From Paraphysomonas bandaiensis (lineage: Eukaryota; Protista; Chrysophyceae), in contig CBFFRP010000616.1 in NCBI GenBank assembly GCA_965644295.1, forward strand, positions 128,859 to 192,858: a DNA stretch of 64,000 nt. Reading direction: 5' to 3'. The notes beneath the pieces are model-generated. The model had not been told where the DNA came from. It saw nothing but the letters and a program-made list of their open reading frames with translations, and did no database searches. The position numbers and the translations under genes were made by a program. Positions 1 to 64,000 of the stretch are shown here, piece after piece; within the stretch, counting starts at the first letter, position 1; each line of letters opens with the position of its first letter.

Positions 1-1788
1 TGTATCTGCAGGATCCAGTTCTTTATATAGTGGTGCCGCTGTGAGTGTATCATCTGGTTCTACAACTGCTGCTAATGAAGCGGGGGGGGGGCTGACTCTA
101 AGTAGTGGTGATGGCAGTATTGGGGGAAATATTGCTATTTCAAGTGGTTTGGGATTAGATGGGCGTGGTGGGGATATCTCGATGGGAGGAGGAGAATCTG
201 GAAGTGTTGGGGGTTCTGTTAATGTCAGGGGTGGTTTCTCCAATGTAGGAATTGGCGGTGATACCACTTTACAAGGCGGTGATTCAGAGTTGTTTGCTGG
301 AGCCGGTCTTGCATTAGCTGGAGGTTCTCAACTCAAAGGTGGTGATGCAGTCTTGTCAAGTGGAGCTGGTGGCGACGTTTCTATCACCACTTCTCTGTCA
401 CTCAGCAGCAGTGGTTCTGTTGCCATTGGTTCAGGGGTTGCATCGAGCGCATCTGGTGGATTAAAATTGGTGACCGGTCAGTCTGAACTGGGGCATTCTG
501 GTGACATTTTATTATCTGTTGGTGGCGGGAACGATGCCGGTGGCATATCACTAGCATCTGGTTCAGGTGTCATTAGCGGAGGAGAAGTCGCCATTGATGG
601 TGGTTCATCAATATCAGGAACTGGTGGCCGAGTGTCTTTGACAAGTGGTATATCCACATCTAGTAGTGGTTCTGGCAGTGTTTCACTGGTGTCATCTGCG
701 TCAACTGGACAATCGGGTTCTGTTACACTTTTATCTGGAACTGCCACTATGTCATCATCTGGTTCAGTATTGATATCATCTGGTGATGGTGCTTCAGCTG
801 GTAGTGTAGCTGTATCTGCAGGATCCAGTTCTTTATATAGTGGTGCCGCTGTGAGTGTATCATCTGGTTCTACAACTGCTGCTAATGAAGCGGGGGGGGG
901 GCTGACTCTAAGTAGTGGTGATGGCAGTATTGGGGGAAATATTGCTATTTCAAGTGGTTTGGGATTAGATGGGCGTGGTGGGGATATCTCGATGGGAGGA
1001 GGAGAATCTGGAAGTGTTGGGGGTTCTGTTAATGTCAGGGGTGGTTTCTCCAATGTAGGAATTGGCGGTGATACCACTTTACAAGGCGGTGATTCAGAGT
1101 TGTTTGCTGGAGCCGGTCTTGCATTAGCTGGAGGTTCTCAACTCAAAGGTGGTGATGCAGTCTTGTCAAGTGGAGCTGGTGGCGACGTTTCTATCACCAC
1201 TTCTCTGTCACTCAGCAGCAGTGGTTCTGTTGCCATTGGTTCAGGGGTTGCATCGAGCGCATCTGGTGGATTAAAATTGGTGACCGGTCAGTCTGAACTG
1301 GGGCATTCTGGTGACATTTTATTATCTGTTGGTGGCGGGAACGATGCCGGTGGCATATCACTAGCATCTGGTTCAGGTGTCATTAGCGGAGGAGAAGTCG
1401 CCATTGATGGTGGTTCATCAATATCAGGAACTGGTGGCCGAGTGTCTTTGACAAGTGGTATATCCACATCTAGTAGTGGTTCTGGCAGTGTTTCACTGGT
1501 GTCATCTGCGTCAACTGGACAATCGGGTTCTGTTACACTTTTATCTGGAACTGCCACTATGTCTTCATCTGGTTCAGTATTGATATCATCTGGTGATGGT
1601 GCTTCAGCTGGTAGTGTAGCTGTATCTGCAGGATCCAGTTCTTTATATAGTGGTGCCGCTGTGAGTGTATCATCTGGTTCTACAACTGCTGCTAATGAAG
1701 CGGGGGGGGGGCTGACTCTAAGTAGTGGTGATGGCAGTATTGGGGGAAATATTGCTATTTCAAGTGGTTTGGGATTAGATGGGCGTGG
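1..1788 (+). repeat. Tandem coding repeat A, 810-nt (270-aa) unit, about 2.2 copies visible, may continue left of the window
   Basis: tgtatctgcaggatccagtt occurs at 1, 811 and 1621, and identity ends at 1788. I noticed one synonymous difference (754 A vs 1564 T). Confidence 0.97.
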
Positions 1789-4700
1789 AGGTTCGGTGGA
1801 AGTAGCTGCTGGTCATAGTGCCGCCTCAGCTGGTGGAGTTTTGTCTTTGAGAGGAGGTGCGTCAATGTATGGTGACGGTGGTGGAGTGTCTGTTTCTGGG
1901 GGATCGTCTTCTAGTGGCTCTGCTGGTGAACTGACATTAATGTCTGGTGAATCTGTGAGTGCTGTCAGCGGAAGTGTTCTTTTACAATCGTCCAATTCTC
2001 ATTTGACAAGTGGCGGGGCACTTGTAGGCTCTGGTTCTTCCTCAATATCCAACTCAGGCAATGTAAATATCCTGACTGGCAATTCCGATTTGTCCTCTGC
2101 TGGTTCTGTTGATGTTGCTGTGGGACGCAGTGGTGGTGTTGGTGGTGATATATTATTTTCATCTGGTTCTGGCACCGATGGGGGTGGTATTGTCGCTGTC
2201 GGTGGATTTGGAACTAGCGGGGGAGGTGGTGATATATCGCTAGAGAGTGGCAGTAGTGGTGTGTCTGATGCATCATCTGGAGCATTATATTTGTCTACTG
2301 GTTCCACGGTGGGCGCTTCTGGTGAAGTGTCAGTTTTAACTGGTATGTCCACGTCGCTATCATCTGGATCGATTACTATAGCGACGGGAGAAAGTTCAAC
2401 CTCCGCAGGAGATATTAAAATTAGCGGGGGGGCTTCTCAGTCGTCCTCATCTGGATCCTCAGTTTCTATAAATGGAGGTGACACTCAATCTGCAATAGGC
2501 TCTGGAGGTTCTTTGTCACTCTCAGCTGGGTCTGGTGCGTATGGAGGTGACATAAGTGTTCTTAGCGGATACGGATTGGAGCATTCTGCTGGGAACTTGA
2601 AACTGTCCGGATCTTCTTCAATTGATGGCACTGGCGGCGATGTTCATATTCTTTCCGGATCTAGTGGTGCATCTGCTGCTTTCCTGAGTGACGATGTCAT
2701 CCTTAGTAGTGGTGTGGAAGGTTCAGTTTATATCCAGACAAGGACTGATGATGATCAGCAAAGTGGAGAAATTGTACTCTCAACAGGTTCCACTGAGCTG
2801 GATTCGGCGGGTAGCATTTCCATTGCTGTTGGTCATAGTTCTGCCCCGTTATCAACTGGTGGTGATCTTCAAATGTCATCGGGAACTGCTGCGCATGGTG
2901 GGTTCATTGCTGTGGATGGAGGTGACGGATCTGTTGGTGCTGGTGGCTCTGTTCAAATAAGTAGTGGGCAGTCATTATCGTATAGTAGTGGTGATGTTTC
3001 GTTTCTTTCTTCGGGAGGTATGGTTGGCTCAGGCGTGCTTTCAGTGTCTACGGGCAATAGCGCTGAAGGCGGATCAGGTGCTGTTTTGCTAAGCACTGGA
3101 GATGGTTCCACTGCTGGTAGAATTGATATTGCGACTGGGTCAAGTGGGTCTGGAGTCGGTGCTGATGTCTCGATTTCAGCGGGAACTTCACGTCTCGCTG
3201 GTTATTCTGGTGGTTCTGTTGGGTTAAGTGGAGGTGACGGTAGCATAGGTGGAAGTGTTGATATTATCAGTGGTAGCGGCTCTGCATCAGGTGGTGGAAG
3301 TGTGCATATTTCCGGTGGGAAGGGTGATAGCGTGGACCATGTTCCTAGTGGATCAGTATTGGTTGATGCAGGATCTTCTGTACTTGGAGGTAATTTAGCA
3401 TTATCTGCTGGACTGGGATTTGTTGAGAGTGGAAATGTTTTCATTAGAGGTGGTGCTGCGAGTGGCACCCCTGGTGGATCAGTGTTTATTGAAGGTGGGT
3501 CTAGTTCAGCTGGGCTTACTGGTTCATTACATTTGAACACTCTGTCCTCCCAGTCAGGAACAGGGAATATTGTTTTCACCTCAGGTAGTTCTGTTAGTGG
3601 TCCCTCGGGAAATATTGATATGGTTTCGGGGGATACTGACCAGTCGTCACCAGGAAGAGTACATCTGTCTGTTGGAGAAAGTGGCCGAGGAAGCGGAAGT
3701 GATATTGTTTTGAAAGGTGGCTCTGCTTTCTTGAAGGGCGGATCTATAGCTGCATTCGGTGGAGCTAGCTCCACCTCTGAAGGCGGGTCTGTGGCACTAT
3801 TGAGTGGAATCTCTACCGCTGAGAAAAGTGGAACTGTCCGTATCATGAGTAGTAGTGGTAAAGGCGGTAGTGGAACTGTGCAAATTGCTAGTGGGTATGT
3901 TGATGGTGGCACGTCGGGGTCTATATACATGGTCTCAGGTGATACAAACTCTGGGAGTGCTGGTGATATATATATTTCTCCTGGGGCAAGTACGTCAACT
4001 GAGGGTGCCATGGTTGCAACTCGTGGTGGTGATGCGTCTGGTCCTGGTTCTGTTGGTGGAGATGTGTCTATATCCAGTGGGGTTGGTTCAACTGGTGGTA
4101 GTGTGGATATTCGCAGTGCTACTGGTATTGAAGGTCTGGGTGGTAGCATCAGGGTCGAAGCTCAAGCAAGTGAATTGCGCGCAGGATCTTTATCTCTTAC
4201 AGCAGGGCATTCGAGTAATAATGTTGGAGGCGATGTGGATGTCAGCGGGGGTTCAAGTGCATCAGGAGTAGGGGGCACTGTGGTTATTGCAGGTGGTTTG
4301 TCAGAAGATAGTTCTGGCGGTTCGGTACTGATATCTTCTGGCGTTTCTAGTACTATGAGTTCTGGGGAAGTTTCAATACAGTCAGCAGAGAGCGGCCATG
4401 GGAGTGGAAATGTTCATCTTCATAGTGGTTTATCTCATGACATTTCTGGCGCTGTGTCAGTGTCTTCAGGTGTATCCATGACTGAATCATCGGGGAATGT
4501 TGAAATTTCTACTGGATTTGTGGGGGAATCTGGTGTAGTTAGTGGTTCGATTGATATCCACACAGGTGTGGCACCTTTAGGAGGAAGTATCACTATTGGT
4601 GGTGGTACGGGCAGTACATATTCTGGTGGGTCGCTGTCCTTCAGCAGTGGTGTTAGTCAATCTCTATCTTCAGCAAGTGGAGACGTAGAGCTGTCTACTT

Positions 4701-7700
4701 CTGACAGTGTCGGTGCATCTGGAATCATGCAAATATACACTGGGACGTCATCTGGTGAGACCGGGTCGATTAATATTGCTAGTGGGAGTTCTTCTGATGC
4801 CCCAGCTGGTGGTATTTTCATCAAAGGTGGTAGTGGTGCACAATCGGGATCAGATGTAGTTCTTCATGCAGGCAGTGCATCGTCGGATGAAAGCAAAGGT
4901 GGTGGAGTGGATATAACCGCTGGTGATGGCTCGTTCGGCGGTGATGTGGTCATTGGTTCTGGTAATGGTTTCACCAGTAAATCCGGTGGTGCAATAGACA
5001 TCAGATCTGGTGGTGGAGGAGTGGTAGTGAGTAGCGGAGACGCGAGCGTGGATGGTTTGACTGGCGATATTGTGGTCAGCACGGGTTCTGGTACTGCCAC
5101 TGGATCTCTATCTTTGTCAACTGGGCATGGGTTTGGGACCGTTGCTGGTGGCATTGAACTAAGTGTTGGGTCCTCTGCAAGCGGTTCTGGATCGGATATA
5201 TTGTTATCTGCTGGAGATTCTGAGTCAAGTGGTGGCTCTGTATCAGTAGTTGGTGGAAGTAGTGCCACTGCGTCTGGTGGTGATGTTTTGGTGACTGCCG
5301 GTTCAGGTTCAGAATCTGGTCGGGCCGTGCTTCAGACTGCAACGGGTAGTGATAAGGTAACCTTGTCTGATGGTAGGGTGGATGTGCATTCTTCCGGTGG
5401 AATATCATTAAAAGTTCCGGTTTCATCTGATGCTACTTCCACGATGATTGCTTTTGGTTACGAAGACCCATCAACAGGGAATTCCAAGTATGATCTACGA
5501 TTACAGCAGTCGTCTGATTCAACTCGGTCAATCGTTGCTAGTGCTCCTCTCCAAGTGTCCAAGGTTGACTATCCGGCCGATAGTCGCATCAAACGTGATA
5601 TTGACACCGTGGATACAGATTCTCTTTTGCACCGTTTGAATCAGGTCAAGATTCAGAGCTACCGCTACACCAAGGACTGGTTAGAAGCCCGTGATGACAT
5701 AGAGGATATTCGTGTTCGTGGAGTCATTGCTGAGGATTTAGCGCAGGTGTTCCCTGAGCATGTTTCAGTCATCCCGGAATATAAGCTTGAGGATAGAGGT
5801 GTGAGTTTCAAGAATTTTCATCAAGTGGATAAAACATCGTTAATGATGGATATGATTGCTGCTATGCAATCTCAGTCCCGGCGATTTTCCACGACGCCAA
5901 ATTCGGATTCAGAGACTGGAGAGGTCAGAATGAGCTCCAGTTCCTGGTCGGAAGTACATGGTGGCACGGAGGATATGTCTTCTGGAAGTGTTTTGATGAC
6001 TTCTGGCGAGGCTTCTCTGGGCAAGTCTGGCAGTGTGTCGATAAACAGTGGACCTAGTGGTACTCAGGCGGGCAGTGTTCTATTAGCCCCTGGTACTAGT
6101 GGAAATGATGCAGGTGCGGATGTTTCTATTCGCGGTGGTGATTCATTGTCAAGGGTGTCTGTTGGCGGTGATGTGACGCTACGCAGTGGTGGTGGTGGGG
6201 CTGGGAGTGGAGATGTTTATATCTCAACTGACGAAAGCGATCAGGGCACAGGGTCAATAGCACTGATTACTGGTGATAGCGGTGCAGATGCGGCTGGTTC
6301 AGTTTCTCTTTCTGCCGGTTCTGGTGCGTCCGAAATCGGAGCAGGAGTGTCTGTTCACGGTGGTGACTCATTATTGTCTACTGGTACAGGTGGGTTGTTA
6401 TCACTTTCAGCTGGCAATGGTGCCTTGGGTGGGGATATAACAATGGTAAGTGGTGATGGACATACCAGTGGAGGGGGATCTGTATCTATTAGAGGTGGCA
6501 GTAGCCTTTTGTCGTCATTTGGCGGGTCCGTGAATATCGATGGTGGATCGTCTGTTGGGGGTTCTGGAGGGGACATCATTTTACGAAGTGGACGTAATAG
6601 TGGTGATGTAGCGGTTGCTTCGTTATCGATGTCAGGAAGTTCTTCTGGATTGGAGGGGGGAGCTGTACATTTGATGAGTGGTGTAAATTCCGATTTCACA
6701 AGTGGCAAATCCAGTTTTGGGACGTTGTCAACTTTTAGTGACAGTGGGTCTATTGAATTCGCTACTGGTACTTCTCTTTCTGGACTTTCTGGATCTATTC
6801 TGTTAGCTACTGGGGCTTCTGATTCTGGTACAAGTGGTGACGTTCGCATCAATTCTGGTTCTGGTGAGTCAAGTCGCCCGGGCAGTATTACAGTGACTTC
6901 AGGTTCTGGTCAATTAGGTGGTAATGTAGCCGTTTCTGCTGGTGCCGGCTATAGTGGACCTGGGGGATCTGTATCAGCTTTGAGTGGAGGTTCTGATAGT
7001 AGTTCGTATGGTGGCGTCGCAACCTACGGTTCTGGTGAATCGATGGGATCTAGTGGATCTGTGAGTCTTGGAAGTGGCGCTTCTGGTTCTGGTAGCTCTG
7101 GAGGGCTCATTCTATCAACTGGAGATGCGGTTTCTAGAGCTGGTGATATCACAGTGTCTGCGGGCTCTAGCACTTCATCAGAAACTGGCGCTCATGTTGT
7201 TATTCGTGGTGGTGATGTGTCTGGTCCTGGTTCTGTTGGTGGAGATGTGTCTGTATCCAGTGGGGTTGGTTCAACTGGTGGTAGTGTGGATATTCGCAGT
7301 GCTACTGGTATTGAAGGTCTGGGTGGTAGCATCAGGATCGAAGCTCAAGCAAGTGAATTACGCGCAGGATCTTTATCTCTTACAGCAGGGCATTCGAGTA
7401 ATAATGTTGGAGGCGATGTGGATGTCAGCGGGGGTTCAAGTGCATCAGGAGTAGGGGGCACTGTGGTTATTGCAGGTGGTTTGTCAGAAGATAGTTCTGG
7501 CGGTTCGGTGACATTACAGTCCGGTTCTGGATTGCTCGGGAATAGCGGTTCAGTACGTCTCCACTCCGTAGAGTCTTCCTCTGGTAGTTCTGGTAGCATT
7601 GTTTTATCTACTGGTGATGCCGCGGAAGGAATCTCGGGCGACATATCTTTGTCTGTTGGTGATTCGTTATCCCCAGGTCATGTGGACTTACGAGGTGGCT

Positions 7701-10700
7701 CCGGTACTTTGTCTGGTGGAGCTGTTGTTATGCACTCTGGCCAAAGTGTTTCGTCAGACGGGGTTGGTGGCTCTGCTTTAATTGGCTCTGATGTGTCCTC
7801 CGGGCGTAGTGGTGCAGTGTTCTTATCAAGTGGTTCTAGCAGCGCTGATTCGTCTGGGACAATTCGTGTAACGACTGGTGATAGTGCCATGGGCGCAGGT
7901 GATGTTTTGGTATCAGCTGGCCGTAGTGTGTCCGATCATGGGGCGACTGTATCTGTTGTTGGTGGTGACAGCGAGGGTGTTGCTGGTGCAGCCACTGTTG
8001 TTGGTGGCTCTGGTGCTACTGGTGGCGCGTTGAATCTTCATGGCGGCGTTGGAGTTTCAGGTGCTGGTGGATCGGTTGTCGTAGGAGCTGGAGTAGGCGC
8101 TGGAAGTGCTGCAGGTGGTTCTGTCTTGATCGAGGCTGGTAGTTCCACTGGTGAGGGAGATGGTGGTAGCATGTATATGTATGGTGGTGCAGGTTCCGTA
8201 GGAAGTGCTAGTGGTGGATCTGTTACAGTCGGTGGAGGTGAATCAATTGATGGCCTTGGTGGATCTACCTCAGTGACATCTGGGGCATCAAAGACTGGTT
8301 CTTCTGGTTCTTTGTATGTTTCGTCTGCGTCCAGTCCATCATCTGGTCACTTATTTTTATCGACTGGCGCTTCTTCTTCTGGAATAAGTGGCGATATTAA
8401 AATTGCTGTGGGTGATACCATCTCGGCACATTACTCACCGGGTAACTTACATGCTATATCTGGAAGTGGGCCCTCGGGAGGGTATGTTGATATTCGTGGT
8501 GGTCAGGGAACACTACATGGTGGTGGTGGAGTGCTACTCTCTTCTGGTTCTACAACCACAGCAGATAGATATAGCGGTGAGGTTTCTGTCCTTTCTAGTG
8601 CTTCTAATGCAGGAAGTGGAATGGTGTCAGTTGAAAGCGGATCAGGATATAGATCTGGTGCAGTGTTTCTGAAGAGTGGAAATAGTTTAACAGGAACATC
8701 TGGTGATGTTTTGGTATCAGCTGGCCGTAGTGTGTCCGATCATGGGGCGACTGTATCTGTTGTTGGTGGTGACAGCGAGGGTGTTGCTGGTGCAGCCACT
8801 GTTGTTGGTGGCTCTGGTGCTACTGGTGGCGCGTTGAATCTTCATGGCGGCGTTGGAGTTTCAGGTGCTGGTGGATCGGTTGTCGTAGGAGCTGGAGTAG
8901 GCGCTGGAAGTGCTGCAGGTGGTTCTGTCTTGATCGAGGCTGGTAGTTCCACTGGTGAGGGAGATGGTGGTAGCATGTATATGTATGGTGGTGCAGGTTC
9001 CGTAGGAAGTGCTAGTGGTGGATCTGTTACAGTCGGTGGAGGTGAATCAATTGATGGCCTTGGTGGATCTACCTCAGTGACATCTGGGGCATCAAAGACT
9101 GGTTCTTCAGGTGGTATTAGTATTGCTTCCACATCAGGTCAGGTGGATACGGGAGTCGTTGTTATATCTAGTGGCTCCTCGGGTTCAGGAAATAGTGGCG
9201 AGTTGTCATTGCGAACTGGTGAATCTCCAAATGGATTTGCGGGAAATATTTTGTTGTCAGCAGGGACAAGCTCGTATGCCGCTGATCTTGGAAATGCTGG
9301 TGTAACGTTGTCTGCAGGAAGTGGGTTCACTGGTGGTGATGTGTCGGTTGAAGCTGGTGTAGGATTGGTCGGAACTGGTGGTGACTTATTGGCAACATCA
9401 GGGACGGCTGCTTCAGTAACTTCTTCGAGTGGAGCAGTTCATATCCGTTCTTCAACTTCTCCGTTTTCTACAGGCCCCATGATAATCTCTAGTGGGAATG
9501 GTGCCTCGACGGGTGCAGTAAATGTGCAGAGCGGAACTTCCTCAGATGGTTTAGCTGGTGATGTTTTGGTATCAGCTGGCCGTAGTGTGTCCGATCATGG
9601 GGCGACTGTATCTGTTGTTGGTGGTGACAGCGAGGGTGTTGCTGGTGCAGCCACTGTTGTTGGTGGCTCTGGTGCTACTGGTGGCGCGTTGAATCTTCAT
9701 GGCGGCGTTGGAGTTTCAGGTGCTGGTGGATCGGTTGTCGTAGGAGCTGGAGTAGGCGCTGGAAGTGCTGCAGGTGGTTCTGTCTTGATCGAGGCTGGTA
9801 GTTCCACTGGTGAGGGAGATGGTGGTAGCATGTATATGTATGGTGGTGCAGGTTCCGTAGGAAGTGCTAGTGGTGGATCTGTTACAGTCGGTGGAGGTGA
9901 ATCAATTGATGGCCTTGGTGGATCTACCTCAGTGACATCTGGGGCATCAAAGACTGGTTCTTCAGGTGGTATTAGTATTGCTTCCACATCAGGTCAGGTG
10001 GATACGGGAGTCGTTGTTATATCTAGTGGCTCCTCGGGTTCAGGAAATAGTGGCGAGTTGTCATTGCGAACTGGTGAATCTCCAAATGGATTTGCGGGAA
10101 ATATTTTGTTGTCAGCAGGGACAAGCTCGTATGCCGCTGATCTTGGAAATGCTGGTGTAACGTTGTCTGCAGGAAGTGGGTTCACTGGTGGTGATGTGTC
10201 GGTTGAAGCTGGTGTAGGATTGGTCGGAACTGGTGGTGACTTATTGGCAACATCAGGGACGGCTGCTTCAGTAACTTCTTCGAGTGGAGCAGTTCATATC
10301 CGTTCTTCAACTTCTCCGTTTTCTACAGGCCCCATGATAATCTCTAGTGGGAATGGTGCCTCGACGGGTGCAGTAAATGTGCAGAGCGGAACTTCCTCAG
10401 ATGGTTTAGCTGGTGATGTTTTGGTATCAGCTGGCCGTAGTGTGTCCGATCATGGGGCGACTGTATCTGTTGTTGGTGGTGACAGCGAGGGTGTTGCTGG
10501 TGCAGCCACTGTTGTTGGTGGCTCTGGTGCTACTGGTGGCGCGTTGAATCTTCATGGCGGCGTTGGAGTTTCAGGTGCTGGTGGATCGGTTGTCGTAGGA
10601 GCTGGAGTAGGCGCTGGAAGTGCTGCAGGTGGTTCTGTCTTGATCGAGGCTGGTAGTTCCACTGGTGAGGGAGATGGTGGTAGCATGTATATGTATGGTG

Positions 10701-13700
10701 GTGCAGGTTCCGTAGGAAGTGCTAGTGGTGGATCTGTTACAGTCGGTGGAGGTGAATCAATTGATGGCCTTGGTGGATCTACCTCAGTGACATCTGGGGC
10801 ATCAAAGACTGGTTCTTCAGGGAATATTCTTGTTTCTTCAGTCGATGCTATTTCGAGTAGGAGTGGAGAAATCGATATTCGTTCTGGTTCGAGTGAATTA
10901 TCGACAGCCGGCTCGTTAGTTTTTGGTGTAGGTGTTAGTGGGTCTGACGGAAATGGTACACCTGGTGGCGATATCAGAATGACAGCTGGCGATGGTTCTG
11001 AGGGCGGAGGAGCTGTTTTTGTAGCTGGTGTTGGTGTTTCAGGGAATGGTGGATCTGTTGTAGTTGATAGTGGAGATACTTTAGTTTCTTCGGCTGTTTC
11101 TGGAAGCGCCATTTTTCGAAGCTCGCGATCAATGTCGGCAACTGGTAGTGTCACTCTTGAAAGTGGGTCATCGAGCTCAGCTAGTAGCGGCTCTTTGTTT
11201 ATTCGTAGCGGTCATGGGCAGAGTTCATCGGGTGATATTTTATTGTCGTCAGGATCATCTGATAATGCCCCTGGACATGTTATCGTGAGTGGTGGCAACG
11301 CTTTCTCTGCTTCTGGATCCGGTGGTTCAATTCAATTGCTGGGTGGTCATGGGGCAACTGGGGGAAGTATTGATATCAGCAGTGGAACCGGCAGCAGTGG
11401 TCGTGGTGGTCAAATTTATATTTCTACTGGCGACAATTCACATGTTGATGGAAGTGAAATTTTCATTGGAACTGGAAAATCATTTGCTGGACGAGGTGGT
11501 GACATGTCATTGGAATCTGGTGGTGCCATTTCTTTAGAAGCTGGTCGTATCAATTCTGAACATGGTGGTAGTATAAGTCTCACAACAGGGACAGTTTCGT
11601 CTGGCCAGTCCGGACAATTAAATCTAAGAACTTCGTCAGCTTTGAATTCGGGTGATGTACAAATATCCTCTGGTGAGTCATCAGGCTCAGCGGGTAGTGT
11701 TGTGTTTATTGCCGGAAACAGCTTGAATGAAATTGGCGGGCATTTTGATGTGCGTGCTGGGAATGGTGAAGTTGGTGGCAAAATTGATCTTGTTGCTGGG
11801 TTCGGAAATAGTGTAGGTGGTGAAATTTTTGTTTCCAGCGGAGTATCTTCAGCAGCCATGAGTGGAGATATCAGTTTAGAATCAGCTGCGTCTTTGTCAT
11901 CAGGAAGTGTACATATTCGTACTGGAAGTGGAGAGGTTAGTACTGGAGGTTTGACCTTTGTATCTGGGCATGCTTTTGACTCTGCTGGTGTGGTGACGAT
12001 TGGAGCTGGAGAATCAAGTCGGGCTGGAGCTGATGTTTCTGTGTTAGCAGGCGCTTCTCGCAACGACGTTGGCGGGAAATTATCGATGGCGGGCGGATCT
12101 GGAAGTCGTGGTGGTGATATTGTAATGCGTAGTGGTGATGGTCATTTTGGTCGGAGCGGCGATGCAGTTGTCATGTCTGGCGATGGCGAGAAGACGGGCG
12201 GTTCTGTTTCGTTGATGGCTGGCTCTACTCATGGCATAGGGGAGGGGGGGTCTGTAGTGCTAGCCGCTGGTACTGCTTCCGATGTCGATGGTGGAGTAGT
12301 AAGTATAACGGGTGGAATGTCCTCGTCACGTCGTGGTGGTGACATTTCTTTATTGAGTGGTGTTGGGGATCAGTCTGGTTCAGTTTCGATTGCAAGCGAT
12401 AAGTCATATACCACTTCTGGAGATGTCTTGTTCCGAACTGGAGACTCATCTTCTAAATCTGGTGAGATTAAGATGATAGTCGGGCATGCTAAGGATAGTG
12501 GTTCGGTTGGTGGCGACATATCACTCTACGCGGGTACAGGCGAATCTGCTGGAGAAGTGTCGGTTGCGGCGGGTTCTGGTGTTGTAAGCGGTGGATCTGT
12601 GCTATTATACTCAGGATCGTCACCCTATTCATCAGGTTCAGTTACCCTGTCGTCGGCATCGAGTGAAAAGGGTAACAGTGGTAGTGCTACACTACGTACT
12701 GGATCTGCGTCTACAGGTAGTTCTGGTTCGGTGTCGATATCAACTGGTGATGTTACTAATGGATCTGTGGGTGTTGTGGGTTTGCATGGTGGTTCGAGCG
12801 TATCTCACCTGGGTGGTGACGTGTCCATGCGTGGTGGTGTTTCGTCTGCTTCCGGTGGTGGGCATGTATCTATCAGTGGTGGTTCGGGTGCTGAAGGTGG
12901 TGAGGTTGTCATTTTAAGTGGAGCTGGTTCTGTCGGGAAATCTGGTGCCATAAATATTGGTGTGAGTGACAGCTCTGGGTCACATGCTGGCGGATCCGTA
13001 AATATATTTGGTGGTAAATCTCTTGCGGGAGGTTCTGGTGGGGATGTTAGAGTGGTTGCTGGAGAAGGTTCCGTATCATCTGCCTCTGGGGGGGTAGCTG
13101 AACTCCGAGGTGGCTCATCATCAGTTCATGGTGGATCGGTTGTAGTACACAGTGGCTCTGGCAGTGATATGTCCAGTGGTAGTGCGTCAGTATCCTCAGC
13201 AGCCTCTCACACAAGTGGGGCAGTTGATTTATCCTCAGGACCTAGTGTATCTGCGTCTGGAACAGTAACGGTGTCATCGGGAAATTCCATGGGAATGGCC
13301 GGTGATATTAGAGTAGCTGGCGGGCAGGGGCTTCGTAGTGGTAGTAACATTGGTATTAATGCAGGTGATGGGTCTGATGGTGGTGATGTGACTGTTAGTG
13401 GTGGGTCGGGAACCGATGGTTCTGGTGGGTCTGCCTTGATTTCTTCCGGTTTGAGCTCATCACTTTCCGGAACAAGTGGTATATCGACACTAGAAACAGC
13501 TGGGGGTGTCAGTGCAAGTGGCAATATCGCGATATCTAGTGGCTCATCAACACAGTCTTCGTCTGGATCGATATCTATCAATACCGGAGACAGCGTAACT
13601 GCAGAAGCGGGAAATATCTTTATTCGTAGCGGATCTGGTGAGTCAGTGGACGGTGCGGGTGTGATAATTTCTGGCGGAAGTACTTCATCTGCCAGTGGTA

Positions 13701-16700
13701 AAGGCGGTTCACTAAGTTTATCTGCTGGTTTCGGTGTTCATGGTGGAGATGTCACTATTGCGAGCGGTGAAGGCATGGAACGGTCGTCAGGGTCGGTTAC
13801 AATCAAGGCATCGCCAGGTAGTGGAGTGTCGGAAGGTGGATCTGTTGTTATTGAAGGCGGAAATTCTCGTGATGGAGGCAGTGGTGGTGATGTAGACATC
13901 AGTGGTGGCTCGGCACCACTCGGACAATCTGATGGTGGTGCTCTTAGTATAACTGGAGGACATTCTTACGGAAATGTTGGTGGTGGAACGTTTGTATCCA
14001 GTGGTGAAGGCGTCAATGGTCAGAGTGGTGTTTTGTCGTTAACTTCGGGTTCAGTTTCACGGCGCACTGGTGATGTTTATGTTTCTTCTGGTGATTCTAG
14101 TTTTGAGCAATCTGGTGATGTGGTTTTGACCACTGGTAGTTCTGACGTTGCAGGTGGTATTAGGTTAGTAGTTGGGGAAAGCAGTGGTTCAGATGCTGCT
14201 GGTGGTGATTTGACGATGGCATCTGGTGATGGTAGCACTGGTGGAGAAATTACTGTATCAGGTGGTGGTGCTCGTGAGGGAGCTGGTGGAATGATTTCCT
14301 TAGTTAGTGGTGGGTCGAAGGGAGTATCATCTCCCAGTGGTGATGTTGTTGTTGCGTCGTCAGATGATGCGGCGAGATCGGGATCAGTGAGAATTGGAAC
14401 GGGTAATGTGCCTTCGGCATCTGGAGATATTGCAATTACCAGTGGAAATAGCTTAAAGGAATCAGCTGGTAAAATTATGCTTGAATCTGGCAGTTCACCA
14501 GATATTGGTGGTGACGTTGCGATAGCAGGGGGTCATGCGCAGGTGGCAGGAATAGGTGGATCGCTGGCTTTATCCAGTGGCTCTGGTGGTGCTGGTGGCA
14601 GTCTCGATGTAGTTGGCGGATTGGGGCTGTCTGGTGAAGGTGGCGCTATTCGCATTCAATCTGGTGAATCCACGAAAGGACCAGGTGGAAATGTAGTAGT
14701 AGCAGGCGGAACTTCTACGTCAGGAGATGGTGGAAATACTAATGTTTATGCTGGATCTGCCTCCTCAGGTAAAGGTGGTAGTGTACGCATAATGAGTGGT
14801 AGGAGTGACACCAAGTCCAGTGGCGTTGTAGAGGTGATGTCATCTCCATCTGTAATAGATTCTGGTGATGTAGCGGTTGCAAGCGGAACATCAGTTAGTG
14901 GTACGTCTGGGTCAACCTTGATATCGTCTGGTTCGTCACAGTCTCGTGTGGGTAGTGTTGTCTTGCATGGAGGATCATCGATTGGGAACTTCGCTGGTGG
15001 CGATGTGATTACCTTGGCTGGTGATGGTTCTTCTGGTGGCAGTGTTTCTATATCGGCAGGCGCTGGCAGACAGGACGATGGCGGCTTTGTATCTATGGCT
15101 TCAGGGCCCAGTGCTTCTCTTGCTACCTCCAGTGGTGATGTGAATGTTGCGTCTTCAGCTGGTGCTGGGGAAAGTGGTAATGTGGCAATTAGAACGGGGT
15201 CGTCTTCGTCTTCTAGCAGTGGAAGCCTATCCATTAGTAGTGGTGACAGCGAGTCTTCACTTGCAGGATCTATTTCTGTGATAGCGGGAGAATCAAGTGG
15301 CTTAACTGGTGCTGATGTTGTTGTTTCAGCTGGGTCCAGCACATCGATCGACAGCACTGGTGGATCTCTGAAATTACTATCCGGCGAGGGTGCTAATGGC
15401 GGTGATATTTCCATACAAAGTGGTGTCGGGGCTTCTGGCCATTCAGGATCTGTTAATATTGCCGCCTCAGCGGGTAGTGGTTCAACCAATGGTGGAAACA
15501 TTAATGTCGGTGCGGGTAATTCTGAGTTTGGCACAAGTGGTAGATTGCAGTTATCAACTGGCTCATCAAGAGATGGAGAAGTCGGAGAATTCATGGTGAG
15601 TGCAGGTACCTCAGCGACGGGCACGGGCGGTAGTGTAAAGATTTTTACTGGAGAGAGCGTTGTAACCACAAGCGGTGCACTGGAATTATCGTCGGGTCCT
15701 GGATCCGCAGACCAGAATTCTGGTGAAGTGCAGTTGTCCACGGGCATTACATCTGCTGGACGGAGTGGACCTTTGCTGTTGCGAACTGGTTCATCAAGCA
15801 CTGGAACCTCTGGCGATGTAATGATTACTGTTGGTGATGGTATGGCTAGTGGGGGAGATGTTGCTTTGTCAGCTGGTGGAGGTAACAGTGGTGGCAATGT
15901 GTCACTTCGTGGTGGAAGGTCAAATGCTGCAAGCGGTGGTGACATGGCACTTTTTAGTGGCGATAGCATTGCTCCTGGCCAAAGTAGTGGTCAGGCTGTG
16001 TTTGGTTCTGCATCTTCGCACGTATCTAGTGGTTCGATTGTTGTCTCCTCTGGTTCATCTAGCTCCGGTTCTAGTGGTTCTGTATTCATTGGTAGTGGTG
16101 ACAGTGCGGCATCCATGGCTGGTGGCGTTACATTATCTGCGGGTGCTGGTGTATCCGATATTGGTGCCAGTGTTTCTGTTCATGCTGGTGACTCGATGGC
16201 CCAGTCTAGTGTAGGAGGCGAGTTGTCACTATTAAGTGGTTCTGGTTCTTCTGGTGGCGATGTGATGATTGAAAGTGGCAAAGGTTCACTATCTAAGGGT
16301 GGATCTATTGCTATCAATGCTGGTAAGTCTGACGATGGCACTGGAGGGTCGATTGAAGTTGGTAGTGGTAGCTCTGATGGTGGCCTCGGTGGTTTGTTGT
16401 CGTTAACTGGGGGCGACTCATTTGCATCTATTGGTGGCGATGTTTTATTATCTTCCGGAGATTCCATGAACGATGTGAGTGGATCGGTTCGTTTAGTAAG
16501 TGGCAAATCTTTGAACGGCCTTACAAGTGGTGGTGTCACCCTCGGAACCAGTGGATCCATAATGGGAGCTACAGGTGACTTGATGCTTTCCACTGGTGGA
16601 CTTAGCTCCGGAACATCTGGTAGTGTATCTGTAGAGACTGGTGGCGGTGGTGATGTTGGTGGCGACATATCTATGTCTGCAGGCGATGCCATTGAAGGTG

Positions 16701-19700
16701 GCAGTGTACAAGTACGTGGTGGCGCTGCATCTACTGGTGAGTCAGGTATATTGACCCTTGTCAGTGGGGCTTCATCATCAACAGGGGGCGTGAGTGGATC
16801 GGTGGATATATCATCTGGATCGAGCAAAGGTTCAAGTGGGTCAGTGCGTATTCGCAGTGGTGAATCTGAGTTGCACAGTGGCTCTGTTATTTTGGCCACT
16901 TCAGATAGCTCTTTGGGTTCGGCTGGATCTATTTCGTTAAATACTGGTGAAAGTTCATCCGTAGTGGGTGCGGGTATATCTGTTCATGCCGGTGGATCAT
17001 CTCTCGCCGAAGGGGTTGGTGGTGGTGTGTCGCTTCTTGGTGGTGAAGCTTCCCATGGTGGTGATATTATCCTCCGTTCTGGTGTCGGTGTTATCGGTCG
17101 CAGTGGATCCGTGGACATTTCTGTTGGTGAGAGTGCTGGAATGTCGGAAAGTGGGGCTGTGTCGATACGAGGTGGTGAATCTATGGGAGGTGGTCTTGGA
17201 GGCGAGGTGCTAGTTGAGGCTGGGTCTTCTACGATAGGTTCAGGCAGTGGTGGGTCGCTGGTACTTCGTGGTGGGGCATCTAGTGATGGTGTGGGTGGTG
17301 GCGTTGCGATTTCCAGTGGTACGAGTGCCTCTGGTGCTAGTGGTTCTGTGACAGTTTCGAGTTCTACAGGGGACGTTTCTAGCGGCTCTGTGTTCGTCAG
17401 TAGTGGTGACTCGTTTAAATCTTCAGCTGGTGATATCGTTCTCTCTGCTGGATCTAGCCATGTAGATAGCAAAGGTGGCGCTATCCGTGTGGAGTCTGGA
17501 GCTGGATCTGAAGGTTCTGATGTTTTAATAGCTGCTGGTCTAGGAACGTCATTGGACGGAGGATCTGTCATTGTTACTAGTGGTGGAAGTAGTTCAAAGA
17601 GTGGTGGTGTGGTTCTAACATCACTCGGTGGTAGTGGTGCAAGTGGTTCGATTGAGATTGGAAGTGGATCCTCTGCTTTAGAATCTGGCACTATTTCTTT
17701 ATCCAGTGGTTCTAGTGAATCCGGATCTGCGGGTGATATTTCTTTGGCAGGCGGCTCGGGATATTCAGTCTACGGGTCATCGATTGCTGTCCAAGGCGGA
17801 GATAGCTTACATTCCACTGGAACTGGAGGTGTGCTCTCATTGTCGGCAGGATCTGGCAATATTGGAGGTGATATTAGTGTTAAGGGCGGAAGTGGTTTGA
17901 CAGACCGTGCCGGCTCTGTTACCATCGCATCTGGTTGGTCAGCATCCGGGAGTGGCGATGTAGTTATGGAAGGTGGATCCACTGATTTGGGCCGTGGTGG
18001 TGACATTGCTATTAAGGCAGGGTCATCCAGCAAGGACAAGGGTGGTGATCTATCCATTTTGAGCGGTGAGAGCTCGTCTTCATCTAGTGGATCTTTACTT
18101 CTGGCTTCGGCATCTACTGCCGCTTCAAGTGGTGACATTTCGCTGATAACTGGTACATCGAGCGCGGGGTCATCTGGTTCTATCTTTATATCAAGTAGTT
18201 CTGGTGTCACAGGCGTTGGCGGTATCACACTGTCAGTGGGTACTGCTTCTGATGGTAGCGGTAGTGATATGTTTTCCACGGCAGGTAGTGGTCATATTGT
18301 TGGTGGCGACGTCTCGGTGTTAGCTGGGTCTGGGGAGTCTGGGCGCGGAGGTAGTATCAGCATGACAAGTGGTAGTAGTGCTTCAAGCGAATCTACTGGA
18401 GGTTTGGTCAGGGTAGAATCGGCTAGCAGTAGTGGCTATAGTGGTGATGTCTCGCTCACAAGTGGATCATCTGGTGCATCATCGGGTAAAGTAGTGTTAT
18501 CCAGTGGAAGCGGTGAAACATCTGGAAGTGTGTCGGTATTATCAGGGGTTAGCACATCTGGTCCAGGATCTATGGTGGTTGTTCGAGCTGGGGAGTCTAC
18601 AGAGAACCGCGGTGGTGACTTGTTGCTTAATAGTGGCGCAGGTGCTGTGGGGGGATCCATTATTGTCGGTTCAGGATTAAGTAGCAACGGTCCAGGTGGC
18701 GATGTATCGATTTCAAGCGGTGATGGCTCTGGTGTTTCTGCAGGAGGAAATGTACTAATTGAATCTGGCTCCTCTCATAGTGGTGATTTTGGTGGTTCAC
18801 TAGAGGTAATTGGTGGTTCTGCTCCTGTTGGAGTCGGCGGCTCTATTTCAGTGTTATCAGGTTCATCTGTAGATGGTGAGAGCGGTTCGGCAATTCTGAG
18901 CAGTGGTTCTAGTAGCACAGGGACCAGTGGAAGTGTGAGAGTATCGTCGTCAGTTGCAGCTGGCAGTGGTGCTGTCGAGATATCAAGTGGTGAATCATTG
19001 CTTGGTAGTGCAGGTGATGTTTTGTTGTCTGTCGGAGTTAGTACCAGTGGTGATGGTGGATCGCTTGTTGCCACTGCTGGTTCAGGAGAACGTGGTGGAA
19101 GTGCTGTTATTACTGGTGGTGAGGGAGAGTCAATTGGTGGGGATACTCACATCACAAGTGGTTTAGGCGTTCTTAGTGGTGGTAGCCTATTTTTTTCGAC
19201 TTCTGAAGCCAACCTTGGCTCAAGTGGTAGTGCTACACTACGTACTGGATCTGCGTCTACAGGTAGTTCTGGTTCGGTGTCGATATCAACTGGTGATGTT
19301 ACTGATGGATCTGTGGGTGTTGTGGGTTTGCATGGTGGTTCGAGCGTATCTCACCTGGGTGGTGACGTGTCCATGCGTGGTGGTGTTTCGTCTGCTTCCG
19401 GTGGTGGGCATGTATCTATCAGTGGTGGTTCGGGTGCTGAAGGTGGTGAGGTTGTCATTTTAAGTGGAGCTGGTTCTGTCGGGAAATCTGGTGCCATAAA
19501 TATTGGTGTGAGTGACAGCTCTGGGTCACATGCTGGCGGATCCGTAAATATATTTGGTGGTAAATCTCTTGCGGGAGGTTCTGGTGGGGATGTTAGAGTG
19601 GTTGCTGGAGAAGGTTCCGTATCATCTGCCTCTGGGGGGGTAGCTGAACTCCGAGGTGGCTCATCATCAGTTCATGGTGGATCGGTTGTAGTACACAGTG

Positions 19701-22700
19701 GCTCTGGCAGTGATATGTCCAGTGGTAGTGCGTCAGTATCCTCAGCAGCCTCTCACACAAGTGGGGCAGTTGATTTATCCTCAGGACCTAGTGTATCTGC
19801 GTCTGGAACAGTAACGGTGTCATCGGGAAATTCCATGGGAATGGCCGGTGATATTAGAGTAGCTGGCGGGCAGGGGCTTCGTAGTGGTAGTAACATTGGT
19901 ATTAATGCAGGTGATGGGTCTGATGGTGGTGATGTGACTGTTAGTGGTGGGTCGGGAACCGATGGTTCTGGTGGGTCTGCCTTGATTTCTTCCGGTTTGA
20001 GCTCATCACTTTCCGGAACAAGTGGTATATCGACACTAGAAACAGCTGGGGGTGTCAGTGCAAGTGGCAATATCGCGATATCTAGTGGCTCATCAACACA
20101 GTCTTCGTCTGGATCGATATCTATCAATACCGGAGACAGCGTAACTGCAGAAGCGGGAAATATCTTTATTCGTAGCGGATCTGGTGAGTCAGTGGACGGT
20201 GCGGGTGTGATAATTTCTGGCGGAAGTACTTCATCTGCCAGTGGTAAAGGCGGTTCACTAAGTTTATCTGCTGGTTTCGGTGTTCATGGTGGAGATGTCA
20301 CTATTGCGAGCGGTGAAGGCATGGAACGGTCGTCAGGGTCGGTTACAATCAAGGCATCGCCAGGTAGTGGAGTGTCGGAAGGTGGATCTGTTGTTATTGA
20401 AGGCGGAAATTCTCGTGATGGAGGCAGTGGTGGTGATGTAGACATCAGTGGTGGCTCGGCACCACTCGGACAATCTGATGGTGGTGCTCTTAGTATAACT
20501 GGAGGACATTCTTACGGAAATGTTGGTGGTGGAACGTTTGTATCCAGTGGTGAAGGCGTCAATGGTCAGAGTGGTGTTTTGTCGTTAACTTCGGGTTCAG
20601 TTTCACGGCGCACTGGTGATGTTTATGTTTCTTCTGGTGATTCTAGTTTTGAGCAATCTGGTGATGTGGTTTTGACCACTGGTAGTTCTGACGTTGCAGG
20701 TGGTATTAGGTTAGTAGTTGGGGAAAGCAGTGGTTCAGATGCTGCTGGTGGTGATTTGACGATGGCATCTGGTGATGGTAGCACTGGTGGAGAAATTACT
20801 GTATCAGGTGGTGGTGCTCGTGAGGGAGCTGGTGGAATGATTTCCTTAGTTAGTGGTGGGTCGAAGGGAGTATCATCTCCCAGTGGTGATGTTGTTGTTG
20901 CGTCGTCAGATGATGCGGCGAGATCGGGATCAGTGAGAATTGGAACGGGTAATGTGCCTTCGGCATCTGGAGATATTGCAATTACCAGTGGAAATAGCTT
21001 AAAGGAATCAGCTGGTAAAATTATGCTTGAATCTGGCAGTTCACCAGATATTGGTGGTGACGTTGCGATAGCAGGGGGTCATGCGCAGGTGGCAGGAATA
21101 GGTGGATCGCTGGCTTTATCCAGTGGCTCTGGTGGTGCTGGTGGCAGTCTCGATGTAGTTGGCGGATTGGGGCTGTCTGGTGAAGGTGGCGCTATTCGCA
21201 TTCAATCTGGTGAATCCACGAAAGGACCAGGTGGAAATGTAGTAGTAGCAGGCGGAACTTCTACGTCAGGAGATGGTGGAAATACTAATGTTTATGCTGG
21301 ATCTGCCTCCTCAGGTAAAGGTGGTAGTGTACGCATAATGAGTGGTAGGAGTGACACCAAGTCCAGTGGCGTTGTAGAGGTGATGTCATCTCCATCTGTA
21401 ATAGATTCTGGTGATGTAGCGGTTGCAAGCGGAACATCAGTTAGTGGTACGTCTGGGTCAACCTTGATATCGTCTGGTTCGTCACAGTCTCGTGTGGGTA
21501 GTGTTGTCTTGCATGGAGGATCATCGATTGGGAACTTCGCTGGTGGCGATGTGATTACCTTGGCTGGTGATGGTTCTTCTGGTGGCAGTGTTTCTATATC
21601 GGCAGGCGCTGGCAGACAGGACGATGGCGGCTTTGTATCTATGGCTTCAGGGCCCAGTGCTTCTCTTGCTACCTCCAGTGGTGATGTGAATGTTGCGTCT
21701 TCAGCTGGTGCTGGGGAAAGTGGTAATGTGGCAATTAGAACGGGGTCGTCTTCGTCTTCTAGCAGTGGAAGCCTATCCATTAGTAGTGGTGACAGCGAGT
21801 CTTCACTTGCAGGATCTATTTCTGTGATAGCGGGAGAATCAAGTGGCTTAACTGGTGCTGATGTTGTTGTTTCAGCTGGGTCCAGCACATCGATTGACAG
21901 CACTGGTGGATCTCTGAAATTACTATCCGGCGAGGGTGCTAATGGCGGTGATATTTCCATACAAAGTGGTGTCGGGGCTTCTGGCCATTCAGGATCTGTT
22001 AATATTGCCGCCTCAGCGGGTAGTGGTTCAACCAATGGTGGAAACATTAATGTCGGTGCGGGTAATTCTGAGTTTGGCACAAGTGGTAGATTGCAGTTAT
22101 CAACTGGCTCATCAAGAGATGGAGAAGTCGGAGAATTCATGGTGAGTGCAGGTACCTCAGCGACGGGCACGGGCGGTAGTGTAAAGATTTTTACTGGAGA
22201 GAGCGTTGTAACCACAAGCGGTGCACTGGAATTATCGTCGGGTCCTGGATCCGCAGACCAGAATTCTGGTGAAGTGCAGTTGTCCACGGGCATTACATCT
22301 GCTGGACGGAGTGGACCTTTGCTGTTGCGAACTGGTTCATCAAGCACTGGAACCTCTGGCGATGTAATGATTACTGTTGGTGATGGTATGGCTAGTGGGG
22401 GAGATGTTGCTTTGTCAGCTGGTGGAGGTAACAGTGGTGGCAATGTGTCACTTCGTGGTGGAAGGTCAAATGCTGCAAGCGGTGGTGACATGACACTTTT
22501 TAGTGGCGATAGCATTGCTCCTGGCCAAAGTAGTGGTCAGGCTGTGTTTGGTTCTGCATCTTCGCACGTATCTAGTGGTTCGATTGTTGTCTCCTCTGGT
22601 TCATCTAGCTCCGGTTCTAGTGGTTCTGTATTCATTGGTAGTGGTGACAGTGCGGCATCCATGGCTGGTGGCGTTACATTATCTGCGGGTGCTGGTGTAT

Positions 22701-25700
22701 CCGATATTGGTGCCAGTGTTTCTGTTCATGCTGGTGACTCGATGGCCCAGTCTAGTGTAGGAGGCGAGTTGTCACTATTAAGTGGTTCTGGTTCTTCTGG
22801 TGGCGATGTGATGATTGAAAGTGGCAAAGGTTCACTATCTAAGGGTGGATCTATTGCTATCAATGCTGGTAAGTCTGACGATGGCACTGGAGGGTCGATT
22901 GAAGTTGGTAGTGGTAGCTCTGATGGTGGCCTCGGTGGTTTGTTGTCGTTAACTGGGGGCGACTCATTTGCATCTATTGGTGGCGATGTTTTATTATCTT
23001 CCGGAGATTCCATGAACGATGTGAGTGGATCGGTTCGTTTAGTAAGTGGCAAATCTTTGAACGGCCTTACAAGTGGTGGTGTCACCCTCGGAACCAGTGG
23101 ATCCATAATGGGAGCTACAGGTGACTTGATGCTTTCCACTGGTGGACTTAGCTCCGGAACATCTGGTAGTGTATCTGTAGAGACTGGTGGCGGTGGTGAT
23201 GTTGGTGGCGACATATCTATGTCTGCAGGCGATGCCATTGAAGGTGGCAGTGTACAAGTACGTGGTGGCGCTGCATCTACTGGTGAGTCAGGTATATTGA
23301 CCCTTGTCAGTGGGGCTTCATCGTCAACAGGGGGCGTGAGTGGATCGGTGGATATATCATCTGGATCGAGCAAAGGTTCAAGTGGGTCAGTGCGTATTCG
23401 CAGTGGTGAATCTGAGTTGCACAGTGGCTCTGTTATTTTGGCCACTTCAGATAGCTCTTTGGGTTCGGCTGGATCTATTTCGTTAAATACTGGTGAAAGT
23501 TCATCCGTAGTGGGTGCGGGTATATCTGTTCATGCCGGTGGATCATCTCTCGCCGAAGGGGTTGGTGGTGGTGTGTCGCTTCTTGGTGGTGAAGCTTCCC
23601 ATGGTGGTGATATTATCCTCCGTTCTGGTGTCGGTGTTATCGGTCGCAGTGGATCCGTTGACATTTCTGTTGGTGAGAGTGCTGGAATGTCGGAAAGTGG
23701 GGCTGTGTCGATACGAGGTGGTGAATCTATGGGAGGTGGTCTTGGAGGCGAGGTGCTAGTTGAGGCTGGGTCTTCTACGATAGGTTCAGGCAGTGGTGGG
23801 TCGCTGGTACTTCGTGGTGGGGCATCTAGTGATGGTGTGGGTGGTGGCGTTGCGATTTCCAGTGGTACGAGTGCCTCTGGTGCTAGTGGTTCTGTGACAG
23901 TTTCGAGTTCTACAGGGGACGTTTCTAGCGGCTCTGTGTTCGTCAGTAGTGGTGACTCGTTTAAATCTTCAGCTGGTGATATCGTTCTCTCTGCTGGATC
24001 TAGCCATGTAGATAGCAAAGGTGGCGCTATCCGTGTGGAGTCTGGAGCTGGATCTGAAGGTTCTGATGTTTTAATAGCTGCTGGTCTAGGAACGTCATTG
24101 GACGGAGGATCTGTCATTGTTACTAGTGGTGGAAGTAGTTCAAAGAGTGGTGGTGTGGTTCTAACATCACTCGGTGGTAGTGGTGCAAGTGGTTCGATTG
24201 AGATTGGAAGTGGATCCTCTGCTTTAGAATCTGGCACTATTTCTTTATCCAGTGGTTCTAGTGAATCCGGATCTGCGGGTGATATTTCTTTGGCAGGCGG
24301 CTCGGGATATTCAGTCTACGGGTCATCGATTGCTGTCCAAGGCGGAGATAGCTTACATTCCACTGGAACTGGAGGTGTGCTCTCATTGTCGGCAGGATCT
24401 GGCAATATTGGAGGTGATATTAGTGTTAAGGGCGGAAGTGGTTTGACAGACCGTGCCGGCTCTGTTACCATCGCATCTGGTTGGTCAGCATCCGGGAGTG
24501 GCGATGTAGTTATGGAAGGTGGATCCACTGATTTGGGCCGTGGTGGTGACATTGCTATCAAGGCAGGGTCATCCAGCAAGGACAAGGGTGGTGATCTATC
24601 CATTTTGAGCGGTGAGAGCTCGTCTTCATCTAGTGGATCTTTACTTCTGGCTTCGGCATCTACTGCCGCTTCAAGTGGTGACATTTCGCTGATAACTGGT
24701 ACATCGAGCGCGGGGTCATCTGGTTCTATCTTTATATCAAGTAGTTCTGGTGTCACAGGCGTTGGCGGTATCACACTGTCAGTGGGTACTGCTTCTGATG
24801 GTAGCGGTAGTGATATGTTTTCCACGGCAGGTAGTGGTCATATTGTTGGTGGCGACGTCTCGGTGTTCGCTGGGTCTGGGGAGTCTGGTCACGGAGGTAG
24901 TATCAGCATGACAAGTGGTAGTAGTGCTTCAAGCGAATCTACTGGAGGTTTGGTCAGGGTAGAATCGGCTAGCAGTAGTGGCTATAGTGGTGATGTCTCG
25001 CTCACAAGTGGATCATCTGGTGCATCATCGGGTAAAGTAGTGTTATCCAGTGGAAGCGGTGAAACATCTGGAAGTGTGTCGGTATTATCAGGGGTTAGCA
25101 CATCTGGTCCAGGATCTATGGTGGTTGTTCGAGCTGGGGAGTCTACAGAGAACCGCGGTGGTGACTTGTTGCTTAATAGTGGCGCAGGTGCTGTGGGGGG
25201 ATCCATTATTGTCGGTTCAGGATTAAGTAGCAACGGTCCAGGTGGCGATGTATCGATTTCAAGCGGTGATGGCTCTGGTGTTTCTGCAGGAGGAAATGTA
25301 CTAATTGAATCTGGCTCCTCTCATAGTGGTGATTTTGGTGGTTCACTAGAGGTAATTGGTGGTTCTGCTCCTGTTGGAGTCGGCGGCTCTATTTCAGTGT
25401 TATCAGGTTCATCTGTAGATGGTGAGAGCGGTTCGGCAATTCTGGGCAGTGGTTCTAGTAGCACAGGGACCAGTGGAAGTGTGAGAGTATCGTCGTCAGT
25501 TGCAGCTGGCAGTGGTGCTGTCGAGATATCAAGTGGTGAATCATTGCTTGGTAGTGCAGGTGATGTTTTGTTGTCTGTCGGAGTTAGTACCAGTGGTGAT
25601 GGTGGATCGCTTGTTGCCACTGCTGGTTCAGGAGAACGTGGTGGAAGTGCTGTTATTACTGGTGGTGAGGGAGAGTCTATTGGTGGTTCGCTTGTTCTAG

Positions 25701-28700
25701 GAAGTGGGGCGTCTCTGTCTGGCCCCAGTGGTAGTGCTCAGTTTTTTTCTGGTGATGGTGTTCTTTCTGGTTCTTTCTCAGTTGGAAGTGGCACTGTTTT
25801 ATATGACTCGGGTGCCGTGACCGTAGGAAGCGGAGATTCTTCTTCCGGACAGGCTGGTACTGTCAGTGTGCGCAGTGGATCATCTCTCAAAGGGTCTCAA
25901 GTGGAACTTGTTGCTGGGGATTCCAAAGGAGAAGGTGCTCCTGGTGGAAGTTTGTTCTTCGGGAGTGGTGGTGGTGATCTAGGTGGCATGATATCCATTG
26001 TTAGTGGTTCTGGTCTTAAAGGTGCTGCTGGTGATATTGAGATGAGAATTGGTGATACATTGGGGCTGAGTCGTGGTGGAACTATAGCTATGCGAGGCGG
26101 ATCTTCGCGTGGAGGTAATGGTGGAAACATCGCCATTTTTGGTGGTGAAAGCTTTTCTGAAACTGGATATGCGGGTGATATTGAAGTTTCAGGTGGTGAG
26201 AATTCTGCCACTGGCAGAGGTGGTAATGTAGGCGTATCTGGAGGTAGATCTGTAGGTGGTATGAGTGGCGACGTTGGTGTTTACTCCCAGTCCTCTTCGA
26301 CACAAAGTGGAGGAATTGATATTACTAGTGGAAGGTCGGCTCAGTCAGGTGGCATTCATGTGCAGTCTGGTGATGCCACTGTTCGCAGCGGTGATGTAGT
26401 CTTGAACACGGGAGATGCTACGAACAGTGGCAATGTAATAATTAGTGCAGGGCATGGAGATTCTGGGGGTATGATTTCATATTTCTCTGGTCGATCTGCG
26501 ACTGCAAGCGGTGGTGACATGACTCTTTTTAGTGGCGATAGCATTGCTCCTGGCCAAAGTAGTGGTCAGGCTGTGTTTGGTTCTGCATCTTCGCACGTAT
26601 CTAGTGGTTCGATTGTTGTCTCCTCTGGTTCATCTAGCTCCGGTTCTAGTGGTTCTGTATTCATTGGTAGTGGTGACAGTGCGGCATCCATGGCTGGTGG
26701 CGTTACATTATCTGCGGGTGCTGGTGTATCCGATATTGGTGCCAGTGTTTCTGTTCATGCTGGTGACTCGATGGCCCAGTCTAGTGTAGGAGGCGAGTTG
26801 TCACTATTAAGTGGTTCTGGTTCTTCTGGTGGCGATGTGATGATTGAAAGTGGCAAAGGTTCACTATCTAAGGGTGGATCTATTGCTATCAATGCTGGTA
26901 AGTCTGACGATGGCACTGGAGGGTCGATTGAAGTTGGTAGTGGTAGCTCTGATGGTGGCCTCGGTGGTTTGTTGTCGTTAACTGGGGGCGACTCATTTGC
27001 ATCTATTGGTGGCGATGTTTTATTATCTTCCGGAGATTCCATGAACGATGTGAGTGGATCGGTTCGTTTAGTAAGTGGCAAATCTTTGAACGGCCTTACA
27101 AGTGGTGGTGTCACCCTCGGAACCAGTGGATCCATAATGGGAGCTACAGGTGACTTGATGCTTTCCACTGGTGGACTTAGCTCCGGAACATCTGGTAGTG
27201 TATCTGTAGAGACTGGTGGCGGTGGTGATGTTGGTGGCGACATATCTATGTCTGCAGGCGATGCCATTGAAGGTGGCAGTGTACAAGTACGTGGTGGCGC
27301 TGCATCTACTGGTGAGTCAGGTATATTGACCCTTGTCAGTGGGGCTTCATCGTCAACAGGGGGCGTGAGTGGATCGGTGGATATATCATCTGGATCGAGC
27401 AAAGGTTCAAGTGGGTCAGTGCGTATTCGCAGTGGTGAATCTGAGTTGCACAGTGGCTCTGTTATTTTGGCCACTTCAGATAGCTCTTTGGGTTCGGCTG
27501 GATCTATTTCGTTAAATACTGGTGAAAGTTCATCCGTAGTGGGTGCGGGTATATCTGTTCATGCCGGTGGATCATCTCTCGCCGAAGGGGTTGGTGGTGG
27601 TGTGTCGCTTCTTGGTGGTGAAGCTTCCCATGGTGGTGATATTATCCTCCGTTCTGGTGTCGGTGTTATCGGTCGCAGTGGATCCGTTGACATTTCTGTT
27701 GGTGAGAGTGCTGGAATGTCGGAAAGTGGGGCTGTGTCGATACGAGGTGGTGAATCTATGGGAGGTGGTCTTGGAGGCGAGGTGCTAGTTGAGGCTGGGT
27801 CTTCTACGATAGGTTCAGGCAGTGGTGGGTCGCTGGTACTTCGTGGTGGGGCATCTAGTGATGGTGTGGGTGGTGGCGTTGCGATTTCCAGTGGTACGAG
27901 TGCCTCTGGTGCTAGTGGTTCTGTGACAGTTTCGAGTTCTACAGGGGACGTTTCTAGCGGCTCTGTGTTCGTCAGTAGTGGTGACTCGTTTAAATCTTCA
28001 GCTGGTGATATCGTTCTCTCTGCTGGATCTAGCCATGTAGATAGCAAAGGTGGCGCTATCCGTGTGGAGTCTGGAGCTGGATCTGAAGGTTCTGATGTTT
28101 TAATAGCTGCTGGTCTAGGAACGTCATTGGACGGAGGATCTGTCATTGTTACTAGTGGTGGAAGTAGTTCAAAGAGTGGTGGTGTGGTTCTAACATCACT
28201 CGGTGGTAGTGGTGCAAGTGGTTCGATTGAGATTGGAAGTGGATCCTCTGCTTTAGAATCTGGCACTATTTCTTTATCCAGTGGTGATTCTGTGGGCTCT
28301 TCAGGTGCCATTGTTTTGGAAAGTGGGAGCAGTTCTATGTCTTCTGCTGGCTCTGTTTCTTTACAGGCTGGTACCAGTATTGGGCATGAGGGTGCTAGTT
28401 TAAAGCTATCTTCTGGACATTCACTTGTGAGTTCTCAGTCTGGTGGTCATGTTTCTCTTGCTGCAAGTGATGGTGCTTATGGGGGGTCGATTAAGATACA
28501 AAGTGGAACTGGGTCCAATGGGGCCTCTGGTGATATTGTTGTTTCTGCGGCCTCAAGTGAATCGGATAAAGGTGGATCTGTTTCATTTACTGGTGGATCC
28601 TCCCAATCTGATAATGGTGGGGATGTCACCGTATCTTCCGGATTTGGCCGAAAAGGTGGGATCACTAGAATCTCTGCTGGCGCATCTAGTGGTTCAGATG

Positions 28701-31700
28701 GTGGTGAAGTGTTGATAGCAGGTGGCGGAAGTGACATGACAGTTGGTGGTACTCTCCGGCTTAGATCTGGTATTGGCTTTACTGCGTCAGGAGGCATTGA
28801 AATAGGTTCCCCGGTATCGTCCAGTGGAAGTTCCGGGTCTATGACTGTGTCGACTGGGGACTCCAGTGATGAATCTGGCAGTTTATTTTTAGCTGTAGGT
28901 TCAAGTGCGCATGGTGTTGGCGGATCTGTCGTCGTCAGTTCTGGTGAGGGGCATATAGGTGGTAATGTAGATATTGGTGGTGGTCGGGGTTTGGACAGTT
29001 CTGGTGGAGGAGTAGAAGTACGGAGTGGTGATTCTGCTGATGCCACATCGTCTTCTGGAGACATTACCTTTTATTCTGCAGATACTTCATCGTCATCTGG
29101 TAAAGTGCTAATTAGCACGGGGAAGTCGTTTAGTGCTTCGTCTGGTGCAGTGTTTGTTGGGAGTGGGGATAGTAACGATTTGACTGGAGAAGTGGCAGTC
29201 GTGGGTGGTTCTAGTAGTGGTGTTGGGCAATCGAGCTTAACTTTGTCAGGTGGTAGTTCTCTCAGTGGTAAAGGAGGTAGTGTGCGGCTCGGTAGTGGTT
29301 ATGGTACGGAAGGAGGTGATGTTTTTGTCAGAAGTTCTGGTGCATCTGCGGGCCGTTCTGGTGACGTTAGAGTTAGTGTTGGTGACAGCAGTGAGCTTTT
29401 CTCTGGCGGAGTCGTGGAGGTTCGTAGTGGACATTCTCTTGCTGGCGAAAGTGCTGGTGGGATTGATATGAAAGCTGGTTCCGGTATGTCTGCTGTGGGT
29501 GGCTCATTTGGAATTTCTGGAGGAGCATCATCGGACTCTATGGGTGGTTCTGTGATCATATCCAGTGGTAAAGGTGGTGATAAAAGTAGTGGAGAAATCT
29601 TGATGAAAACAACTGATGGAATTTCGAGTGGTGATATTGGAATTAGTAGTGGTCATTCGTCCCTTGGCAAGGCTGGGGACATTACTTTGGATGTCGGTGA
29701 TTCAAGTCACACTGTTGGAGGTGGAATAGAAATGTCCGCAGGAAATGGGTTGTCTGGCGGTCGCATTGACCTGTCGGGTGGTCATGCTGTTGAATCTAAT
29801 GGTGGTTCAATTTCCGCTCGTAGTGGAACCAGTACTACGTTTGGAACTGGGGATGTACATATCGCATCGGCAGATGGAAAGTTGTCAACTGGTGATGTAG
29901 TTATGTCCAGCGGAATATCATCGCATGGAACTTCTGGAATGGTGACTTTGAGAAGTGGATCGAGCGATTCGTCCTCTGCAGGCGCTGTCAATATTTTTGC
30001 AGGGTCTAGTGAAGCGACATACGGGGCGTATGTCTCCATTGCTGCTGGCGATGCACTCATGGACAGTGGAATTGGAGGCACCCTTTCAATTATGGGGGGC
30101 TCTGGTGGTAGTGGTGGTGATGTTAGTATATCTGGTTCTGCAGGGAGTGATGTGGATGGTGGAAATGTCCGACTAAGAGGAGGATCTGGTGTGAAAAATG
30201 GAGGAGTTTTGGAAATGACATCAGGGGATTCCACCGCTAGTGGTCGAGGTGGTGAAGCTTCGGTGAATGCTGGTGCTGGATTCAGCGGTGGATCAGTGCA
30301 GTTACGTGCCGGGGATATATTAGGGACTGGTGGTGGCACGGTCTCCTTGTCTAGTGGCTCGTCCAGTGTTGAAAGTGGTGGCATTTTGCTCTCTACTTCA
30401 AGTTCTGAGATTTCCAGTGGTACAATTGCTATTCAGTCTGGTGATGGTCTAAGTGGCAGTTCGGGTGATGTTGTAGTAACAACCGGGACTTCAGATCATG
30501 GAGGTGGCGATATAATGTTGTCTGTTGGGTCCAGTGGTGATGGCAGTTATCGAGGTGCATCAATTTCTATGGCTTCTACAAGGAATTCTTTAAGTGATGG
30601 TGGTTTTGTAAGTATTACTGGTGGGACTGGAAATTCTGTGGCAGTTATCAGTGGTGATGGTTCCACAACTGCAGCTGAAAGAAGTGGAGTACTTCTCTTG
30701 GCATCGGCCTCGAGTGCGTCATCTGGATCTGTATCTTTAGGAAGCGGTTTCGCTTCAAGTGGGTTGTCTGGTGAAGTCAAAATTGGATCTGGTGACAGTA
30801 CTGATGGGAAAGCAGGAGATGTTGCTGTCATCTCAGGGGATAGTATGACGAGTGGTGGAGATGTATATCTTAATGCTGGCGGTTCAAGAGGTGAGAGTGG
30901 GGGCAACACATACATCAGTGCTGGAAAAGGTAGTTCTGGTGGCAGTGTTAGTATTTATAGTGGTGCTGGTGAAGCTGGAACTAGTGGTGATATAGCTGTT
31001 GCTGTTGGCAGCAGTACTGGATCTTTTCAATCTGGAGATATTTCTCTAGCTGGTGGTCAATCTGAAACGTCTTCTGGTGGCTTTATTTTGATTCAGGGGT
31101 CTGCTAGCGGCAGCGTTGACGTTAGTGGTGGGGTGTCATCAGAAGATAGTACTGGTGGTGCGGTCCTTATTAGTAGCGGCTTAAGCCACGGCGGTCCAAG
31201 CGGAACTGTATTGCTTTCTTCTTCGTCTGGACAGTTTAGTAGTGGCGATGTGATTGTTGCTACTGGATCTTCTGAAGTTGGATCCGCGGGCTCTATTGCT
31301 CTTTCTGCTGGTAATAGCGATGGCATAGACAGCAGCGGTTCCGCCGTATCTGTCACTGCAGGATCTGGTGCTCAAGGAGGGGATATAAATATTTCTGGCG
31401 GATCAGGGTATCACGATCGGGGAGGAACTGCTCTTATTTTAGGAGGAAGCAGTAGTTCGTCTAATTCTGCTGGCGGAGATGCTGTATTGCGTTCGGGATT
31501 TTCGTCTTTCTCTAGCGGTGAAGTTATTGTGGAAAGTGGCAATTCGGATGGAACTACGGGAGCCGTACGAATATCATCGGGTGCTTCCCTATCTCGTGCC
31601 GGAAAGATTGAAATACAATCTGGAGAAAGTGTGCATCAAGAAGGTGCGGATGCAACCCTGTCGGCTGGAAGTGATAGTTCAGTGTCAGAACGGGGCGGTA

Positions 31701-34700
31701 CGGCTCGTGTGTTTGGTGGTAGTGGTTCTAGTGGAGGAGGTGTAATCTTGGAGAGTGGTAGAGGTGTTGACAAAGCCTCCGGATCTATTGTTATTGCGGT
31801 TTCTGAGTCGTTGGGCGCTTTTGGAAGCGGTGATGTCTTGATGCAAGGCGGTCAAGTGCGAGAAGGAAATGGTGGGGCTGTCAGGATTGCAGGCGGTTAT
31901 TCATCTTCCAGTGGGCCTGGTGGTGATGTTTCAATTTCCAGTGGGTCGTCTTTCGATGGCGAGAGTGGGGCTATTCGCGTCCAGTCATCTTCTGCTTTCA
32001 ACTCTGGAGATGTTTCTGTTGGGACTGGTGATAGTTTGGCACCGTCTGGATCAATTCTGTTGTCTACTGGGCAGTCAGAGGATGGTACGTCAGGTGGCAT
32101 CGACATTAGCATAGGTGACAGTGATAAAAATGGTGGTGGTATATCCCTTAGCGGTGGGCTTGGTACTGGTAAAGGTGGGGATGTTACCTTAAATGCTGGG
32201 AGGAGCGCTAACGGTGTTGGTGGCTCTCTCATATTTTCAAGCGGTGGGACTGATACAACTAATACGAGTGGCTCTGTTTATATTCATACTGAGTCTTCTA
32301 GCTCCTCCGGTGGAGTGTATATTTCCAGTGGAGCGTCAACGACCTTTGAATCTGGCTCGGTTGTCATAAATAGTGGTGATATGGTGCAAGCGGAAGCTTT
32401 GTCTACGGGTGCCTCACTCATATCAGGAAGTTCACTTCATAGCAGTGGCGTCAGCACATTAGTTGGTGGAGGTAGATCTGAATTTTCTGACGGTGTGGGT
32501 GGAAGTGTCTTGATTACAAGTGGTAGCGGAAGTACAGGTGGTGATATTGCTGTGTATAGCGGTGATGGGAAGAACGGTGGGTCAATTTTGTTGTCTTCCA
32601 GTGGAGGAAATATTGATATAGACTCGGGGGTGTCTGCAACAACTGGCGGGACTGTGTCACTTCGTGGTGGCGAAAGCATTCGTAAAGGGGGTGATGCTAC
32701 TGTGTCGGCTGGATGGTCTCATGAAGATTCTGGTGGCTCCACTGTAATATCTAGTGGCTCGAGTGTTTCGTCGTCGAGTGGACTCATATCAATTTACTCA
32801 GAGGCCGCTCCGCTTTACAGTGGGGATATTGTTTTGTCTAGTGGTTCTGCTGTATTTGGTGATTCTGGATCGGTGTATATATCCTCAGGTTCTTCTGCGA
32901 AATCTTCTACTGGTGTCGTTGCCATTAGTTCTGGTTATAGTGTCAGCGAGCGCGGTGGTGATATGGTTTTGTCCGCTGGCTCAGGTGGTTTGGGAGGCAA
33001 TGTGGTATTGTCTTCTGGCGAGGCAACAGATTCTGTGGAAAGTGGATCGATGTCAGTACGGAGTTCATCTCGTGGTAAAGCTGTATTTGGTTCTAGCATT
33101 GCAACGTCTGGATTTAGCGGTGATGTCTCAGTCGATAGTGGAGATGCTAAGCTGGAATCGGGCGATGTTAGGTTAAGATCCGGTGATAGTGTGGATTCAT
33201 CTGCAGGATTTGTGTCTGTGGTAGCCGGTACTAGCTCATCAAGTGGTGGTGCAAGTGTGAGACTCATTGGAGGAAAAAGCAGCGGCAATGTAGGGGGCAA
33301 CGTATTCGTTGCTGGTGGTGATGGTGTGCGTGGTGGTGATATGGAGCTTTCTAGCGGTGATGGTTTTGGAGATTCCAGTGGAAATTTGTCGCTACTCGTA
33401 CCCGGTGGAACGGATTCCATTGAAACGGGTTCTATACTTTTGAGTGTTGGTCCCGCCGAAAAAGCACCCGGTTCTATTTTCTTGTCTTCAGGTTCATCAT
33501 TGGGTGGCGGGTCTGTGACTGGGAATATTGATGTCGCCAGTGGGGACTCAGTTGATGGAATTGGCGGGAGTGTGTCGATGTTCAGTGGATCAAGTAGAAT
33601 AGGGAATAGCGGTAAAATGCGCTTGGCAACATCATCTGGTGATAGTTCAGGCGATTTACTTATTAATTCTGGTGATGCCATTTCTGGCCAAGTTGGTGCT
33701 ATTCTTCTTTCTGGTGGTCAAAGTAAATCTGAAACTGGCGATGGTGGTGTAGTATCTCTTCACGGTGGTCATGGATATCGAGGCGGATCGACTACTATTG
33801 ATGGGGGCGAGGGTGATTTCGGCGGTGAACTTAATCTTTCCGGAGGAACAGGTGTTTTCGAAGGAGGTAGTGTATCAATTGCCTCTGCTACTGGTTTATC
33901 GAGTGGGTCAGTATCTATTAGATCTGGTTCTTCTGGAGGTATTTCAGGTGATGTGGTTTTGGAGAGTGGTGACTCATCTGACGCGACATCGGGTGCTATT
34001 CGACTGAAAGTTGGTAGTAGTCTGAGTTCCGGCTCCGATGTTCATGTTGCAGCAGGTGTTTCGACTCAGTCGACAGGTGGTAGCGCAATAATAGCTGCTG
34101 GTGATGGTGTTAACGGGGGGGATGTTGTGATAAAAAGTGGTCGTGGAAGTAGTGGACACTCAGGCGGTGTGGATGTTAGTGTTCCAAGTACTGGGGCTAG
34201 TTCTGGCGGTGGGATTACCTTTCGGTCTGGAAATTCTGAAATTGGTGGTGGTGGAAGTATTGCTCTTACAGGCGGTGCGAATGCCGAAACCTCTGATACA
34301 GTTGGCGGTGCTGTGAGTGTTCATGGTGGTTTCAATTCTGGCCGAGTTTCTATTATGTCAGGGTCTTCGTTGTCTGGAGGTGGAGGAGCAGTTGTATTGG
34401 AAACCCCAGAGTCTGCTCAAAGCGGGGATATATCCCTAGTGACCGGGAAGGCGTCGCAGAAATCTGGTTCTGTACGTGTATTATCTGGGCCATCAGGATA
34501 TACTGATGGCGGTAGTGTAAGCATTGGTGGTGGCGGAAGCGATGGACATGATTCGTCAGGGGGGGGTATATCCCTGATTGCTGGATATGGAAGTACAGGT
34601 GGAGCTGTTGTCGTTAACGGAGGTCTTGGTACTTCTAGTATTGGAGGTAGCGTTTACCTTAGTGGTGGTAGTGGAATGAGCGCTGATATTGCGAGTGGTA

Positions 34701-37700
34701 GTGTTGATATTCTTACCTCGCAGTCATCATCTGGAACAGGAGCTATTTCATTGCTTAGTGGTGACAGTAGATTTTCGTCTTCTGGATCAATTGCAATTCG
34801 ATCTGGAAGCAGCCATGAAGCATCGTCTGGTGATATAGCGATTGTTGGTGGCACGAGTGGAGGTGTAGCAGTGGGATCATCAGTTACAGTGTCTGCAGGT
34901 GATAGCAGTATCACCAGTGGTGGAAAAGCTCTTATTTCAGGCGGAAATGGTGCTGTTGGAGGTGAGGTTGCTGTTGGAGGTGGCTTGGGTCATGATAGCA
35001 CAAGTGGTTCTATAAGCCTGTCATCTGTTGAGTCAAGTAGTGGTAGTTCTGTATCAATCAAATCTGGTATGTCGTTTATCGGGGATAGTGGAAGGGTGTC
35101 TATTAGCGCCGGAGAGTCATTAAGTGGTGCCGGTGGCATCATTGATTTGGTAGGCTATTCGAGTGCTCATGGCTCGGGGGCTGTCAACGTTGTTGGTGGC
35201 TCGGTATCAATTTCTTCCGACTCAAGCAGTTCTTTGAGTACTGTAGATATTAGCTCTGGCTCGTCAACCGGAAACACTGGTGATGTTAGAGTTGCCACTG
35301 GGTCGAGTATGATTGGCAATTCGGGTACCATCATACTATCAGTCGGTTCAACGTCAGTTTCGTCGGGACCAGCGTTATCGCTAGGTGACGATTCTAATGA
35401 TGCTAAAGGCATAATTATGTCTGCAGCAGTTTCGAGTAGTGAAAATGGTGGTTCTGTTACAGTGAGTAGTGGTGGTAGTGCATCATCTGCTGATACCGGG
35501 GGGGGTATATATCTCCGTACAGGTATGTCTACATCTGTTAGTGGACCCGTAAAATTGTTCAGTGGTACTGCTTCATTTTCTTCTGGAGTTGTGTCTGTTG
35601 CAAGTGGACAATCAAATGAGAATAGTGGAAATGTTGTTGTATCCAGTGGTGCTGCTGATCGTAATGGTGGTGAGTTGCTTTTATCTACAAGTGATTCTGG
35701 CTCTGCTGGTGATATTAGGATAAGCGGAGGTGTCTCAACAAGTAATCGTGGATCTTCTGTCGTAGTTAATGCCGGCAGCGCTCTGGGTGCGAGTGCTATG
35801 GATGAAGGGGGTAGTATTACACTCTCTGCTGGAAGTAGTCTGGGGTCTGCTGGTGGTGACGTTATTGTGTCCTCTGGAGATGGTACTGTTTCTAGCGGTG
35901 TGACTATATTGCGGTCTGGTGATAGTAGCCTTGAGCTATCCAAGGATCACGTTGACATAAGTTCTGGTGGATCGGCTTCTTTTCGCATACCCATGCCCAC
36001 TGGGGATGGAGACAGTGGTACAATTGGCCTTGGAGTTTTGGACCCATCTTCTGATAGGGCTGTCTATGATTTCCGCCTCCGAGCGTTTAATGACAGCTCG
36101 CGTATGTTGATTGCTAGTTCGCCAATGCAGGTCACTAAGGTTCAATACTCCTCTGATGAGAGAATAAAGCGTGATATTCAGCCAGTTGATGAAAATTCTA
36201 TACTTCATCGACTCAAACAAGTTCAGCTTCAGAGTTATCGGTACACTGAGGAGTGGCTTGGAGTGCGTGACGATGTTCAGGACGTGAGAGTAAGAGGTGT
36301 TATTGCCCAGGAATTGGCTAAAGTGTTTCCTGAACATGTTAAAGTCATACCTGAATACACTTTAGAAGACAAAAATATTACATTTAAAAATTTCCACCAA
36401 GTTGACAAGACATCCCTAATGATGGATTTAATTGCTGCTATTCAAGAACAGGCCAAGCGATTTTCCTCAGAAGAGAACACTGCAAGTAAGGGTGGGGATG
36501 TACGTATCAGTTCCGCTACGTGGGATGAAATCATGGACTCGTCTCCAGATACTGCAACCGGAGATGTGTATATTACGTCTGGTGAATCAAGATTTGCGCA
36601 ATCTGGTAATGTTCGAATTGGGAGTGGAAGTAGTGGTGCGACTTCTGGCGATGTGAAGATTGAAGCTGGTTTGAGTGGATCTGGTAATGGATCTCCTGTT
36701 CTGATACATGGTGGATCTGCTTCACAGTCTCACGAAAATAGTGGTGGGTCTGTTGAGCTGTCTGGTGGTGGTGGATATTCATCTGGGGATGTCGTGGTGT
36801 CCACGCTCTCAGCGACTGGTAGTTCTGGAAGTATTGTCCTTTCTGTTGGCAGCTCAAAGTCTGGATCGGGTGATCTTCGCTTCACTGCTGGTTCTGGTTC
36901 CCGTGGTGGCAACTCGGTTATTGTTTCAGGCTCGGCAACTTCTGGTGCTGGTGGTGCTATGTTTATTTCTAGTGGCGCGTCTGCAGTGGGGACTGGTGTC
37001 AGTGGAGAATCATTCTTTGGGTCTGCATCATCTCCTAGTGGCAGCGGGAGTGTTCGTATCGCCTCCGGTTTATCAAGTGCGAATAGCGGCTCTCTTACTA
37101 TTGCGAGTGGAGACAGTGATGACGGGCGTGTCTCTCCTTTGTCATTATTTGGAGGCAGTAGTAAGTATCATTCTGGTGGTGATGTTTTAGTGCATGCGGG
37201 CTCTTCTGAGTCTTCCTTAAGTGTTGGTGGTAGTCTGCATTTGTCTGCTGGTTCCGGACCCACTGGCGGAAATACAAAAGTATCTGGTGGAGATGGTATT
37301 TCTGAAAGTGGAGGGGGTTTAATTTTGAGCGGTGGTGATGGATCTGGTTCGGCGGCAGCAGGAAATGTAGATATTCAGGGAGGTCAGTCTTCTCTATATT
37401 CCGGAAGTGTCCGGTTAGGTGCTGGTTTTAGCGAAAATTCTCCTGGTCGGGTTAGTATATATTCTGGCAATTCTGTAGCTCGTAGTGGTGGCGACGTGAC
37501 TTTGTCGTCTGGCTCGAGTGTGACCGGTAGTAGTGGTTCTCTTTTAATAGAGACGTCTGATAGTACATATGGTAAATCGGGAGATATAACGCTAATGACT
37601 GGGTTATCAAAAACTGGATCAGCTGGTGGTATTCTAGTCATGGTTGGTGATTCTCAATCTGCAGCGGAAGGGTCTGAAATTGTATTTTCATCCGGTAGTG

Positions 37701-40700
37701 GATTAAGTGGTGGTGCCGTGTCAATAACTGGTGGATATGGCTCAACCCATAGCGGGGGGGATGCTTTACTCTCATCAGGCTTATCGCTGTCGGGTTCAGG
37801 TGGAAATATTGGCATAAGTGGTGGTGCATCGAATGGCTTAGGATATGGTGGAAACGTTGATATATCCAGCGGCTCTAGCGAGGCACGTTCTGGCTCCATT
37901 TCTCTTCGATCGGGTAGCGGCGATGCAGGAAGTTCTGGGGACATCTTTATTTCGACAGGATCATCTATGTCTGGTTCGTCGGGTAGTGTAGTTCTTTCTA
38001 CTGGTGATTCCTCTAATGCAGTTGTTGGTTCCGATATATCCGTTACTGCTGGTTCTGGATCAGAAGGAGGATCGGTATCTGTTCGTGGAGGAACCGGTGC
38101 ATCTGCTGATGGAGGCGAGACTGTGTTATCGGGAGGCGAATCTCGACTTGCATCTGGAGGATCTGTGACTGTACATGGTGGTTCTACTGAATCCTCTATG
38201 AATGGAGGCGACGTCAATTTGGTAGGTGGAACGAGCAGTGGTGGATTGAGTGGTACTGTTGCGGTGCATTCTTCTTCCAGTGGTACATCTGGTAGGGTTG
38301 TAATATCAACAGGCGACTCTTCTTCTGGTTCCTCTGGAGGCATTGCCCTCTCAGTTGGAAATTCTTTATCGGGGTCCGTAGGGTCTGATGTTACCGTCAG
38401 CGCTGGTTCTGGTTCTTCGGGTGGATCTGTGTCTGTTGTTGCGGGCGTTGGACAGTCTGGAGGTGGAGGAGTTGCCTTATTATCAGGTGGTGATGGGACA
38501 ACTGACCCGGGAGGAATGGTTGGAATCCGTGGGGGAGACTCTGATGTACGTGGAGGCGATATAGATATTTCTAGCGGTGATGGGGGGTCAGTGTCGTCCG
38601 GTTCCGTGTTTATTAGTTCTACGGCTTCTCCACATTCTAGTGGGGGTGTTTTTATATCTTCTGGTTCTGTTGGTAGTGGTTCTTCTGGTGATATCTCTCT
38701 GTCTGTTGGCGAATCTCTGTCGGCTGAAGGCTCTGCAGTATCTCTGATTTCGGGACAGGGAAGTTCTGGTGGATATGCGTCAATGACAGCTGGTGCTGGT
38801 AGTATTGGTGCTGGGGGTAGAGCTGTTGTTGCAGGAGGCGATTCCTTAAATGCAAGAGGTGGTGATGCCTTAATTTTTGGTGGGTCTTCTATGTACGCAG
38901 GTAGTGGAGGGCATGTCGAATTAAAGAGCGGGAATAGCGTTTCCGGTGTCAGTGGCGATGTATTCATAAGTAGCCCCTCGGCATTGGAGAGTGGTGGTGT
39001 GAATATTGTTACTGGGGAATCGAGTACTGGAACACCAGGTTCAATTATGCTCTCAGTCGGTGAGTCTTTGTCGTCTGTAGGGTCTTCGTTATCTGCCAGT
39101 GCGGGATCAGGTGTAAGTGGTGGAGTGCTAGCATTTCAAGGTGGGAGAGGGACTGAGTCTGGTGGATATTCATCAATTCTTGGTGGGTTGGCTTTATCAG
39201 GTTCAGGTGGAAATGTTGGCATAAGTGGTGGTGCATCGAATGGCTTAGGATATGGTGGAAACGTTGATATATCCAGCGGCTCTAGCGAGGCACGTTCTGG
39301 CTCCATTTCTCTTCGATCGGGTAGCGGCGATGCAGGAAGTTCTGGGGACATCTTTATTTCGACAGGATCATCTATGTCTGGTTCGTCGGGTAGTGTAGTT
39401 CTTTCTACTGGTGATTCCTCTAATGCAGTTGTTGGTTCCGATATATCCGTTACTGCTGGTTCTGGATCAGAAGGAGGATCGGTATCTGTTCGTGGAGGAA
39501 CCGGTGCATCTGCTGATGGAGGCGAGACTGTGTTATCGGGAGGCGAATCTCGACTTGCATCTGGAGGATCTGTGACTGTACATGGTGGTTCTACTGAATC
39601 CTCTATGAATGGAGGCGACGTCAATTTGGTAGGTGGAACGAGCAGTGGTGGATTGAGTGGTACTGTTGCGGTGCATTCTTCTTCCAGTGGTACATCTGGT
39701 AGGGTTGTAATATCAACAGGCGACTCTTCTTCTGGTTCCTCTGGAGGCATTGCCCTCTCAGTTGGAAATTCTTTATCGGGGTCCGTAGGGTCTGATGTTA
39801 CCGTCAGCGCTGGTTCTGGTTCTTCGGGTGGATCTGTGTCTGTTGTTGCGGGCGTTGGACAGTCTGGAGGTGGAGGAGTTGCCTTATTATCAGGTGGTGA
39901 TGGGACAACTGACCCGGGAGGAATGGTTGGAATCCGTGGGGGAGACTCTGATGTACGTGGAGGCGATATAGATATTTCTAGCGGTGGTGGGCGTTCAACA
40001 GGCGCTAGTGGGTCAGTCCTTATTCGTTCAGAGAGCGTAGGTGATGCTGGTCGTAGTGGTTCTATTAAATTACTCTCTGGTTCGTCGTTTTACCAAGCTG
40101 GTGGAATCGAGTTGAGTGTGGGACAAACGTCGATTGCAGGTGTTGCAGGTGATATCAATCTACTATCTGGTGAGGGTATAGTTGGTGGTCATGTTTCTTT
40201 ACAAGGCGGAGTTGGTGATAAAATTGGCGGAGCTGTGCAAATTCGTGGAGGTAGTTCTCGCTTGGGTGGGGGTGGTGTATCAGTTGAAAGTGGTTCGTCA
40301 GAAACAGGTCCTAGTGGAGGTGTTAGTGTGGTGTCTGCGAGCTCAACTGGTAACACAGGTGTTATGGAAATAGGATCTGGTAACTCTGGCAATGGGGATA
40401 GTGGGAGTGTTTTCATGTACAGTGGAGAAGCAAGTGATGGTTCTGGCGGTGTTTTAGATATACGCGGTGGTCGTGGCAGCAGTTTTGGAGGTCACGTAAT
40501 AGTTTCTGCGGGGTATGGAGCGAAGGGTGGTGACATGTCTGTCAGTAGTGGTTCTGGTGACACTGTTAGTGGCCAGTTGTTGTTATCCAGTGGCGATAGC
40601 TATCAAGATGTTGGATCGACTGGGAATGTTGTGATTTTAACTGGTGCGTCTGGTGGTGCTAGTGGTGATATATTGGCAATGACGGGTTCTTCTGAAGGGG

Positions 40701-43700
40701 ACTCTGGCTCTGTAGAGTTGGGAACTGGAGATAGCAAATCTGGTAGAGCTGGAGATAGTAGTATCGTAGCAGGATCAACTTTATCGTCTTCAGGTGCTGA
40801 AGTTAGCATTGTAGGTGGTACTTCGGAAGGCAGTGTAGGGGGTGGAGTGTCAGTAGTATCTGGTTTTGGTCCACGTAGTGGCAATGTCATTGTGAAGAGT
40901 AGCGGTGGTACCGTTTCATCTGGCGATGCTATTGTGGCATCTGGAGATGTAAGTGGAAGCGGATCTAGGTCTGGTGATGTTACGATATCTGCTGGAGTTG
41001 GTATGCATTTATTGGGTAGTAGAATACATTTGAGTGGCGTGGATTCAACTGGTAGCAGTATTACTATGGAGAGTGGTTATGGTATAGGACGTAGTGGAAA
41101 TATTTCTATTTCAACTGCTCTCGTAGATTTTGCATCTGGTGTTGTTGATATTGCATCCGGTAACTCGGTTGTTGAATCCTCTGGCGAAGTTTTTCTGCGC
41201 TCTGGATATGGTGAAGAGTCATCAGGTAGTGTCATTGTGCAGACCGGGGAATCTGGTAATGTCGGTGGTACGGTTGAGGTATCTAGCGGTGATGGATTAA
41301 TTGGAGGTCGTGTTGCTTTTAGTTCAGGAAATTCCAAAAGTGGAAACGGAGGTTCCATAGACTTAATTAGCGGGATGAGCATCAACTCTGATCGAAGTGG
41401 TGGTGAAATTTCAATTTCTAGCTCATCTTCTACTGCATCAACAGGTCCAATACGTATATCTAGCGGACTCTCGACATATTCATCGGGACCTGTGTCCCTA
41501 ACGACAGGCGACAGTTCGGATTCAACTGCAGGTTCTGTGCATGTAAATGCTGGATCCAGTGGTGCTGATATTGGTTCTGATGTGGCAATCGTTGCTGGTA
41601 GTAGTTCTGGGGCTGGTGGTACTGTTTCATTGAGTGCTGGTTCTGGTGCAGCTGGTGGTGACTTAATTATTCGAAGTGGGATGGGATCAGATAAGTCTGG
41701 TGGCTCTGTGTTGATTAGTGCTGCAGATTCCAGTGGGAGTGAGTCATCTGGTGGAGAAGTATCACTAGTTGCGGGTCATTCGGTTGGTGGTGAAGGTGGT
41801 GATGCCTTGTTATCTGGCGGGTCTTCAGAGAGTGGACCTGGTGGAAATGTTGAACTGATAAGTGGTGCAAGCGATTCTGATGTGTCTGGCTCTGTTTTGG
41901 TATCATCTCATTCTGGTGATGTTGGATCTGGAGACGTGACTGTTTTATCAGGATCTTCACATACTGGAATGAGTGGATCCGTAGTGGTGTCATCTGGTGC
42001 TTCTGCCACTGGTAGTTCTGGAGATATTGTTCTTTCTGTTGGTACCGGTGGAGGAACCGATAGTGTTAGAGCTGGTGCAGTAACTGTTTCAAGTGGTTCT
42101 GGCAATATAGGTGGAGATGTATCGATATCAGCTGGTATTGGTTCTGTTGGGTCAGGTGGATCTGTGAGTATTTCATCGGAATCTAGCTCATCAATGGCTT
42201 CGACTGGTGGTGATATTGACATTAACAGTTCATCGTCGTTAGGATCATCTGGTAAGGTTTCGATGTCTAGTGGTTCATCGGAAATATCACCCTCTGGTTC
42301 GGTGTTGATATCGACAGGCGACAGTTCGGATTCAACTGCAGGTTCTGTGCATGTAAATGCTGGATCCAGTGGTGCTGATATTGGTTCTGATGTGGCAATC
42401 GTTGCTGGTAGTAGTTCTGGGACTGGTGGTACTGTTTCATTGAGTGCTGGTTCTGGTGCAGCTGGTGGTGACGTAACTATTCGAAGTGGGATGGGATCAG
42501 ATAAGTCTGGTGGCTCTGTGTTGATTAGTGCTGCAGATTCCAGTGGGAGTGAGTCATCTGGTGGAGAAGTATCACTAGTTGCGGGTCATTCGGTTGGTGG
42601 TGAAGGTGGTGATGCCTTGTTATCTGGCGGGTCTTCAGAGAGTGGACCTGGTGGAAATGTTGAACTGATAAGTGGTGCAAGCGATTCTGATGTGTCTGGC
42701 TCTGTTTTGGTATCATCTCATTCTGGTGATGTTGGATCTGGAGACGTGACTGTTTTATCAGGATCTTCACATACTGGAATGAGTGGATCCGTAGTGGTGT
42801 CATCTGGTGCTTCTGCCACTGGTAGTTCTGGAGATATTGTTCTTTCTGTTGGTACCGGTGGAGGAACCGATAGTGTTAGAGCTGGTGCAGTAACTGTTTC
42901 AAGTGGTTCTGGCAATGTAGGTGGAGACGTATCGATATCAGCTGGTATTGGTTCTGTTGGGTCAGGTGGATCTGTGAGTATTTCATCGGAATCTAGCTCA
43001 TCAATGGCTTCGACTGGTGGTGATATTGACATTAACAGTTCATCGTCGTTAGGATCATCTGGTAAGGTTTCGATGTCTAGTGGTTCATCGGAAATATCAC
43101 CCTCTGGTTCGGTGTTGATATCGACAGGCGACAGTTCGGATTCAGCTGCAGGTTCTGTGCATGTAAATGCTGGATCCAGTGGTGCTGATATTGGTTCTGA
43201 TGTGGCAATCGTTGCTGGTAGTAGTTCTGGGACTGGTGGTACTGTTTCATTGAGTGCTGGTTCTGGTGCAGCTGGTGGTGACGTAACTATTCGAAGTGGG
43301 ATGGGATCAGATAAGTCTGGTGGCTCTGTGTTGATTAGTGCTGCAGATTCCAGTGGGAGTGAGTCATCTGGTGGAGAAGTATCACTAGTTGCGGGTCATT
43401 CGGTTGGTGGTGAAGGTGGTGATGCCTTGTTATCTGGCGGGTCTTCGGAGGTTGGGCGATCTGGTGGGGTCAGAGTTTCTGGTGGTACGAGTTCATTTGA
43501 GTCTGGGTCTCTACTCTTTTCCTCTTCGATGTCTTCTCAGAAGTCTGGTGATGTTGCTCTTGTAACTGGTTTGTCTCGCACTAGTACTAGCGGATCCATT
43601 TTAGTATCTACTGGTGTTTCTAGCGAAGGTGACTCTGGTGACATTGCACTTGTTGTGGGTAGTAGTGTATCTAAAGGTGGTAGTATTACAACAAGCAGTG

Positions 43701-46700
43701 GTTCCGGCAATGTAGGTGGAGATGTATCGATATCAGCTGGTATTGGTTCTGTTGGGTCAGGTGGATCTGTGAGTATTTCATCGGAATCTAGCTCATCAAT
43801 GGCTTCGACTGGTGGTGATATTGACATTAACAGTTCATCGTCGTTAGGATCATCTGGTAAGGTTTCGATGTCTAGTGGTTCATCGGAAATATCACCCTCT
43901 GGTTCGGTGTTGATATCGACAGGCGACAGTTCGGATTCAACTGCAGGTTCTGTGCATGTAAATGCTGGATCCAGTGGTGCTGATATTGGTTCTGATGTGG
44001 CAATCGTTGCTGGTAGTAGTTCTGGGACTGGTGGTACTGTTTCATTGAGTGCTGGTTCTGGTGCAGCTGGTGGTGACTTAATTATTCGAAGTGGGATGGG
44101 ATCAGATAAGTCTGGTGGCTCTGTGTTGATTAGTGCTGCAGATTCCAGTGGGAGTGAGTCATCTGGTGGAGAAGTATCACTAGTTGCGGGTCATTCGGTT
44201 GGTGGTGAAGGTGGTGATGCCTTGTTATCTGGCGGGTCTTCAGAGAGTGGACCTGGTGGAAATGTTGAACTGATAAGTGGTGCAAGCGATTCTGATGTGT
44301 CTGGCTCTGTTTTGGTATCATCTCATTCTGGTGATGTTGGATCTGGAGACGTGACTGTTTTATCAGGATCTTCACATACTGGAATGAGTGGATCCGTAGT
44401 GGTGTCATCTGGTGCTTCTGCCACTGGTAGTTCTGGAGATATTGTTCTTTCTGTTGGTACCGGTGGAGGAACCGATAGTGTTAGAGCTGGTGCAGTAACT
44501 GTTTCAAGTGGTTCTGGCAATGTAGGTGGAGATGTATCGATATCAGCTGGTATTGGTTCTGTTGGGTCAGGTGGATCTGTGAGTATTTCATCGGAATCTA
44601 GCTCATCAATGGCTTCGACTGGTGGTGATATTGACATTAACAGTTCATCGTCGTTAGGATCATCTGGTAAGGTTTCGATGTCTAGTGGTTCGTCGGAAAT
44701 ATCACCCTCTGGTTCGGTGTTGATATCGACAGGCGACAGTTCGGATTCAACTGCAGGTGCACTTCATTTTCGTACGGGAAATGGTCAATTAGGTGGAGGA
44801 ACTATAAGTTTTAGCGCTGGTAGTTCTGGTCTTGGTCAGTTGGGTGGTGATTTCGTTTTCGAAGGTGGGACTGCGTCGTATGGTGGTAATATCACTATGT
44901 CTGGTGGTTTTGCTGATGAATACGTCGGTGGGAGTATTTCATTGACTGGTGGTGGTGGTGTTTCGAGGGGTGGTAATATTGCTATTGCTGCAGGAGGTAA
45001 TGATATGTCGGATGGCGGGGATGCCTTGTTGATCAGTGGTAACGGAGTCACTGCTGGTGACGTGATTTTGATGGGTGGCTACTCGAGTAGTAAATCTGGA
45101 GGCAATGTAATCATAGAAAGTGGTGAAAGTTTTTCGGATGAATCTGGATTTTTAAGAATGCATTCATCTTCTTCTGAGTACCGGAGCGGTGACGTGATTA
45201 TTGAGTCCGGTTCCGTTGCGGAAGGTCGCAGCGGGAACATTCGTTTGAATTCTGGGGCGTCTACTTCTACGTCAACAGGTTCTATTGAACTGTCAACAGG
45301 TGATGGCAATGGAGTAGGGGCTGGTAGTATTGATATTTTTGGAGGTATGGGACGCGTTGGAGGGGGCGTTAGTATTGCGGGAGGTAGAAGTTTATCCGAA
45401 AGCGGGGGTTCAGTACTAATGCTTTCAGGTGAAAGTTCTTCAGTTTCTTATTCCAGTGGTGATGCACATATCGAAACAGCATCATCTTCAGGATCATCTG
45501 GTTCAGTGAAAATTACCAGCGGTGGTGCTAATGTATTGCAAACGGGTTCATTATATCTAGCAAGTGGAGATAGTTCGGGTTCAACTGCAGGTTCTGTGCA
45601 TGTAAATGCTGGATCCAGTGGTGCTGATATTGGTTCTGATGTGGCAATCGTTGCTGGTAGTAGTTCTGGGACTGGTGGTACTGTTTCATTGAGTGCTGGT
45701 TCTGGTGCAGCTGGTGGTGACGTAACTATTCGAAGTGGGATGGGATCAGATAAGTCTGGTGGCTCTGTGTTGATTAGTGCTGCAGATTCCAGTGGGAGTG
45801 AGTCATCTGGTGGAGAAGTATCACTAGTTGCGGGTCATTCGGTTGGTGGTGAAGGTGGTGATGCCTTGTTATCTGGCGGGTCTTCAGAGAGTGGACCTGG
45901 TGGAAATGTTGAACTGATAAGTGGTGCAAGCGATTCTGATGTGTCTGGCTCTGTTTTGGTATCATCTCATTCTGGTGATGTTGGATCTGGAGACGTGACT
46001 GTTTTATCAGGATCTTCACATACTGGAATGAGTGGATCCGTAGTGGTGTCATCTGGTGCTTCTGCCACTGGTAGTTCTGGAGATATTGTTCTTTCTGTTG
46101 GTACCGGTGGAGGAACCGATAGTGTTAGAGCTGGTGCAGTAACTGTTTCAAGTGGTTCTGGCAATGTAGGTGGAGATGTATCGATATCAGCTGGTATTGG
46201 TTCTGTTGGGTCAGGTGGATCTGTGAGTATTTCATCAGAATCTAGCTCATCAATGGCTTCGACTGGTGGTGATATTGACATTAACAGTTCATCGTCGTTA
46301 GGATCATCTGGTAAGGTTTCGATGTCTAGTGGTTCATCGGAAATATCACCCTCTGGTTCGGTGTTGATATCGACAGGCGACAGTTCGGATTCAACTGCAG
46401 GTTCTGTGCATGTAAATGCTGGATCCAGTGGTGCTGATATTGGTTCTGATGTGGCATTCGTTGCTGGTAGTAGTTCTGGGACTGGTGGTACTGTTTCATT
46501 GAGTGCTGGTTCTGGTGCAGCTGGTGGTGATGTTCTTTTAGAAAGTGGTGTTGGTTTGTCCCAGAAGAGTGGTAGTATTATTATTACTGGTGGCTTGTCT
46601 TCTGGTGTTTTTTCTGGCGGGAGTGTTGCTGTTAGTGGAGGGGGTAGCAGTGATGTAGGTGGTGAAGTTTCGTTTAGTGGCGGATCTGGTAAGAGTGGTG

Positions 46701-49700
46701 GGGGTAGTGCTTCCCTTTCTGGCGGCATCGGAGTCGATAGCGTCGGCGGTGCAGTGGTGGTATCCGGAGGATTGTCGGGTGGTGGGACAGGCGGCTCTGT
46801 GGTTCTTATATCAGGTGTCGGTAAAGATTCCAGTGGTGATGTATTGATGGCTTCCTCTTCTTCTGATGTCGGCTCTAGTGGTGCGGTTGTTATTTCAACT
46901 GGCACGTCTGACACGGGGATAGTTGGTAATATTGTTTTGTCGGTTGGCGCTAGCAAAAGCTCTAGCTCTGACGGAAGCGATATACTTCTCTCTGCAGGAG
47001 CTGGGCGAAATGGTGGTGATGTTTCCATTGTTGGTGGTATGGGGGAACATGGGCGTGGTGGTTCTGTTCGTATTATGGGTGGATCCAATGCTGATATATC
47101 TTCGTCAGGTGGTACAAGTGGGGTTGACATTGGGACGTTATCTAGCGACACTTATTCAGGTAGTGTCAGAGTAACCACCGGTGAAGTTTCACGTGGTTCT
47201 TCAGGGGCTGTATCAATTGCATCAGGTGATAGTGATGAAGTCGCTGGAGAGGTCAATATTGCTCCAGGAATCACCGGGCCATACCATGACGGTTCACATT
47301 TGTTAATGTCAGGGGGCAAGACGATTTCTACTCTTCACCGTGGTGGTGATGTCAAGATAAGTTCTGGTGTTAGTGGCTCTACGGGAGGACGTGGTGGTGA
47401 CATCGTAGCTGTAGCTAGTGATGGTGATGCGATTGGTGGCTCTATAATTCTGTCGTCTGGGGCTTCTTCTGGTTTAGGGATGGCTGGGAATGTAGACATA
47501 TCTGCCGGGCAGTCCACTTCCGATTTAGGAGGTGATGTCTTCCTACGTTCGGGCGGATCCCAGGGTCGAAGGGGTGGGGGTGTCCATTTAACTTCATCGG
47601 ACAGTTCTCACTCTGGTGACATATCTCTTATTTCTGGTAATGGTGAATATTCGTCTGGTGAGATCGCATTAGCATCTGGTGAAACAGTAGAAAATTCGGG
47701 ATTTATACACTTCAGTGTTGGAACTTCAACTACCGGGAGTGCAGGAAATATTCAAGTGTCTGGTGGTTATGGCTTTAAGCGTGGGTCTGATGTTAGTTTT
47801 GAAGGGGGTCATTCGGATTTACGTGGAGGAGATATAACTGTTCGTGGCGGACAGGGCTCATATGGAGGGAGCGTTAGCATTGTGTCAGGGTCTAGTGCAT
47901 CTGCCGTATCGGAGAGTGGATCAATTGCTCTGTTGTCCGCTGATTCCACTATAAGCGGTGATATAGTGATGTCTTCTGGTTTTGCTAGTTTGGGAGAATC
48001 TGGTGATGTGAGTATTTTATCGGGTGATTCTGAAATGTCTGAAGCTGGTGAAATTACTATAAAATCTGGAACTGGCTTTAGAGGTGAAAAGGGTGCTAAT
48101 ATTAACATTGACGCTGGTGGTGGTGATGGTAAAGGTGGATCTATAATTATGACAAGTGGCTCCAGTGAGTCTGGTGTCCCTGGCGTTTTTGCGTTGACAA
48201 CTGGTAGCAGTGTTCGTGGAAGTAGTGGTAGTATTCAAATTTCTACTGGGCATACACGTAAACAAGCTTCTGGAAGTATTGAATTATTTACTGGGACGAC
48301 TACAACGGGGTGTGTTGGAAGTATTGTTCTGTCAACACCAGTGTCTCAGTCGACATCTAGCTCTGAGGGTGGTATTACTGCTTTGAGTGGTAGTTATTTG
48401 AAATTACTTACTGCAAATTATGGTAAAGGTGGATTGAGTGGCGAGATACAGCTTAGTACTGGAAAATCAAGTCGTGGCGACACTGGTGCTCTTATGATGA
48501 GTACGGGATCGTCTGTATCTGGAGCTGGCGGATCCATTGCCATGAATGTCGGAAGTGGTAATTCAGGTGATGGTGGTAATGTTATGGTGGCTGCAGGTGA
48601 TACATTCGCATGGAGTGGGGCCGGTGGCAATGTTTCTGTATCCGCTGGTCATGGTTTTGGTTCTACTGATTCGCTTGGTGGCCATGTGTCTATCAGCGGT
48701 GGTTCTGCGGCGACTTTTACTGGAGGTTCTGTATCTGTGACCTCTGGATCCGGTAAAACTGCTAGTGGTCTTGTTTCTATTCGTTCTGCGGATGGGATGA
48801 GCTCTAACAGTGGTCTTGTTCGTGTGCATTCTGGGAGTTCTACAAGTGGTGCTTCTGGGACATTGGAACTGAGTACCGGTACTTCGTTTGAGTCAGCGGG
48901 GTCTATTATTTTATCTGTAGGCTCGTCGAAGCGTCGTGACGGCGGAGATGTTGCTATATCAGCTGGAGCCTCTTTTGCTTCGAAATCAAGTGGTGGTAAT
49001 ATTCGTATTGATGCTGGGAATGCCGAAGGTTTTTATGGTGTTGGGGGAACTGTATCTCTTCATGGAGGCTCTGCTCTCTCAGGCAGAGGTGGCGACTTGA
49101 ATTTGACATCTGGCGAAAGTTTTGATAGTTCTAGCGGCAGTATGTTTCTGCGTACCTCCAATGCGGGGCCTGCTGGAAGCAGTGGTATTATTGAGTTGAC
49201 AACTGGAACAGCAAGGGTAGGTAATACTGGGTGGGTGAAAATTTCCACTGGAGAGGCTCTAAGTTCTGGTAAAGGAGGGTCAATTGATATAAATGTCGGT
49301 ACTGGTTCTAGTGGTTCGGGGGGCAGTATATCGATTCTTGCTGGTGAAAGTAGCCATTTCTCCGGTGGTAGTGTGACAGTTAAATCAGGATTTGGTTCAA
49401 CGACTAGTAGTGGAGACGTCACTATAAAGTCCGCGAATGCTGGAAGTTTTGGATCTAGTGGGAAAATAGATTTGATGACTGGAACAACCTCCTATGGGAA
49501 CAGTGGTACTATTCATATTCATTCTGGAAGTTCTCTGTCCGGACAGGGTGGAAGTATTGAAATCCATGTTGGCTCTGGTACTAGCGGTGCCGGAGGCTAT
49601 GTATTTATAGATGCTGGAAAGACGACGCATAATAAATATGGTGGTGATGTAGACATTAATACGGGTTACAGTCATCAGACTAGTAGTGGCTCCTTCACAG

Positions 49701-52700
49701 TGAAAACTGCAAATGCGGGTATAGCAGGTGTCAGTGGGCATTTAATGTTGTTATCTGGCACTGCAAGTAAAGGCAACAGCGGAAAAATAGCACTAAATAC
49801 AGGTAATGCAAAATCTGGAAGAGGTGGAACGGTATATGTTACAGTTGGTTCCGGTAATAGTGGATCTGGTGGTGAACTAGTGTTATCAGCTGGTACTTCA
49901 TCTTCCCAGAGTGGTGGTCGTTTGACAATTATAAGTGGTTATGGCTCGCGTGGTAGCAGTGGAGCATTGTCTTTGTTGACTGCTAATGCTGGATCATCTG
50001 GTGTGAGTGGTCAATTGGTGTTGAGTACTGGTACTTCTAGTCGAGGCAACAGTGGTTCGTTGTACATTGGCAGTGGATCTTCATCCAGTGGTCGTGGTGG
50101 TTCAGTGTATGTGACAGTAGGATCTGGCAACAGTGGATCAGGTGGAGAGTTGTCATTATCTGCTGGTACTTCATCTTCCCAGAGTGGTGGTCGTTTGACA
50201 ATTGTTTCTGGTTATGGTTCTCGTGGTAGTAGTGGAGCATTGTCTTTGTTGACTGCCAATGCTGGATCATCTGGTGTGAGTGGTCAATTGGTGTTGAGTA
50301 CTGGTACTTCTAGTAGAGGCAACAGTGGTTCGTTGTACATTGGCAGTGGATCTGCATCAAGTGGTCGTGGTGGTTCAGTGTATGTGACAGTAGGATCCGG
50401 CAACAGTGGATCAGGTGGTGAGTTGGCACTATCCGCTGGTACTTCATCTTCCCAGAGTGGTGGTCGTTTGACAATAGTTACTGGGTATGGATCTGTGGGA
50501 AGTAGTGGAGCATTGTCCTTGTTGACTGCTAATGCTGGATCATCTGGTGTGAGTGGTCAATTGGTGTTGAGTACTGGTACTTCTAGTCGAGGCAACAGTG
50601 GTTCGTTGTACATTGGCAGTGGATCTTCATCCAGTGGTCGTGGTGGTTCAGTGTATGTGACAGTAGGGTCCGGCAACAGTGGATCAGGTGGTGAGTTGGC
50701 ATTGTCTGCAGGTACTTCATCTTCCCAGAGTGGTGGCCGTTTGACAATTGTAAGTGGTTATGGTTCTCGTGGTAGCAGTGGAGCGTTGTCTTTGTTGACT
50801 GCTAATGCTGGATCATCTGGTGTGAGTGGTCAATTGGTGTTGAGTACTGGTACTGCTAGTCGAGGCAACAGTGGTTCGTTGTACATTGGCAGTGGATCTG
50901 CATCCAGTGGTCGTGGTGGTTCAGTGTATGTGACAGTAGGATCTGGCAACAGTGGTTCAGGTGGTGAGTTGTCATTATCTGCTGGTACTTCATCTTCCCA
51001 GAGTGGTGGTCGTTTGACAATTGTCAGTGGTTATGGTTCTCGTGGTAGCAGTGGAGCATTGTCTTTGTTGACTGCTAATGCAGGATCATCTGGTGTGAGT
51101 GGTCAATTGGTGTTGAGTACTGGTACTGCTAGTCGAGGCAACAGTGGTTCGTTGTACATTGGCAGTGGATCTGCATCAAGTGGTCGTGGTGGTTCAGTGT
51201 ATGTGACAGTAGGATCTGGCAACAGTGGTTCAGGTGGTGAGTTGATGTTGTCAGCTGGCGAGTCATCATCGGAGAGTGGTGGTCGTTTGACAATTGTCAG
51301 TGGTTATGGTTCTCGTGGTAGTAGTGGAGCATTGTCTTTGTTGACTGCTAATGCAGGATCATCTGGTGTGAGTGGTCAATTGGTATTGAGTACTGGTACT
51401 GCTAGTCAGGGCAACAGTGGTTCGTTGTACATTGGCAGTGGATCTTCATCCAGTGGTCGTGGTGGTTCAGTGTATGTGACAGTGGGATCTGGCAACAGTG
51501 GATCAGGTGGTGAGTTGGCACTATCTGCTGGTACTTCATCTTCCCAGAGTGGTGGTCGTTTGACAATTGTAAGTGGTTATGGTTCTCGTGGTAGCAGTGG
51601 AGCATTGTCGATGTTGACTGCCAATGCTGGATCATCTGGTGTGAGTGGTCAATTGGTGTTGAGTACTGGTACTTCTAGTCGAGGCAACAGTGGTTCGTTG
51701 TACATTGGCAGTGGATCTGCATCAAGTGGTCGTGGTGGTTCAGTGTATGTGACAGTAGGGTCCGGCAACAGTGGATCAGGTGGTGAGTTGGCATTATCTG
51801 CTGGTACTTCATCTTCCCAGAGTGGTGGTCGTTTGACAATTGTCACTGGTTATGGTTCTCGTGGTAGTAGTGGAGCATTGTCTTTGTTGACTGCTAATGC
51901 TGGATCATCTGGTGTGAGTGGTCAATTGGTGTTGAGTACTGGTACTGCTAGTCGAGGCAACAGTGGTTCGTTGTACATTGGCAGTGGATCTGCATCCAGT
52001 GGTCGTGGTGGTTCAGTGTATGTGACAGTAGGATCTGGCAACAGTGGATCAGGTGGTGAGTTGGCACTATCCGCTGGTACTTCATCTTCCCAGAGTGGTG
52101 GTCGTTTGACAATTGTAACTGGTTTCAGTTCAGAGCGATCCAGTGGAGCGTTGTCTTTGTTGACTGCTAATGCTGGATCATCTGGTGTGAGTGGTCAATT
52201 GGTGTTGAGTACTGGTACTGCTAGTCGAGGCAACAGTGGTTCGTTGTACATTGGCAGTGGATCTGCATCCAGTGGTCGTGGTGGTTCAGTGTATGTGACA
52301 GTAGGATCCGGCAACAGTGGATCAGGTGGCGAGTTGTCATTATCTGCTGGTACTTCATCTTCCCAGAGTGGTGGTCGTTTGACAATTGTTACTGGTTATG
52401 GTTCTCGTGGTAGTAGTGGAGCATTGTCTTTGTTGACTGCTAATGCTGGATCATCTGGTGTGAGTGGTCAATTGGTGTTGAGTACTGGAACTTCTAGTCG
52501 AGGCAACAGTGGTTCGTTGTACATTGGCAGTGGATCTGGTGCAAGTGGTCGTGGTGGTTCAGTGTATGTGACAGTAGGATCCGGCAACAGTGGTTCAGGT
52601 GGTGAGTTGATGTTGTCAGCTGGCGAGACATCATCGGAGAGTGGTGGTCGTTTGACAATTATAACTGGTTTCAGTTCAGAGCGATCCAGTGGAGCATTGT

Positions 52701-55700
52701 CTTTGTTGACTGCTAATGCTGGATCATCTGGTGTGAGTGGTCAATTGGTGTTGAGTACTGGTACTTCTAGTCGAGGCAACAGTGGTTCGTTGTACATTGG
52801 CAGTGGATCTGGTGCAAGTGGTCGTGGTGGTTCAGTGTATGTGACAGTAGGATCCGGCAACAGTGGTTCAGGTGGTGAGTTGTCATTATCTGCTGGTACT
52901 TCATCTTCCCAGAGTGGTGGTCGTTTGACAATTGTAAGTGGTTATGGTTCTCGTGGTAGCAGTGGAGCATTGTCTTTGTTGACTGCCAATGCTGGATCAT
53001 CTGGTGTGAGTGGTCAATTGGTGTTGAGTACTGGTACTTCTAGTCGAGGCAACAGTGGTTCGTTGTACATTGGCAGTGGATCTGCATCAAGTGGTCGTGG
53101 TGGTTCAGTGTATGTGACAGTAGGGTCCGGCAACAGTGGATCAGGTGGTGAGTTGGCATTATCTGCTGGTACTTCATCTTCCCAGAGTGGTGGTCGTTTG
53201 ACAATTGTTTCTGGTTATGGTTCTCGTGGTAGCAGTGGAGCGTTGTCTTTGTTGACTGCCAATGCTGGATCATCTGGTGTGAGTGGTCAATTGGTGTTGA
53301 GTACTGGTACTGCTAGTAGAGGCAACAGTGGTTCGTTGTACATTGGTAGTGGATCTGCATCAAGTGGTCGTGGTGGTTCAGTGTATGTGACAGTAGGATC
53401 CGGCAACAGTGGATCAGGTGGTGAGTTGTCATTATCTGCTGGTACTTCATCTTCCCAGAGTGGTGGTCGTTTGACAATAGTTACTGGGTATGGATCTGTG
53501 GGAAGTAGTGGAGCATTGTCGATGTTGACTGCCAATGCAGGATCATCTGGTGTGAGTGGTCAATTGGTGTTGAGTACTGGAACTTCTAGTAAGGGCAACA
53601 GTGGTTCGTTGTACATTGGTAGTGGATCTGCATCCAGTGGTCGTGGTGGTTCAGTATATGTGACAGTAGGATCTGGCAACAGTGGATCAGGTGGTGAGTT
53701 GGCATTATCTGCTGGTACTTCATCTTCCCAGAGTGGTGGTCGTTTGACAATTGTTTCTGGTTATGGTTCTCGTGGTAGCAGTGGAGCATTGTCTTTGTTG
53801 ACTGCCAATGCTGGATCATCTGGTGTGAGTGGTCAATTGGTGTTGAGTACTGGTACTTCTAGTCGAGGCAACAGTGGATCGTTGTACATTGGCAGTGGAT
53901 CTGGTGCAAGTGGTCGTGGTGGTTCAGTGTATGTGACAGTAGGATCTGGCAACAGTGGATCAGGTGGAGAGTTGATGTTGTCAGCTGGCGAGTCATCATC
54001 GGAGAGTGGTGGTCGTTTGACAATTGTAACTGGTTTCAGTTCAGAGCGATCCAGTGGAGCATTGTCCTTGTTGACTGCCAATGCAGGATCATCAGGTGTG
54101 AGTGGTCAATTGGTGTTGAGTACTGGAACTGCTAGTCGAGGCAACAGTGGATCGTTGTACATTGGCAGTGGATCTGGTGCAAGTGGCCGTGGTGGTTCAG
54201 TGTATGTGACAGTGGGATCAGGTGACAGTGGATCAGGTGGTGAGTTGATGTTGTCAGCTGGCGAGTCATCCTCGGAGAGTGGTGGTCGTTTGACAATTGT
54301 AACTGGTTTCAGTTCAGAGCGATCAAGTGGAGCGTTGTCTTTGTTGACTGCTAATGCTGGATCATCTGGTGTGAGTGGTCAATTGGTATTGAGTACTGGT
54401 ACTGCTAGTCAGGGCAACAGTGGTTCGTTGTACATTGGTAGTGGATCTGCATCAAGTGGACGTGGTGGTTCAGTGTATGTGACAGTAGGATCAGGTGACA
54501 GTGGTTCTGGTGGTGAGTTGATGATGTCAGCTGGCGAGTCATCATCGGAGAGTGGTGGTCGTTTGACAATTGTAAGTGGTTATGGTTCTCGTGGTAGTAG
54601 TGGAGCATTGTTTCTGTGGACTGCTAATGCAGGATCATCTGGTGTGAGTGGTCAATTGGTGTTGAGTACTGGTACTTCTAGTAGAGGCAACAGTGGATCG
54701 TTGTACATTGGCAGTGGATCTGCATCAAGTGGTCGTGGTGGTTCAGTGTATGTGACAGTAGGATCTGGCAACAGTGGATCAGGTGGTGAGTTGATGTTGT
54801 CAGCTGGCGAGTCATCATCGGAGAGTGGTGGTCGTTTGACAATTGTAACTGGTTTCAGTTCAGAGCGATCCAGTGGAGCATTGTCTCTGTTGACTGCTAA
54901 TGCTGGATCATCTGGTGTGAGTGGTCAATTGGTGTTGAGTACTGGTACTGCTAGTCGAGGCAACAGTGGTTCGTTGTACATTGGCAGTGGATCTGCATCA
55001 AGTGGTCGTGGTGGTTCAGTGTATGTGACAGTAGGATCTGGCAACAGTGGATCAGGTGGTGAGTTGATGTTGTCAGCTGGCGAGTCATCATCGGAGAGTG
55101 GTGGTCGTTTGACAATTGTAACTGGTTTCAGTTCAGAGCGATCTAGTGGAGCATTGTCTTTGTTGACTGCTAATGCTGGATCATCTGGTGTGAGTGGTCA
55201 ATTGGTGTTGAGTACTGGTACTTCTAGTAAGGGCAACAGTGGTTCGTTGTACATTGGCAGTGGATCTGCATCAAGTGGTCGTGGTGGTTCAGTGTATGTG
55301 ACAGTAGGATCTGGCAACAGTGGATCAGGTGGTGAGTTGATGTTGTCAGCTGGTACTTCATCTTCCCAGAGTGGTGGTCGTTTGACAATTGTAACTGGTT
55401 CTGGATCTGTGGGAAGTAGTGGAGCATTGTCTCTGTTGACTGCTAATGCTGGATCATCTGGTGTGAGTGGTCAATTGGTGTTGAGTACTGGTACTTCTAG
55501 TCGAGGCAACAGTGGTTCGTTGTACATTGGCAGTGGATCTGCATCCAGTGGTCGTGGTGGTTCAGTGTATGTGACAGTAGGGTCCGGCAACAGTGGATCA
55601 GGTGGTGAGTTGGCACTATCCGCTGGTACTTCATCTTCCCAGAGTGGTGGTCGTTTGACAATTGTTTCTGGGTATGGGTCTCAAGGTTCGAGTGGAGCAT

Positions 55701-58700
55701 TGTCTTTGTTGACTGCTAATGCTGGATCATCTGGTGTGAGTGGTCAATTGGTGTTGAGTACTGGCTTCGCATCCTTAGGTAACAGTGGTTCTATATATAT
55801 TGGATCTTCTTCTGCATCTAGTGGTCGTGGTGGTTCAGTGTATGTGACAGTAGGGTCCGGCAACAGTGGTTCTGGTGGTGAGTTGGTGTTGTCAGCTGGT
55901 ACTTCATCTTCCCAGAGCGGTGGACGGCTCTCTATTGTGTCTGGTTATGGTTCCTCAAGAAGTAGTGGGGCCATATCACTACAAACAGCTCCTTCAGGAT
56001 CTTTAGGAGTTAGTGGTCATATTATTTTAAGCACCGGCAGCTCAAGTCGGGGGAACACCGGATCTCTATACATTGGCAGTGGAACTGCGTCAAGTGGTCG
56101 TGGTGGTTCAGTGTATGTGACAGTAGGATCAGGTGACAGTGGATCAGGTGGTGAGTTGATGTTGTCAGCTGGCGAGTCATCATCGGAGAGTGGTGGTCGT
56201 TTGACAATTGTAACTGGTTTCAGTTCAGAGCGATCCAGTGGAGCATTGTCCTTGTTGACTGCTAATGCTGGATCATCTGGTGTGAGTGGTCAATTGGTGT
56301 TGAGTACTGGTACTTCTAGTAGAGGCAACAGTGGTTCATTGTACATTGGCAGTGGAACTGCGTCAAGTGGTCGTGGTGGTTCAGTGTATGTGACAGTAGG
56401 ATCAGGTGACAGTGGATCAGGTGGAGAGTTGATGTTGTCAGCTGGCGAGTCATCATCGGAGAGTGGTGGTCGTTTGACAATTGTTACTGGTTACAGTTCA
56501 GAGCGATCCAGTGGAGCATTGTCCTTGTTGACTGCTAATGCTGGATCATCAGGTGTGAGTGGCCAATTGGTGTTGAGTACTGGTACTGCTAGTAAGGGCA
56601 ACAGTGGTTCGTTGTACATTGGCAGTGGATCTGGTGCAAGTGGTCGTGGTGGTTCAGTGTATGTGACAGTAGGATCCGGCAACAGTGGGTCAGGTGGTGA
56701 GTTGATGTTGTCAGCTGGCGAGTCATCATCGGAGAGTGGTGGTCGTTTGACAATTGTTACTGGTTCTGGTTCTCGTGGTAGTAGTGGAGCATTGTCTTTG
56801 TTGACTGCCAATGCTGGATCATCTGGTGTGAGTGGTCAATTGGTGTTGAGTACTGGTACTGCTAGTCGAGGCAATAGTGGTTCGTTGTACATTGGCAGTG
56901 GATCTGGTGCAAGTGGTCGTGGTGGTTCAGTGTATGTGACAGTAGGATCCGGCAACAGTGGATCAGGTGGTGAGTTGATGTTGTCAGCTGGCGAGTCATC
57001 ATCGGAGAGTGGTGGTCGTTTGACAATTGTTTCTGGTTATGGTTCTCGTGGCAGTAGTGGAGCATTGTCTTTGTTGACTGCCAATGCTGGATCATCTGGT
57101 GTGAGTGGTCAATTGGTGTTGAGTACTGGTACTTCTAGTAGAGGCAACAGTGGTTCGTTGTACATTGGTAGTGGATCTGGTGCAAGTGGTCGTGGTGGTT
57201 CAGTGTATGTGACAGTAGGATCTGGCAACAGTGGATCAGGTGGTGAGTTGATGTTGTCAGCTGGCGAGTCATCATCGGAGAGTGGTGGTCGTTTGACAAT
57301 TGTAACTGGTTTCAGTTCAGAGCGATCCAGTGGAGCATTGTCTTTGTTGACTGCTAATGCTGGATCATCTGGTGTGAGTGGTCAATTGGTGTTGAGTACT
57401 GGTACTTCTAGTCGAGGCAACAGTGGTTCGTTGTACATTGGCAGTGGATCTGCATCAAGTGGTCGTGGTGGTTCAGTGTATGTGACAGTAGGATCCGGCA
57501 ACAGTGGATCAGGTGGTGAGTTGATGTTGTCAGCTGGTGAGTCATCATCGGAGAGTGGTGGTCGTTTGACAATTATAACTGGTTTCAGTTCAGAGCGATC
57601 CAGTGGAGCATTGTCTTTGTTGACTGCTAATGCTGGATCATCTGGTGTGAGTGGTCAATTGGTGTTGAGTACTGGTACTGCTAGTAGAGGCAACAGTGGT
57701 TCGTTGTACATTGGCAGTGGATCTGCATCAAGTGGTCGTGGTGGTTCAGTGTATGTGACAGTAGGATCCGGCAACAGTGGATCAGGTGGTGAGTTGATGT
57801 TGTCAGCTGGCGAGTCATCATCGGAGAGTGGTGGTCGTTTGACAATTGTAACTGGTTTCAGTTCAGAGCGATCCAGTGGAGCATTGTCTTTGTTGACTGC
57901 TAATGCTGGATCATCTGGTGTGAGTGGTCAATTGGTGTTGAGTACTGGTACTGCTAGTAAGGGCAACAGTGGTTCGTTGTACATTGGCAGTGGATCTGGT
58001 GCAAGTGGTCGTGGTGGTTCAGTGTATGTGACAGTAGGATCTGGCAACAGTGGATCAGGTGGTGAGTTGATGTTGTCAGCTGGCGAGTCATCATCGGAGA
58101 GTGGTGGTCGTTTGACAATAGTAACTGGTTCTGGGTCTGTGGGAAGTAGTGGAGCGTTGTCTTTGTTGACTGCTAATGCTGGATCATCTGGTGTGAGTGG
58201 TCAATTGGTGTTGAGTACCGGTACTTCTAGTCGAGGCAACAGTGGTTCGTTGTATATTGGTAGTGGATCTGCATCAAGTGGTCGTGGTGGGTCAGTGTAT
58301 GTGACAGTAGGATCTGGCAACAGTGGATCAGGTGGTGAGTTGGCATTATCTGCTGGTACTTCATCTTCCCAGAGTGGTGGTCGTTTGACAATTGTTTCTG
58401 GTTATGGTTCTCGTGGCAGCAGTGGAGCATTGTCTTTGTTGACTGCTAATGCTGGATCATCTGGTGTGAGTGGTCAATTGGTGTTGAGTACTGGAACTTC
58501 TAGTCGAGGCAACAGTGGTTCGTTGTACATTGGCAGTGGATCTGCATCAAGTGGTCGTGGTGGTTCAGTGTATGTGACAGTAGGATCTGGCAACAGTGGA
58601 TCAGGTGGAGAGTTGATGTTGTCAGCTGGCGAGTCATCATCGGAGAGTGGTGGTCGTTTGACAATAGTTACTGGTTTCAGTTCAGAGCGATCTAGTGGAG

Positions 58701-61700
58701 CATTGTCTTTGTTGACTGCTAATGCTGGATCATCAGGTGTGAGTGGTCAATTGGTGTTGAGTACTGGAACTGCTAGTAAGGGCAACAGTGGTTCGTTGTA
58801 TATTGGTAGTGGATCTGCATCAAGTGGTCGTGGTGGTTCAGTGTATGTGACAGTAGGATCCGGCAACAGTGGATCAGGTGGTGAGTTGATGTTGTCAGCT
58901 GGCGAGTCATCATCGGAGAGTGGTGGTCGTTTGACAATAGTTACTGGTTCTGGAGCTGTGGGAAGTAGTGGAGCATTGTCTTTGTTGACTGCTAATGCAG
59001 GATCATCTGGTGTGAGTGGTCAATTGGTGTTGAGTACTGGTACTTCTAGTCGAGGCAACAGTGGTTCGTTGTATATTGGTAGTGGATCTGCATCAAGTGG
59101 TCGTGGTGGTTCAGTGTATGTGACAGTAGGATCTGGCAACAGTGGATCAGGTGGTGAGTTGGCATTATCTGCTGGTACTTCATCTTCCCAGAGTGGTGGT
59201 CGTTTGACAATTGTTTCTGGTTATGGTTCTCGTGGCAGCAGTGGAGCATTGTCTTTGTTGACTGCTAATGCTGGATCATCTGGTGTGAGTGGTCAATTGG
59301 TGTTGAGTACTGGAACTTCTAGTCGAGGCAACAGTGGTTCGTTGTACATTGGTAGTGGATCTGGTGCAAGTGGTCGTGGTGGTTCAGTGTATGTGACAGT
59401 AGGATCTGGCAACAGTGGATCAGGTGGTGAGTTGGCATTATCTGCAGGTACTTCATCTTCCCAGAGTGGTGGTCGTTTGACAATTGTAACTGGTTTCAGT
59501 TCAGAGCGATCCAGTGGATCATTGTCCTTGTTGACTGCTAATGCTGGATCATCTGGTGTGAGTGGTCAATTGGTGTTGAGTACTGGTACTTCTAGTAAGG
59601 GCAACAGTGGTTCGTTGTACATTGGCAGTGGATCTGGTGCAAGTGGTCGTGGTGGTTCAGTGTATGTGACAGTAGGATCAGGTGACAGTGGATCAGGTGG
59701 TGAGTTGATGTTGTCAGCTGGCGAGTCATCCTCGGAGAGTGGTGGTCGTTTGACAGTTGTAAGTGGATATGGTTCTCGTGGTAGCAGTGGAGCATTGTCT
59801 TTGTTGACTGCTAATGCTGGATCATCTGGTGTGAGTGGTCAATTGGTGTTGAGTACTGGTACTTCTAGTCGAGGCAACAGTGGTTCGTTGTACATTGGTA
59901 GTGGATCTGCATCAAGTGGTCGTGGTGGTTCAGTGTATGTGACAGTAGGATCTGGCAACAGTGGATCAGGTGGTGAGTTGATGTTGTCAGCTGGCGAGTC
60001 ATCATCGGAGAGTGGCGGTCGTTTGACAATTGTTACTGGTTCTGGGTCTGAGGGAAGTAGTGGAGCATTGTCCTTGTTGACTGCTAATGCTGGATTATCT
60101 GGTGTGAGTGGTCAATTGGTGTTGAGTACTGGTACTTCTAGTAGAGGCAACAGTGGTTCGTTGTACATTGGTAGTGGATCTGGTGCAAGTGGTCGTGGTG
60201 GTTCAGTGTATGTGACAGTAGGATCCGGCAACAGTGGATCAGGTGGTGAGTTGATGTTGTCAGCTGGCGAGACATCATCGGAGAGTGGTGGTCGTTTGAC
60301 AATTGTAACTGGTTCTGGATCTGTGGGTAGTAGTGGAGCATTGTCTTTGTTGACTGCTAATGCTGGATCATCTGGTGTGAGTGGTCAATTGGTGTTGAGT
60401 ACTGGTACTTCTAGTAAGGGCAACAGTGGTTCGTTGTACATTGGCAGTGGATCTGCATCAAGTGGTCGTGGTGGTTCAGTGTATGTGACAGTAGGATCAG
60501 GTGACAGTGGATCAGGTGGTGAGTTGATGTTGTCAGCTGGCGAGTCATCATCGGAGAGTGGTGGTCGCTTGACAATTGTAACTGGTTCTGGATCTGTGGG
60601 TAGTAGTGGAGCGCTGTCTTTGTTGACTGCTAATGCTGGATCATCTGGTGTGAGTGGTCAATTGGTGTTGAGTACTGGTACTTCTAGTCGAGGCAACAGT
60701 GGTTCATTGTACATTGGCAGTGGATCTGGTGCAAGTGGTCGTGGTGGTTCAGTGTATGTGACAGTAGGATCAGGCAACAGTGGATCAGGTGGTGAGTTGA
60801 TGTTGTCTGCTGGCGAGTCATCATCGGAGAGTGGTGGTCGTTTGACAATTGTCACTGGTTATAGTTCGGAGCGATCCAGTGGATCATTGTCTTTGTTGAC
60901 TGCTAATGCTGGATCATCTGGTGTGAGTGGTCAATTGGTGTTGAGTACTGGTACTTCTAGTCGAGGCAACAGTGGTTCATTGTACATTGGCAGTGGATCT
61001 GCATCAAGTGGTCGTGGTGGTTCAGTGTATGTGACAGTAGGATCCGGCAACAGTGGTTCTGGTGGTGAGTTGATGTTGTCAGCTGGCGAGTCATCATCGG
61101 AGAGTGGTGGTCGTTTGACAATAGTTACTGGTTCTGGAGCTGTGGGAAGTAGTGGAGCATTGTCTTTGTTGACTGCTAATGCTGGATCATCTGGTGTGAG
61201 TGGTCAATTGGTGTTGAGTACTGGTACTTCTAGTCGAGGCAACAGTGGTTCGTTGTATATTGGTAGTGGATCTGCATCAAGTGGTCGTGGTGGTTCAGTG
61301 TATGTGACAGTAGGATCTGGCAACAGTGGATCAGGTGGTGAGTTGGCATTATCTGCTGGTACTTCATCTTCCCAGAGTGGTGGTCGTTTGACAATTGTAA
61401 GTGGTTATGGTTCTCGTGGCAGTAGTGGAGCATTGTCTTTGTTGACTGCTAATGCAGGATCATCTGGTGTGAGTGGTCAATTGGTGTTGAGTACTGGTAC
61501 TTCTAGTCGAGGCAACAGTGGTTCGTTGTACATTGGCAGTGGATCTGGTGCAAGTGGTCGTGGTGGTTCAGTGTATGTGACAGTAGGATCTGGCAACAGT
61601 GGATCAGGTGGTGAGTTGGCATTATCTGCTGGTACTTCATCTTCCCAGAGTGGTGGTCGTTTGGCAATAGTTACTGGTTTCAGTTCAGAGCGATCCAGTG

Positions 61701-64000
61701 GAGCGTTGTCTTTGCTGACTGCTAATGCTGGATCATCTGGTGTGAGTGGTCAATTGGTGTTGAGTACTGGTACTTCTAGTCGAGGCAACAGTGGTTCGTT
61801 GTACATTGGCAGTGGATCTGGTTCAAGTGGTCGTGGTGGTTCAGTGTATGTGACAGTAGGATCTGGCAACAGTGGTTCTGGTGGTGAGTTGGCATTGTCT
61901 GCTGGTACTTCATCTTCCCAGAGTGGTGGCCGTTTGACAATTGTAAGTGGTTATGGTTCTCGTGGTAGCAGTGGAGCATTGTCTTTGTTGACTGCCAATG
62001 CTGGATCATCTGGTGTGAGTGGTCAATTGGTGTTGAGTACTGGTACTTCTAGTCGAGGCAACAGTGGTTCGTTGTACATTGGTAGTGGATCTGCATCAAG
62101 TGGTCGTGGTGGTTCAGTGTATGTGACAGTAGGATCTGGCAACAGTGGATCAGGTGGTGAGTTGATGTTGTCAGCTGGCGAGTCATCATCGGAGAGTGGC
62201 GGTCGTTTGACAATTGTTACTGGTTCTGGGTCTGAGGGAAGTAGTGGAGCATTGTCCTTGTTGACTGCTAATGCTGGATTATCTGGTGTGAGTGGTCAAT
62301 TGGTGTTGAGTACTGGTACTTCTAGTCGAGGCAACAGTGGTTCGTTGTACATTGGCAGTGGATCTGCATCAAGTGGTCGTGGTGGTTCAGTGTATGTGAC
62401 AGTAGGATCTGGCAACAGTGGATCTGGTGGTGAGTTGGCACTATCTGCTGGTACTTCATCTTCCCAGAGTGGTGGTCGTTTGACAATTGTAAGTGGTTAT
62501 GGTTCTCGTGGTAGCAGTGGAGCATTGTCTTTGTTGACTGCTAATGCTGGATCATCTGGTGTGAGTGGTCAATTGGTGTTGAGTACTGGTACTTCTAGTC
62601 GAGGCAACAGTGGTTCGTTGTACATTGGCAGTGGATCTGGTGCAAGTGGTCGTGGTGGTTCAGTGTATGTGACAGTGGGGTCCGGTGACAGTGGATCAGG
62701 TGGTGAGTTGATGTTGTCAGCTGGCGAGTCATCATCGGAGAGTGGTGGTCGTTTAACAATTGTCACTGGTTATAGTTCAGAGCGATCCAGTGGAGCATTG
62801 TCCTTGTTGACTGCTAATGCTGGATCATCTGGTGTGAGTGGTCAATTGGTGTTGAGTACTGGTACTTCCAGTCGAGGCAACAGTGGTTCATTGTATATTG
62901 GCAGTGGATCTGGTGCAAGTGGTCGTGGTGGTTCAGTGTATGTGACAGTAGGATCTGGCAACAGTGGATCAGGTGGTGAGTTGGTGCTGTCAGCTGGCGA
63001 GACATCATCGGAGAGTGGTGGTCGTTTGACAATTGTAACTGGTTTCAGTTCAGAGCGATCCAGTGGAGCATTGTCCTTGTTGACTGCTAATGCGGGATCA
63101 TCTGGTGTGAGTGGTCAATTGGTGTTGAGTACTGGTACTTCTAGTCGAGGCAACAGTGGTTCGTTGTACATTGGTAGTGGATCTGGTGCAAGTGGTCGTG
63201 GTGGTTCAGTGTATGTGACAGTAGGATCAGGCAACAGTGGATCAGGTGGTGAGTTGATGTTGTCAGCTGGCGAGTCATCATCGGAGAGTGGTGGTCGTTT
63301 GACAATTGTTACTGGTTCTGGATCTGTGGGAAGTAGTGGAGCATTGTCTTTGTTGACTGCTAATGCAGGATCATCTGGTGTGAGTGGTCAATTGGTGTTG
63401 AGTACTGGTACTTCTAGTCGAGGCAACAGTGGTTCGTTGTACATTGGCAGTGGATCTGCATCAAGTGGTCGTGGTGGTTCAGTGTATGTGACAGTAGGAT
63501 CTGGCAACAGTGGATCAGGTGGTGAGTTGATGTTGTCAGCTGGCGAGTCATCCTCGGAGAGTGGTGGTCGTTTGACAATTGTAACTGGTTTCAGTTCAGA
63601 GCGATCCAGTGGAGCATTGTCTTTGTTGACTGCCAATGCTGGATCATCTGGTGTGAGTGGTCAATTGGTGTTGAGTACTGGTACTTCTAGTCGAGGCAAC
63701 AGTGGTTCGTTGTACATTGGTAGTGGATCTGGTGCAAGTGGTCGTGGTGGTTCAGTGTATGTGACAGTAGGATCTGGCAACAGTGGATCAGGTGGTGAGT
63801 TGATGTTGTCAGCTGGCGAGTCATCCTCGGAGAGTGGTGGTCGTTTGACAATAGTTACTGGTTCTGGAGCTGTGGGTAGTAGTGGAGCATTGTCTTTGTT
63901 GACTGCCAACGCTGGATCATCTGGTGTGAGTGGTCAATTGGTGTTGAGTACTGGTACTTCCAGTCGAGGCAACAGTGGTTCGTTGTATATTGGTAGTGGA
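2..64000 (+). CDS. Internal fragment (at least 21,333 aa, open at both ends) of a giant Gly/Ser-rich beta-repeat fibre-like protein with internal Peptidase S74/ICA domains
   Basis: Frame +2 reads VSAGSSSLYSGAAVSVSSGSTTAANEAGGGLTLSSGDG... at base 2 and ...SRGNSGSLYIGSG at base 64000. Every stretch I translated by hand is stop-free and in the same frame. All + strand ORFs in the supplied track start at multiples of 3 (frame +3) and none is in frame +2, although frame +2 has an ATG at 182 and many later. A stop in frame +2 would have produced a listed ORF. All internal duplication offsets are multiples of 3. Confidence 0.96.
4021..4326 (+). repeat. Dispersed coding repeat B, copy 1 (about 306 nt)
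   Basis: Near-identical to 7204-7509 (offset 3183 nt = 1061 codons) with a few substitutions. The shadow ORFs 3855..4271 and 7068..7454 share their C-terminal text. Confidence 0.93.
5573..5890 (+). other. Peptidase S74 / intramolecular chaperone (ICA) domain, copy 1, catalytic Ser replaced by Ala (predicted non-cleaving)
   Basis: PADSRIKRDIDTVDTDSLLHRLNQVKIQSYRYTKDWLEARDDIEDIRVRGVIAEDLAQVFPEHVSVIPEYKLEDRGVSFKNFHQVDKTSLMMDMIAAMQSQSRRFS. It carries the family motifs (S)DxRxK-x-x-I, Y-x-Y, G-x-IA(QE)-x-x-x-x-x-PE-x-V and a terminal helix. Ala codon GCC at 5576-5578, Lys at 5591-5593. Confidence 0.9.
7204..7509 (+). repeat. Dispersed coding repeat B, copy 2
   Basis: Matches 4021-4326 from tcgtggtggtgatg to ggcggttcggt. 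Confidence 0.93.
7898..10821 (+). repeat. Coding repeat C: a block of about 407 nt in four copies (7898, 8702, 9557, 10412), the last three inside an 855-nt (285-aa) tandem of about 2.5 copies
   Basis: ggtgatgttttggtatcagctggccgtagtgtgtccgatcat recurs at offsets 804, 855 and 855. Shadow ORFs 8842/9697 and 9139/9994 are identical and 855 apart. Confidence 0.96.
12677..19140 (+). repeat. Large intragenic duplication D, copy 1 (6464 nt)
   Basis: Near-identical to 19223-25686 (offset 6546 nt = 2182 codons). Shadow ORF pairs such as 13207/19753 and 14746/21292 confirm the offset. Confidence 0.97.
19223..25686 (+). repeat. Large intragenic duplication D, copy 2
   Basis: Starts at agtggtagtgctacactacgtact and ends after gagtc(a/t)attggtgg. 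I noticed about ten substitutions relative to copy 1. An 82-nt unique linker lies at 19141-19222. Confidence 0.97.
26502..28285 (+). repeat. Third, partial copy of duplication D (1784 nt)
   Basis: Matches 22473-24256 (offset 4029) and 15927-17710. Shadow ORFs 16180, 22726 and 26755 are identical. Confidence 0.96.
36149..36466 (+). other. Peptidase S74 / intramolecular chaperone (ICA) domain, copy 2, intact Ser-Lys dyad (predicted autocleavage site)
   Basis: SSDERIKRDIQPVDENSILHRLKQVQLQSYRYTEEWLGVRDDVQDVRVRGVIAQELAKVFPEHVKVIPEYTLEDKNITFKNFHQVDKTSLMMDLIAAIQEQAKRFS. Canonical SDxRxK (Ser 36152-36154, Lys 36167-36169) and GVIAQE. About 70% identical to copy 1 without gaps (74/106 by hand count). 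Confidence 0.93.
37793..38579 (+). repeat. Coding repeat E, copy 1 (787 nt)
   Basis: Near-identical to 39200-39986 (offset 1407 nt = 469 codons). Confidence 0.95.
39200..39986 (+). repeat. Coding repeat E, copy 2
   Basis: Runs from ggttcaggtggaaat to gatatttctagcggtg, matching 37793-38579. Confidence 0.95.
41502..46530 (+). repeat. Interrupted tandem coding repeat F, 810-nt (270-aa) unit
   Basis: The unit start cgacaggcgacagttcggattca is at 41502, 42312, 43122, 43917, 44727 and 46371, with a variant start near 45561. Unique inserts lie at about 43447-43696 and 44759-45570. Shadow ORFs 41715, 42525, 44130 and 45774 are identical. Confidence 0.95.
48400..49855 (+). repeat. Degenerate 91-92-aa units leading into array G
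   Basis: The (T/S)-(A/S)-NAG motif has its Asn codon at 49160, 49436, 49712 and 49985 (spacings 276, 276, 273). An older unit LLTANYGKGGLSGEIQLSTGKSSRGDTGALMMSTG...SIAMNVGSGNSG lies near 48416. Confidence 0.85.
49856..64000 (+). repeat. Tandem coding array G, 273-nt (91-aa) unit, about 52 copies, running off the right edge
   Basis: Unit ANAGSSGVSGQLVLSTGTSSRGNSGSLYIGSGSASSGRGGSVYVTVGSGNSGSGGELxLSAG(TSSSQ/ESSSE)SGGRLTIV(S/T)G(YGSRG/FSSER/SGSVG)SSGALSLLT. Phase is exact, e.g. shadow ORF ends at 53287 and 63661 differ by 38 x 273. Confidence 0.98.

What the first reader, a model, noticed from the sequence alone, without database searches (positions are those of the whole stretch)
2..64000. Hidden stop-free reading frame spanning all 64 kb: a protein of at least 21,333 aa that the ORF caller misses
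Seen: frame +2 is open across the whole window, with no gene start, stop or non-repeat interruption other than the two ICA regions. Known: the largest described proteins are titin (about 35,000 aa) and PKZILLA-1 (about 45,000 aa), both from intron-containing genes. Inference: this fragment alone is roughly 2 MDa per chain and both ends lie outside the window, so the full protein may rank among the largest known. If the host is a eukaryote, this is an exceptionally long single coding exon. Gene callers and low-complexity masking would tend to drop or fragment it.
Basis: partly seen in the sequence, partly recalled or inferred. Interest (0 to 1): 0.92.

Follow-up and report, generated by a model that had tools for sequence, protein, structure and literature searches.

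The report
Giant self-cleaving Ser/Gly-rich fibre gene
The whole 64-kb window is one real, stop-free coding frame for a huge serine/glycine-rich repeat protein, interrupted only by two phage-type "intramolecular chaperone" domains that probably trimerise it and cut it; it is an extreme member of an undescribed protein family found mostly in microbial eukaryotes.

Summary
Frame +2 has 0 stops in 21,333 codons, where about 1,120 are expected and the other frames have 281-1,652. It is coding: GC3 is 0.29 against GC2 0.65, all internal duplications are multiples of 3 nt, pN/pS is 0.27 among the 273-nt repeats, and the two non-repeat islands are bona fide Peptidase_S74 (ICA) domains. The rest is a 25% Ser, 24% Gly shaft with a conserved ~15-residue strand-loop period and no other Pfam domain. 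ICA2 keeps the Ser-Lys dyad (S12051/K12056), so self-cleavage before S12051 is predicted. ICA1 has Ala at the nucleophile position, equivalent to the uncleavable MyRF S587A. Relatives have the same shaft-ICA-shaft layout. They occur in oomycetes, in contigs with eukaryotic housekeeping genes and introns, and in aquatic metagenomes. Complete ones are about 2,800-5,200 aa and start with a signal-peptide-like exon and Cys-rich modules. Best reading: the middle of a secreted, trimeric beta-structured fibre polyprotein. The ORF tool misses the frame only because it skips ORFs that run off the ends. The product is probably cut into pieces of at least 1.10 and 0.85 MDa. Larger predicted proteins (85,804 aa) exist. 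The source organism, gene ends, expression and assembly correctness could not be checked.

The parts
2..64000 (+). Single stop-free reading frame (21,333 codons), open at both window ends. It is the internal part of a giant Ser/Gly-rich fibre polyprotein gene.
   Evidence: 0 stops against about 1,120 expected. GC1/2/3 are 0.53/0.65/0.29. pN/pS is 0.27 in the repeats.
2..5368 (+). Shaft module A (at least 1,789 aa), Ser/Gly-rich with a ~15-aa period. It begins with about 2.2 copies of an 810-nt (270-aa) unit, nt ~1-1760.
   Evidence: Repeat map and duplicate identity. 15-aa autocorrelation.
5369..5896 (+). Neck plus ICA1 (aa ~1790-1965). This Peptidase_S74 domain has Ala at the nucleophile position (A1859, nt 5576-5578) and the Lys retained (K1864, nt 5591-5593). 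It is predicted to be a non-cleaving trimerisation node.
   Evidence: Pfam E 4.6e-10, 40.1 bits against a cut-off of 22. Motif YPADSRIKRDI. MyRF S587A is not cleaved. Ala variants recur in the family.
5897..35953 (+). Shaft module B (about 10,000 aa), Ser/Gly-rich. It contains 855-nt units (~7.9-10.8 kb), a 6,546-nt tandem duplication (12711-19110 and 19257-25656, 99.84% identical), a third partial copy (26530-28259), and unique sequence from 28.3 to 35.9 kb.
   Evidence: No Pfam domain. No relative among PDB sequences.
35954..36481 (+). Neck plus ICA2 (aa ~11985-12160). This Peptidase_S74 domain has an intact Ser-Lys dyad: S12051 (nt 36152-36154) and K12056 (nt 36167-36169).
   Evidence: Pfam E 3.9e-14, 53.1 bits. 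PDB sequence hit to MyRF ICA 7dc3, E 7.7e-9. AlphaFold pLDDT about 90 over the ICA. Foldseek hits to 7dc3 (E 2.5e-8), 3gw6, 4uw8 and 3gud.
36149..36154 (+). Predicted autocleavage site, between S12050 and S12051. This is the bond equivalent to MyRF P586|S587.
   Evidence: The alignment to 7dc3 places S12051 on MyRF residue 587 and K12056 on K592. Cleavage site and mutant data come from PMC8326128. Cleavage here is inferred, not shown.
36482..49834 (+). Shaft module C, first part. It is Ser/Gly-rich, with a 1,407-nt duplication (37821-38550 and 39228-39957) and 795-1,644-nt repeats (41521-46374).
49835..64000 (+). Shaft module C, tandem array of about 52 copies of a 273-nt unit. Each unit is 91 aa, i.e. 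six ~15-aa strand-loop units. The array runs off the window end.
   Evidence: TRF: period 273, 51.9 copies, 91% matches, 0% indels. Diversity by codon position is 7.0/4.3/15.2 and pN/pS is 0.27.

Best explanation
The window is the interior of one very large protein-coding gene, most likely a single exon of a microbial eukaryote. The gene encodes a secreted fibre polyprotein. About 98% of the sequence is a Ser/Gly-rich shaft built from roughly 1,400 units of ~15 residues, each a short alternating-hydrophobic beta-strand plus a Gly/Ser loop. Two intramolecular chaperone auto-processing (ICA, Peptidase_S74) domains interrupt the shaft. As in phage tail fibres and MyRF, each ICA domain is proposed to trimerise and so bring three chains into register, nucleating the folding of the adjacent shaft into a trimeric beta-structured rod. 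ICA2 has the Ser-Lys dyad and is predicted to cut the chain before S12051 once trimerised. That would separate an upstream fibre of at least 12,050 aa from a downstream piece of at least 9,283 aa that keeps the ICA trimer at its N-terminus, as MyRF's C-terminal fragment does. ICA1 has Ala in place of the nucleophile and is proposed to be a permanent, non-cleaving registration node inside the fibre. Shown: the open frame, the coding constraint, the ICA identity, fold and dyad status, the 15-aa period, and the family architecture in relatives. Inferred: trimerisation, cleavage, secretion, rod-like fold, eukaryotic host and an extracellular structural or adhesive role.
For: Open frame and coding constraint. 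In addition, ICA1 against ICA2 gives pS 0.82 (saturated) and pN 0.29. All internal duplication offsets are multiples of 3 (810, 855, 1407, 1605, 1644, 4029, 6546, 10575, 273). ICA identity rests on Pfam, PHROG tail-fibre C-termini, the MyRF ICA 7dc3 by sequence and by fold. Dyad logic comes from PMC8326128: cleavage at P586|S587, with S587A and K592A uncleaved. Family: 824 hits to the neck+ICA query, most with S/G shaft on both sides of the ICA. Of the ICA domains aligned at the dyad, 111 are Ser/Lys and 24 lack the Ser, about half of which also lack the Lys. The 15-aa period is present in every relative's shaft. Relatives L002 and L003 lie next to HSP70, ZIP and PUB genes, and L001 next to a TTL gene. 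L002 and L003 have a signal-peptide-like first exon, two Cys-rich modules, then shaft, ICA(Ser), ICA(Ala), shaft and a ~120-aa non-repeat C-terminal domain, with no TM segment. Named relatives are oomycetes. Introns occur in L009, L023 and L029. Only one distant hit (33%) was found in 185,579 prokaryotic genomes. There is no TM segment in the window, which holds a single Cys and a strong net negative charge.
Against: The shaft fold is unresolved. The AlphaFold monomer model of 5 x 91 aa has pLDDT 44, and its Foldseek hits are not significant. No PDB sequence relative of the shaft exists. No trimer prediction was possible. The source organism is unknown and the window is absent from all three searchable DNA collections, so there is no direct evidence for a signal peptide, the gene ends, transcription or translation. 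A marine subgroup of relatives sits in compact, intron-free ORF blocks without recognisable cellular genes, so a viral or mobile-element origin is possible for part of the family. Long, nearly identical duplications could be mis-assembled.
Confidence: 0.6

Rival explanations
1. The gene is viral or prokaryotic, not a cellular eukaryotic gene. It would be a fibre gene of a giant virus, a polinton-like virus or endogenous viral element, or a bacterium.
For: ICA domains are typical of phage tail fibres. They are common at the C-termini of fibre proteins of polinton-like viruses of protists, which reach 3.9k aa (PMC12220804). The marine relatives L018-L031 lie in compact same-strand ORF blocks with no Pfam or PHROG hits. 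The window has no intron or other gene by which to judge.
Against: There was no confirmed relative and no exact DNA match in IMG/VR. Only one distant hit was found in 185,579 prokaryotic genomes. The relatives with the clearest gene context sit beside HSP70, TTL, ZIP and PUB genes and have introns. The best solved-structure match is eukaryotic MyRF, not a phage protein. A 64-kb gene exceeds whole polinton-like virus genomes of 14-40 kb.
Confidence: 0.15
2. It is a real giant secreted protein, but the shaft is an extended, disordered, O-glycosylated, mucin- or sericin-like chain. In that case the ICA domains serve only for oligomerisation and cleavage.
For: The composition is 25% Ser, 24% Gly and 5.5% Thr. 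The AlphaFold model of the shaft has low confidence. The shaft has no PDB relative.
Against: Pro is only 0.5% of residues, whereas mucins are Pro-rich. A regular ~15-aa alternation of hydrophobic residues is conserved across all relatives. The model places a strand every ~15 residues. Purifying selection acts on the repeat sequence. In all studied cases ICA domains chaperone beta-helical stalks.
Confidence: 0.15
3. The length is an assembly artefact. The gene is real, but repeat arrays and kb-scale duplications were over-expanded or chimerically joined, so the true ORF is much shorter or is interrupted.
For: The duplicated segments are 99.8-100% identical over 0.7-6.4 kb. The 52-copy 273-nt array runs off the window end. 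Complete relatives are only about 2,800-5,200 aa.
Against: About 27 kb of the window is unique sequence in the same frame. The 273-nt copies differ by 3-25% from their consensus, mostly at third positions, as expected for real diverged copies. The 6.4-kb copies differ at 10 sites. Short-read assemblies collapse or truncate such genes rather than expand them: the relatives' contigs L004 and L005 end inside the ORF.
Confidence: 0.15
4. It is non-coding satellite-like DNA that happens to lack stops in one frame.
For: 58% of the window is repeated. There is no expression evidence.
Against: The window has 0 stops against about 1,120 expected, including 27 kb of unique sequence. It contains two conserved, confidently folding protein domains. 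Variation is in excess at third codon positions and pN/pS is 0.27. All duplication offsets are in frame. Hundreds of protein-level relatives exist.
Confidence: 0.01

Closest known systems
[quoted passage not shown]
   Same: It is the best sequence and fold match to ICA2. The ICA is internal, preceded by a beta-helical stalk and followed by more protein. The Ser-Lys dyad is at equivalent positions. After cleavage the ICA would stay on the C-terminal fragment.
   Different: The window has no NDT80 DNA-binding domain and no TM segment. The flanks are thousands of residues of Ser/Gly shaft. There are several ICA domains per chain, and some are naturally dyad-less.
Phage tail-fibre and tailspike C-terminal ICA domains (endosialidase K1F 3gw6, T5 pb1 4uw8, phi29 gp12 3gud; PHROG 1980, 5481 and others)
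   Same: The domain family is the same, PF13884. The presumed role is also the same: trimerising and folding an upstream fibrous beta-structure, then self-cleaving.
   Different: In phages the ICA is the extreme C-terminus and is discarded as a ~150-aa fragment. Here it is internal and followed by more than 9,000 aa. The context is not phage, and the protein is about 10-20 times longer than any phage fibre.
Fibre proteins of polinton-like viruses of protists with a C-terminal Peptidase_S74 domain (PMC12220804)
   Same: They are large modular fibre proteins with ICA domains, associated with eukaryotes.
   Different: They are up to 3.9k aa, with a single C-terminal ICA and laminin_G_3, collagen or adenovirus-fibre modules. 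None of these modules is present here.
Unnamed eukaryotic/environmental 'shaft-ICA-shaft' family (L001-L005, L023; Aphanomyces euteiches CAK4417441.1; Nothophytophthora BBJ28_00019545)
   Same: The neck+ICA is 43-64% identical. The members share the S/G shaft with the 15-aa period on both sides of the ICA, and a mix of Ser-type and Ala-type ICA domains. This is the family the window belongs to.
   Different: Complete members are about 2,800-5,200 aa and their ICA domains are clustered about 300 aa apart. The window has at least 21,333 aa with about 10,100 aa between its two ICA domains. The family is annotated only as hypothetical or 'tail fiber domain-containing', and I found no paper describing it.
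Other giant proteins (titin, PKZILLA-1, Omnitrophota giant proteins of up to 85,804 aa)
   Same: The size class is similar.
   Different: There is no homology and no shared domains. Those proteins are built from Ig/FN3 domains, PKS modules, or TM plus SecA-like domains. Titin and the PKZILLAs are encoded by multi-exon genes.
15-residue-repeat fibrous folds: adenovirus fibre triple beta-spiral, and YadA-type left-handed beta-roll heads of trimeric autotransporters (from general knowledge, not tested)
   Same: The repeat length is ~14-15 residues with alternating hydrophobic residues and Gly-rich turns, in obligate trimers.
   Different: No sequence or fold match was obtained. This is an analogy only.

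Membership tests
Peptidase_S74 / ICA domain (PF13884) | Match to the family profile above the curated threshold | tested here: met
   ICA1 scores 40.1 bits and ICA2 53.1 bits against a cut-off of 22. Both were found again in the 5,000-aa scans.
Peptidase_S74 / ICA domain (PF13884) | Ser-Lys catalytic dyad (endoNF S911/K916, MyRF S587/K592) | tested here: met
   ICA2 has S12051 and K12056, which align to MyRF 587 and 592. ICA1 does not meet this feature: it has A1859 with K1864 retained.
Peptidase_S74 / ICA domain (PF13884) | ICA fold | tested here: met
   The AlphaFold model has pLDDT about 90 over ICA2. Foldseek gives 7dc3 at E 2.5e-8 (TM on target 0.65), and also 3gw6, 4uw8 and 3gud.
Peptidase_S74 / ICA domain (PF13884) | Trimerisation-dependent autocleavage | not testable with these tools
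   This needs expression of neck+ICA2 and dyad mutants, analysed by SDS-PAGE and mass spectrometry.
Peptidase_S74 / ICA domain (PF13884) | Upstream trimeric beta-helical stalk | tested here: inconclusive
   The neck is modelled as strands with pLDDT 70-85. The shaft monomer model has pLDDT 44. No multimer prediction was available.
MYRF-type membrane-bound transcription factors | NDT80/PhoG DNA-binding domain N-terminal to the ICA | tested here: not met
   No Pfam domain other than PF13884 was found in 20,000 aa.
MYRF-type membrane-bound transcription factors | Transmembrane segment C-terminal to the ICA | tested here: not met
   No TM-like stretch occurs in the 9,283 aa after ICA2; the best 19-aa Kyte-Doolittle window scores 1.71 and is Gly/Ala/Val shaft. 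The true C-terminus lies outside the window.
Phage tail fibre / tailspike | ICA at the extreme C-terminus, in a phage structural gene context | tested here: not met
   Both ICA domains are internal. There was no match in IMG/VR.
Eukaryotic/environmental shaft-ICA-shaft family (unnamed) | S/G-rich shaft with ~15-aa period on both sides of a neck+ICA module related to the family | tested here: met
Eukaryotic/environmental shaft-ICA-shaft family (unnamed) | N-terminal signal-peptide-like exon, Cys-rich (PSI-like) modules, and a non-repeat C-terminal domain | not testable with these tools
   These are seen in L002, L003, L009 and L023. The window's gene ends lie outside the window and the source contig was not found.
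Mucin-like / silk-like low-complexity secreted proteins | Pro/Thr/Ser-rich disordered repeats (mucins), or (GA)n/(GS)n crystalline motifs (silks) | tested here: not met
   Pro is 0.5% of residues. The repeats are 13-17-aa strand-loop units with alternating V/I/L, not dipeptide runs.

The most novel reading that the evidence does not exclude
A protist makes a fibre in the micrometre range from a single exon of at least 64 kb, one of the largest proteins and longest coding exons of any eukaryote. At about 1,400 units of 15 aa, the fibre would be roughly 0.7 um if each unit is a 4.8-A beta-roll coil, and up to about 1.8 um if it is spiral-like. Domesticated phage-type ICA domains are scattered along the chain and play two distinct roles. 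Dyad-less copies act as permanent pegs that keep three highly repetitive chains in register. Catalytic copies cut the polyprotein into separate fibres. This would be a new assembly principle for giant repetitive trimeric proteins.
Probability: 0.3. Interest if true: 0.85.

Novelty: new variant of a known kind. Interest (0 to 1): 0.68.

Why it matters
If the assembly and expression hold up, this is among the largest predicted eukaryotic proteins and probably the longest uninterrupted coding exon on record for a eukaryote. It comes from a family that databases label only as 'hypothetical' and that short-read assemblies systematically truncate. It extends the phage-derived ICA self-processing module, so far studied in phage fibres and in MyRF, to giant secreted polyproteins with several ICA copies per chain, some of them natural dyad-less variants. 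That suggests a testable answer to how three extremely long, low-complexity chains find and keep their register. It also offers candidate genes for unidentified extracellular fibres, hairs or coats of oomycetes and other protists. Finally, it shows that ORF listers which skip end-open frames, together with low-complexity masking, can hide the largest genes.

Tried and rejected
1. Extending the window. Exact-match DNA searches with a 32-mer from ICA2 in metagenome contigs, genome contigs and viral contigs found nothing. Look-ups of two antisense ORFs as possibly called genes also found nothing. The organism and the gene ends therefore stay unknown.

2. Searching for giant relatives. A search for ICA relatives of 5,500-17,500 aa gave no hit.

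3. Viral origin. The IMG/VR protein-pattern scan gave no confirmed relative.

4. Shaft fold. A single-sequence AlphaFold model of 5 x 91 aa had low confidence, and its Foldseek hits (Ag43, TibA, tailspikes, E > 1) were not significant. phmmer and a profile search of the shaft against PDB sequences found nothing.

5. Hits rejected as spurious or compositional. P0051 is an unrelated tandem repeat. P0054 is a Cyanophora REJ-domain protein that matched only outside the ICA.

6. Organism of the relatives. The assemblies GCA_024449685.1, GCA_024449875.1 and GCA_024449835.1 appear in no searchable paper.

7. Literature. Searches for a described eukaryotic S/G-rich ICA family found none. The first of these was poorly targeted. 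The Saprolegnia hooked-hair paper gives no protein identity for the hairs, so I make no link to them.

8. RNA genes. No tRNA and no Rfam family was found in the window.

9. MYRF or phage tail-fibre membership was rejected on architecture (see the membership test).
Full report
**Observation**

Frame +2 of the window (nt 2-64000) has no stop codon in 21,333 codons. The other five frames have 281-1,652 stops and no open stretch longer than 1,482 nt. From base composition, about 1,120 stops would be expected. This is not the trivial result of one stop-free repeat unit copied many times: 42% of positions start a unique 20-mer and there are 38,234 distinct 20-mers. The mechanical ORF list shows only antisense shadow ORFs, because it does not list ORFs that run off the ends. 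That is the whole reason the frame looked hidden. The window contains no tRNA and no Rfam family. I do not take the window for human sequence.

**Is it coding?**

Several independent lines say yes.

- GC content by codon position is 0.53/0.65/0.29, with a consistent preference for T-ending codons.
- Every internal duplication offset is a multiple of three: 273, 810, 855, 1407, 1605, 1644, 4029, 6546 and 10575 nt.
- Among the 51 full copies of the 273-nt unit, nucleotide diversity by codon position is 7.0/4.3/15.2 and pN/pS is 0.27.
- The two non-repeat islands are old paralogues. They are 59% identical in protein, with synonymous sites saturated (pS 0.82) and pN only 0.29.
- The protein has hundreds of relatives.

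The satellite-DNA reading is therefore rejected.

**Anatomy**

The translation is 25% Ser and 24% Gly, with 0.5% Pro, a single Cys and a strong net negative charge (D+E 1,460, K+R 750). It has no TM-like segment. Hydrophobic residues recur with a basic period of about 15 residues (range 13-17): a short alternating h-x-h-x strand followed by a Gly/Ser loop. There are about 1,400 such units.

On top of this sit higher-order repeats:

- 270-aa units at the 5' end.
- 285-aa units at about 7.9-10.8 kb.
- A 6,546-nt tandem duplication (12711-19110 and 19257-25656, 10 mismatches in 6,400 nt) with a third partial copy at 26530-28259.
- A 1,407-nt duplication and 795-1,644-nt repeats between 37.8 and 46.4 kb.
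- About 52 copies of a 273-nt (91-aa, six-unit) repeat from 49835 to the window end.

Only two stretches fall below 30% Ser+Gly. [quoted passage not shown] Nothing else in the 20,000 aa scanned matches Pfam. The shaft has no relative among PDB sequences.

**The ICA domains**

ICA2 (aa ~12051-12155) matches the MyRF ICA crystal structure 7dc3 by sequence (E 7.7e-9). An AlphaFold model built with 26 relatives reaches pLDDT about 90 over the domain and 70-85 over the preceding neck. Foldseek returns 7dc3 (E 2.5e-8), followed by the ICA domains of endosialidase K1F (3gw6), the phage T5 L-shaped fibre (4uw8) and phi29 gp12 (3gud). PHROG hits are all C-terminal parts of tail-fibre families.

The MyRF structure paper shows cleavage between P586 and S587. 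S587A and K592A abolish cleavage, and these residues correspond to S911 and K916 of the endosialidase (PMC8326128). In the alignment, S12051 and K12056 of ICA2 fall on those positions, so ICA2 is predicted to cut the chain between S12050 and S12051 (nt 36149-36154).

ICA1 reads YPADSRIKRDI. It has Ala (A1859) exactly where the nucleophile should be, with the Lys retained. This is a natural equivalent of the uncleavable S587A.

The Ala variant is not an isolated accident. Among the ICA domains of the retrieved relatives that align at the dyad, 111 carry Ser/Lys and 24 lack the Ser, mostly with Ala; about half of those have also lost the Lys. Relatives with several ICA domains per chain combine a Ser-type copy with Ala- or Asp-type copies. 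P0001 has S, A and D copies, and P0002 has S and A.

**Relatives and likely host**

A full HMMER scan of 1.84 billion representative proteins with the neck+ICA2 segment gave 824 hits, 28 of them below 1e-30. Most are fragments from short contigs. Wherever flanks exist, they are Ser/Gly shaft on both sides of the ICA, and every shaft examined has the 15-aa period.

The named relatives are oomycetes, Aphanomyces euteiches and Nothophytophthora. The relatives in three large, highly fragmented NCBI assemblies lie next to eukaryotic housekeeping genes: HSP70, ZIP and PUB in L002 and L003, and a TTL gene in L001. In L002 and L003 the gene starts with a signal-peptide-like exon, judged by eye because no predictor was available. 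This is followed by two Cys-rich PSI-like modules and a conserved domain in other frames, which implies introns. Then come about 2,400 aa of shaft, an ICA(Ser), about 300 aa, an ICA(Ala), a further 1,500-1,900 aa of shaft, and a ~120-aa non-repeat C-terminal domain. There is no TM segment. The same N-terminal modules appear in L009 and L023, and several metagenome relatives have introns.

The closest relative is L005, with 64% identity over the ICA. It is truncated by its contig at the ICA end, and its S/G sequence continues upstream in another frame. The A. euteiches contig is one open S/G frame from end to end. So such genes are routinely cut short by assembly.

Only one distant hit (33%) turned up in 185,579 prokaryotic species genomes, and none in IMG/VR. 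A microbial eukaryote is therefore the most likely host, but this is inferred from relatives. The window itself was not found in any searchable collection, and no near-identical protein exists in the databases; the best identity is 57-64%.

One marine subgroup (L018-L031) has an intron-free ORF of about 2,800 aa, set in a compact block of unrecognisable ORFs. This keeps a viral or mobile-element origin open for part of the family.

**Mechanism proposed**

By analogy with phage fibres and MyRF, each ICA domain trimerises and brings three chains into register. The adjacent shaft then folds into a trimeric beta-structured rod. ICA2 then cleaves before S12051. This yields an upstream fibre of at least 12,050 aa (at least 1.10 MDa per chain) and a downstream product of at least 9,283 aa (at least 0.85 MDa) that retains the ICA trimer at its N-terminus. 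ICA1, lacking the nucleophile, would stay as an uncut registration node within the upstream fibre. The signal-peptide-like start, the Cys-rich modules and the absence of a TM segment in relatives point to secretion and an extracellular structural or adhesive role.

Shown here: the frame, the constraint, the domain identity, fold and dyad status, the period, and the family architecture. Inferred: trimerisation, cleavage, secretion, the rod shape and the role.

The shaft fold itself is unresolved. The monomer model has pLDDT 44 with strands every ~15 residues, and its fold matches are not significant. A length estimate of about 0.7-1.8 um follows only from assumed rises of 4.8-13 A per unit, taken from general knowledge of beta-rolls and beta-spirals.

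**Comparison with what is known**

The window works like an ICA-assisted trimeric fibre. It is not a member of the MYRF family, because it has no NDT80 domain and no TM segment. It is not a phage tail fibre either, because its ICA domains are internal and the context is not phage.

Polinton-like viruses of protists carry fibre proteins of up to 3.9k aa with one C-terminal ICA and other modules (PMC12220804). None of those modules occurs here.

I found no paper describing the eukaryotic shaft-ICA-shaft family, within the limits of the open-access library.

Even so, at least 21,333 codons without an intron would be exceptional for a eukaryote.

**Verdict**

This is a new variant of a known kind: an extreme, multi-ICA member of an uncharacterised eukaryote-associated fibre family.

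The main caveats are:

- The organism and the gene ends are unknown.
- There is no expression evidence.
- The assembly of the near-identical duplications is unverified.
- The shaft fold is unresolved.

Noticed in passing
window minus strand, e.g. 37654-38967, 14746-15969, 21292-22515, 45967-47151: Long antisense 'shadow' ORFs of up to 437 aa lie in frame -2, which has only 281 stops, one per 273-nt unit in the tail array. They are the only ORFs the mechanical lister reports. They look like a by-product of the GGT/AGT-rich sense codons.
   Followed up: partly
window 12711-19110, 19257-25656 and 26530-28259: This is a very recent in-frame segmental triplication. Two 6.4-kb copies differ at 10 sites (5 synonymous, 5 not), and a third 1.7-kb partial copy has 0-2 mismatches. 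It reflects either ongoing expansion or gene conversion, or an assembly risk.
   Followed up: partly
window 1-64000: GC skew (+0.24 to +0.41) and AT skew (-0.14 to -0.28) are uniformly strong along the whole window. Codon composition (G-rich first and second positions, T-rich third) appears to account for this, so it is not a replication signal.
   Followed up: partly
L018, L019, L020, L027, L028, L031 (marine metagenome/TARA contigs of 14-63 kb): These nearly identical loci carry an intron-free S/G-rich ORF of about 2,800 aa with two ICA domains near its N-terminus. It lies in a compact same-strand block of ORFs, including one of 1,709 aa, with no Pfam or PHROG match. This may be a virus or mobile element of a marine microbe.
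   Followed up: partly
P0006 (RYG63291.1, 3-kb contig): This protein is annotated 'tail fiber domain-containing protein [archaeon]' in a MAG, yet it is 53% identical over the neck+ICA2 query and has S/G shaft on both sides. It is probably a mis-binned eukaryotic fragment.
   Followed up: no
L023 10192-10310; L009 and L029 throughout: In some relatives the gene is split by short introns, one of them inside the ICA domain. In L009 and L029 exons alternate between frames. The window, by contrast, has no interruption in 64 kb.
   Followed up: partly
L002 5118-5576, L003 2238-2900, L009 2745-3419, L023 46-864: The family has a conserved N-terminal region: two Cys-rich PSI-like modules followed by a 'CPxSY..GNL.V.AD' domain that runs straight into the shaft. 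The L002 stretch, the only one scanned, gave no Pfam match.
   Followed up: partly
L002 ~16900-17449, L003 ~17400-18192: A conserved non-repeat C-terminal domain of about 120 aa ends the relatives' shafts, with no Pfam hit (only the L002 copy was scanned). Its position recalls the distal knob of viral fibres.
   Followed up: no
window 49835-64000: The 273-nt array has higher-order structure. 819-nt triplets align at 88-96% identity, and exact 20-mer matches peak at multiples such as 1092, 1365 and 2184 nt. Two adjacent copies (about 55.6-56.1 kb) are markedly more diverged, at 75-82% identity to the consensus.
   Followed up: no

Follow-up and report, generated by a model that had tools for sequence, protein, structure and literature searches.

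In phages, the ICA (intramolecular chaperone auto-processing) domain trimerises, helps the triple beta-helix or stalk upstream of it to fold, and cleaves itself off at a conserved Ser. The locus analysed here raises the question of what such domains could do inside a giant repetitive chain, where one of two copies has lost the nucleophile and repeats extend for thousands of residues on both sides. The whole stretch of DNA that we analysed, 64,000 nt in length, is called the window below.

An open frame filled with 15-residue repeats

A six-frame stop count over the 64,000-nt window showed that frame +2 is free of stops from nt 2 to nt 64000 (21,333 codons) and open at both ends, while each of the other five frames contains 281-1,652 stops. 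The window covers only the inner part of a single giant gene (>64 kb, >21,333 aa) whose two ends lie beyond it, and holds repeat protein throughout, without flanking genes. The features are as follows.

2..64000, + strand: single stop-free frame (+2), internal part of a giant gene (codon count, composition, codon-position divergence)
2..5359 (aa 1-1786), + strand: repeat segment A, ~15-residue units, with an 810-nt (270-aa) super-repeat of 99.8% identity near the 5' end
5360..5575 (aa 1787-1858), + strand: neck before ICA copy 1, conserved and beta-rich (alignments A1 and A2; strands predicted in the copy 2 equivalent)
5576..5896 (aa 1859-1965), + strand: ICA copy 1, predicted non-cleaving (PF13884, 40.8 bits; motif A-D-S-R-I-K)
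5897..35932 (aa 1966-11977), + strand: repeat segment B, ~15-residue units and 285-aa super-repeats
12677..25686 (12677-19140 and 19223-25686), + strand: tandem 6,546-nt (2,182-aa) block in two copies, 99.83% identity
26502-28285, + strand: third, partial copy of the 6,546-nt block
35933..36151 (aa 11978-12050), + strand: neck before ICA copy 2, conserved (alignments; predicted strands)
36152..36472 (aa 12051-12157), + strand: ICA copy 2, predicted cleavage-competent (PF13884, 53.9 bits; AF2; Foldseek)
36473..49822 (aa 12158-16607), + strand: repeat segment C, a conserved restart after the ICA and then 15-residue units
41499-46533, + strand: 810-nt super-repeats in segment C
49823..64000, + strand: 273-nt array (91 aa, or 6 x ~15 aa), ~52 copies of ~90% nt identity, leaving the window at its 3' end

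The polypeptide encoded in the window alone amounts to about 1.96 MDa and is composed of 25% Ser and 24% Gly, with a single Cys and 10 Trp; counted from composition only, it contains 6,537 Ser and Thr residues and 20 N-x-S/T sequons. The only stretches of the whole frame with less than 25% Gly plus Ser are the two ICA blocks. A Ser/Gly-rich repeat of 15 residues, in about 1,400 units, makes up the rest; Gly occupies its position 6 (96%) and position 14 (94%), giving two Gly "corners" 7-8 residues apart. Anchors are spaced by exactly 15 residues in 632 of 1,409 cases and by 13-17 residues in 1,169 of them. The dodecapeptide repeat GSxxSx7 is not the unit of the window, where just one run of three GS spaced by 12 was found. 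There is no convincing hydrophobic (transmembrane) segment in the 21,333 aa, the top 19-aa window being a Gly/Ala/Val repeat, and no Pfam match to an Ndt80-like DNA-binding domain in the frame pieces spanning nt 2-63999; upstream of the ICAs there are repeats only.

Within the 273-nt array, divergence at the first, second and third codon positions is 0.079, 0.048 and 0.172, respectively. Because the third position diverges 2-3.5 times as much as the first and second, the array is under coding constraint. Every repeat period is divisible by three. There are many near-identical internal duplications (99.4-99.9%), and exact copy numbers of the repeats could be wrong.

Two ICA domains and their catalytic residues

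Exactly two matches to Pfam PF13884 (Peptidase_S74) exceed its gathering score of 22 bits in the whole of frame +2. Copy 1 is matched at aa 1860-1921 (nt 5579-5764) with 35.4 bits in a 5,000-aa piece, and as an isolated block it reaches 40.8 bits (E 2.7e-10; the match begins at profile position 2). Copy 2 is matched at aa 12051-12114 (nt 36152-36343) with 48.4 bits in a 5,000-aa piece and 53.9 bits as an isolated block (E 2.3e-14; profile 1-58). The codons at the nucleophile position (nt 5576 and nt 36152) lie 30,576 nt or 10,192 aa apart, exactly the distance at which the original prediction had placed two S74-like domains. The repeats that it described on both sides, with thousands of residues downstream, are equally real: 1,786 aa precede copy 1, 10,012 aa lie between the copies and 9,176 aa follow copy 2, while 19,368 aa follow copy 1 within the window. 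Its assignment of the domains to the tailspike/MYRF type agrees with the PF13884 profile and the predicted fold, whereas PF13887, the other profile it had proposed, found no match in frame +2 or in the isolated blocks. It had also proposed to count further copies in the flanking sequence; within the window, an HMM made from both ~180-aa blocks turned up no third ICA.

The best PDB match by sequence is the MyRF ICA 7dc3 (E 5.9e-9). For the neck and ICA of copy 2, the AF2 model has a pLDDT of 85-96 over the ICA, and Foldseek ranked 7dc3 first again (TM 0.62-0.66, normalised to the target; rmsd 2.8 A), followed by 3gw6, 4uw8 and 3gud, which like 7dc3 are intramolecular chaperones of trimeric fibres. 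Judged by the profile for both and by the predicted fold of the copy 2 model, both domains are true ICA/Peptidase_S74 domains.

The two copies are 58% identical over 180 aa and differ at the catalytic centre. In copy 2, Ser12051 (nt 36152-36154), Arg12054, Lys12056, Tyr12079/Tyr12081 and Gln12103 are present, so that the MyRF cleavage-centre positions read S, R, K, YxY, I and Q, and the Ser-Lys dyad (S-D-x-R-x-K; S12051, K12056) is complete. In copy 1 the dyad is broken: Ala1859 stands at the nucleophile position (nt 5576-5578) with Lys1864 kept, and Glu1911 (nt 5732-5734) replaces the cleavage-site Gln, while R, K, YxY and the hydrophobic core are retained. The Ala of copy 1 is the same change as in the MyRF mutant S587A. 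Both S587A and K592A were uncleaved, and S587A still crystallised as a trimer (PMC8326128). From these residues, copy 2 is predicted to be active, with the scissile bond just before Ser12051, and copy 1 inactive, which fits the earlier expectation that some copies would be active. S1861, two residues past the nucleophile position in copy 1, might act as a substitute.

Relatives, genomic context and known systems

Three algal assemblies (GCA_024449685.1, GCA_024449875.1 and GCA_024449835.1) contain uncharacterised orthologues, which share with the window the same neck and ICA block (47% identity) and the same 15-residue and 91-aa modules (37-49% identity). These genes are about 12 kb in length against more than 64 kb here, and as assembled, their frames contain stops and frameshifts. 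Relatives carry 2-3 ICAs per gene, of which the first has Ser and later ones Ala or Asp, so homologues with a multi-ICA layout, for which a search had been proposed, do exist. Their spacing is not periodic as supposed, with 10,192 aa in the window, 330-410 aa in the algal orthologues, where the ICAs cluster mid-gene, and >3,150 aa in the relative L005, a variation of about 30-fold. After its final ICA, the complete algal gene continues with ~1,600 aa of repeat and terminates in a non-ICA domain; segments therefore do not each require an ICA at their C-terminus. The N-terminus of the relatives is Cys-rich, with weak PSI matches below the gathering score.

In a tree of the ICA copies, the Ala+Glu state arose at least four times, as forced by the starred branches. 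The two copies of the window are sisters, which could reflect gene conversion, and their terminal branches measure 0.26 (copy 1) and 0.16 (copy 2). The Ala/Asp+Glu state is also retained in orthologous copies of the three algal assemblies. Since copy 1 is conserved relative to copy 2, the relatives carry Ser first and then Ala or Asp, and Ala+Glu arose repeatedly, the non-cleaving state seems to have been selected and not to have decayed.

Four loci with relatives (L001-L004) adjoin genes for TTL, Zip, PUB and an HSP70, the last being nearest to the HSP70 of xanthophytes and brown algae, with 83% identity to Tribonema and 77-80% to brown algae; another relative (P0008) is from EukProt. Judging from these sequences, the gene most likely belongs to a eukaryotic microbe, an alga or protist. 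A phage or bacterial tail-fibre setting does not hold, because the relatives sit on eukaryotic, ochrophyte-like contigs.

The window protein can be likened, by description, to the TLP-12 glycofibril, both being giant (~20,000 aa) protist proteins that consist almost wholly of short Gly/Ser-rich tandem repeats and have an ICA. In TLP-12, cryo-EM revealed a triangular triple beta-helix built from three chains, in which each repeat (a dodecapeptide GSxxSx7) spans two sides and the Ser residues bear large O-glycans; the candidate proteins of Amoebophrya are ~20,000 aa, Gly/Ser-rich and carry one C-terminal ICA, e.g. UniProt A0A8J1ZHD7 with 19,853 aa (2025 preprint, bioRxiv 10.1101/2025.09.30.679562). 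The two Gly corners of the 15-mer parallel this two-sides-per-repeat geometry, and Ser is likewise abundant in the window (25%). TLP-12 differs in its 12-residue unit and single C-terminal ICA, against a 15-residue unit and two internal ICAs, one without the nucleophile; its proteins come from alveolates, while the relatives of the window point to stramenopile-like algae.

MyRF (7dc3) is the closest solved relative by sequence and fold, with the Ser-Lys dyad, Arg and Tyr-x-Tyr at the same positions. Its ICA is also internal to the polypeptide, and cleavage frees an N-terminal trimer (PMC8326128, PMC3742443). The alignment ends ~30 residues short of the MyRF chain end, the C-terminal helix being shorter in the window ICA. 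MYRF has an Ndt80-type DNA-binding domain and a transmembrane segment, neither of which is in the window, which in turn has more than one ICA per chain and thousands of repeat residues on both sides of each. The phage ICAs of endoNF/K1F (3gw6), T5 pb1 (4uw8) and GA-1 gp12 (3gud) belong to the same family and fold; they are single C-terminal domains that are discarded, whereas the window has more than one, placed inside the chain and in one case lacking the nucleophile, and the genomic context is eukaryotic. The kind is thus already known, namely giant trimeric Gly/Ser protist fibrils with an ICA, and the window is an unusual variant of it. The earlier remark that a characterised protein of this architecture is not known needs restricting in view of the single ICA of the giant TLP-12 proteins and the internal one of MYRF. 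What is new is the several internal ICAs, the recurrent nucleophile-dead copies and the 15-mer unit.

A proposed trimeric fibre and its alternatives

The explanation that we favour, giving it slightly better than even chances, is that the window encodes the protein core of a giant trimeric extracellular fibre with live and dead ICAs inside the chain. The product would be the core of a micrometre-scale fibre outside the cell, in which the ~1,400 units of 15 residues would build a parallel three-chain triple beta-helix, with the repeat Ser probably O-glycosylated by analogy with the TLP-12 glycofibril. Each ICA would trimerise and lock the three chains in register, so that the adjoining helix may begin to fold well ahead of completion of the chain. 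With its Ser12051 and Lys12056 intact, copy 2 would cut the chain just before Ser12051 and separate an upstream fibre from a downstream fibre that starts with an ICA trimer, while copy 1 (Ala1859, Glu1911) would trimerise without cutting and remain as a knot that keeps the chains permanently in register. Several observations speak against this reading: the unit of 15 residues in place of the TLP-12 12-mer, the repeat that follows the last ICA of the algal gene, the ~30-fold range of ICA spacing, and the monomer AF2 model of the repeats, which varies greatly between the five models (pLDDT 77 to 37) and has neither DSSP strands nor a structural match in PDB.

A beta-solenoid formed by one chain, in which every unit makes a 15-residue coil, is unlikely but deserves the most attention among the alternatives. 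It would give a monomeric surface or matrix fibre, ~0.7 um long for the window, in which the ICAs are only local ties or processing sites and not folding nucleators. The spruce budworm antifreeze protein is an example of a single-chain beta-helix with coils of 15 residues, and the ICA-free end of the last ~1,600-aa repeat segment in the algal orthologue would suit such a fold. For three 91-aa repeats, the best monomer AF2 model reaches a pLDDT of 77 and a pTM of 0.66 without partner chains; the five models, however, disagree strongly, and this model contains no DSSP strands within the chain. Besides, the structurally characterised ICAs all sit on trimeric beta-helical stalks (3gw6, 4uw8, 3gud, 7dc3; PMC8326128), and the presence of two Gly corners in each unit recalls the TLP-12 geometry.

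We consider it improbable that the gene encodes a plain polyprotein, in which only the Ser-bearing ICAs matter and cut themselves to release fibre products, copy 1 being a decaying, functionless relic of duplication. The missing nucleophile, the Glu in place of the cleavage-site Gln and the longer terminal branch of copy 1 would agree with decay, but this copy still scores 40.8 bits against PF13884 with its R, K, YxY and hydrophobic core, remains 58% identical to copy 2 within a 64-kb stop-free frame, and has a catalytic state that arose repeatedly and was kept in three algal assemblies.

An oversized tail or capsid fibre of phage, bacterial or giant-virus origin is very doubtful. PF13884 is mainly a phage tail-fibre domain, tblastn gave weak matches to tail-fibre genes from phages of Klebsiella and Escherichia (26-36% identity, E 4e-4 to 5e-5), and one relative is titled 'tail fiber domain-containing protein [archaeon]'. 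Against this, single-protein and alignment queries found no relative in 185,579 prokaryotic species genomes (GTDB) or IMG/VR, every context-bearing relative lies among eukaryotic cellular genes, and the closest solved ICA is that of MyRF, not of a phage. The least probable explanation is an artefact, either a satellite repeat left open by chance or a far shorter gene that misassembly has expanded. The near-identical duplications, including the 6.5-kb tandem pair, are hard to assemble and orthologues elsewhere are just ~12 kb, but the frame has zero stops in 64 kb, third-position-biased divergence and periods in multiples of three, along with two globular domains that are well conserved and a 91-aa module kept across species.

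Returning to the trimeric fibre, we tentatively suggest, as a possibility that is rather less probable than the fibre itself, that megadalton fibres carry an assembly programme of their own, made up of live and dead ICAs together. Dead copies would be permanent knots holding three chains in register, allowing a triple beta-helix longer than 10,000 residues to fold section by section, live copies would cut the precursor into segments of defined length, and the protease-dead state (Ser to Ala/Asp and Gln to Glu) may have been selected repeatedly in different protist lineages.

Coding status and repeats of the giant frame

Frame +2 contains no stop in its 21,333 codons and is open past both window ends; each of the other five frames contains 281 to 1,652 stops in the six-frame translation of the whole window. 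Because the frame is open beyond both ends, this gene is absent from the ORF listing. Ser makes up 25% and Gly 24% of the translation, which has 1 Cys and 10 Trp, and the polypeptide encoded within the window amounts to about 1.96 MDa. Frame +2 is a genuine coding sequence and not an accidentally open satellite, since every repeat period is a multiple of three, the divergence in a 52-copy array of 273-nt repeats is concentrated at third codon positions (17.2%, vs 7.9% at first and 4.8% at second positions), and the 91-aa module of this array is conserved in other species at 37-49% identity. Long ORFs also occur on the minus strand (up to 437 aa listed and 493 aa open; e.g. 37654-38967, 14746-15969 and 21292-22515), where they recur with the repeat periods of the + strand, and frame -2 has 281 stops in 64 kb. 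As genes they were rejected, since they seem to mirror the GGT/AGT/TCT-rich codon bias of the coding strand.

The spacing of hydrophobic-x-hydrophobic anchors shows a sharp peak at 15 residues, corresponding to about 1,400 units. In the consensus of this unit, Gly is nearly invariant at position 6 (96%) and position 14 (94%), indicating two corners per unit, 8 and 7 residues apart, while the outward positions are mostly Ser. The longer repeats are as follows.

Higher-order repeats: blocks of 270/285 aa
12677-19140 and 19223-25686, + strand: tandem pair of a 6,546-nt block, 99.83% identity
26502-28285, + strand: third, partial copy of the 6,546-nt block, 99.8-99.9% identity
273-nt period, + strand: array of about 52 copies of the 91-aa (6-unit) module, continuing past the 3' end of the window

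The 6,546-nt tandem duplication is possibly a very recent duplication, a product of gene conversion or an assembly problem. The repeats match neither a Pfam family nor any sequence in the PDB, and AF2 monomer modelling of three 91-aa modules gave inconsistent models with 0 DSSP strands and 0 Foldseek matches.

Two internal ICA domains and their catalytic residues

We searched frame +2 over the whole window for the domain of intramolecular chaperone auto-processing (ICA), and it turned out that Peptidase_S74 (PF13884) has exactly 2 matches, at aa 1860-1921 (copy 1) and aa 12051-12114 (copy 2). Both exceed the gathering score when the translation is searched in 5,000-aa pieces (35.4 and 48.4 bits), and the scores on the isolated blocks are 40.8 and 53.9 bits. 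The codons of the two nucleophile positions lie 30,576 nt apart, confirming the pair of S74-like domains reported at this distance in the original prediction; PF13887 ("MYRF_ICA"), which had been suggested as a second profile, gave no match on the isolated blocks at E up to 1. Each PF13884 match falls inside a conserved neck-plus-ICA block, about 180 aa long, whose neck is beta-rich. The blocks share 58% identity with each other and are the sole stretches of the whole frame that are not Gly/Ser-rich; an HMM built from them found no third or degenerate copy in the window.

Among solved structures, the MyRF ICA is nearest in sequence (7dc3, E 5.9e-9), and phage fibres rank behind it. For copy 2, an AF2 model of neck and ICA was built from a 27-sequence family alignment, in which the ICA has a pLDDT of 85-96. 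The top structural match is again 7dc3 (target-normalised TM 0.62-0.66, rmsd 2.8 A), and the other best matches are the endosialidase chaperone 3gw6, T5 pb1 (4uw8) and GA-1 gp12 (3gud).

Copy 2 carries the motif S-D-E-R-I-K and retains the equivalents of MyRF S587, R590, K592, Y615, Y617, I637 and Q639. In copy 1 the motif is A-D-S-R-I-K: Ala1859 stands where the nucleophile would be, and Glu1911 occupies the Q639 position. In MyRF, S587A and K592A abolish cleavage, and S587A is the form crystallised as a trimer (PMC8326128). As this mutant is uncleaved yet trimeric in the crystal, copy 1 would be, by analogy, a natural equivalent of a non-cleaving, folding-competent MyRF. The sequence also raises the possibility that S1861 (nt 5582-5584), two residues after the nucleophile position of copy 1, may act as a substitute nucleophile. 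The same arrangement, A-D-S-R-I-K/A with Ser two residues past the lost nucleophile, is found at the equivalent sites of three related proteins (P0002, P0017 and P0018).

Relatives and their ICA layouts

A profile search without length limit retrieved 848 proteins at E <=1e-3 and 39 at <=1e-30, mainly short metagenome fragments, and a metagenome scan with an 8-sequence alignment found only 6 loci. None of the gene models of 5,500-17,500 aa shares the ICA block; A0A8J1ZHD7 from Amoebophrya and others of about 20,000 aa lie beyond this size range. The ICA blocks of the window are most similar (60-64% identity) to P0008, a eukaryotic relative from EukProt, and to a JGI metagenome protein. With a single ICA block and the 8-sequence alignment as queries, no relatives were found in the prokaryotes of GTDB (185,579 species genomes), nor in IMG/VR by protein-pattern scans. 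These empty scans speak against a phage or bacterial origin, and the phage database gave two weak tail-fibre matches only.

Where a relative has genomic context, that context is eukaryotic. The contigs with three algal orthologues (P0001, P0002 and P0017) are 43-61 kb long, belong to three NCBI assemblies that are highly fragmented (GCA_024449685, GCA_024449835 and GCA_024449875), and have TTL, Zip, PUB and HSP70 genes beside the orthologues. The neighbouring HSP70 shares 83% identity with Tribonema minus, 77-80% with brown algae and 68-74% with named diatoms, values that place these contigs among ochrophyte stramenopiles. Besides, RYG63291.1 (P0005), a member of this eukaryote-linked family on a 3-kb MAG contig, bears the database name "tail fiber domain-containing protein [archaeon]"; its contig is probably mis-binned.

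The gene of the algal orthologues is about 12 kb in size. Its N-terminal region is Cys-rich, with CxxC...CGYC motifs (5076-5573 in locus L004 and 9743-10100 in locus L003), and has weak PSI (plexin repeat) matches, scoring 15.8 and 17.8 bits against a gathering score of 23.1. These features hint that the protein is extracellular, either secreted or at the cell surface. At the 3' end, a pre-neck-like motif is followed by a non-repeat domain of about 100 aa (L004, about 17100-17449), for which we found no Pfam or PDB relative. A cryptic ICA at this C terminus was rejected, as only the pre-neck repeat motif aligns, and the domain may serve as a different kind of terminal cap or as an anchor. Unlike the clean frame of the window, the orthologue frames are interrupted by frameshifts and single TAG/TGA stops (L001 9884-15301; L002 9809, 12458 and 14009; L004 9998-10056 and 12761). 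The mixture of TAG and TGA, together with the frameshifts, led us to reject an alternative genetic code, and the interruptions could reflect noisy assemblies or decaying copies.

The algal orthologues contain three, three and two ICA blocks, spaced by 330-410 aa. Ser occupies the nucleophile position of the first block, and the blocks after it carry Ala or Asp there, combined with Glu. More than 3,150 aa of repeat precede the sole visible ICA of a metagenome relative. Family-wide, Ser and Lys are both present in 110 blocks, and one or both are missing in about 24. None of 95 Ser blocks has Glu at the Q639 position, vs 7 of 24 non-Ser blocks, rows that are not independent of each other. In the maximum-likelihood tree, copies 1 and 2 of the window are sisters (98/91). 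Given the starred branches, the Ala+Glu state must have arisen at least 4 times, and the Ser/Gln (SQ) label must have changed at least 6 times, which favours repeated selection of the non-cleaving state, with the caveat of gene conversion between the two copies of the window. Multiple ICAs are rare, but they occur outside this family too: P0105, an unrelated protein with BNR-like repeats on a 28.9-kb ENA metagenome contig, has two tandem ICAs at its end, both with the Ser-Lys dyad. It represents a second, different multi-ICA architecture.

Proposed register and segmentation of a giant fibre

A giant protist Gly/Ser fibre with an ICA is, as a general kind, already described. TLP-12, a glycofibril from pond water, has been solved as a triangular triple beta-helix of three Gly/Ser dodecapeptide-repeat chains, with two sides per repeat, a rise of 9.6 A and large O-glycans on Ser2 and Ser5; its candidate proteins, of about 20,000 aa with one C-terminal ICA, come from Amoebophrya and other alveolates (bioRxiv 10.1101/2025.09.30.679562). 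The window differs from TLP-12 in three respects: its unit has 15 residues instead of 12, two or more ICAs lie far within its chain, one of them without the nucleophile, and its relatives are found in stramenopile-like algae instead of alveolates. With TLP-12 geometry, the part of the chain encoded in the window would form a putatively glycosylated triple beta-helix about 1.35 um long; a single-chain solenoid would measure about 0.68 um. MYRF offers a precedent for an internal ICA.

The original prediction had proposed that repeated internal ICAs could act as periodic trimerisation and folding nucleators, and that the active ones could cut the precursor into defined segments. The underlying observation holds, and this interpretation is partly supported. 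A simple model of one periodically spaced ICA per upstream segment is disfavoured by the sequence comparisons, because ICA spacing varies about 30-fold between relatives, the ICAs of the algal orthologues are clustered, and the last segment of the algal gene has no ICA. In the reading with the best support, the ICAs would trimerise and bring three chains into register at points within the chain; copy 2 would next cut before Ser12051, while copy 1 would stay as an uncut knot.

This reading addresses the puzzle of how three chains of 10,000-20,000 residues find and hold their register in a triple beta-helix. To our knowledge, all studied cases have a single C-terminal ICA, thought to nucleate folding, which emerges only once the whole chain is made. 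Several in-chain ICAs, some of them naturally non-cutting, suggest sectional folding and controlled segmentation, and these natural counterparts of the S587A laboratory mutant suggest that the chaperone function is separable from the protease function. With this family, the newly recognised class of giant fibril proteins in protists reaches past alveolates, into stramenopile-like algae and to a different repeat length; the family also offers sequence candidates for unidentified environmental cryo-EM fibrils. The window offers a natural pair of predicted cleaving and non-cleaving ICAs in one megadalton chain, together with a testable model of how very long triple beta-helices might fold section by section.

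What the first reader, a model, noticed from the sequence alone, without database searches (positions are those of the whole stretch)
36137..36169. Predicted autoproteolytic cleavage site KVQYS|SDERIK
Seen: an intact S-D-x-R-x-K motif. Known: ICA domains cleave at the catalytic Ser using a Ser-Lys dyad once trimerised. In MYRF the cut is just before that Ser. Inference: cleavage here would split the visible chain into an N-terminal part of more than 12,000 aa and a C-terminal part of more than 9,200 aa that begins with the ICA domain and carries array G. The chaperone would not be discarded as in phages but would cap the next segment.
Basis: partly seen in the sequence, partly recalled or inferred. 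Interest (0 to 1): 0.72.

Follow-up and report, generated by a model that had tools for sequence, protein, structure and literature searches.

The report
Self-cutting site inside giant fibre protein

Summary
The motif is real. Window 36137-36169 reads KVQYSSDERIK in the only open frame. Pfam Peptidase_S74 (the ICA domain; 51 bits, cut-off 22) starts exactly at the second Ser (36152).

The best solved relative is the mouse MYRF ICA domain, by sequence (E 6e-9) and by fold (E 2.8e-8, rmsd 2.8 A). MYRF's P586|S587...K592 aligns with S|SDERIK, and mass spectrometry places the MYRF cut before that Ser. So the predicted bond is well founded by homology. It is untested.

New support: in 125 related domains, Lys is kept in 101 of 101 that have the Ser, but in only 11 of 24 that lack it. 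The next columns tied to the Ser are MYRF's Q639 and Y615 equivalents. This copy has the "live" residue at all of them.

- The open frame runs 13,303 codons further upstream, giving 34,637 codons to the contig end.
- It holds five ICA modules. Two are intact (ORF aa 4105 and 25355) and three identical ones have Ser replaced by Ala.
- If both intact sites cut, the released upstream piece is 21,250 aa.
- The downstream piece is at least 9,283 aa. It may end on contig C641 with a classical terminal ICA.

This scan had already noted the same system on overlapping windows of this genome.

The parts
2..64000 (+). Part of one giant open reading frame (frame 2). It opens at contig position 88948, which is 39,911 bases before the window, and runs off the contig end at window 64000: 34,637 codons are visible.
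   Evidence: No stop in frame 2. Upstream walk to a TAA. The window ends at the contig end.
5531..5950 (+). The other ICA module in the window. It is a catalytically dead copy reading YPADSRIK, with Ala where the Ser should be (codon 5576-5578). It is one of three DNA-identical copies in the ORF.
   Evidence: phmmer and alignment of the five modules. Zero DNA differences between the dead copies.
35927..36148 (+). Pre-ICA stalk and 'cable': beta strands, then the conserved stretch IGLG...YDFRLRA...SSPMQVTKVQY leading to the cut.
   Evidence: Conserved across 42 related modules. AF2 model strands E31-39, E44-53 and E59-63, then an extended segment.
36149..36154 (+). Predicted scissile bond between Ser (36149-36151, P1) and the nucleophile Ser (36152-36154, P1'), ORF residues 25354|25355.
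   Evidence: Aligned to MYRF P586|S587. The MYRF cut was mapped by mass spectrometry (PMC8326128).
36152..36169 (+). Dyad motif S-D-E-R-I-K. Ser 36152 and Lys 36167 correspond to MYRF S587 and K592. Arg 36161 corresponds to R590.
   Evidence: Mutagenesis of the MYRF equivalents is reported in PMC3742440 and PMC8326128.
36152..36343 (+). Pfam Peptidase_S74 core. It includes the YRY pair (MYRF Y615/Y617 equivalents) and the GVIAQ trimerisation motif.
   Evidence: residues 506-569 of the query that starts at 34637. alignment. GVIAQ is described in PMC3742440.
36344..36526 (+). Rest of the ICA domain: two strands and the C-terminal helix DKTSLMMDLIAAIQEQAKRF (36407-36460). This corresponds to the MYRF coiled-coil region.
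   Evidence: AF2 model E138-146, E151-159, H161-178, with pLDDT 88-97. Aligned to the 7dc3 chain up to residue 152.
36527..49834 (+). Downstream shaft of Gly/Ser-rich repeats with a 15-residue period (7+8). The repeats resume about 20 residues after the ICA helix.
   Evidence: Autocorrelation peaks at lags 15, 30 and 45 (hydrophobic residues) and 7, 15 and 22 (Gly). No Pfam family other than S74.
49835..64000 (+). Array G: 51.9 tandem copies of a 273-base (91-aa) unit, running off the contig end.
   Evidence: Tandem Repeats Finder: 91% matches, no indels.

Best explanation
The site is the active centre of an internal, MYRF-type intramolecular chaperone auto-processing (ICA, Peptidase_S74) domain in a giant Gly/Ser-rich fibre protein.

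Proposed mechanism, inferred from MYRF and the phage endosialidase. Three chains associate. The ICA domains form a trimer in which the 'cable' ...MQVTKVQYS-SDERIK of one chain threads through the beta 'donut' of its neighbour. Lys (36167) activates Ser (36152). The peptide bond just before that Ser is then broken.

Consequences. The upstream three-stranded shaft is released with ...KVQYS as its C-terminus. The downstream piece of at least 9,283 aa starts with SDERIKR... and keeps the ICA trimer as its N-terminal cap. A second intact site lies at ORF aa 4105, and three Ser-to-Ala modules lie in between. The ORF would therefore be a polyprotein cut into at least three fibres, with the dead modules acting as non-cutting folding or registration nodes.

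Shown: domain identity, residue-level match, fold, conservation, and presence in RNA libraries. Inferred: trimerisation, cutting, and separation of the pieces.
For: (1) Pfam S74 at 51 bits against a cut-off of 22, starting on the Ser.

(2) The best solved relative by sequence is MYRF ICA 7dc3, E 6e-9. The alignment puts P586-S587-D-L-R590-A-K592 on S-S-D-E-R-I-K. It also puts Y615 and Y617 on Y and Y, F621 on W, I637 on I, Q639 on Q, E647 on E, F666 on F, V669 on V and K671 on K.

(3) MYRF is cut at P586|S587 by mass spectrometry. S587A and K592A abolish the cut, and the Y615A/Y617A double mutant abolishes it (PMC8326128). S587C keeps cleavage, while K592H, K592R and K592M block it (PMC3742440). 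The released GA-1 chaperone chain 3gud starts at SDERHK.

(4) The AF2 model has pLDDT 83 overall and 88-97 in the ICA core. Foldseek finds only the four solved ICA structures: 7dc3 at E 2.8e-8, TM 0.66 and rmsd 2.8 A, then 3gw6, 3gud and 4uw8. The next hit has E 0.5.

(5) Family statistics. There are 796 relatives at E<=1e-3. Among 125 domains with both positions aligned, Ser-bearing domains keep Lys in 101 of 101 and Ser-less ones in 11 of 24. The next columns that depend on Ser status are A67/Q68 (MYRF A638/Q639) and Y44 (Y615). The window copy carries the 'live' residue at each.

(6) Purifying selection. The three paralogue types differ at 78-88% of synonymous sites but only 24-28% of non-synonymous sites. 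In a 1.1%-diverged contig of another organism label, the 3 changes inside the ICA are all synonymous (plus one synonymous change just upstream). In the flanks, 19 of the 36 listed changes alter the protein.

(7) Metatranscriptome contigs from three studies lie on the region at 99-100% identity. One 725-base contig bridges the site, and no joints were seen.

(8) The topology contrasts with the four terminal S74 domains of the same genome.
Against: There is no biochemical or proteomic evidence of cleavage. Trimer formation could not be modelled, because the tool folds a single chain only. In the monomer model the 'cable' has only pLDDT 60-72.

The Ser-Lys covariation is inflated by relatedness. 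On a tree the Ser state changes at least 9 times and the Lys state at least 4 times, with only one well-supported independent pair, so the controlled test has no power.

MYRF cleavage can be held back by partners (TMEM98, PAN-1; abstracts), so an intact dyad does not guarantee constitutive cutting.

RNA-library contigs do not prove transcription of the full ORF; the tool itself warns that DNA can be present in such libraries. The ends of the gene are not known.
Confidence: 0.68

Rival explanations
1. Folding or registration clamp that keeps its dyad but does not cut in vivo, or cuts only on a signal. The domain trimerises and nucleates the shaft on both sides, and the chain stays continuous across it.
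For: Three sister modules in the same ORF work, if they work at all, without the Ser, so cutting is not needed for the domain to be kept. 24 of 125 relatives lack the Ser. MYRF cleavage is known to be inhibited by TMEM98 and PAN-1 (abstracts).
Against: In Ser-bearing relatives Lys is invariant (101 of 101), but it decays when Ser is lost. That is hard to explain if the dyad had no catalytic role. In MYRF and phage proteins cleavage follows folding without a cofactor (PMC3742440).
Confidence: 0.2
2. The bond is cut but the two fibres stay joined non-covalently. The product would be a nicked continuous filament, not separate fibres.
For: In the MYRF structure the cable of one subunit threads through the neighbour's donut (PMC8326128). 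Shaft repeats resume about 20 residues after the ICA helix, so the cap is continuous with the next shaft.
Against: In all studied cases the N-terminal trimer leaves the ICA after the cut: the endosialidase releases the chaperone, and the MYRF N-terminal trimer goes to the nucleus (PMC3742440).
Confidence: 0.15
3. The ORF is not made as one chain. It could be an assembly artefact of repeats, a gene split by unseen introns or internal starts, or an untranslated relic. In that case the fragment sizes are meaningless.
For: The contig ends inside array G. Contig C621 is a reverse-complement duplicate of C616 at about 182,212-190,828. Three ICA modules are DNA-identical, as expected if repeats are hard to assemble.
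Against: 103,911 bases without a stop in one frame cannot be a relic. An independent 9,570-base contig of another organism label is collinear across the ICA, from about 6.2 kb upstream of window 34501 to 37822, with no indels. RNA-library contigs show no joints. The ICA is under purifying selection.
Confidence: 0.05

Closest known systems
MYRF / MrfA ICA domain (mouse MYRF, PDB 7dc3)
   Same: It is the best sequence and fold match. The domain is internal, so it stays on the C-terminal product. The Ser-Lys dyad, the YxY pair, GVIAQ and the C-terminal helix are all the same. The cut is predicted one residue before the Ser, as mapped in MYRF.
   Different: There is no Ndt80-type DNA-binding domain in the 5,000 aa upstream. 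No membrane-span-like hydrophobic segment occurs anywhere in the 34,637 aa. The flanks are Gly/Ser-rich shaft repeats on both sides. There are five modules per chain, against one in MYRF.
Phage tailspike and tail-fibre intramolecular chaperones (K1F endosialidase 3gw6, GA-1 gp12 3gud, T5 pb1 4uw8)
   Same: Same Pfam family and fold. The motif SDERxK is identical in its first four residues to GA-1. The presumed role is folding an upstream three-stranded beta-helix.
   Different: Phage domains are C-terminal and are discarded. Four other genes of this genome follow that plan, with a stop 105-156 aa after the Ser. This domain instead has at least 9,283 aa after it. Sequence similarity to the phage domains is weak (E 0.13).
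TLP-12 glycofibril candidates (Amoebophrya A0A8J1ZHD7, 19,853 aa; bioRxiv 10.1101/2025.09.30.679562)
   Same: It is a giant eukaryotic protein of short Gly/Ser repeats. Cryo-EM shows these forming a three-chain beta-helix, and the candidate proteins carry an ICA domain.
   Different: There the repeat is a 12-mer (GSxxSx7) and a single ICA sits at the C-terminus. Here the period is 15. The ICA modules are internal and multiple, with a mix of intact and Ser-less copies.

Membership tests
Peptidase_S74 / ICA domain | Match to Pfam PF13884 above the gathering score | tested here: met
   51 bits against a cut-off of 22, E 1.8e-13, profile positions 1-58 of 58.
Peptidase_S74 / ICA domain | Ser-Lys catalytic dyad in S-D-x-R-x-K | tested here: met
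   SDERIK at 36152-36169, aligned to MYRF S587 and K592.
Peptidase_S74 / ICA domain | ICA fold (beta 'donut' plus C-terminal helix) | tested here: met
   AF2 core pLDDT 88-97. Foldseek hits 7dc3, 3gw6, 3gud and 4uw8 and nothing else below E 0.5.
Peptidase_S74 / ICA domain | GVIAQ trimerisation motif | tested here: met
   RGVIAQEL is present. The motif's role is described in PMC3742440. The dead copies read GVIAE.
Peptidase_S74 / ICA domain | Upstream three-stranded beta-helix that the domain folds | tested here: inconclusive
   15-residue Gly/hydrophobic periodicity and beta strands in the monomer model fit this. A trimer could not be modelled.
Peptidase_S74 / ICA domain | Autoproteolysis on trimerisation | not testable with these tools
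   Needs protein work.
Phage-type terminal chaperone | Domain at the C-terminus, released and discarded | tested here: not met
   9,283 codons follow without a stop. The genome's four other S74 genes do meet this feature.
MYRF family | Ndt80-type DNA-binding domain upstream of the ICA | tested here: not met
   The Pfam scan of the 5,000 aa upstream found no family.
MYRF family | Transmembrane segment downstream of the ICA | tested here: not met
   No 19-residue window with Kyte-Doolittle mean above 1.8 in the 34,637 aa. The true C-terminus is not on this contig.
TLP-12-type glycofibril protein | GSxxSx7 dodecapeptide repeats | tested here: not met
   The period is 15, not 12. GSxxS spacing peaks at 15, 32 and 44.
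TLP-12-type glycofibril protein | C-terminal ICA domain | tested here: inconclusive
   Contig C641 carries array-G-like repeats followed by a terminal ICA and a stop. Its link to this gene is not shown.

The most novel reading that the evidence does not exclude
The ORF is a self-processing fibre polyprotein. Intact ICA nodes cut the three-stranded thread into separate fibres of about 4,100, 21,250 and at least 9,283 residues. Ser-less nodes only clamp and register the chains. Switching a single Ser on or off would then be how evolution sets fibre length and number. Each downstream fibre would carry an ICA trimer as a built-in N-terminal cap that may seed folding of the shaft after it.
Probability: 0.35. 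Interest if true: 0.8.

Novelty: new variant of a known kind. Interest (0 to 1): 0.55.

Why it matters
ICA domains are known in two settings: as throw-away C-terminal folding aids of phage fibres, and as the release switch of the membrane-bound factor MYRF. Here the same device sits repeatedly inside one of the longest open reading frames I know of in a eukaryote, in both intact and naturally disabled forms.

If the intact copies cut, one gene yields several very long fibres with defined ends. A rough scaling from the TLP-12 cryo-EM rise gives about 0.05 nm per residue, so the pieces would be about 0.2, 1.1 and at least 0.5 micrometres long. This scaling is my inference, not a measurement.

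This gives a testable rule for how very long three-chain fibres are kept in register and cut to length. It also provides a natural Ser-to-Ala control within the same molecule.

Tried and rejected
- **Tree-controlled covariation.** A tree-controlled test of Ser-Lys covariation gave only one well-supported independent pair, so it has no power. I report the raw counts with that caveat.
- **Pfam on the flanks.** Pfam on 5,000 aa either side of the site found nothing except S74. The shaft therefore belongs to no curated family.
- **MYRF membership.** This was rejected: no DNA-binding domain and no hydrophobic span.
- **Signal peptide.** The frame opens after a TAA and the first Met is at codon 70. 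No Gly/Ser-rich open frame of 150 aa or more lies in the 40 kb upstream. The true start and any signal peptide remain unknown, and I make no claim that the protein is secreted.
- **More genome sequence.** This affected the rest of C641 and the long genes on C427 and C297. Only C641:3684-9014 was read.
- **A tool error.** One collecting call failed with a machine error and was simply repeated.

Full report
**What is there**

Window 36137-36169 translates to KVQYSSDERIK (sequence). It lies in frame 2, which has no stop codon over the whole 64,000 bases, while the other five frames have 281 to 1,652 stops.

The window is G000:C616:128859-192858 and ends at the contig end. Walking upstream, the frame stays open to a TAA at contig 88945. 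The visible open frame is therefore 34,637 codons. The site is residue 25354|25355 of that frame, and 9,283 residues follow it.

The genome has 62.5 Mb in 669 contigs and is treated by the tools as intron-bearing. The stretch is found at 99-100% identity in marine metatranscriptomes. Earlier notes of this scan call the organism a golden alga; I did not test that.

**Is it an ICA domain?**

- Pfam Peptidase_S74 matches at 51 bits (cut-off 22). Profile position 1 falls on the Ser at 36152.
- Against all solved structures, the best sequence match is the mouse MYRF ICA domain 7dc3 (E 6e-9). The phage GA-1 and T4-like chaperones are weak matches (E 0.13).
- An AlphaFold2 model, built on an alignment of 42 related modules, has mean pLDDT 83 and 88-97 in the ICA core.
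- Foldseek returns only the four solved ICA structures: 7dc3 (E 2.8e-8, TM 0.66, rmsd 2.8 A over 107 columns), 3gw6, 3gud and 4uw8. It then drops to E 0.5.

**Where would it cut?**

The alignment puts MYRF H-P586-S587(Ala in the crystal)-D-L-R590-A-K592 on Y-S-S-D-E-R-I-K.

- MYRF is cut between P586 and S587 by mass spectrometry. S587A and K592A abolish cutting. Y615 and Y617 together are required. R590, I637, Q639, F666, L667 and V669 keep the cut specific (PMC8326128).
- S587C still cuts, while K592H, K592R and K592M do not. GVIAQ is the conserved trimerisation motif (PMC3742440).
- The window copy has the same residue at R590, Y615, Y617, I637, Q639, E647, F666, V669 and K671. It has conservative hydrophobic residues at F621 (W), F657 (L) and I663 (F).
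- The crystallised, released GA-1 chaperone begins SDERHK.

**Is the dyad under selection?**

An exhaustive search found 796 relatives at E<=1e-3, 112 at E<=1e-10 and 25 at E<=1e-30. One is from the oomycete Achlya hypogyna. Others come from a eukaryote protein set and from metagenomes.

In the 154 domains of the best 150 proteins, the Ser column holds Ser 101 times and Ala 18 times.

| Ser state | Lys kept |
|---|---|
| Ser present | 101 of 101 |
| Ser absent | 11 of 24 |

Raw Fisher p is 1.6e-11. Scanning all columns, the ones whose conservation next depends on the Ser are A67 and Q68 (MYRF A638 and Q639), I24, R54 and Y44 (MYRF Y615). The window copy has the "live" residue at each.

This picks out, from sequence statistics alone, residues that MYRF mutagenesis had implicated. 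The caveat is relatedness. On a tree the Ser state changes at least 9 times and the Lys state at least 4 times, with only one well-supported independent pair, so a controlled test has no power.

**Selection on this copy**

The three paralogue types in the ORF differ at 78-88% of synonymous sites (saturated) but at 24-28% of non-synonymous sites.

A 9,570-base contig from runs labelled as another organism is collinear with the window from about 6.2 kb upstream of 34501 to 37822, with 38 substitutions and no indels. Of the listed differences, the 3 inside the ICA and one just upstream are synonymous. In the flanking shaft, 19 of 36 change the protein.

**Expression**

Contigs from three metatranscriptome studies lie on 34500-38500 at 99-100% identity. 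One of 725 bases (35941-36665) bridges the site, and no joints were seen. The tool warns that DNA can be present in RNA libraries, so this is supportive only.

- **Five modules in one frame.** The ORF holds five ICA modules at aa 4090, 7062, 11610, 15148 (window 5531) and 25340 (window 36107).
  - The first and last read SDRRIK and SDERIK.
  - The three middle ones are identical in DNA and read PADSRIK and GVIAE.
  - If both intact sites cut, the pieces are 1-4104, 4105-25354 (21,250 aa, holding three dead nodes) and 25355 onward.
- **The mix is a family habit.** Relatives also combine live and dead modules in one protein: P0001 has S, A and D at the Ser position, and P0002 has S and A.
- **Two uses in one genome.** The genome has at least five other S74 matches. 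Four are classical: SDRRLK, then a stop 105-156 aa later. So the organism uses the domain in both the phage-like terminal way and the MYRF-like internal way.
- **Nature of the shaft.**
  - It is 24% Ser, 24% Gly and 9% Val, with no Cys and no hydrophobic span.
  - It has a 15-residue period (7+8).
  - It matches no Pfam family.
  - Shaft repeats resume about 20 residues after the ICA helix.
- **Possible 3' end.**
  - Array G (273-base unit, 51.9 copies) runs off the contig.
  - Array-G-like repeats recur on C621, which is a collinear reverse-complement duplicate of C616 at about 182,212-190,828.
  - They also recur on C641.
  - The part of C641 I could read continues in one frame into about 1,100 aa of GLTVxGAGLKV-type repeats. 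It then reaches a terminal ICA (VWVP|SDRRLK) and a stop.
  - C641 is a candidate 3' end of this gene or of a close paralogue; no link was shown.

**Closest published parallel**

The TLP-12 glycofibril is a cryo-EM structure of three intertwined chains of GSxxSx7 12-mers forming a triangular beta-helix coated with glycans. Its candidate proteins have about 20,000 residues in Amoebophrya and carry one C-terminal ICA (bioRxiv 10.1101/2025.09.30.679562).

The present protein shares the giant size, the Gly/Ser repeats and the ICA. It differs in repeat period and in having several internal modules. Full-text searches found no description of internal or multiple ICA modules in a fibre protein. That is an absence in the searched library, not proof.

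**Verdict**

The predicted bond is well founded by residue-level homology, fold, family statistics and selection, but cleavage itself is untested. The same system has already been noted by this scan on overlapping windows of this genome. I checked the overlapping claims independently: the frame length, the five modules, the Ser-to-Ala copies, the purifying selection and the terminal ICAs elsewhere in the genome.

Noticed in passing
window 14746-18279 and 21292-24825: The same set of four antisense ORFs (407, 239, 235 and 169 aa) recurs at an offset of 6,546 bases. This points to a large tandem duplication of about 2,182 codons in the shaft.
   Followed up: no
G000:C621 (whole contig, about 8.6 kb) against window about 53354-61970: C621 is a collinear reverse-complement copy of part of array G (the matched coordinates sum to 190,829). 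It is a haplotig or a redundant assembly piece, so the true length of array G is uncertain.
   Followed up: partly
G000:C641:3684-9014 (loci L021, L034-L037): One open frame runs from array-G-like repeats into about 1,100 aa of GLTVxGAGLKV-type repeats, then a terminal ICA (SDRRLK) and a stop 156 aa after the Ser. It is a candidate 3' end of the giant gene or of a paralogue.
   Followed up: partly
G000:C427:112842-113018, C297:482898-483074, C664:7516-7692: Three further genes have a classical C-terminal S74 domain with an intact SDRRLK. Two of them sit in open frames of about 4,770 aa.
   Followed up: partly
window 36815-36849: A 35-base word is shared with other, more deeply covered contigs in three runs, seen as loose ends on both sides. 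It is probably a repeat word shared with another copy of the shaft.
   Followed up: no
window 37804: One low-depth metatranscriptome contig (depth 4.1) lacks one base here. This is most likely an assembly error, since the other runs do not show it.
   Followed up: no
contig C616:88948-89160 (about 39.9 kb before the window): The giant frame opens after a TAA with a hydrophobic stretch (AVLNILLSLYLQCILG) that has no Met before it. The first Met is at codon 70. The real start may lie in a short upstream exon.
   Followed up: partly
loci L010 and L011 (GCA_024449685.1 and GCA_024449835.1): The closest multi-ICA relatives (P0001 with three modules, and P0023) sit on 48-60 kb contigs of two very fragmented assemblies. 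They lie next to tubulin-tyrosine-ligase and HSP70 genes, so they are in a eukaryotic setting.
   Followed up: no
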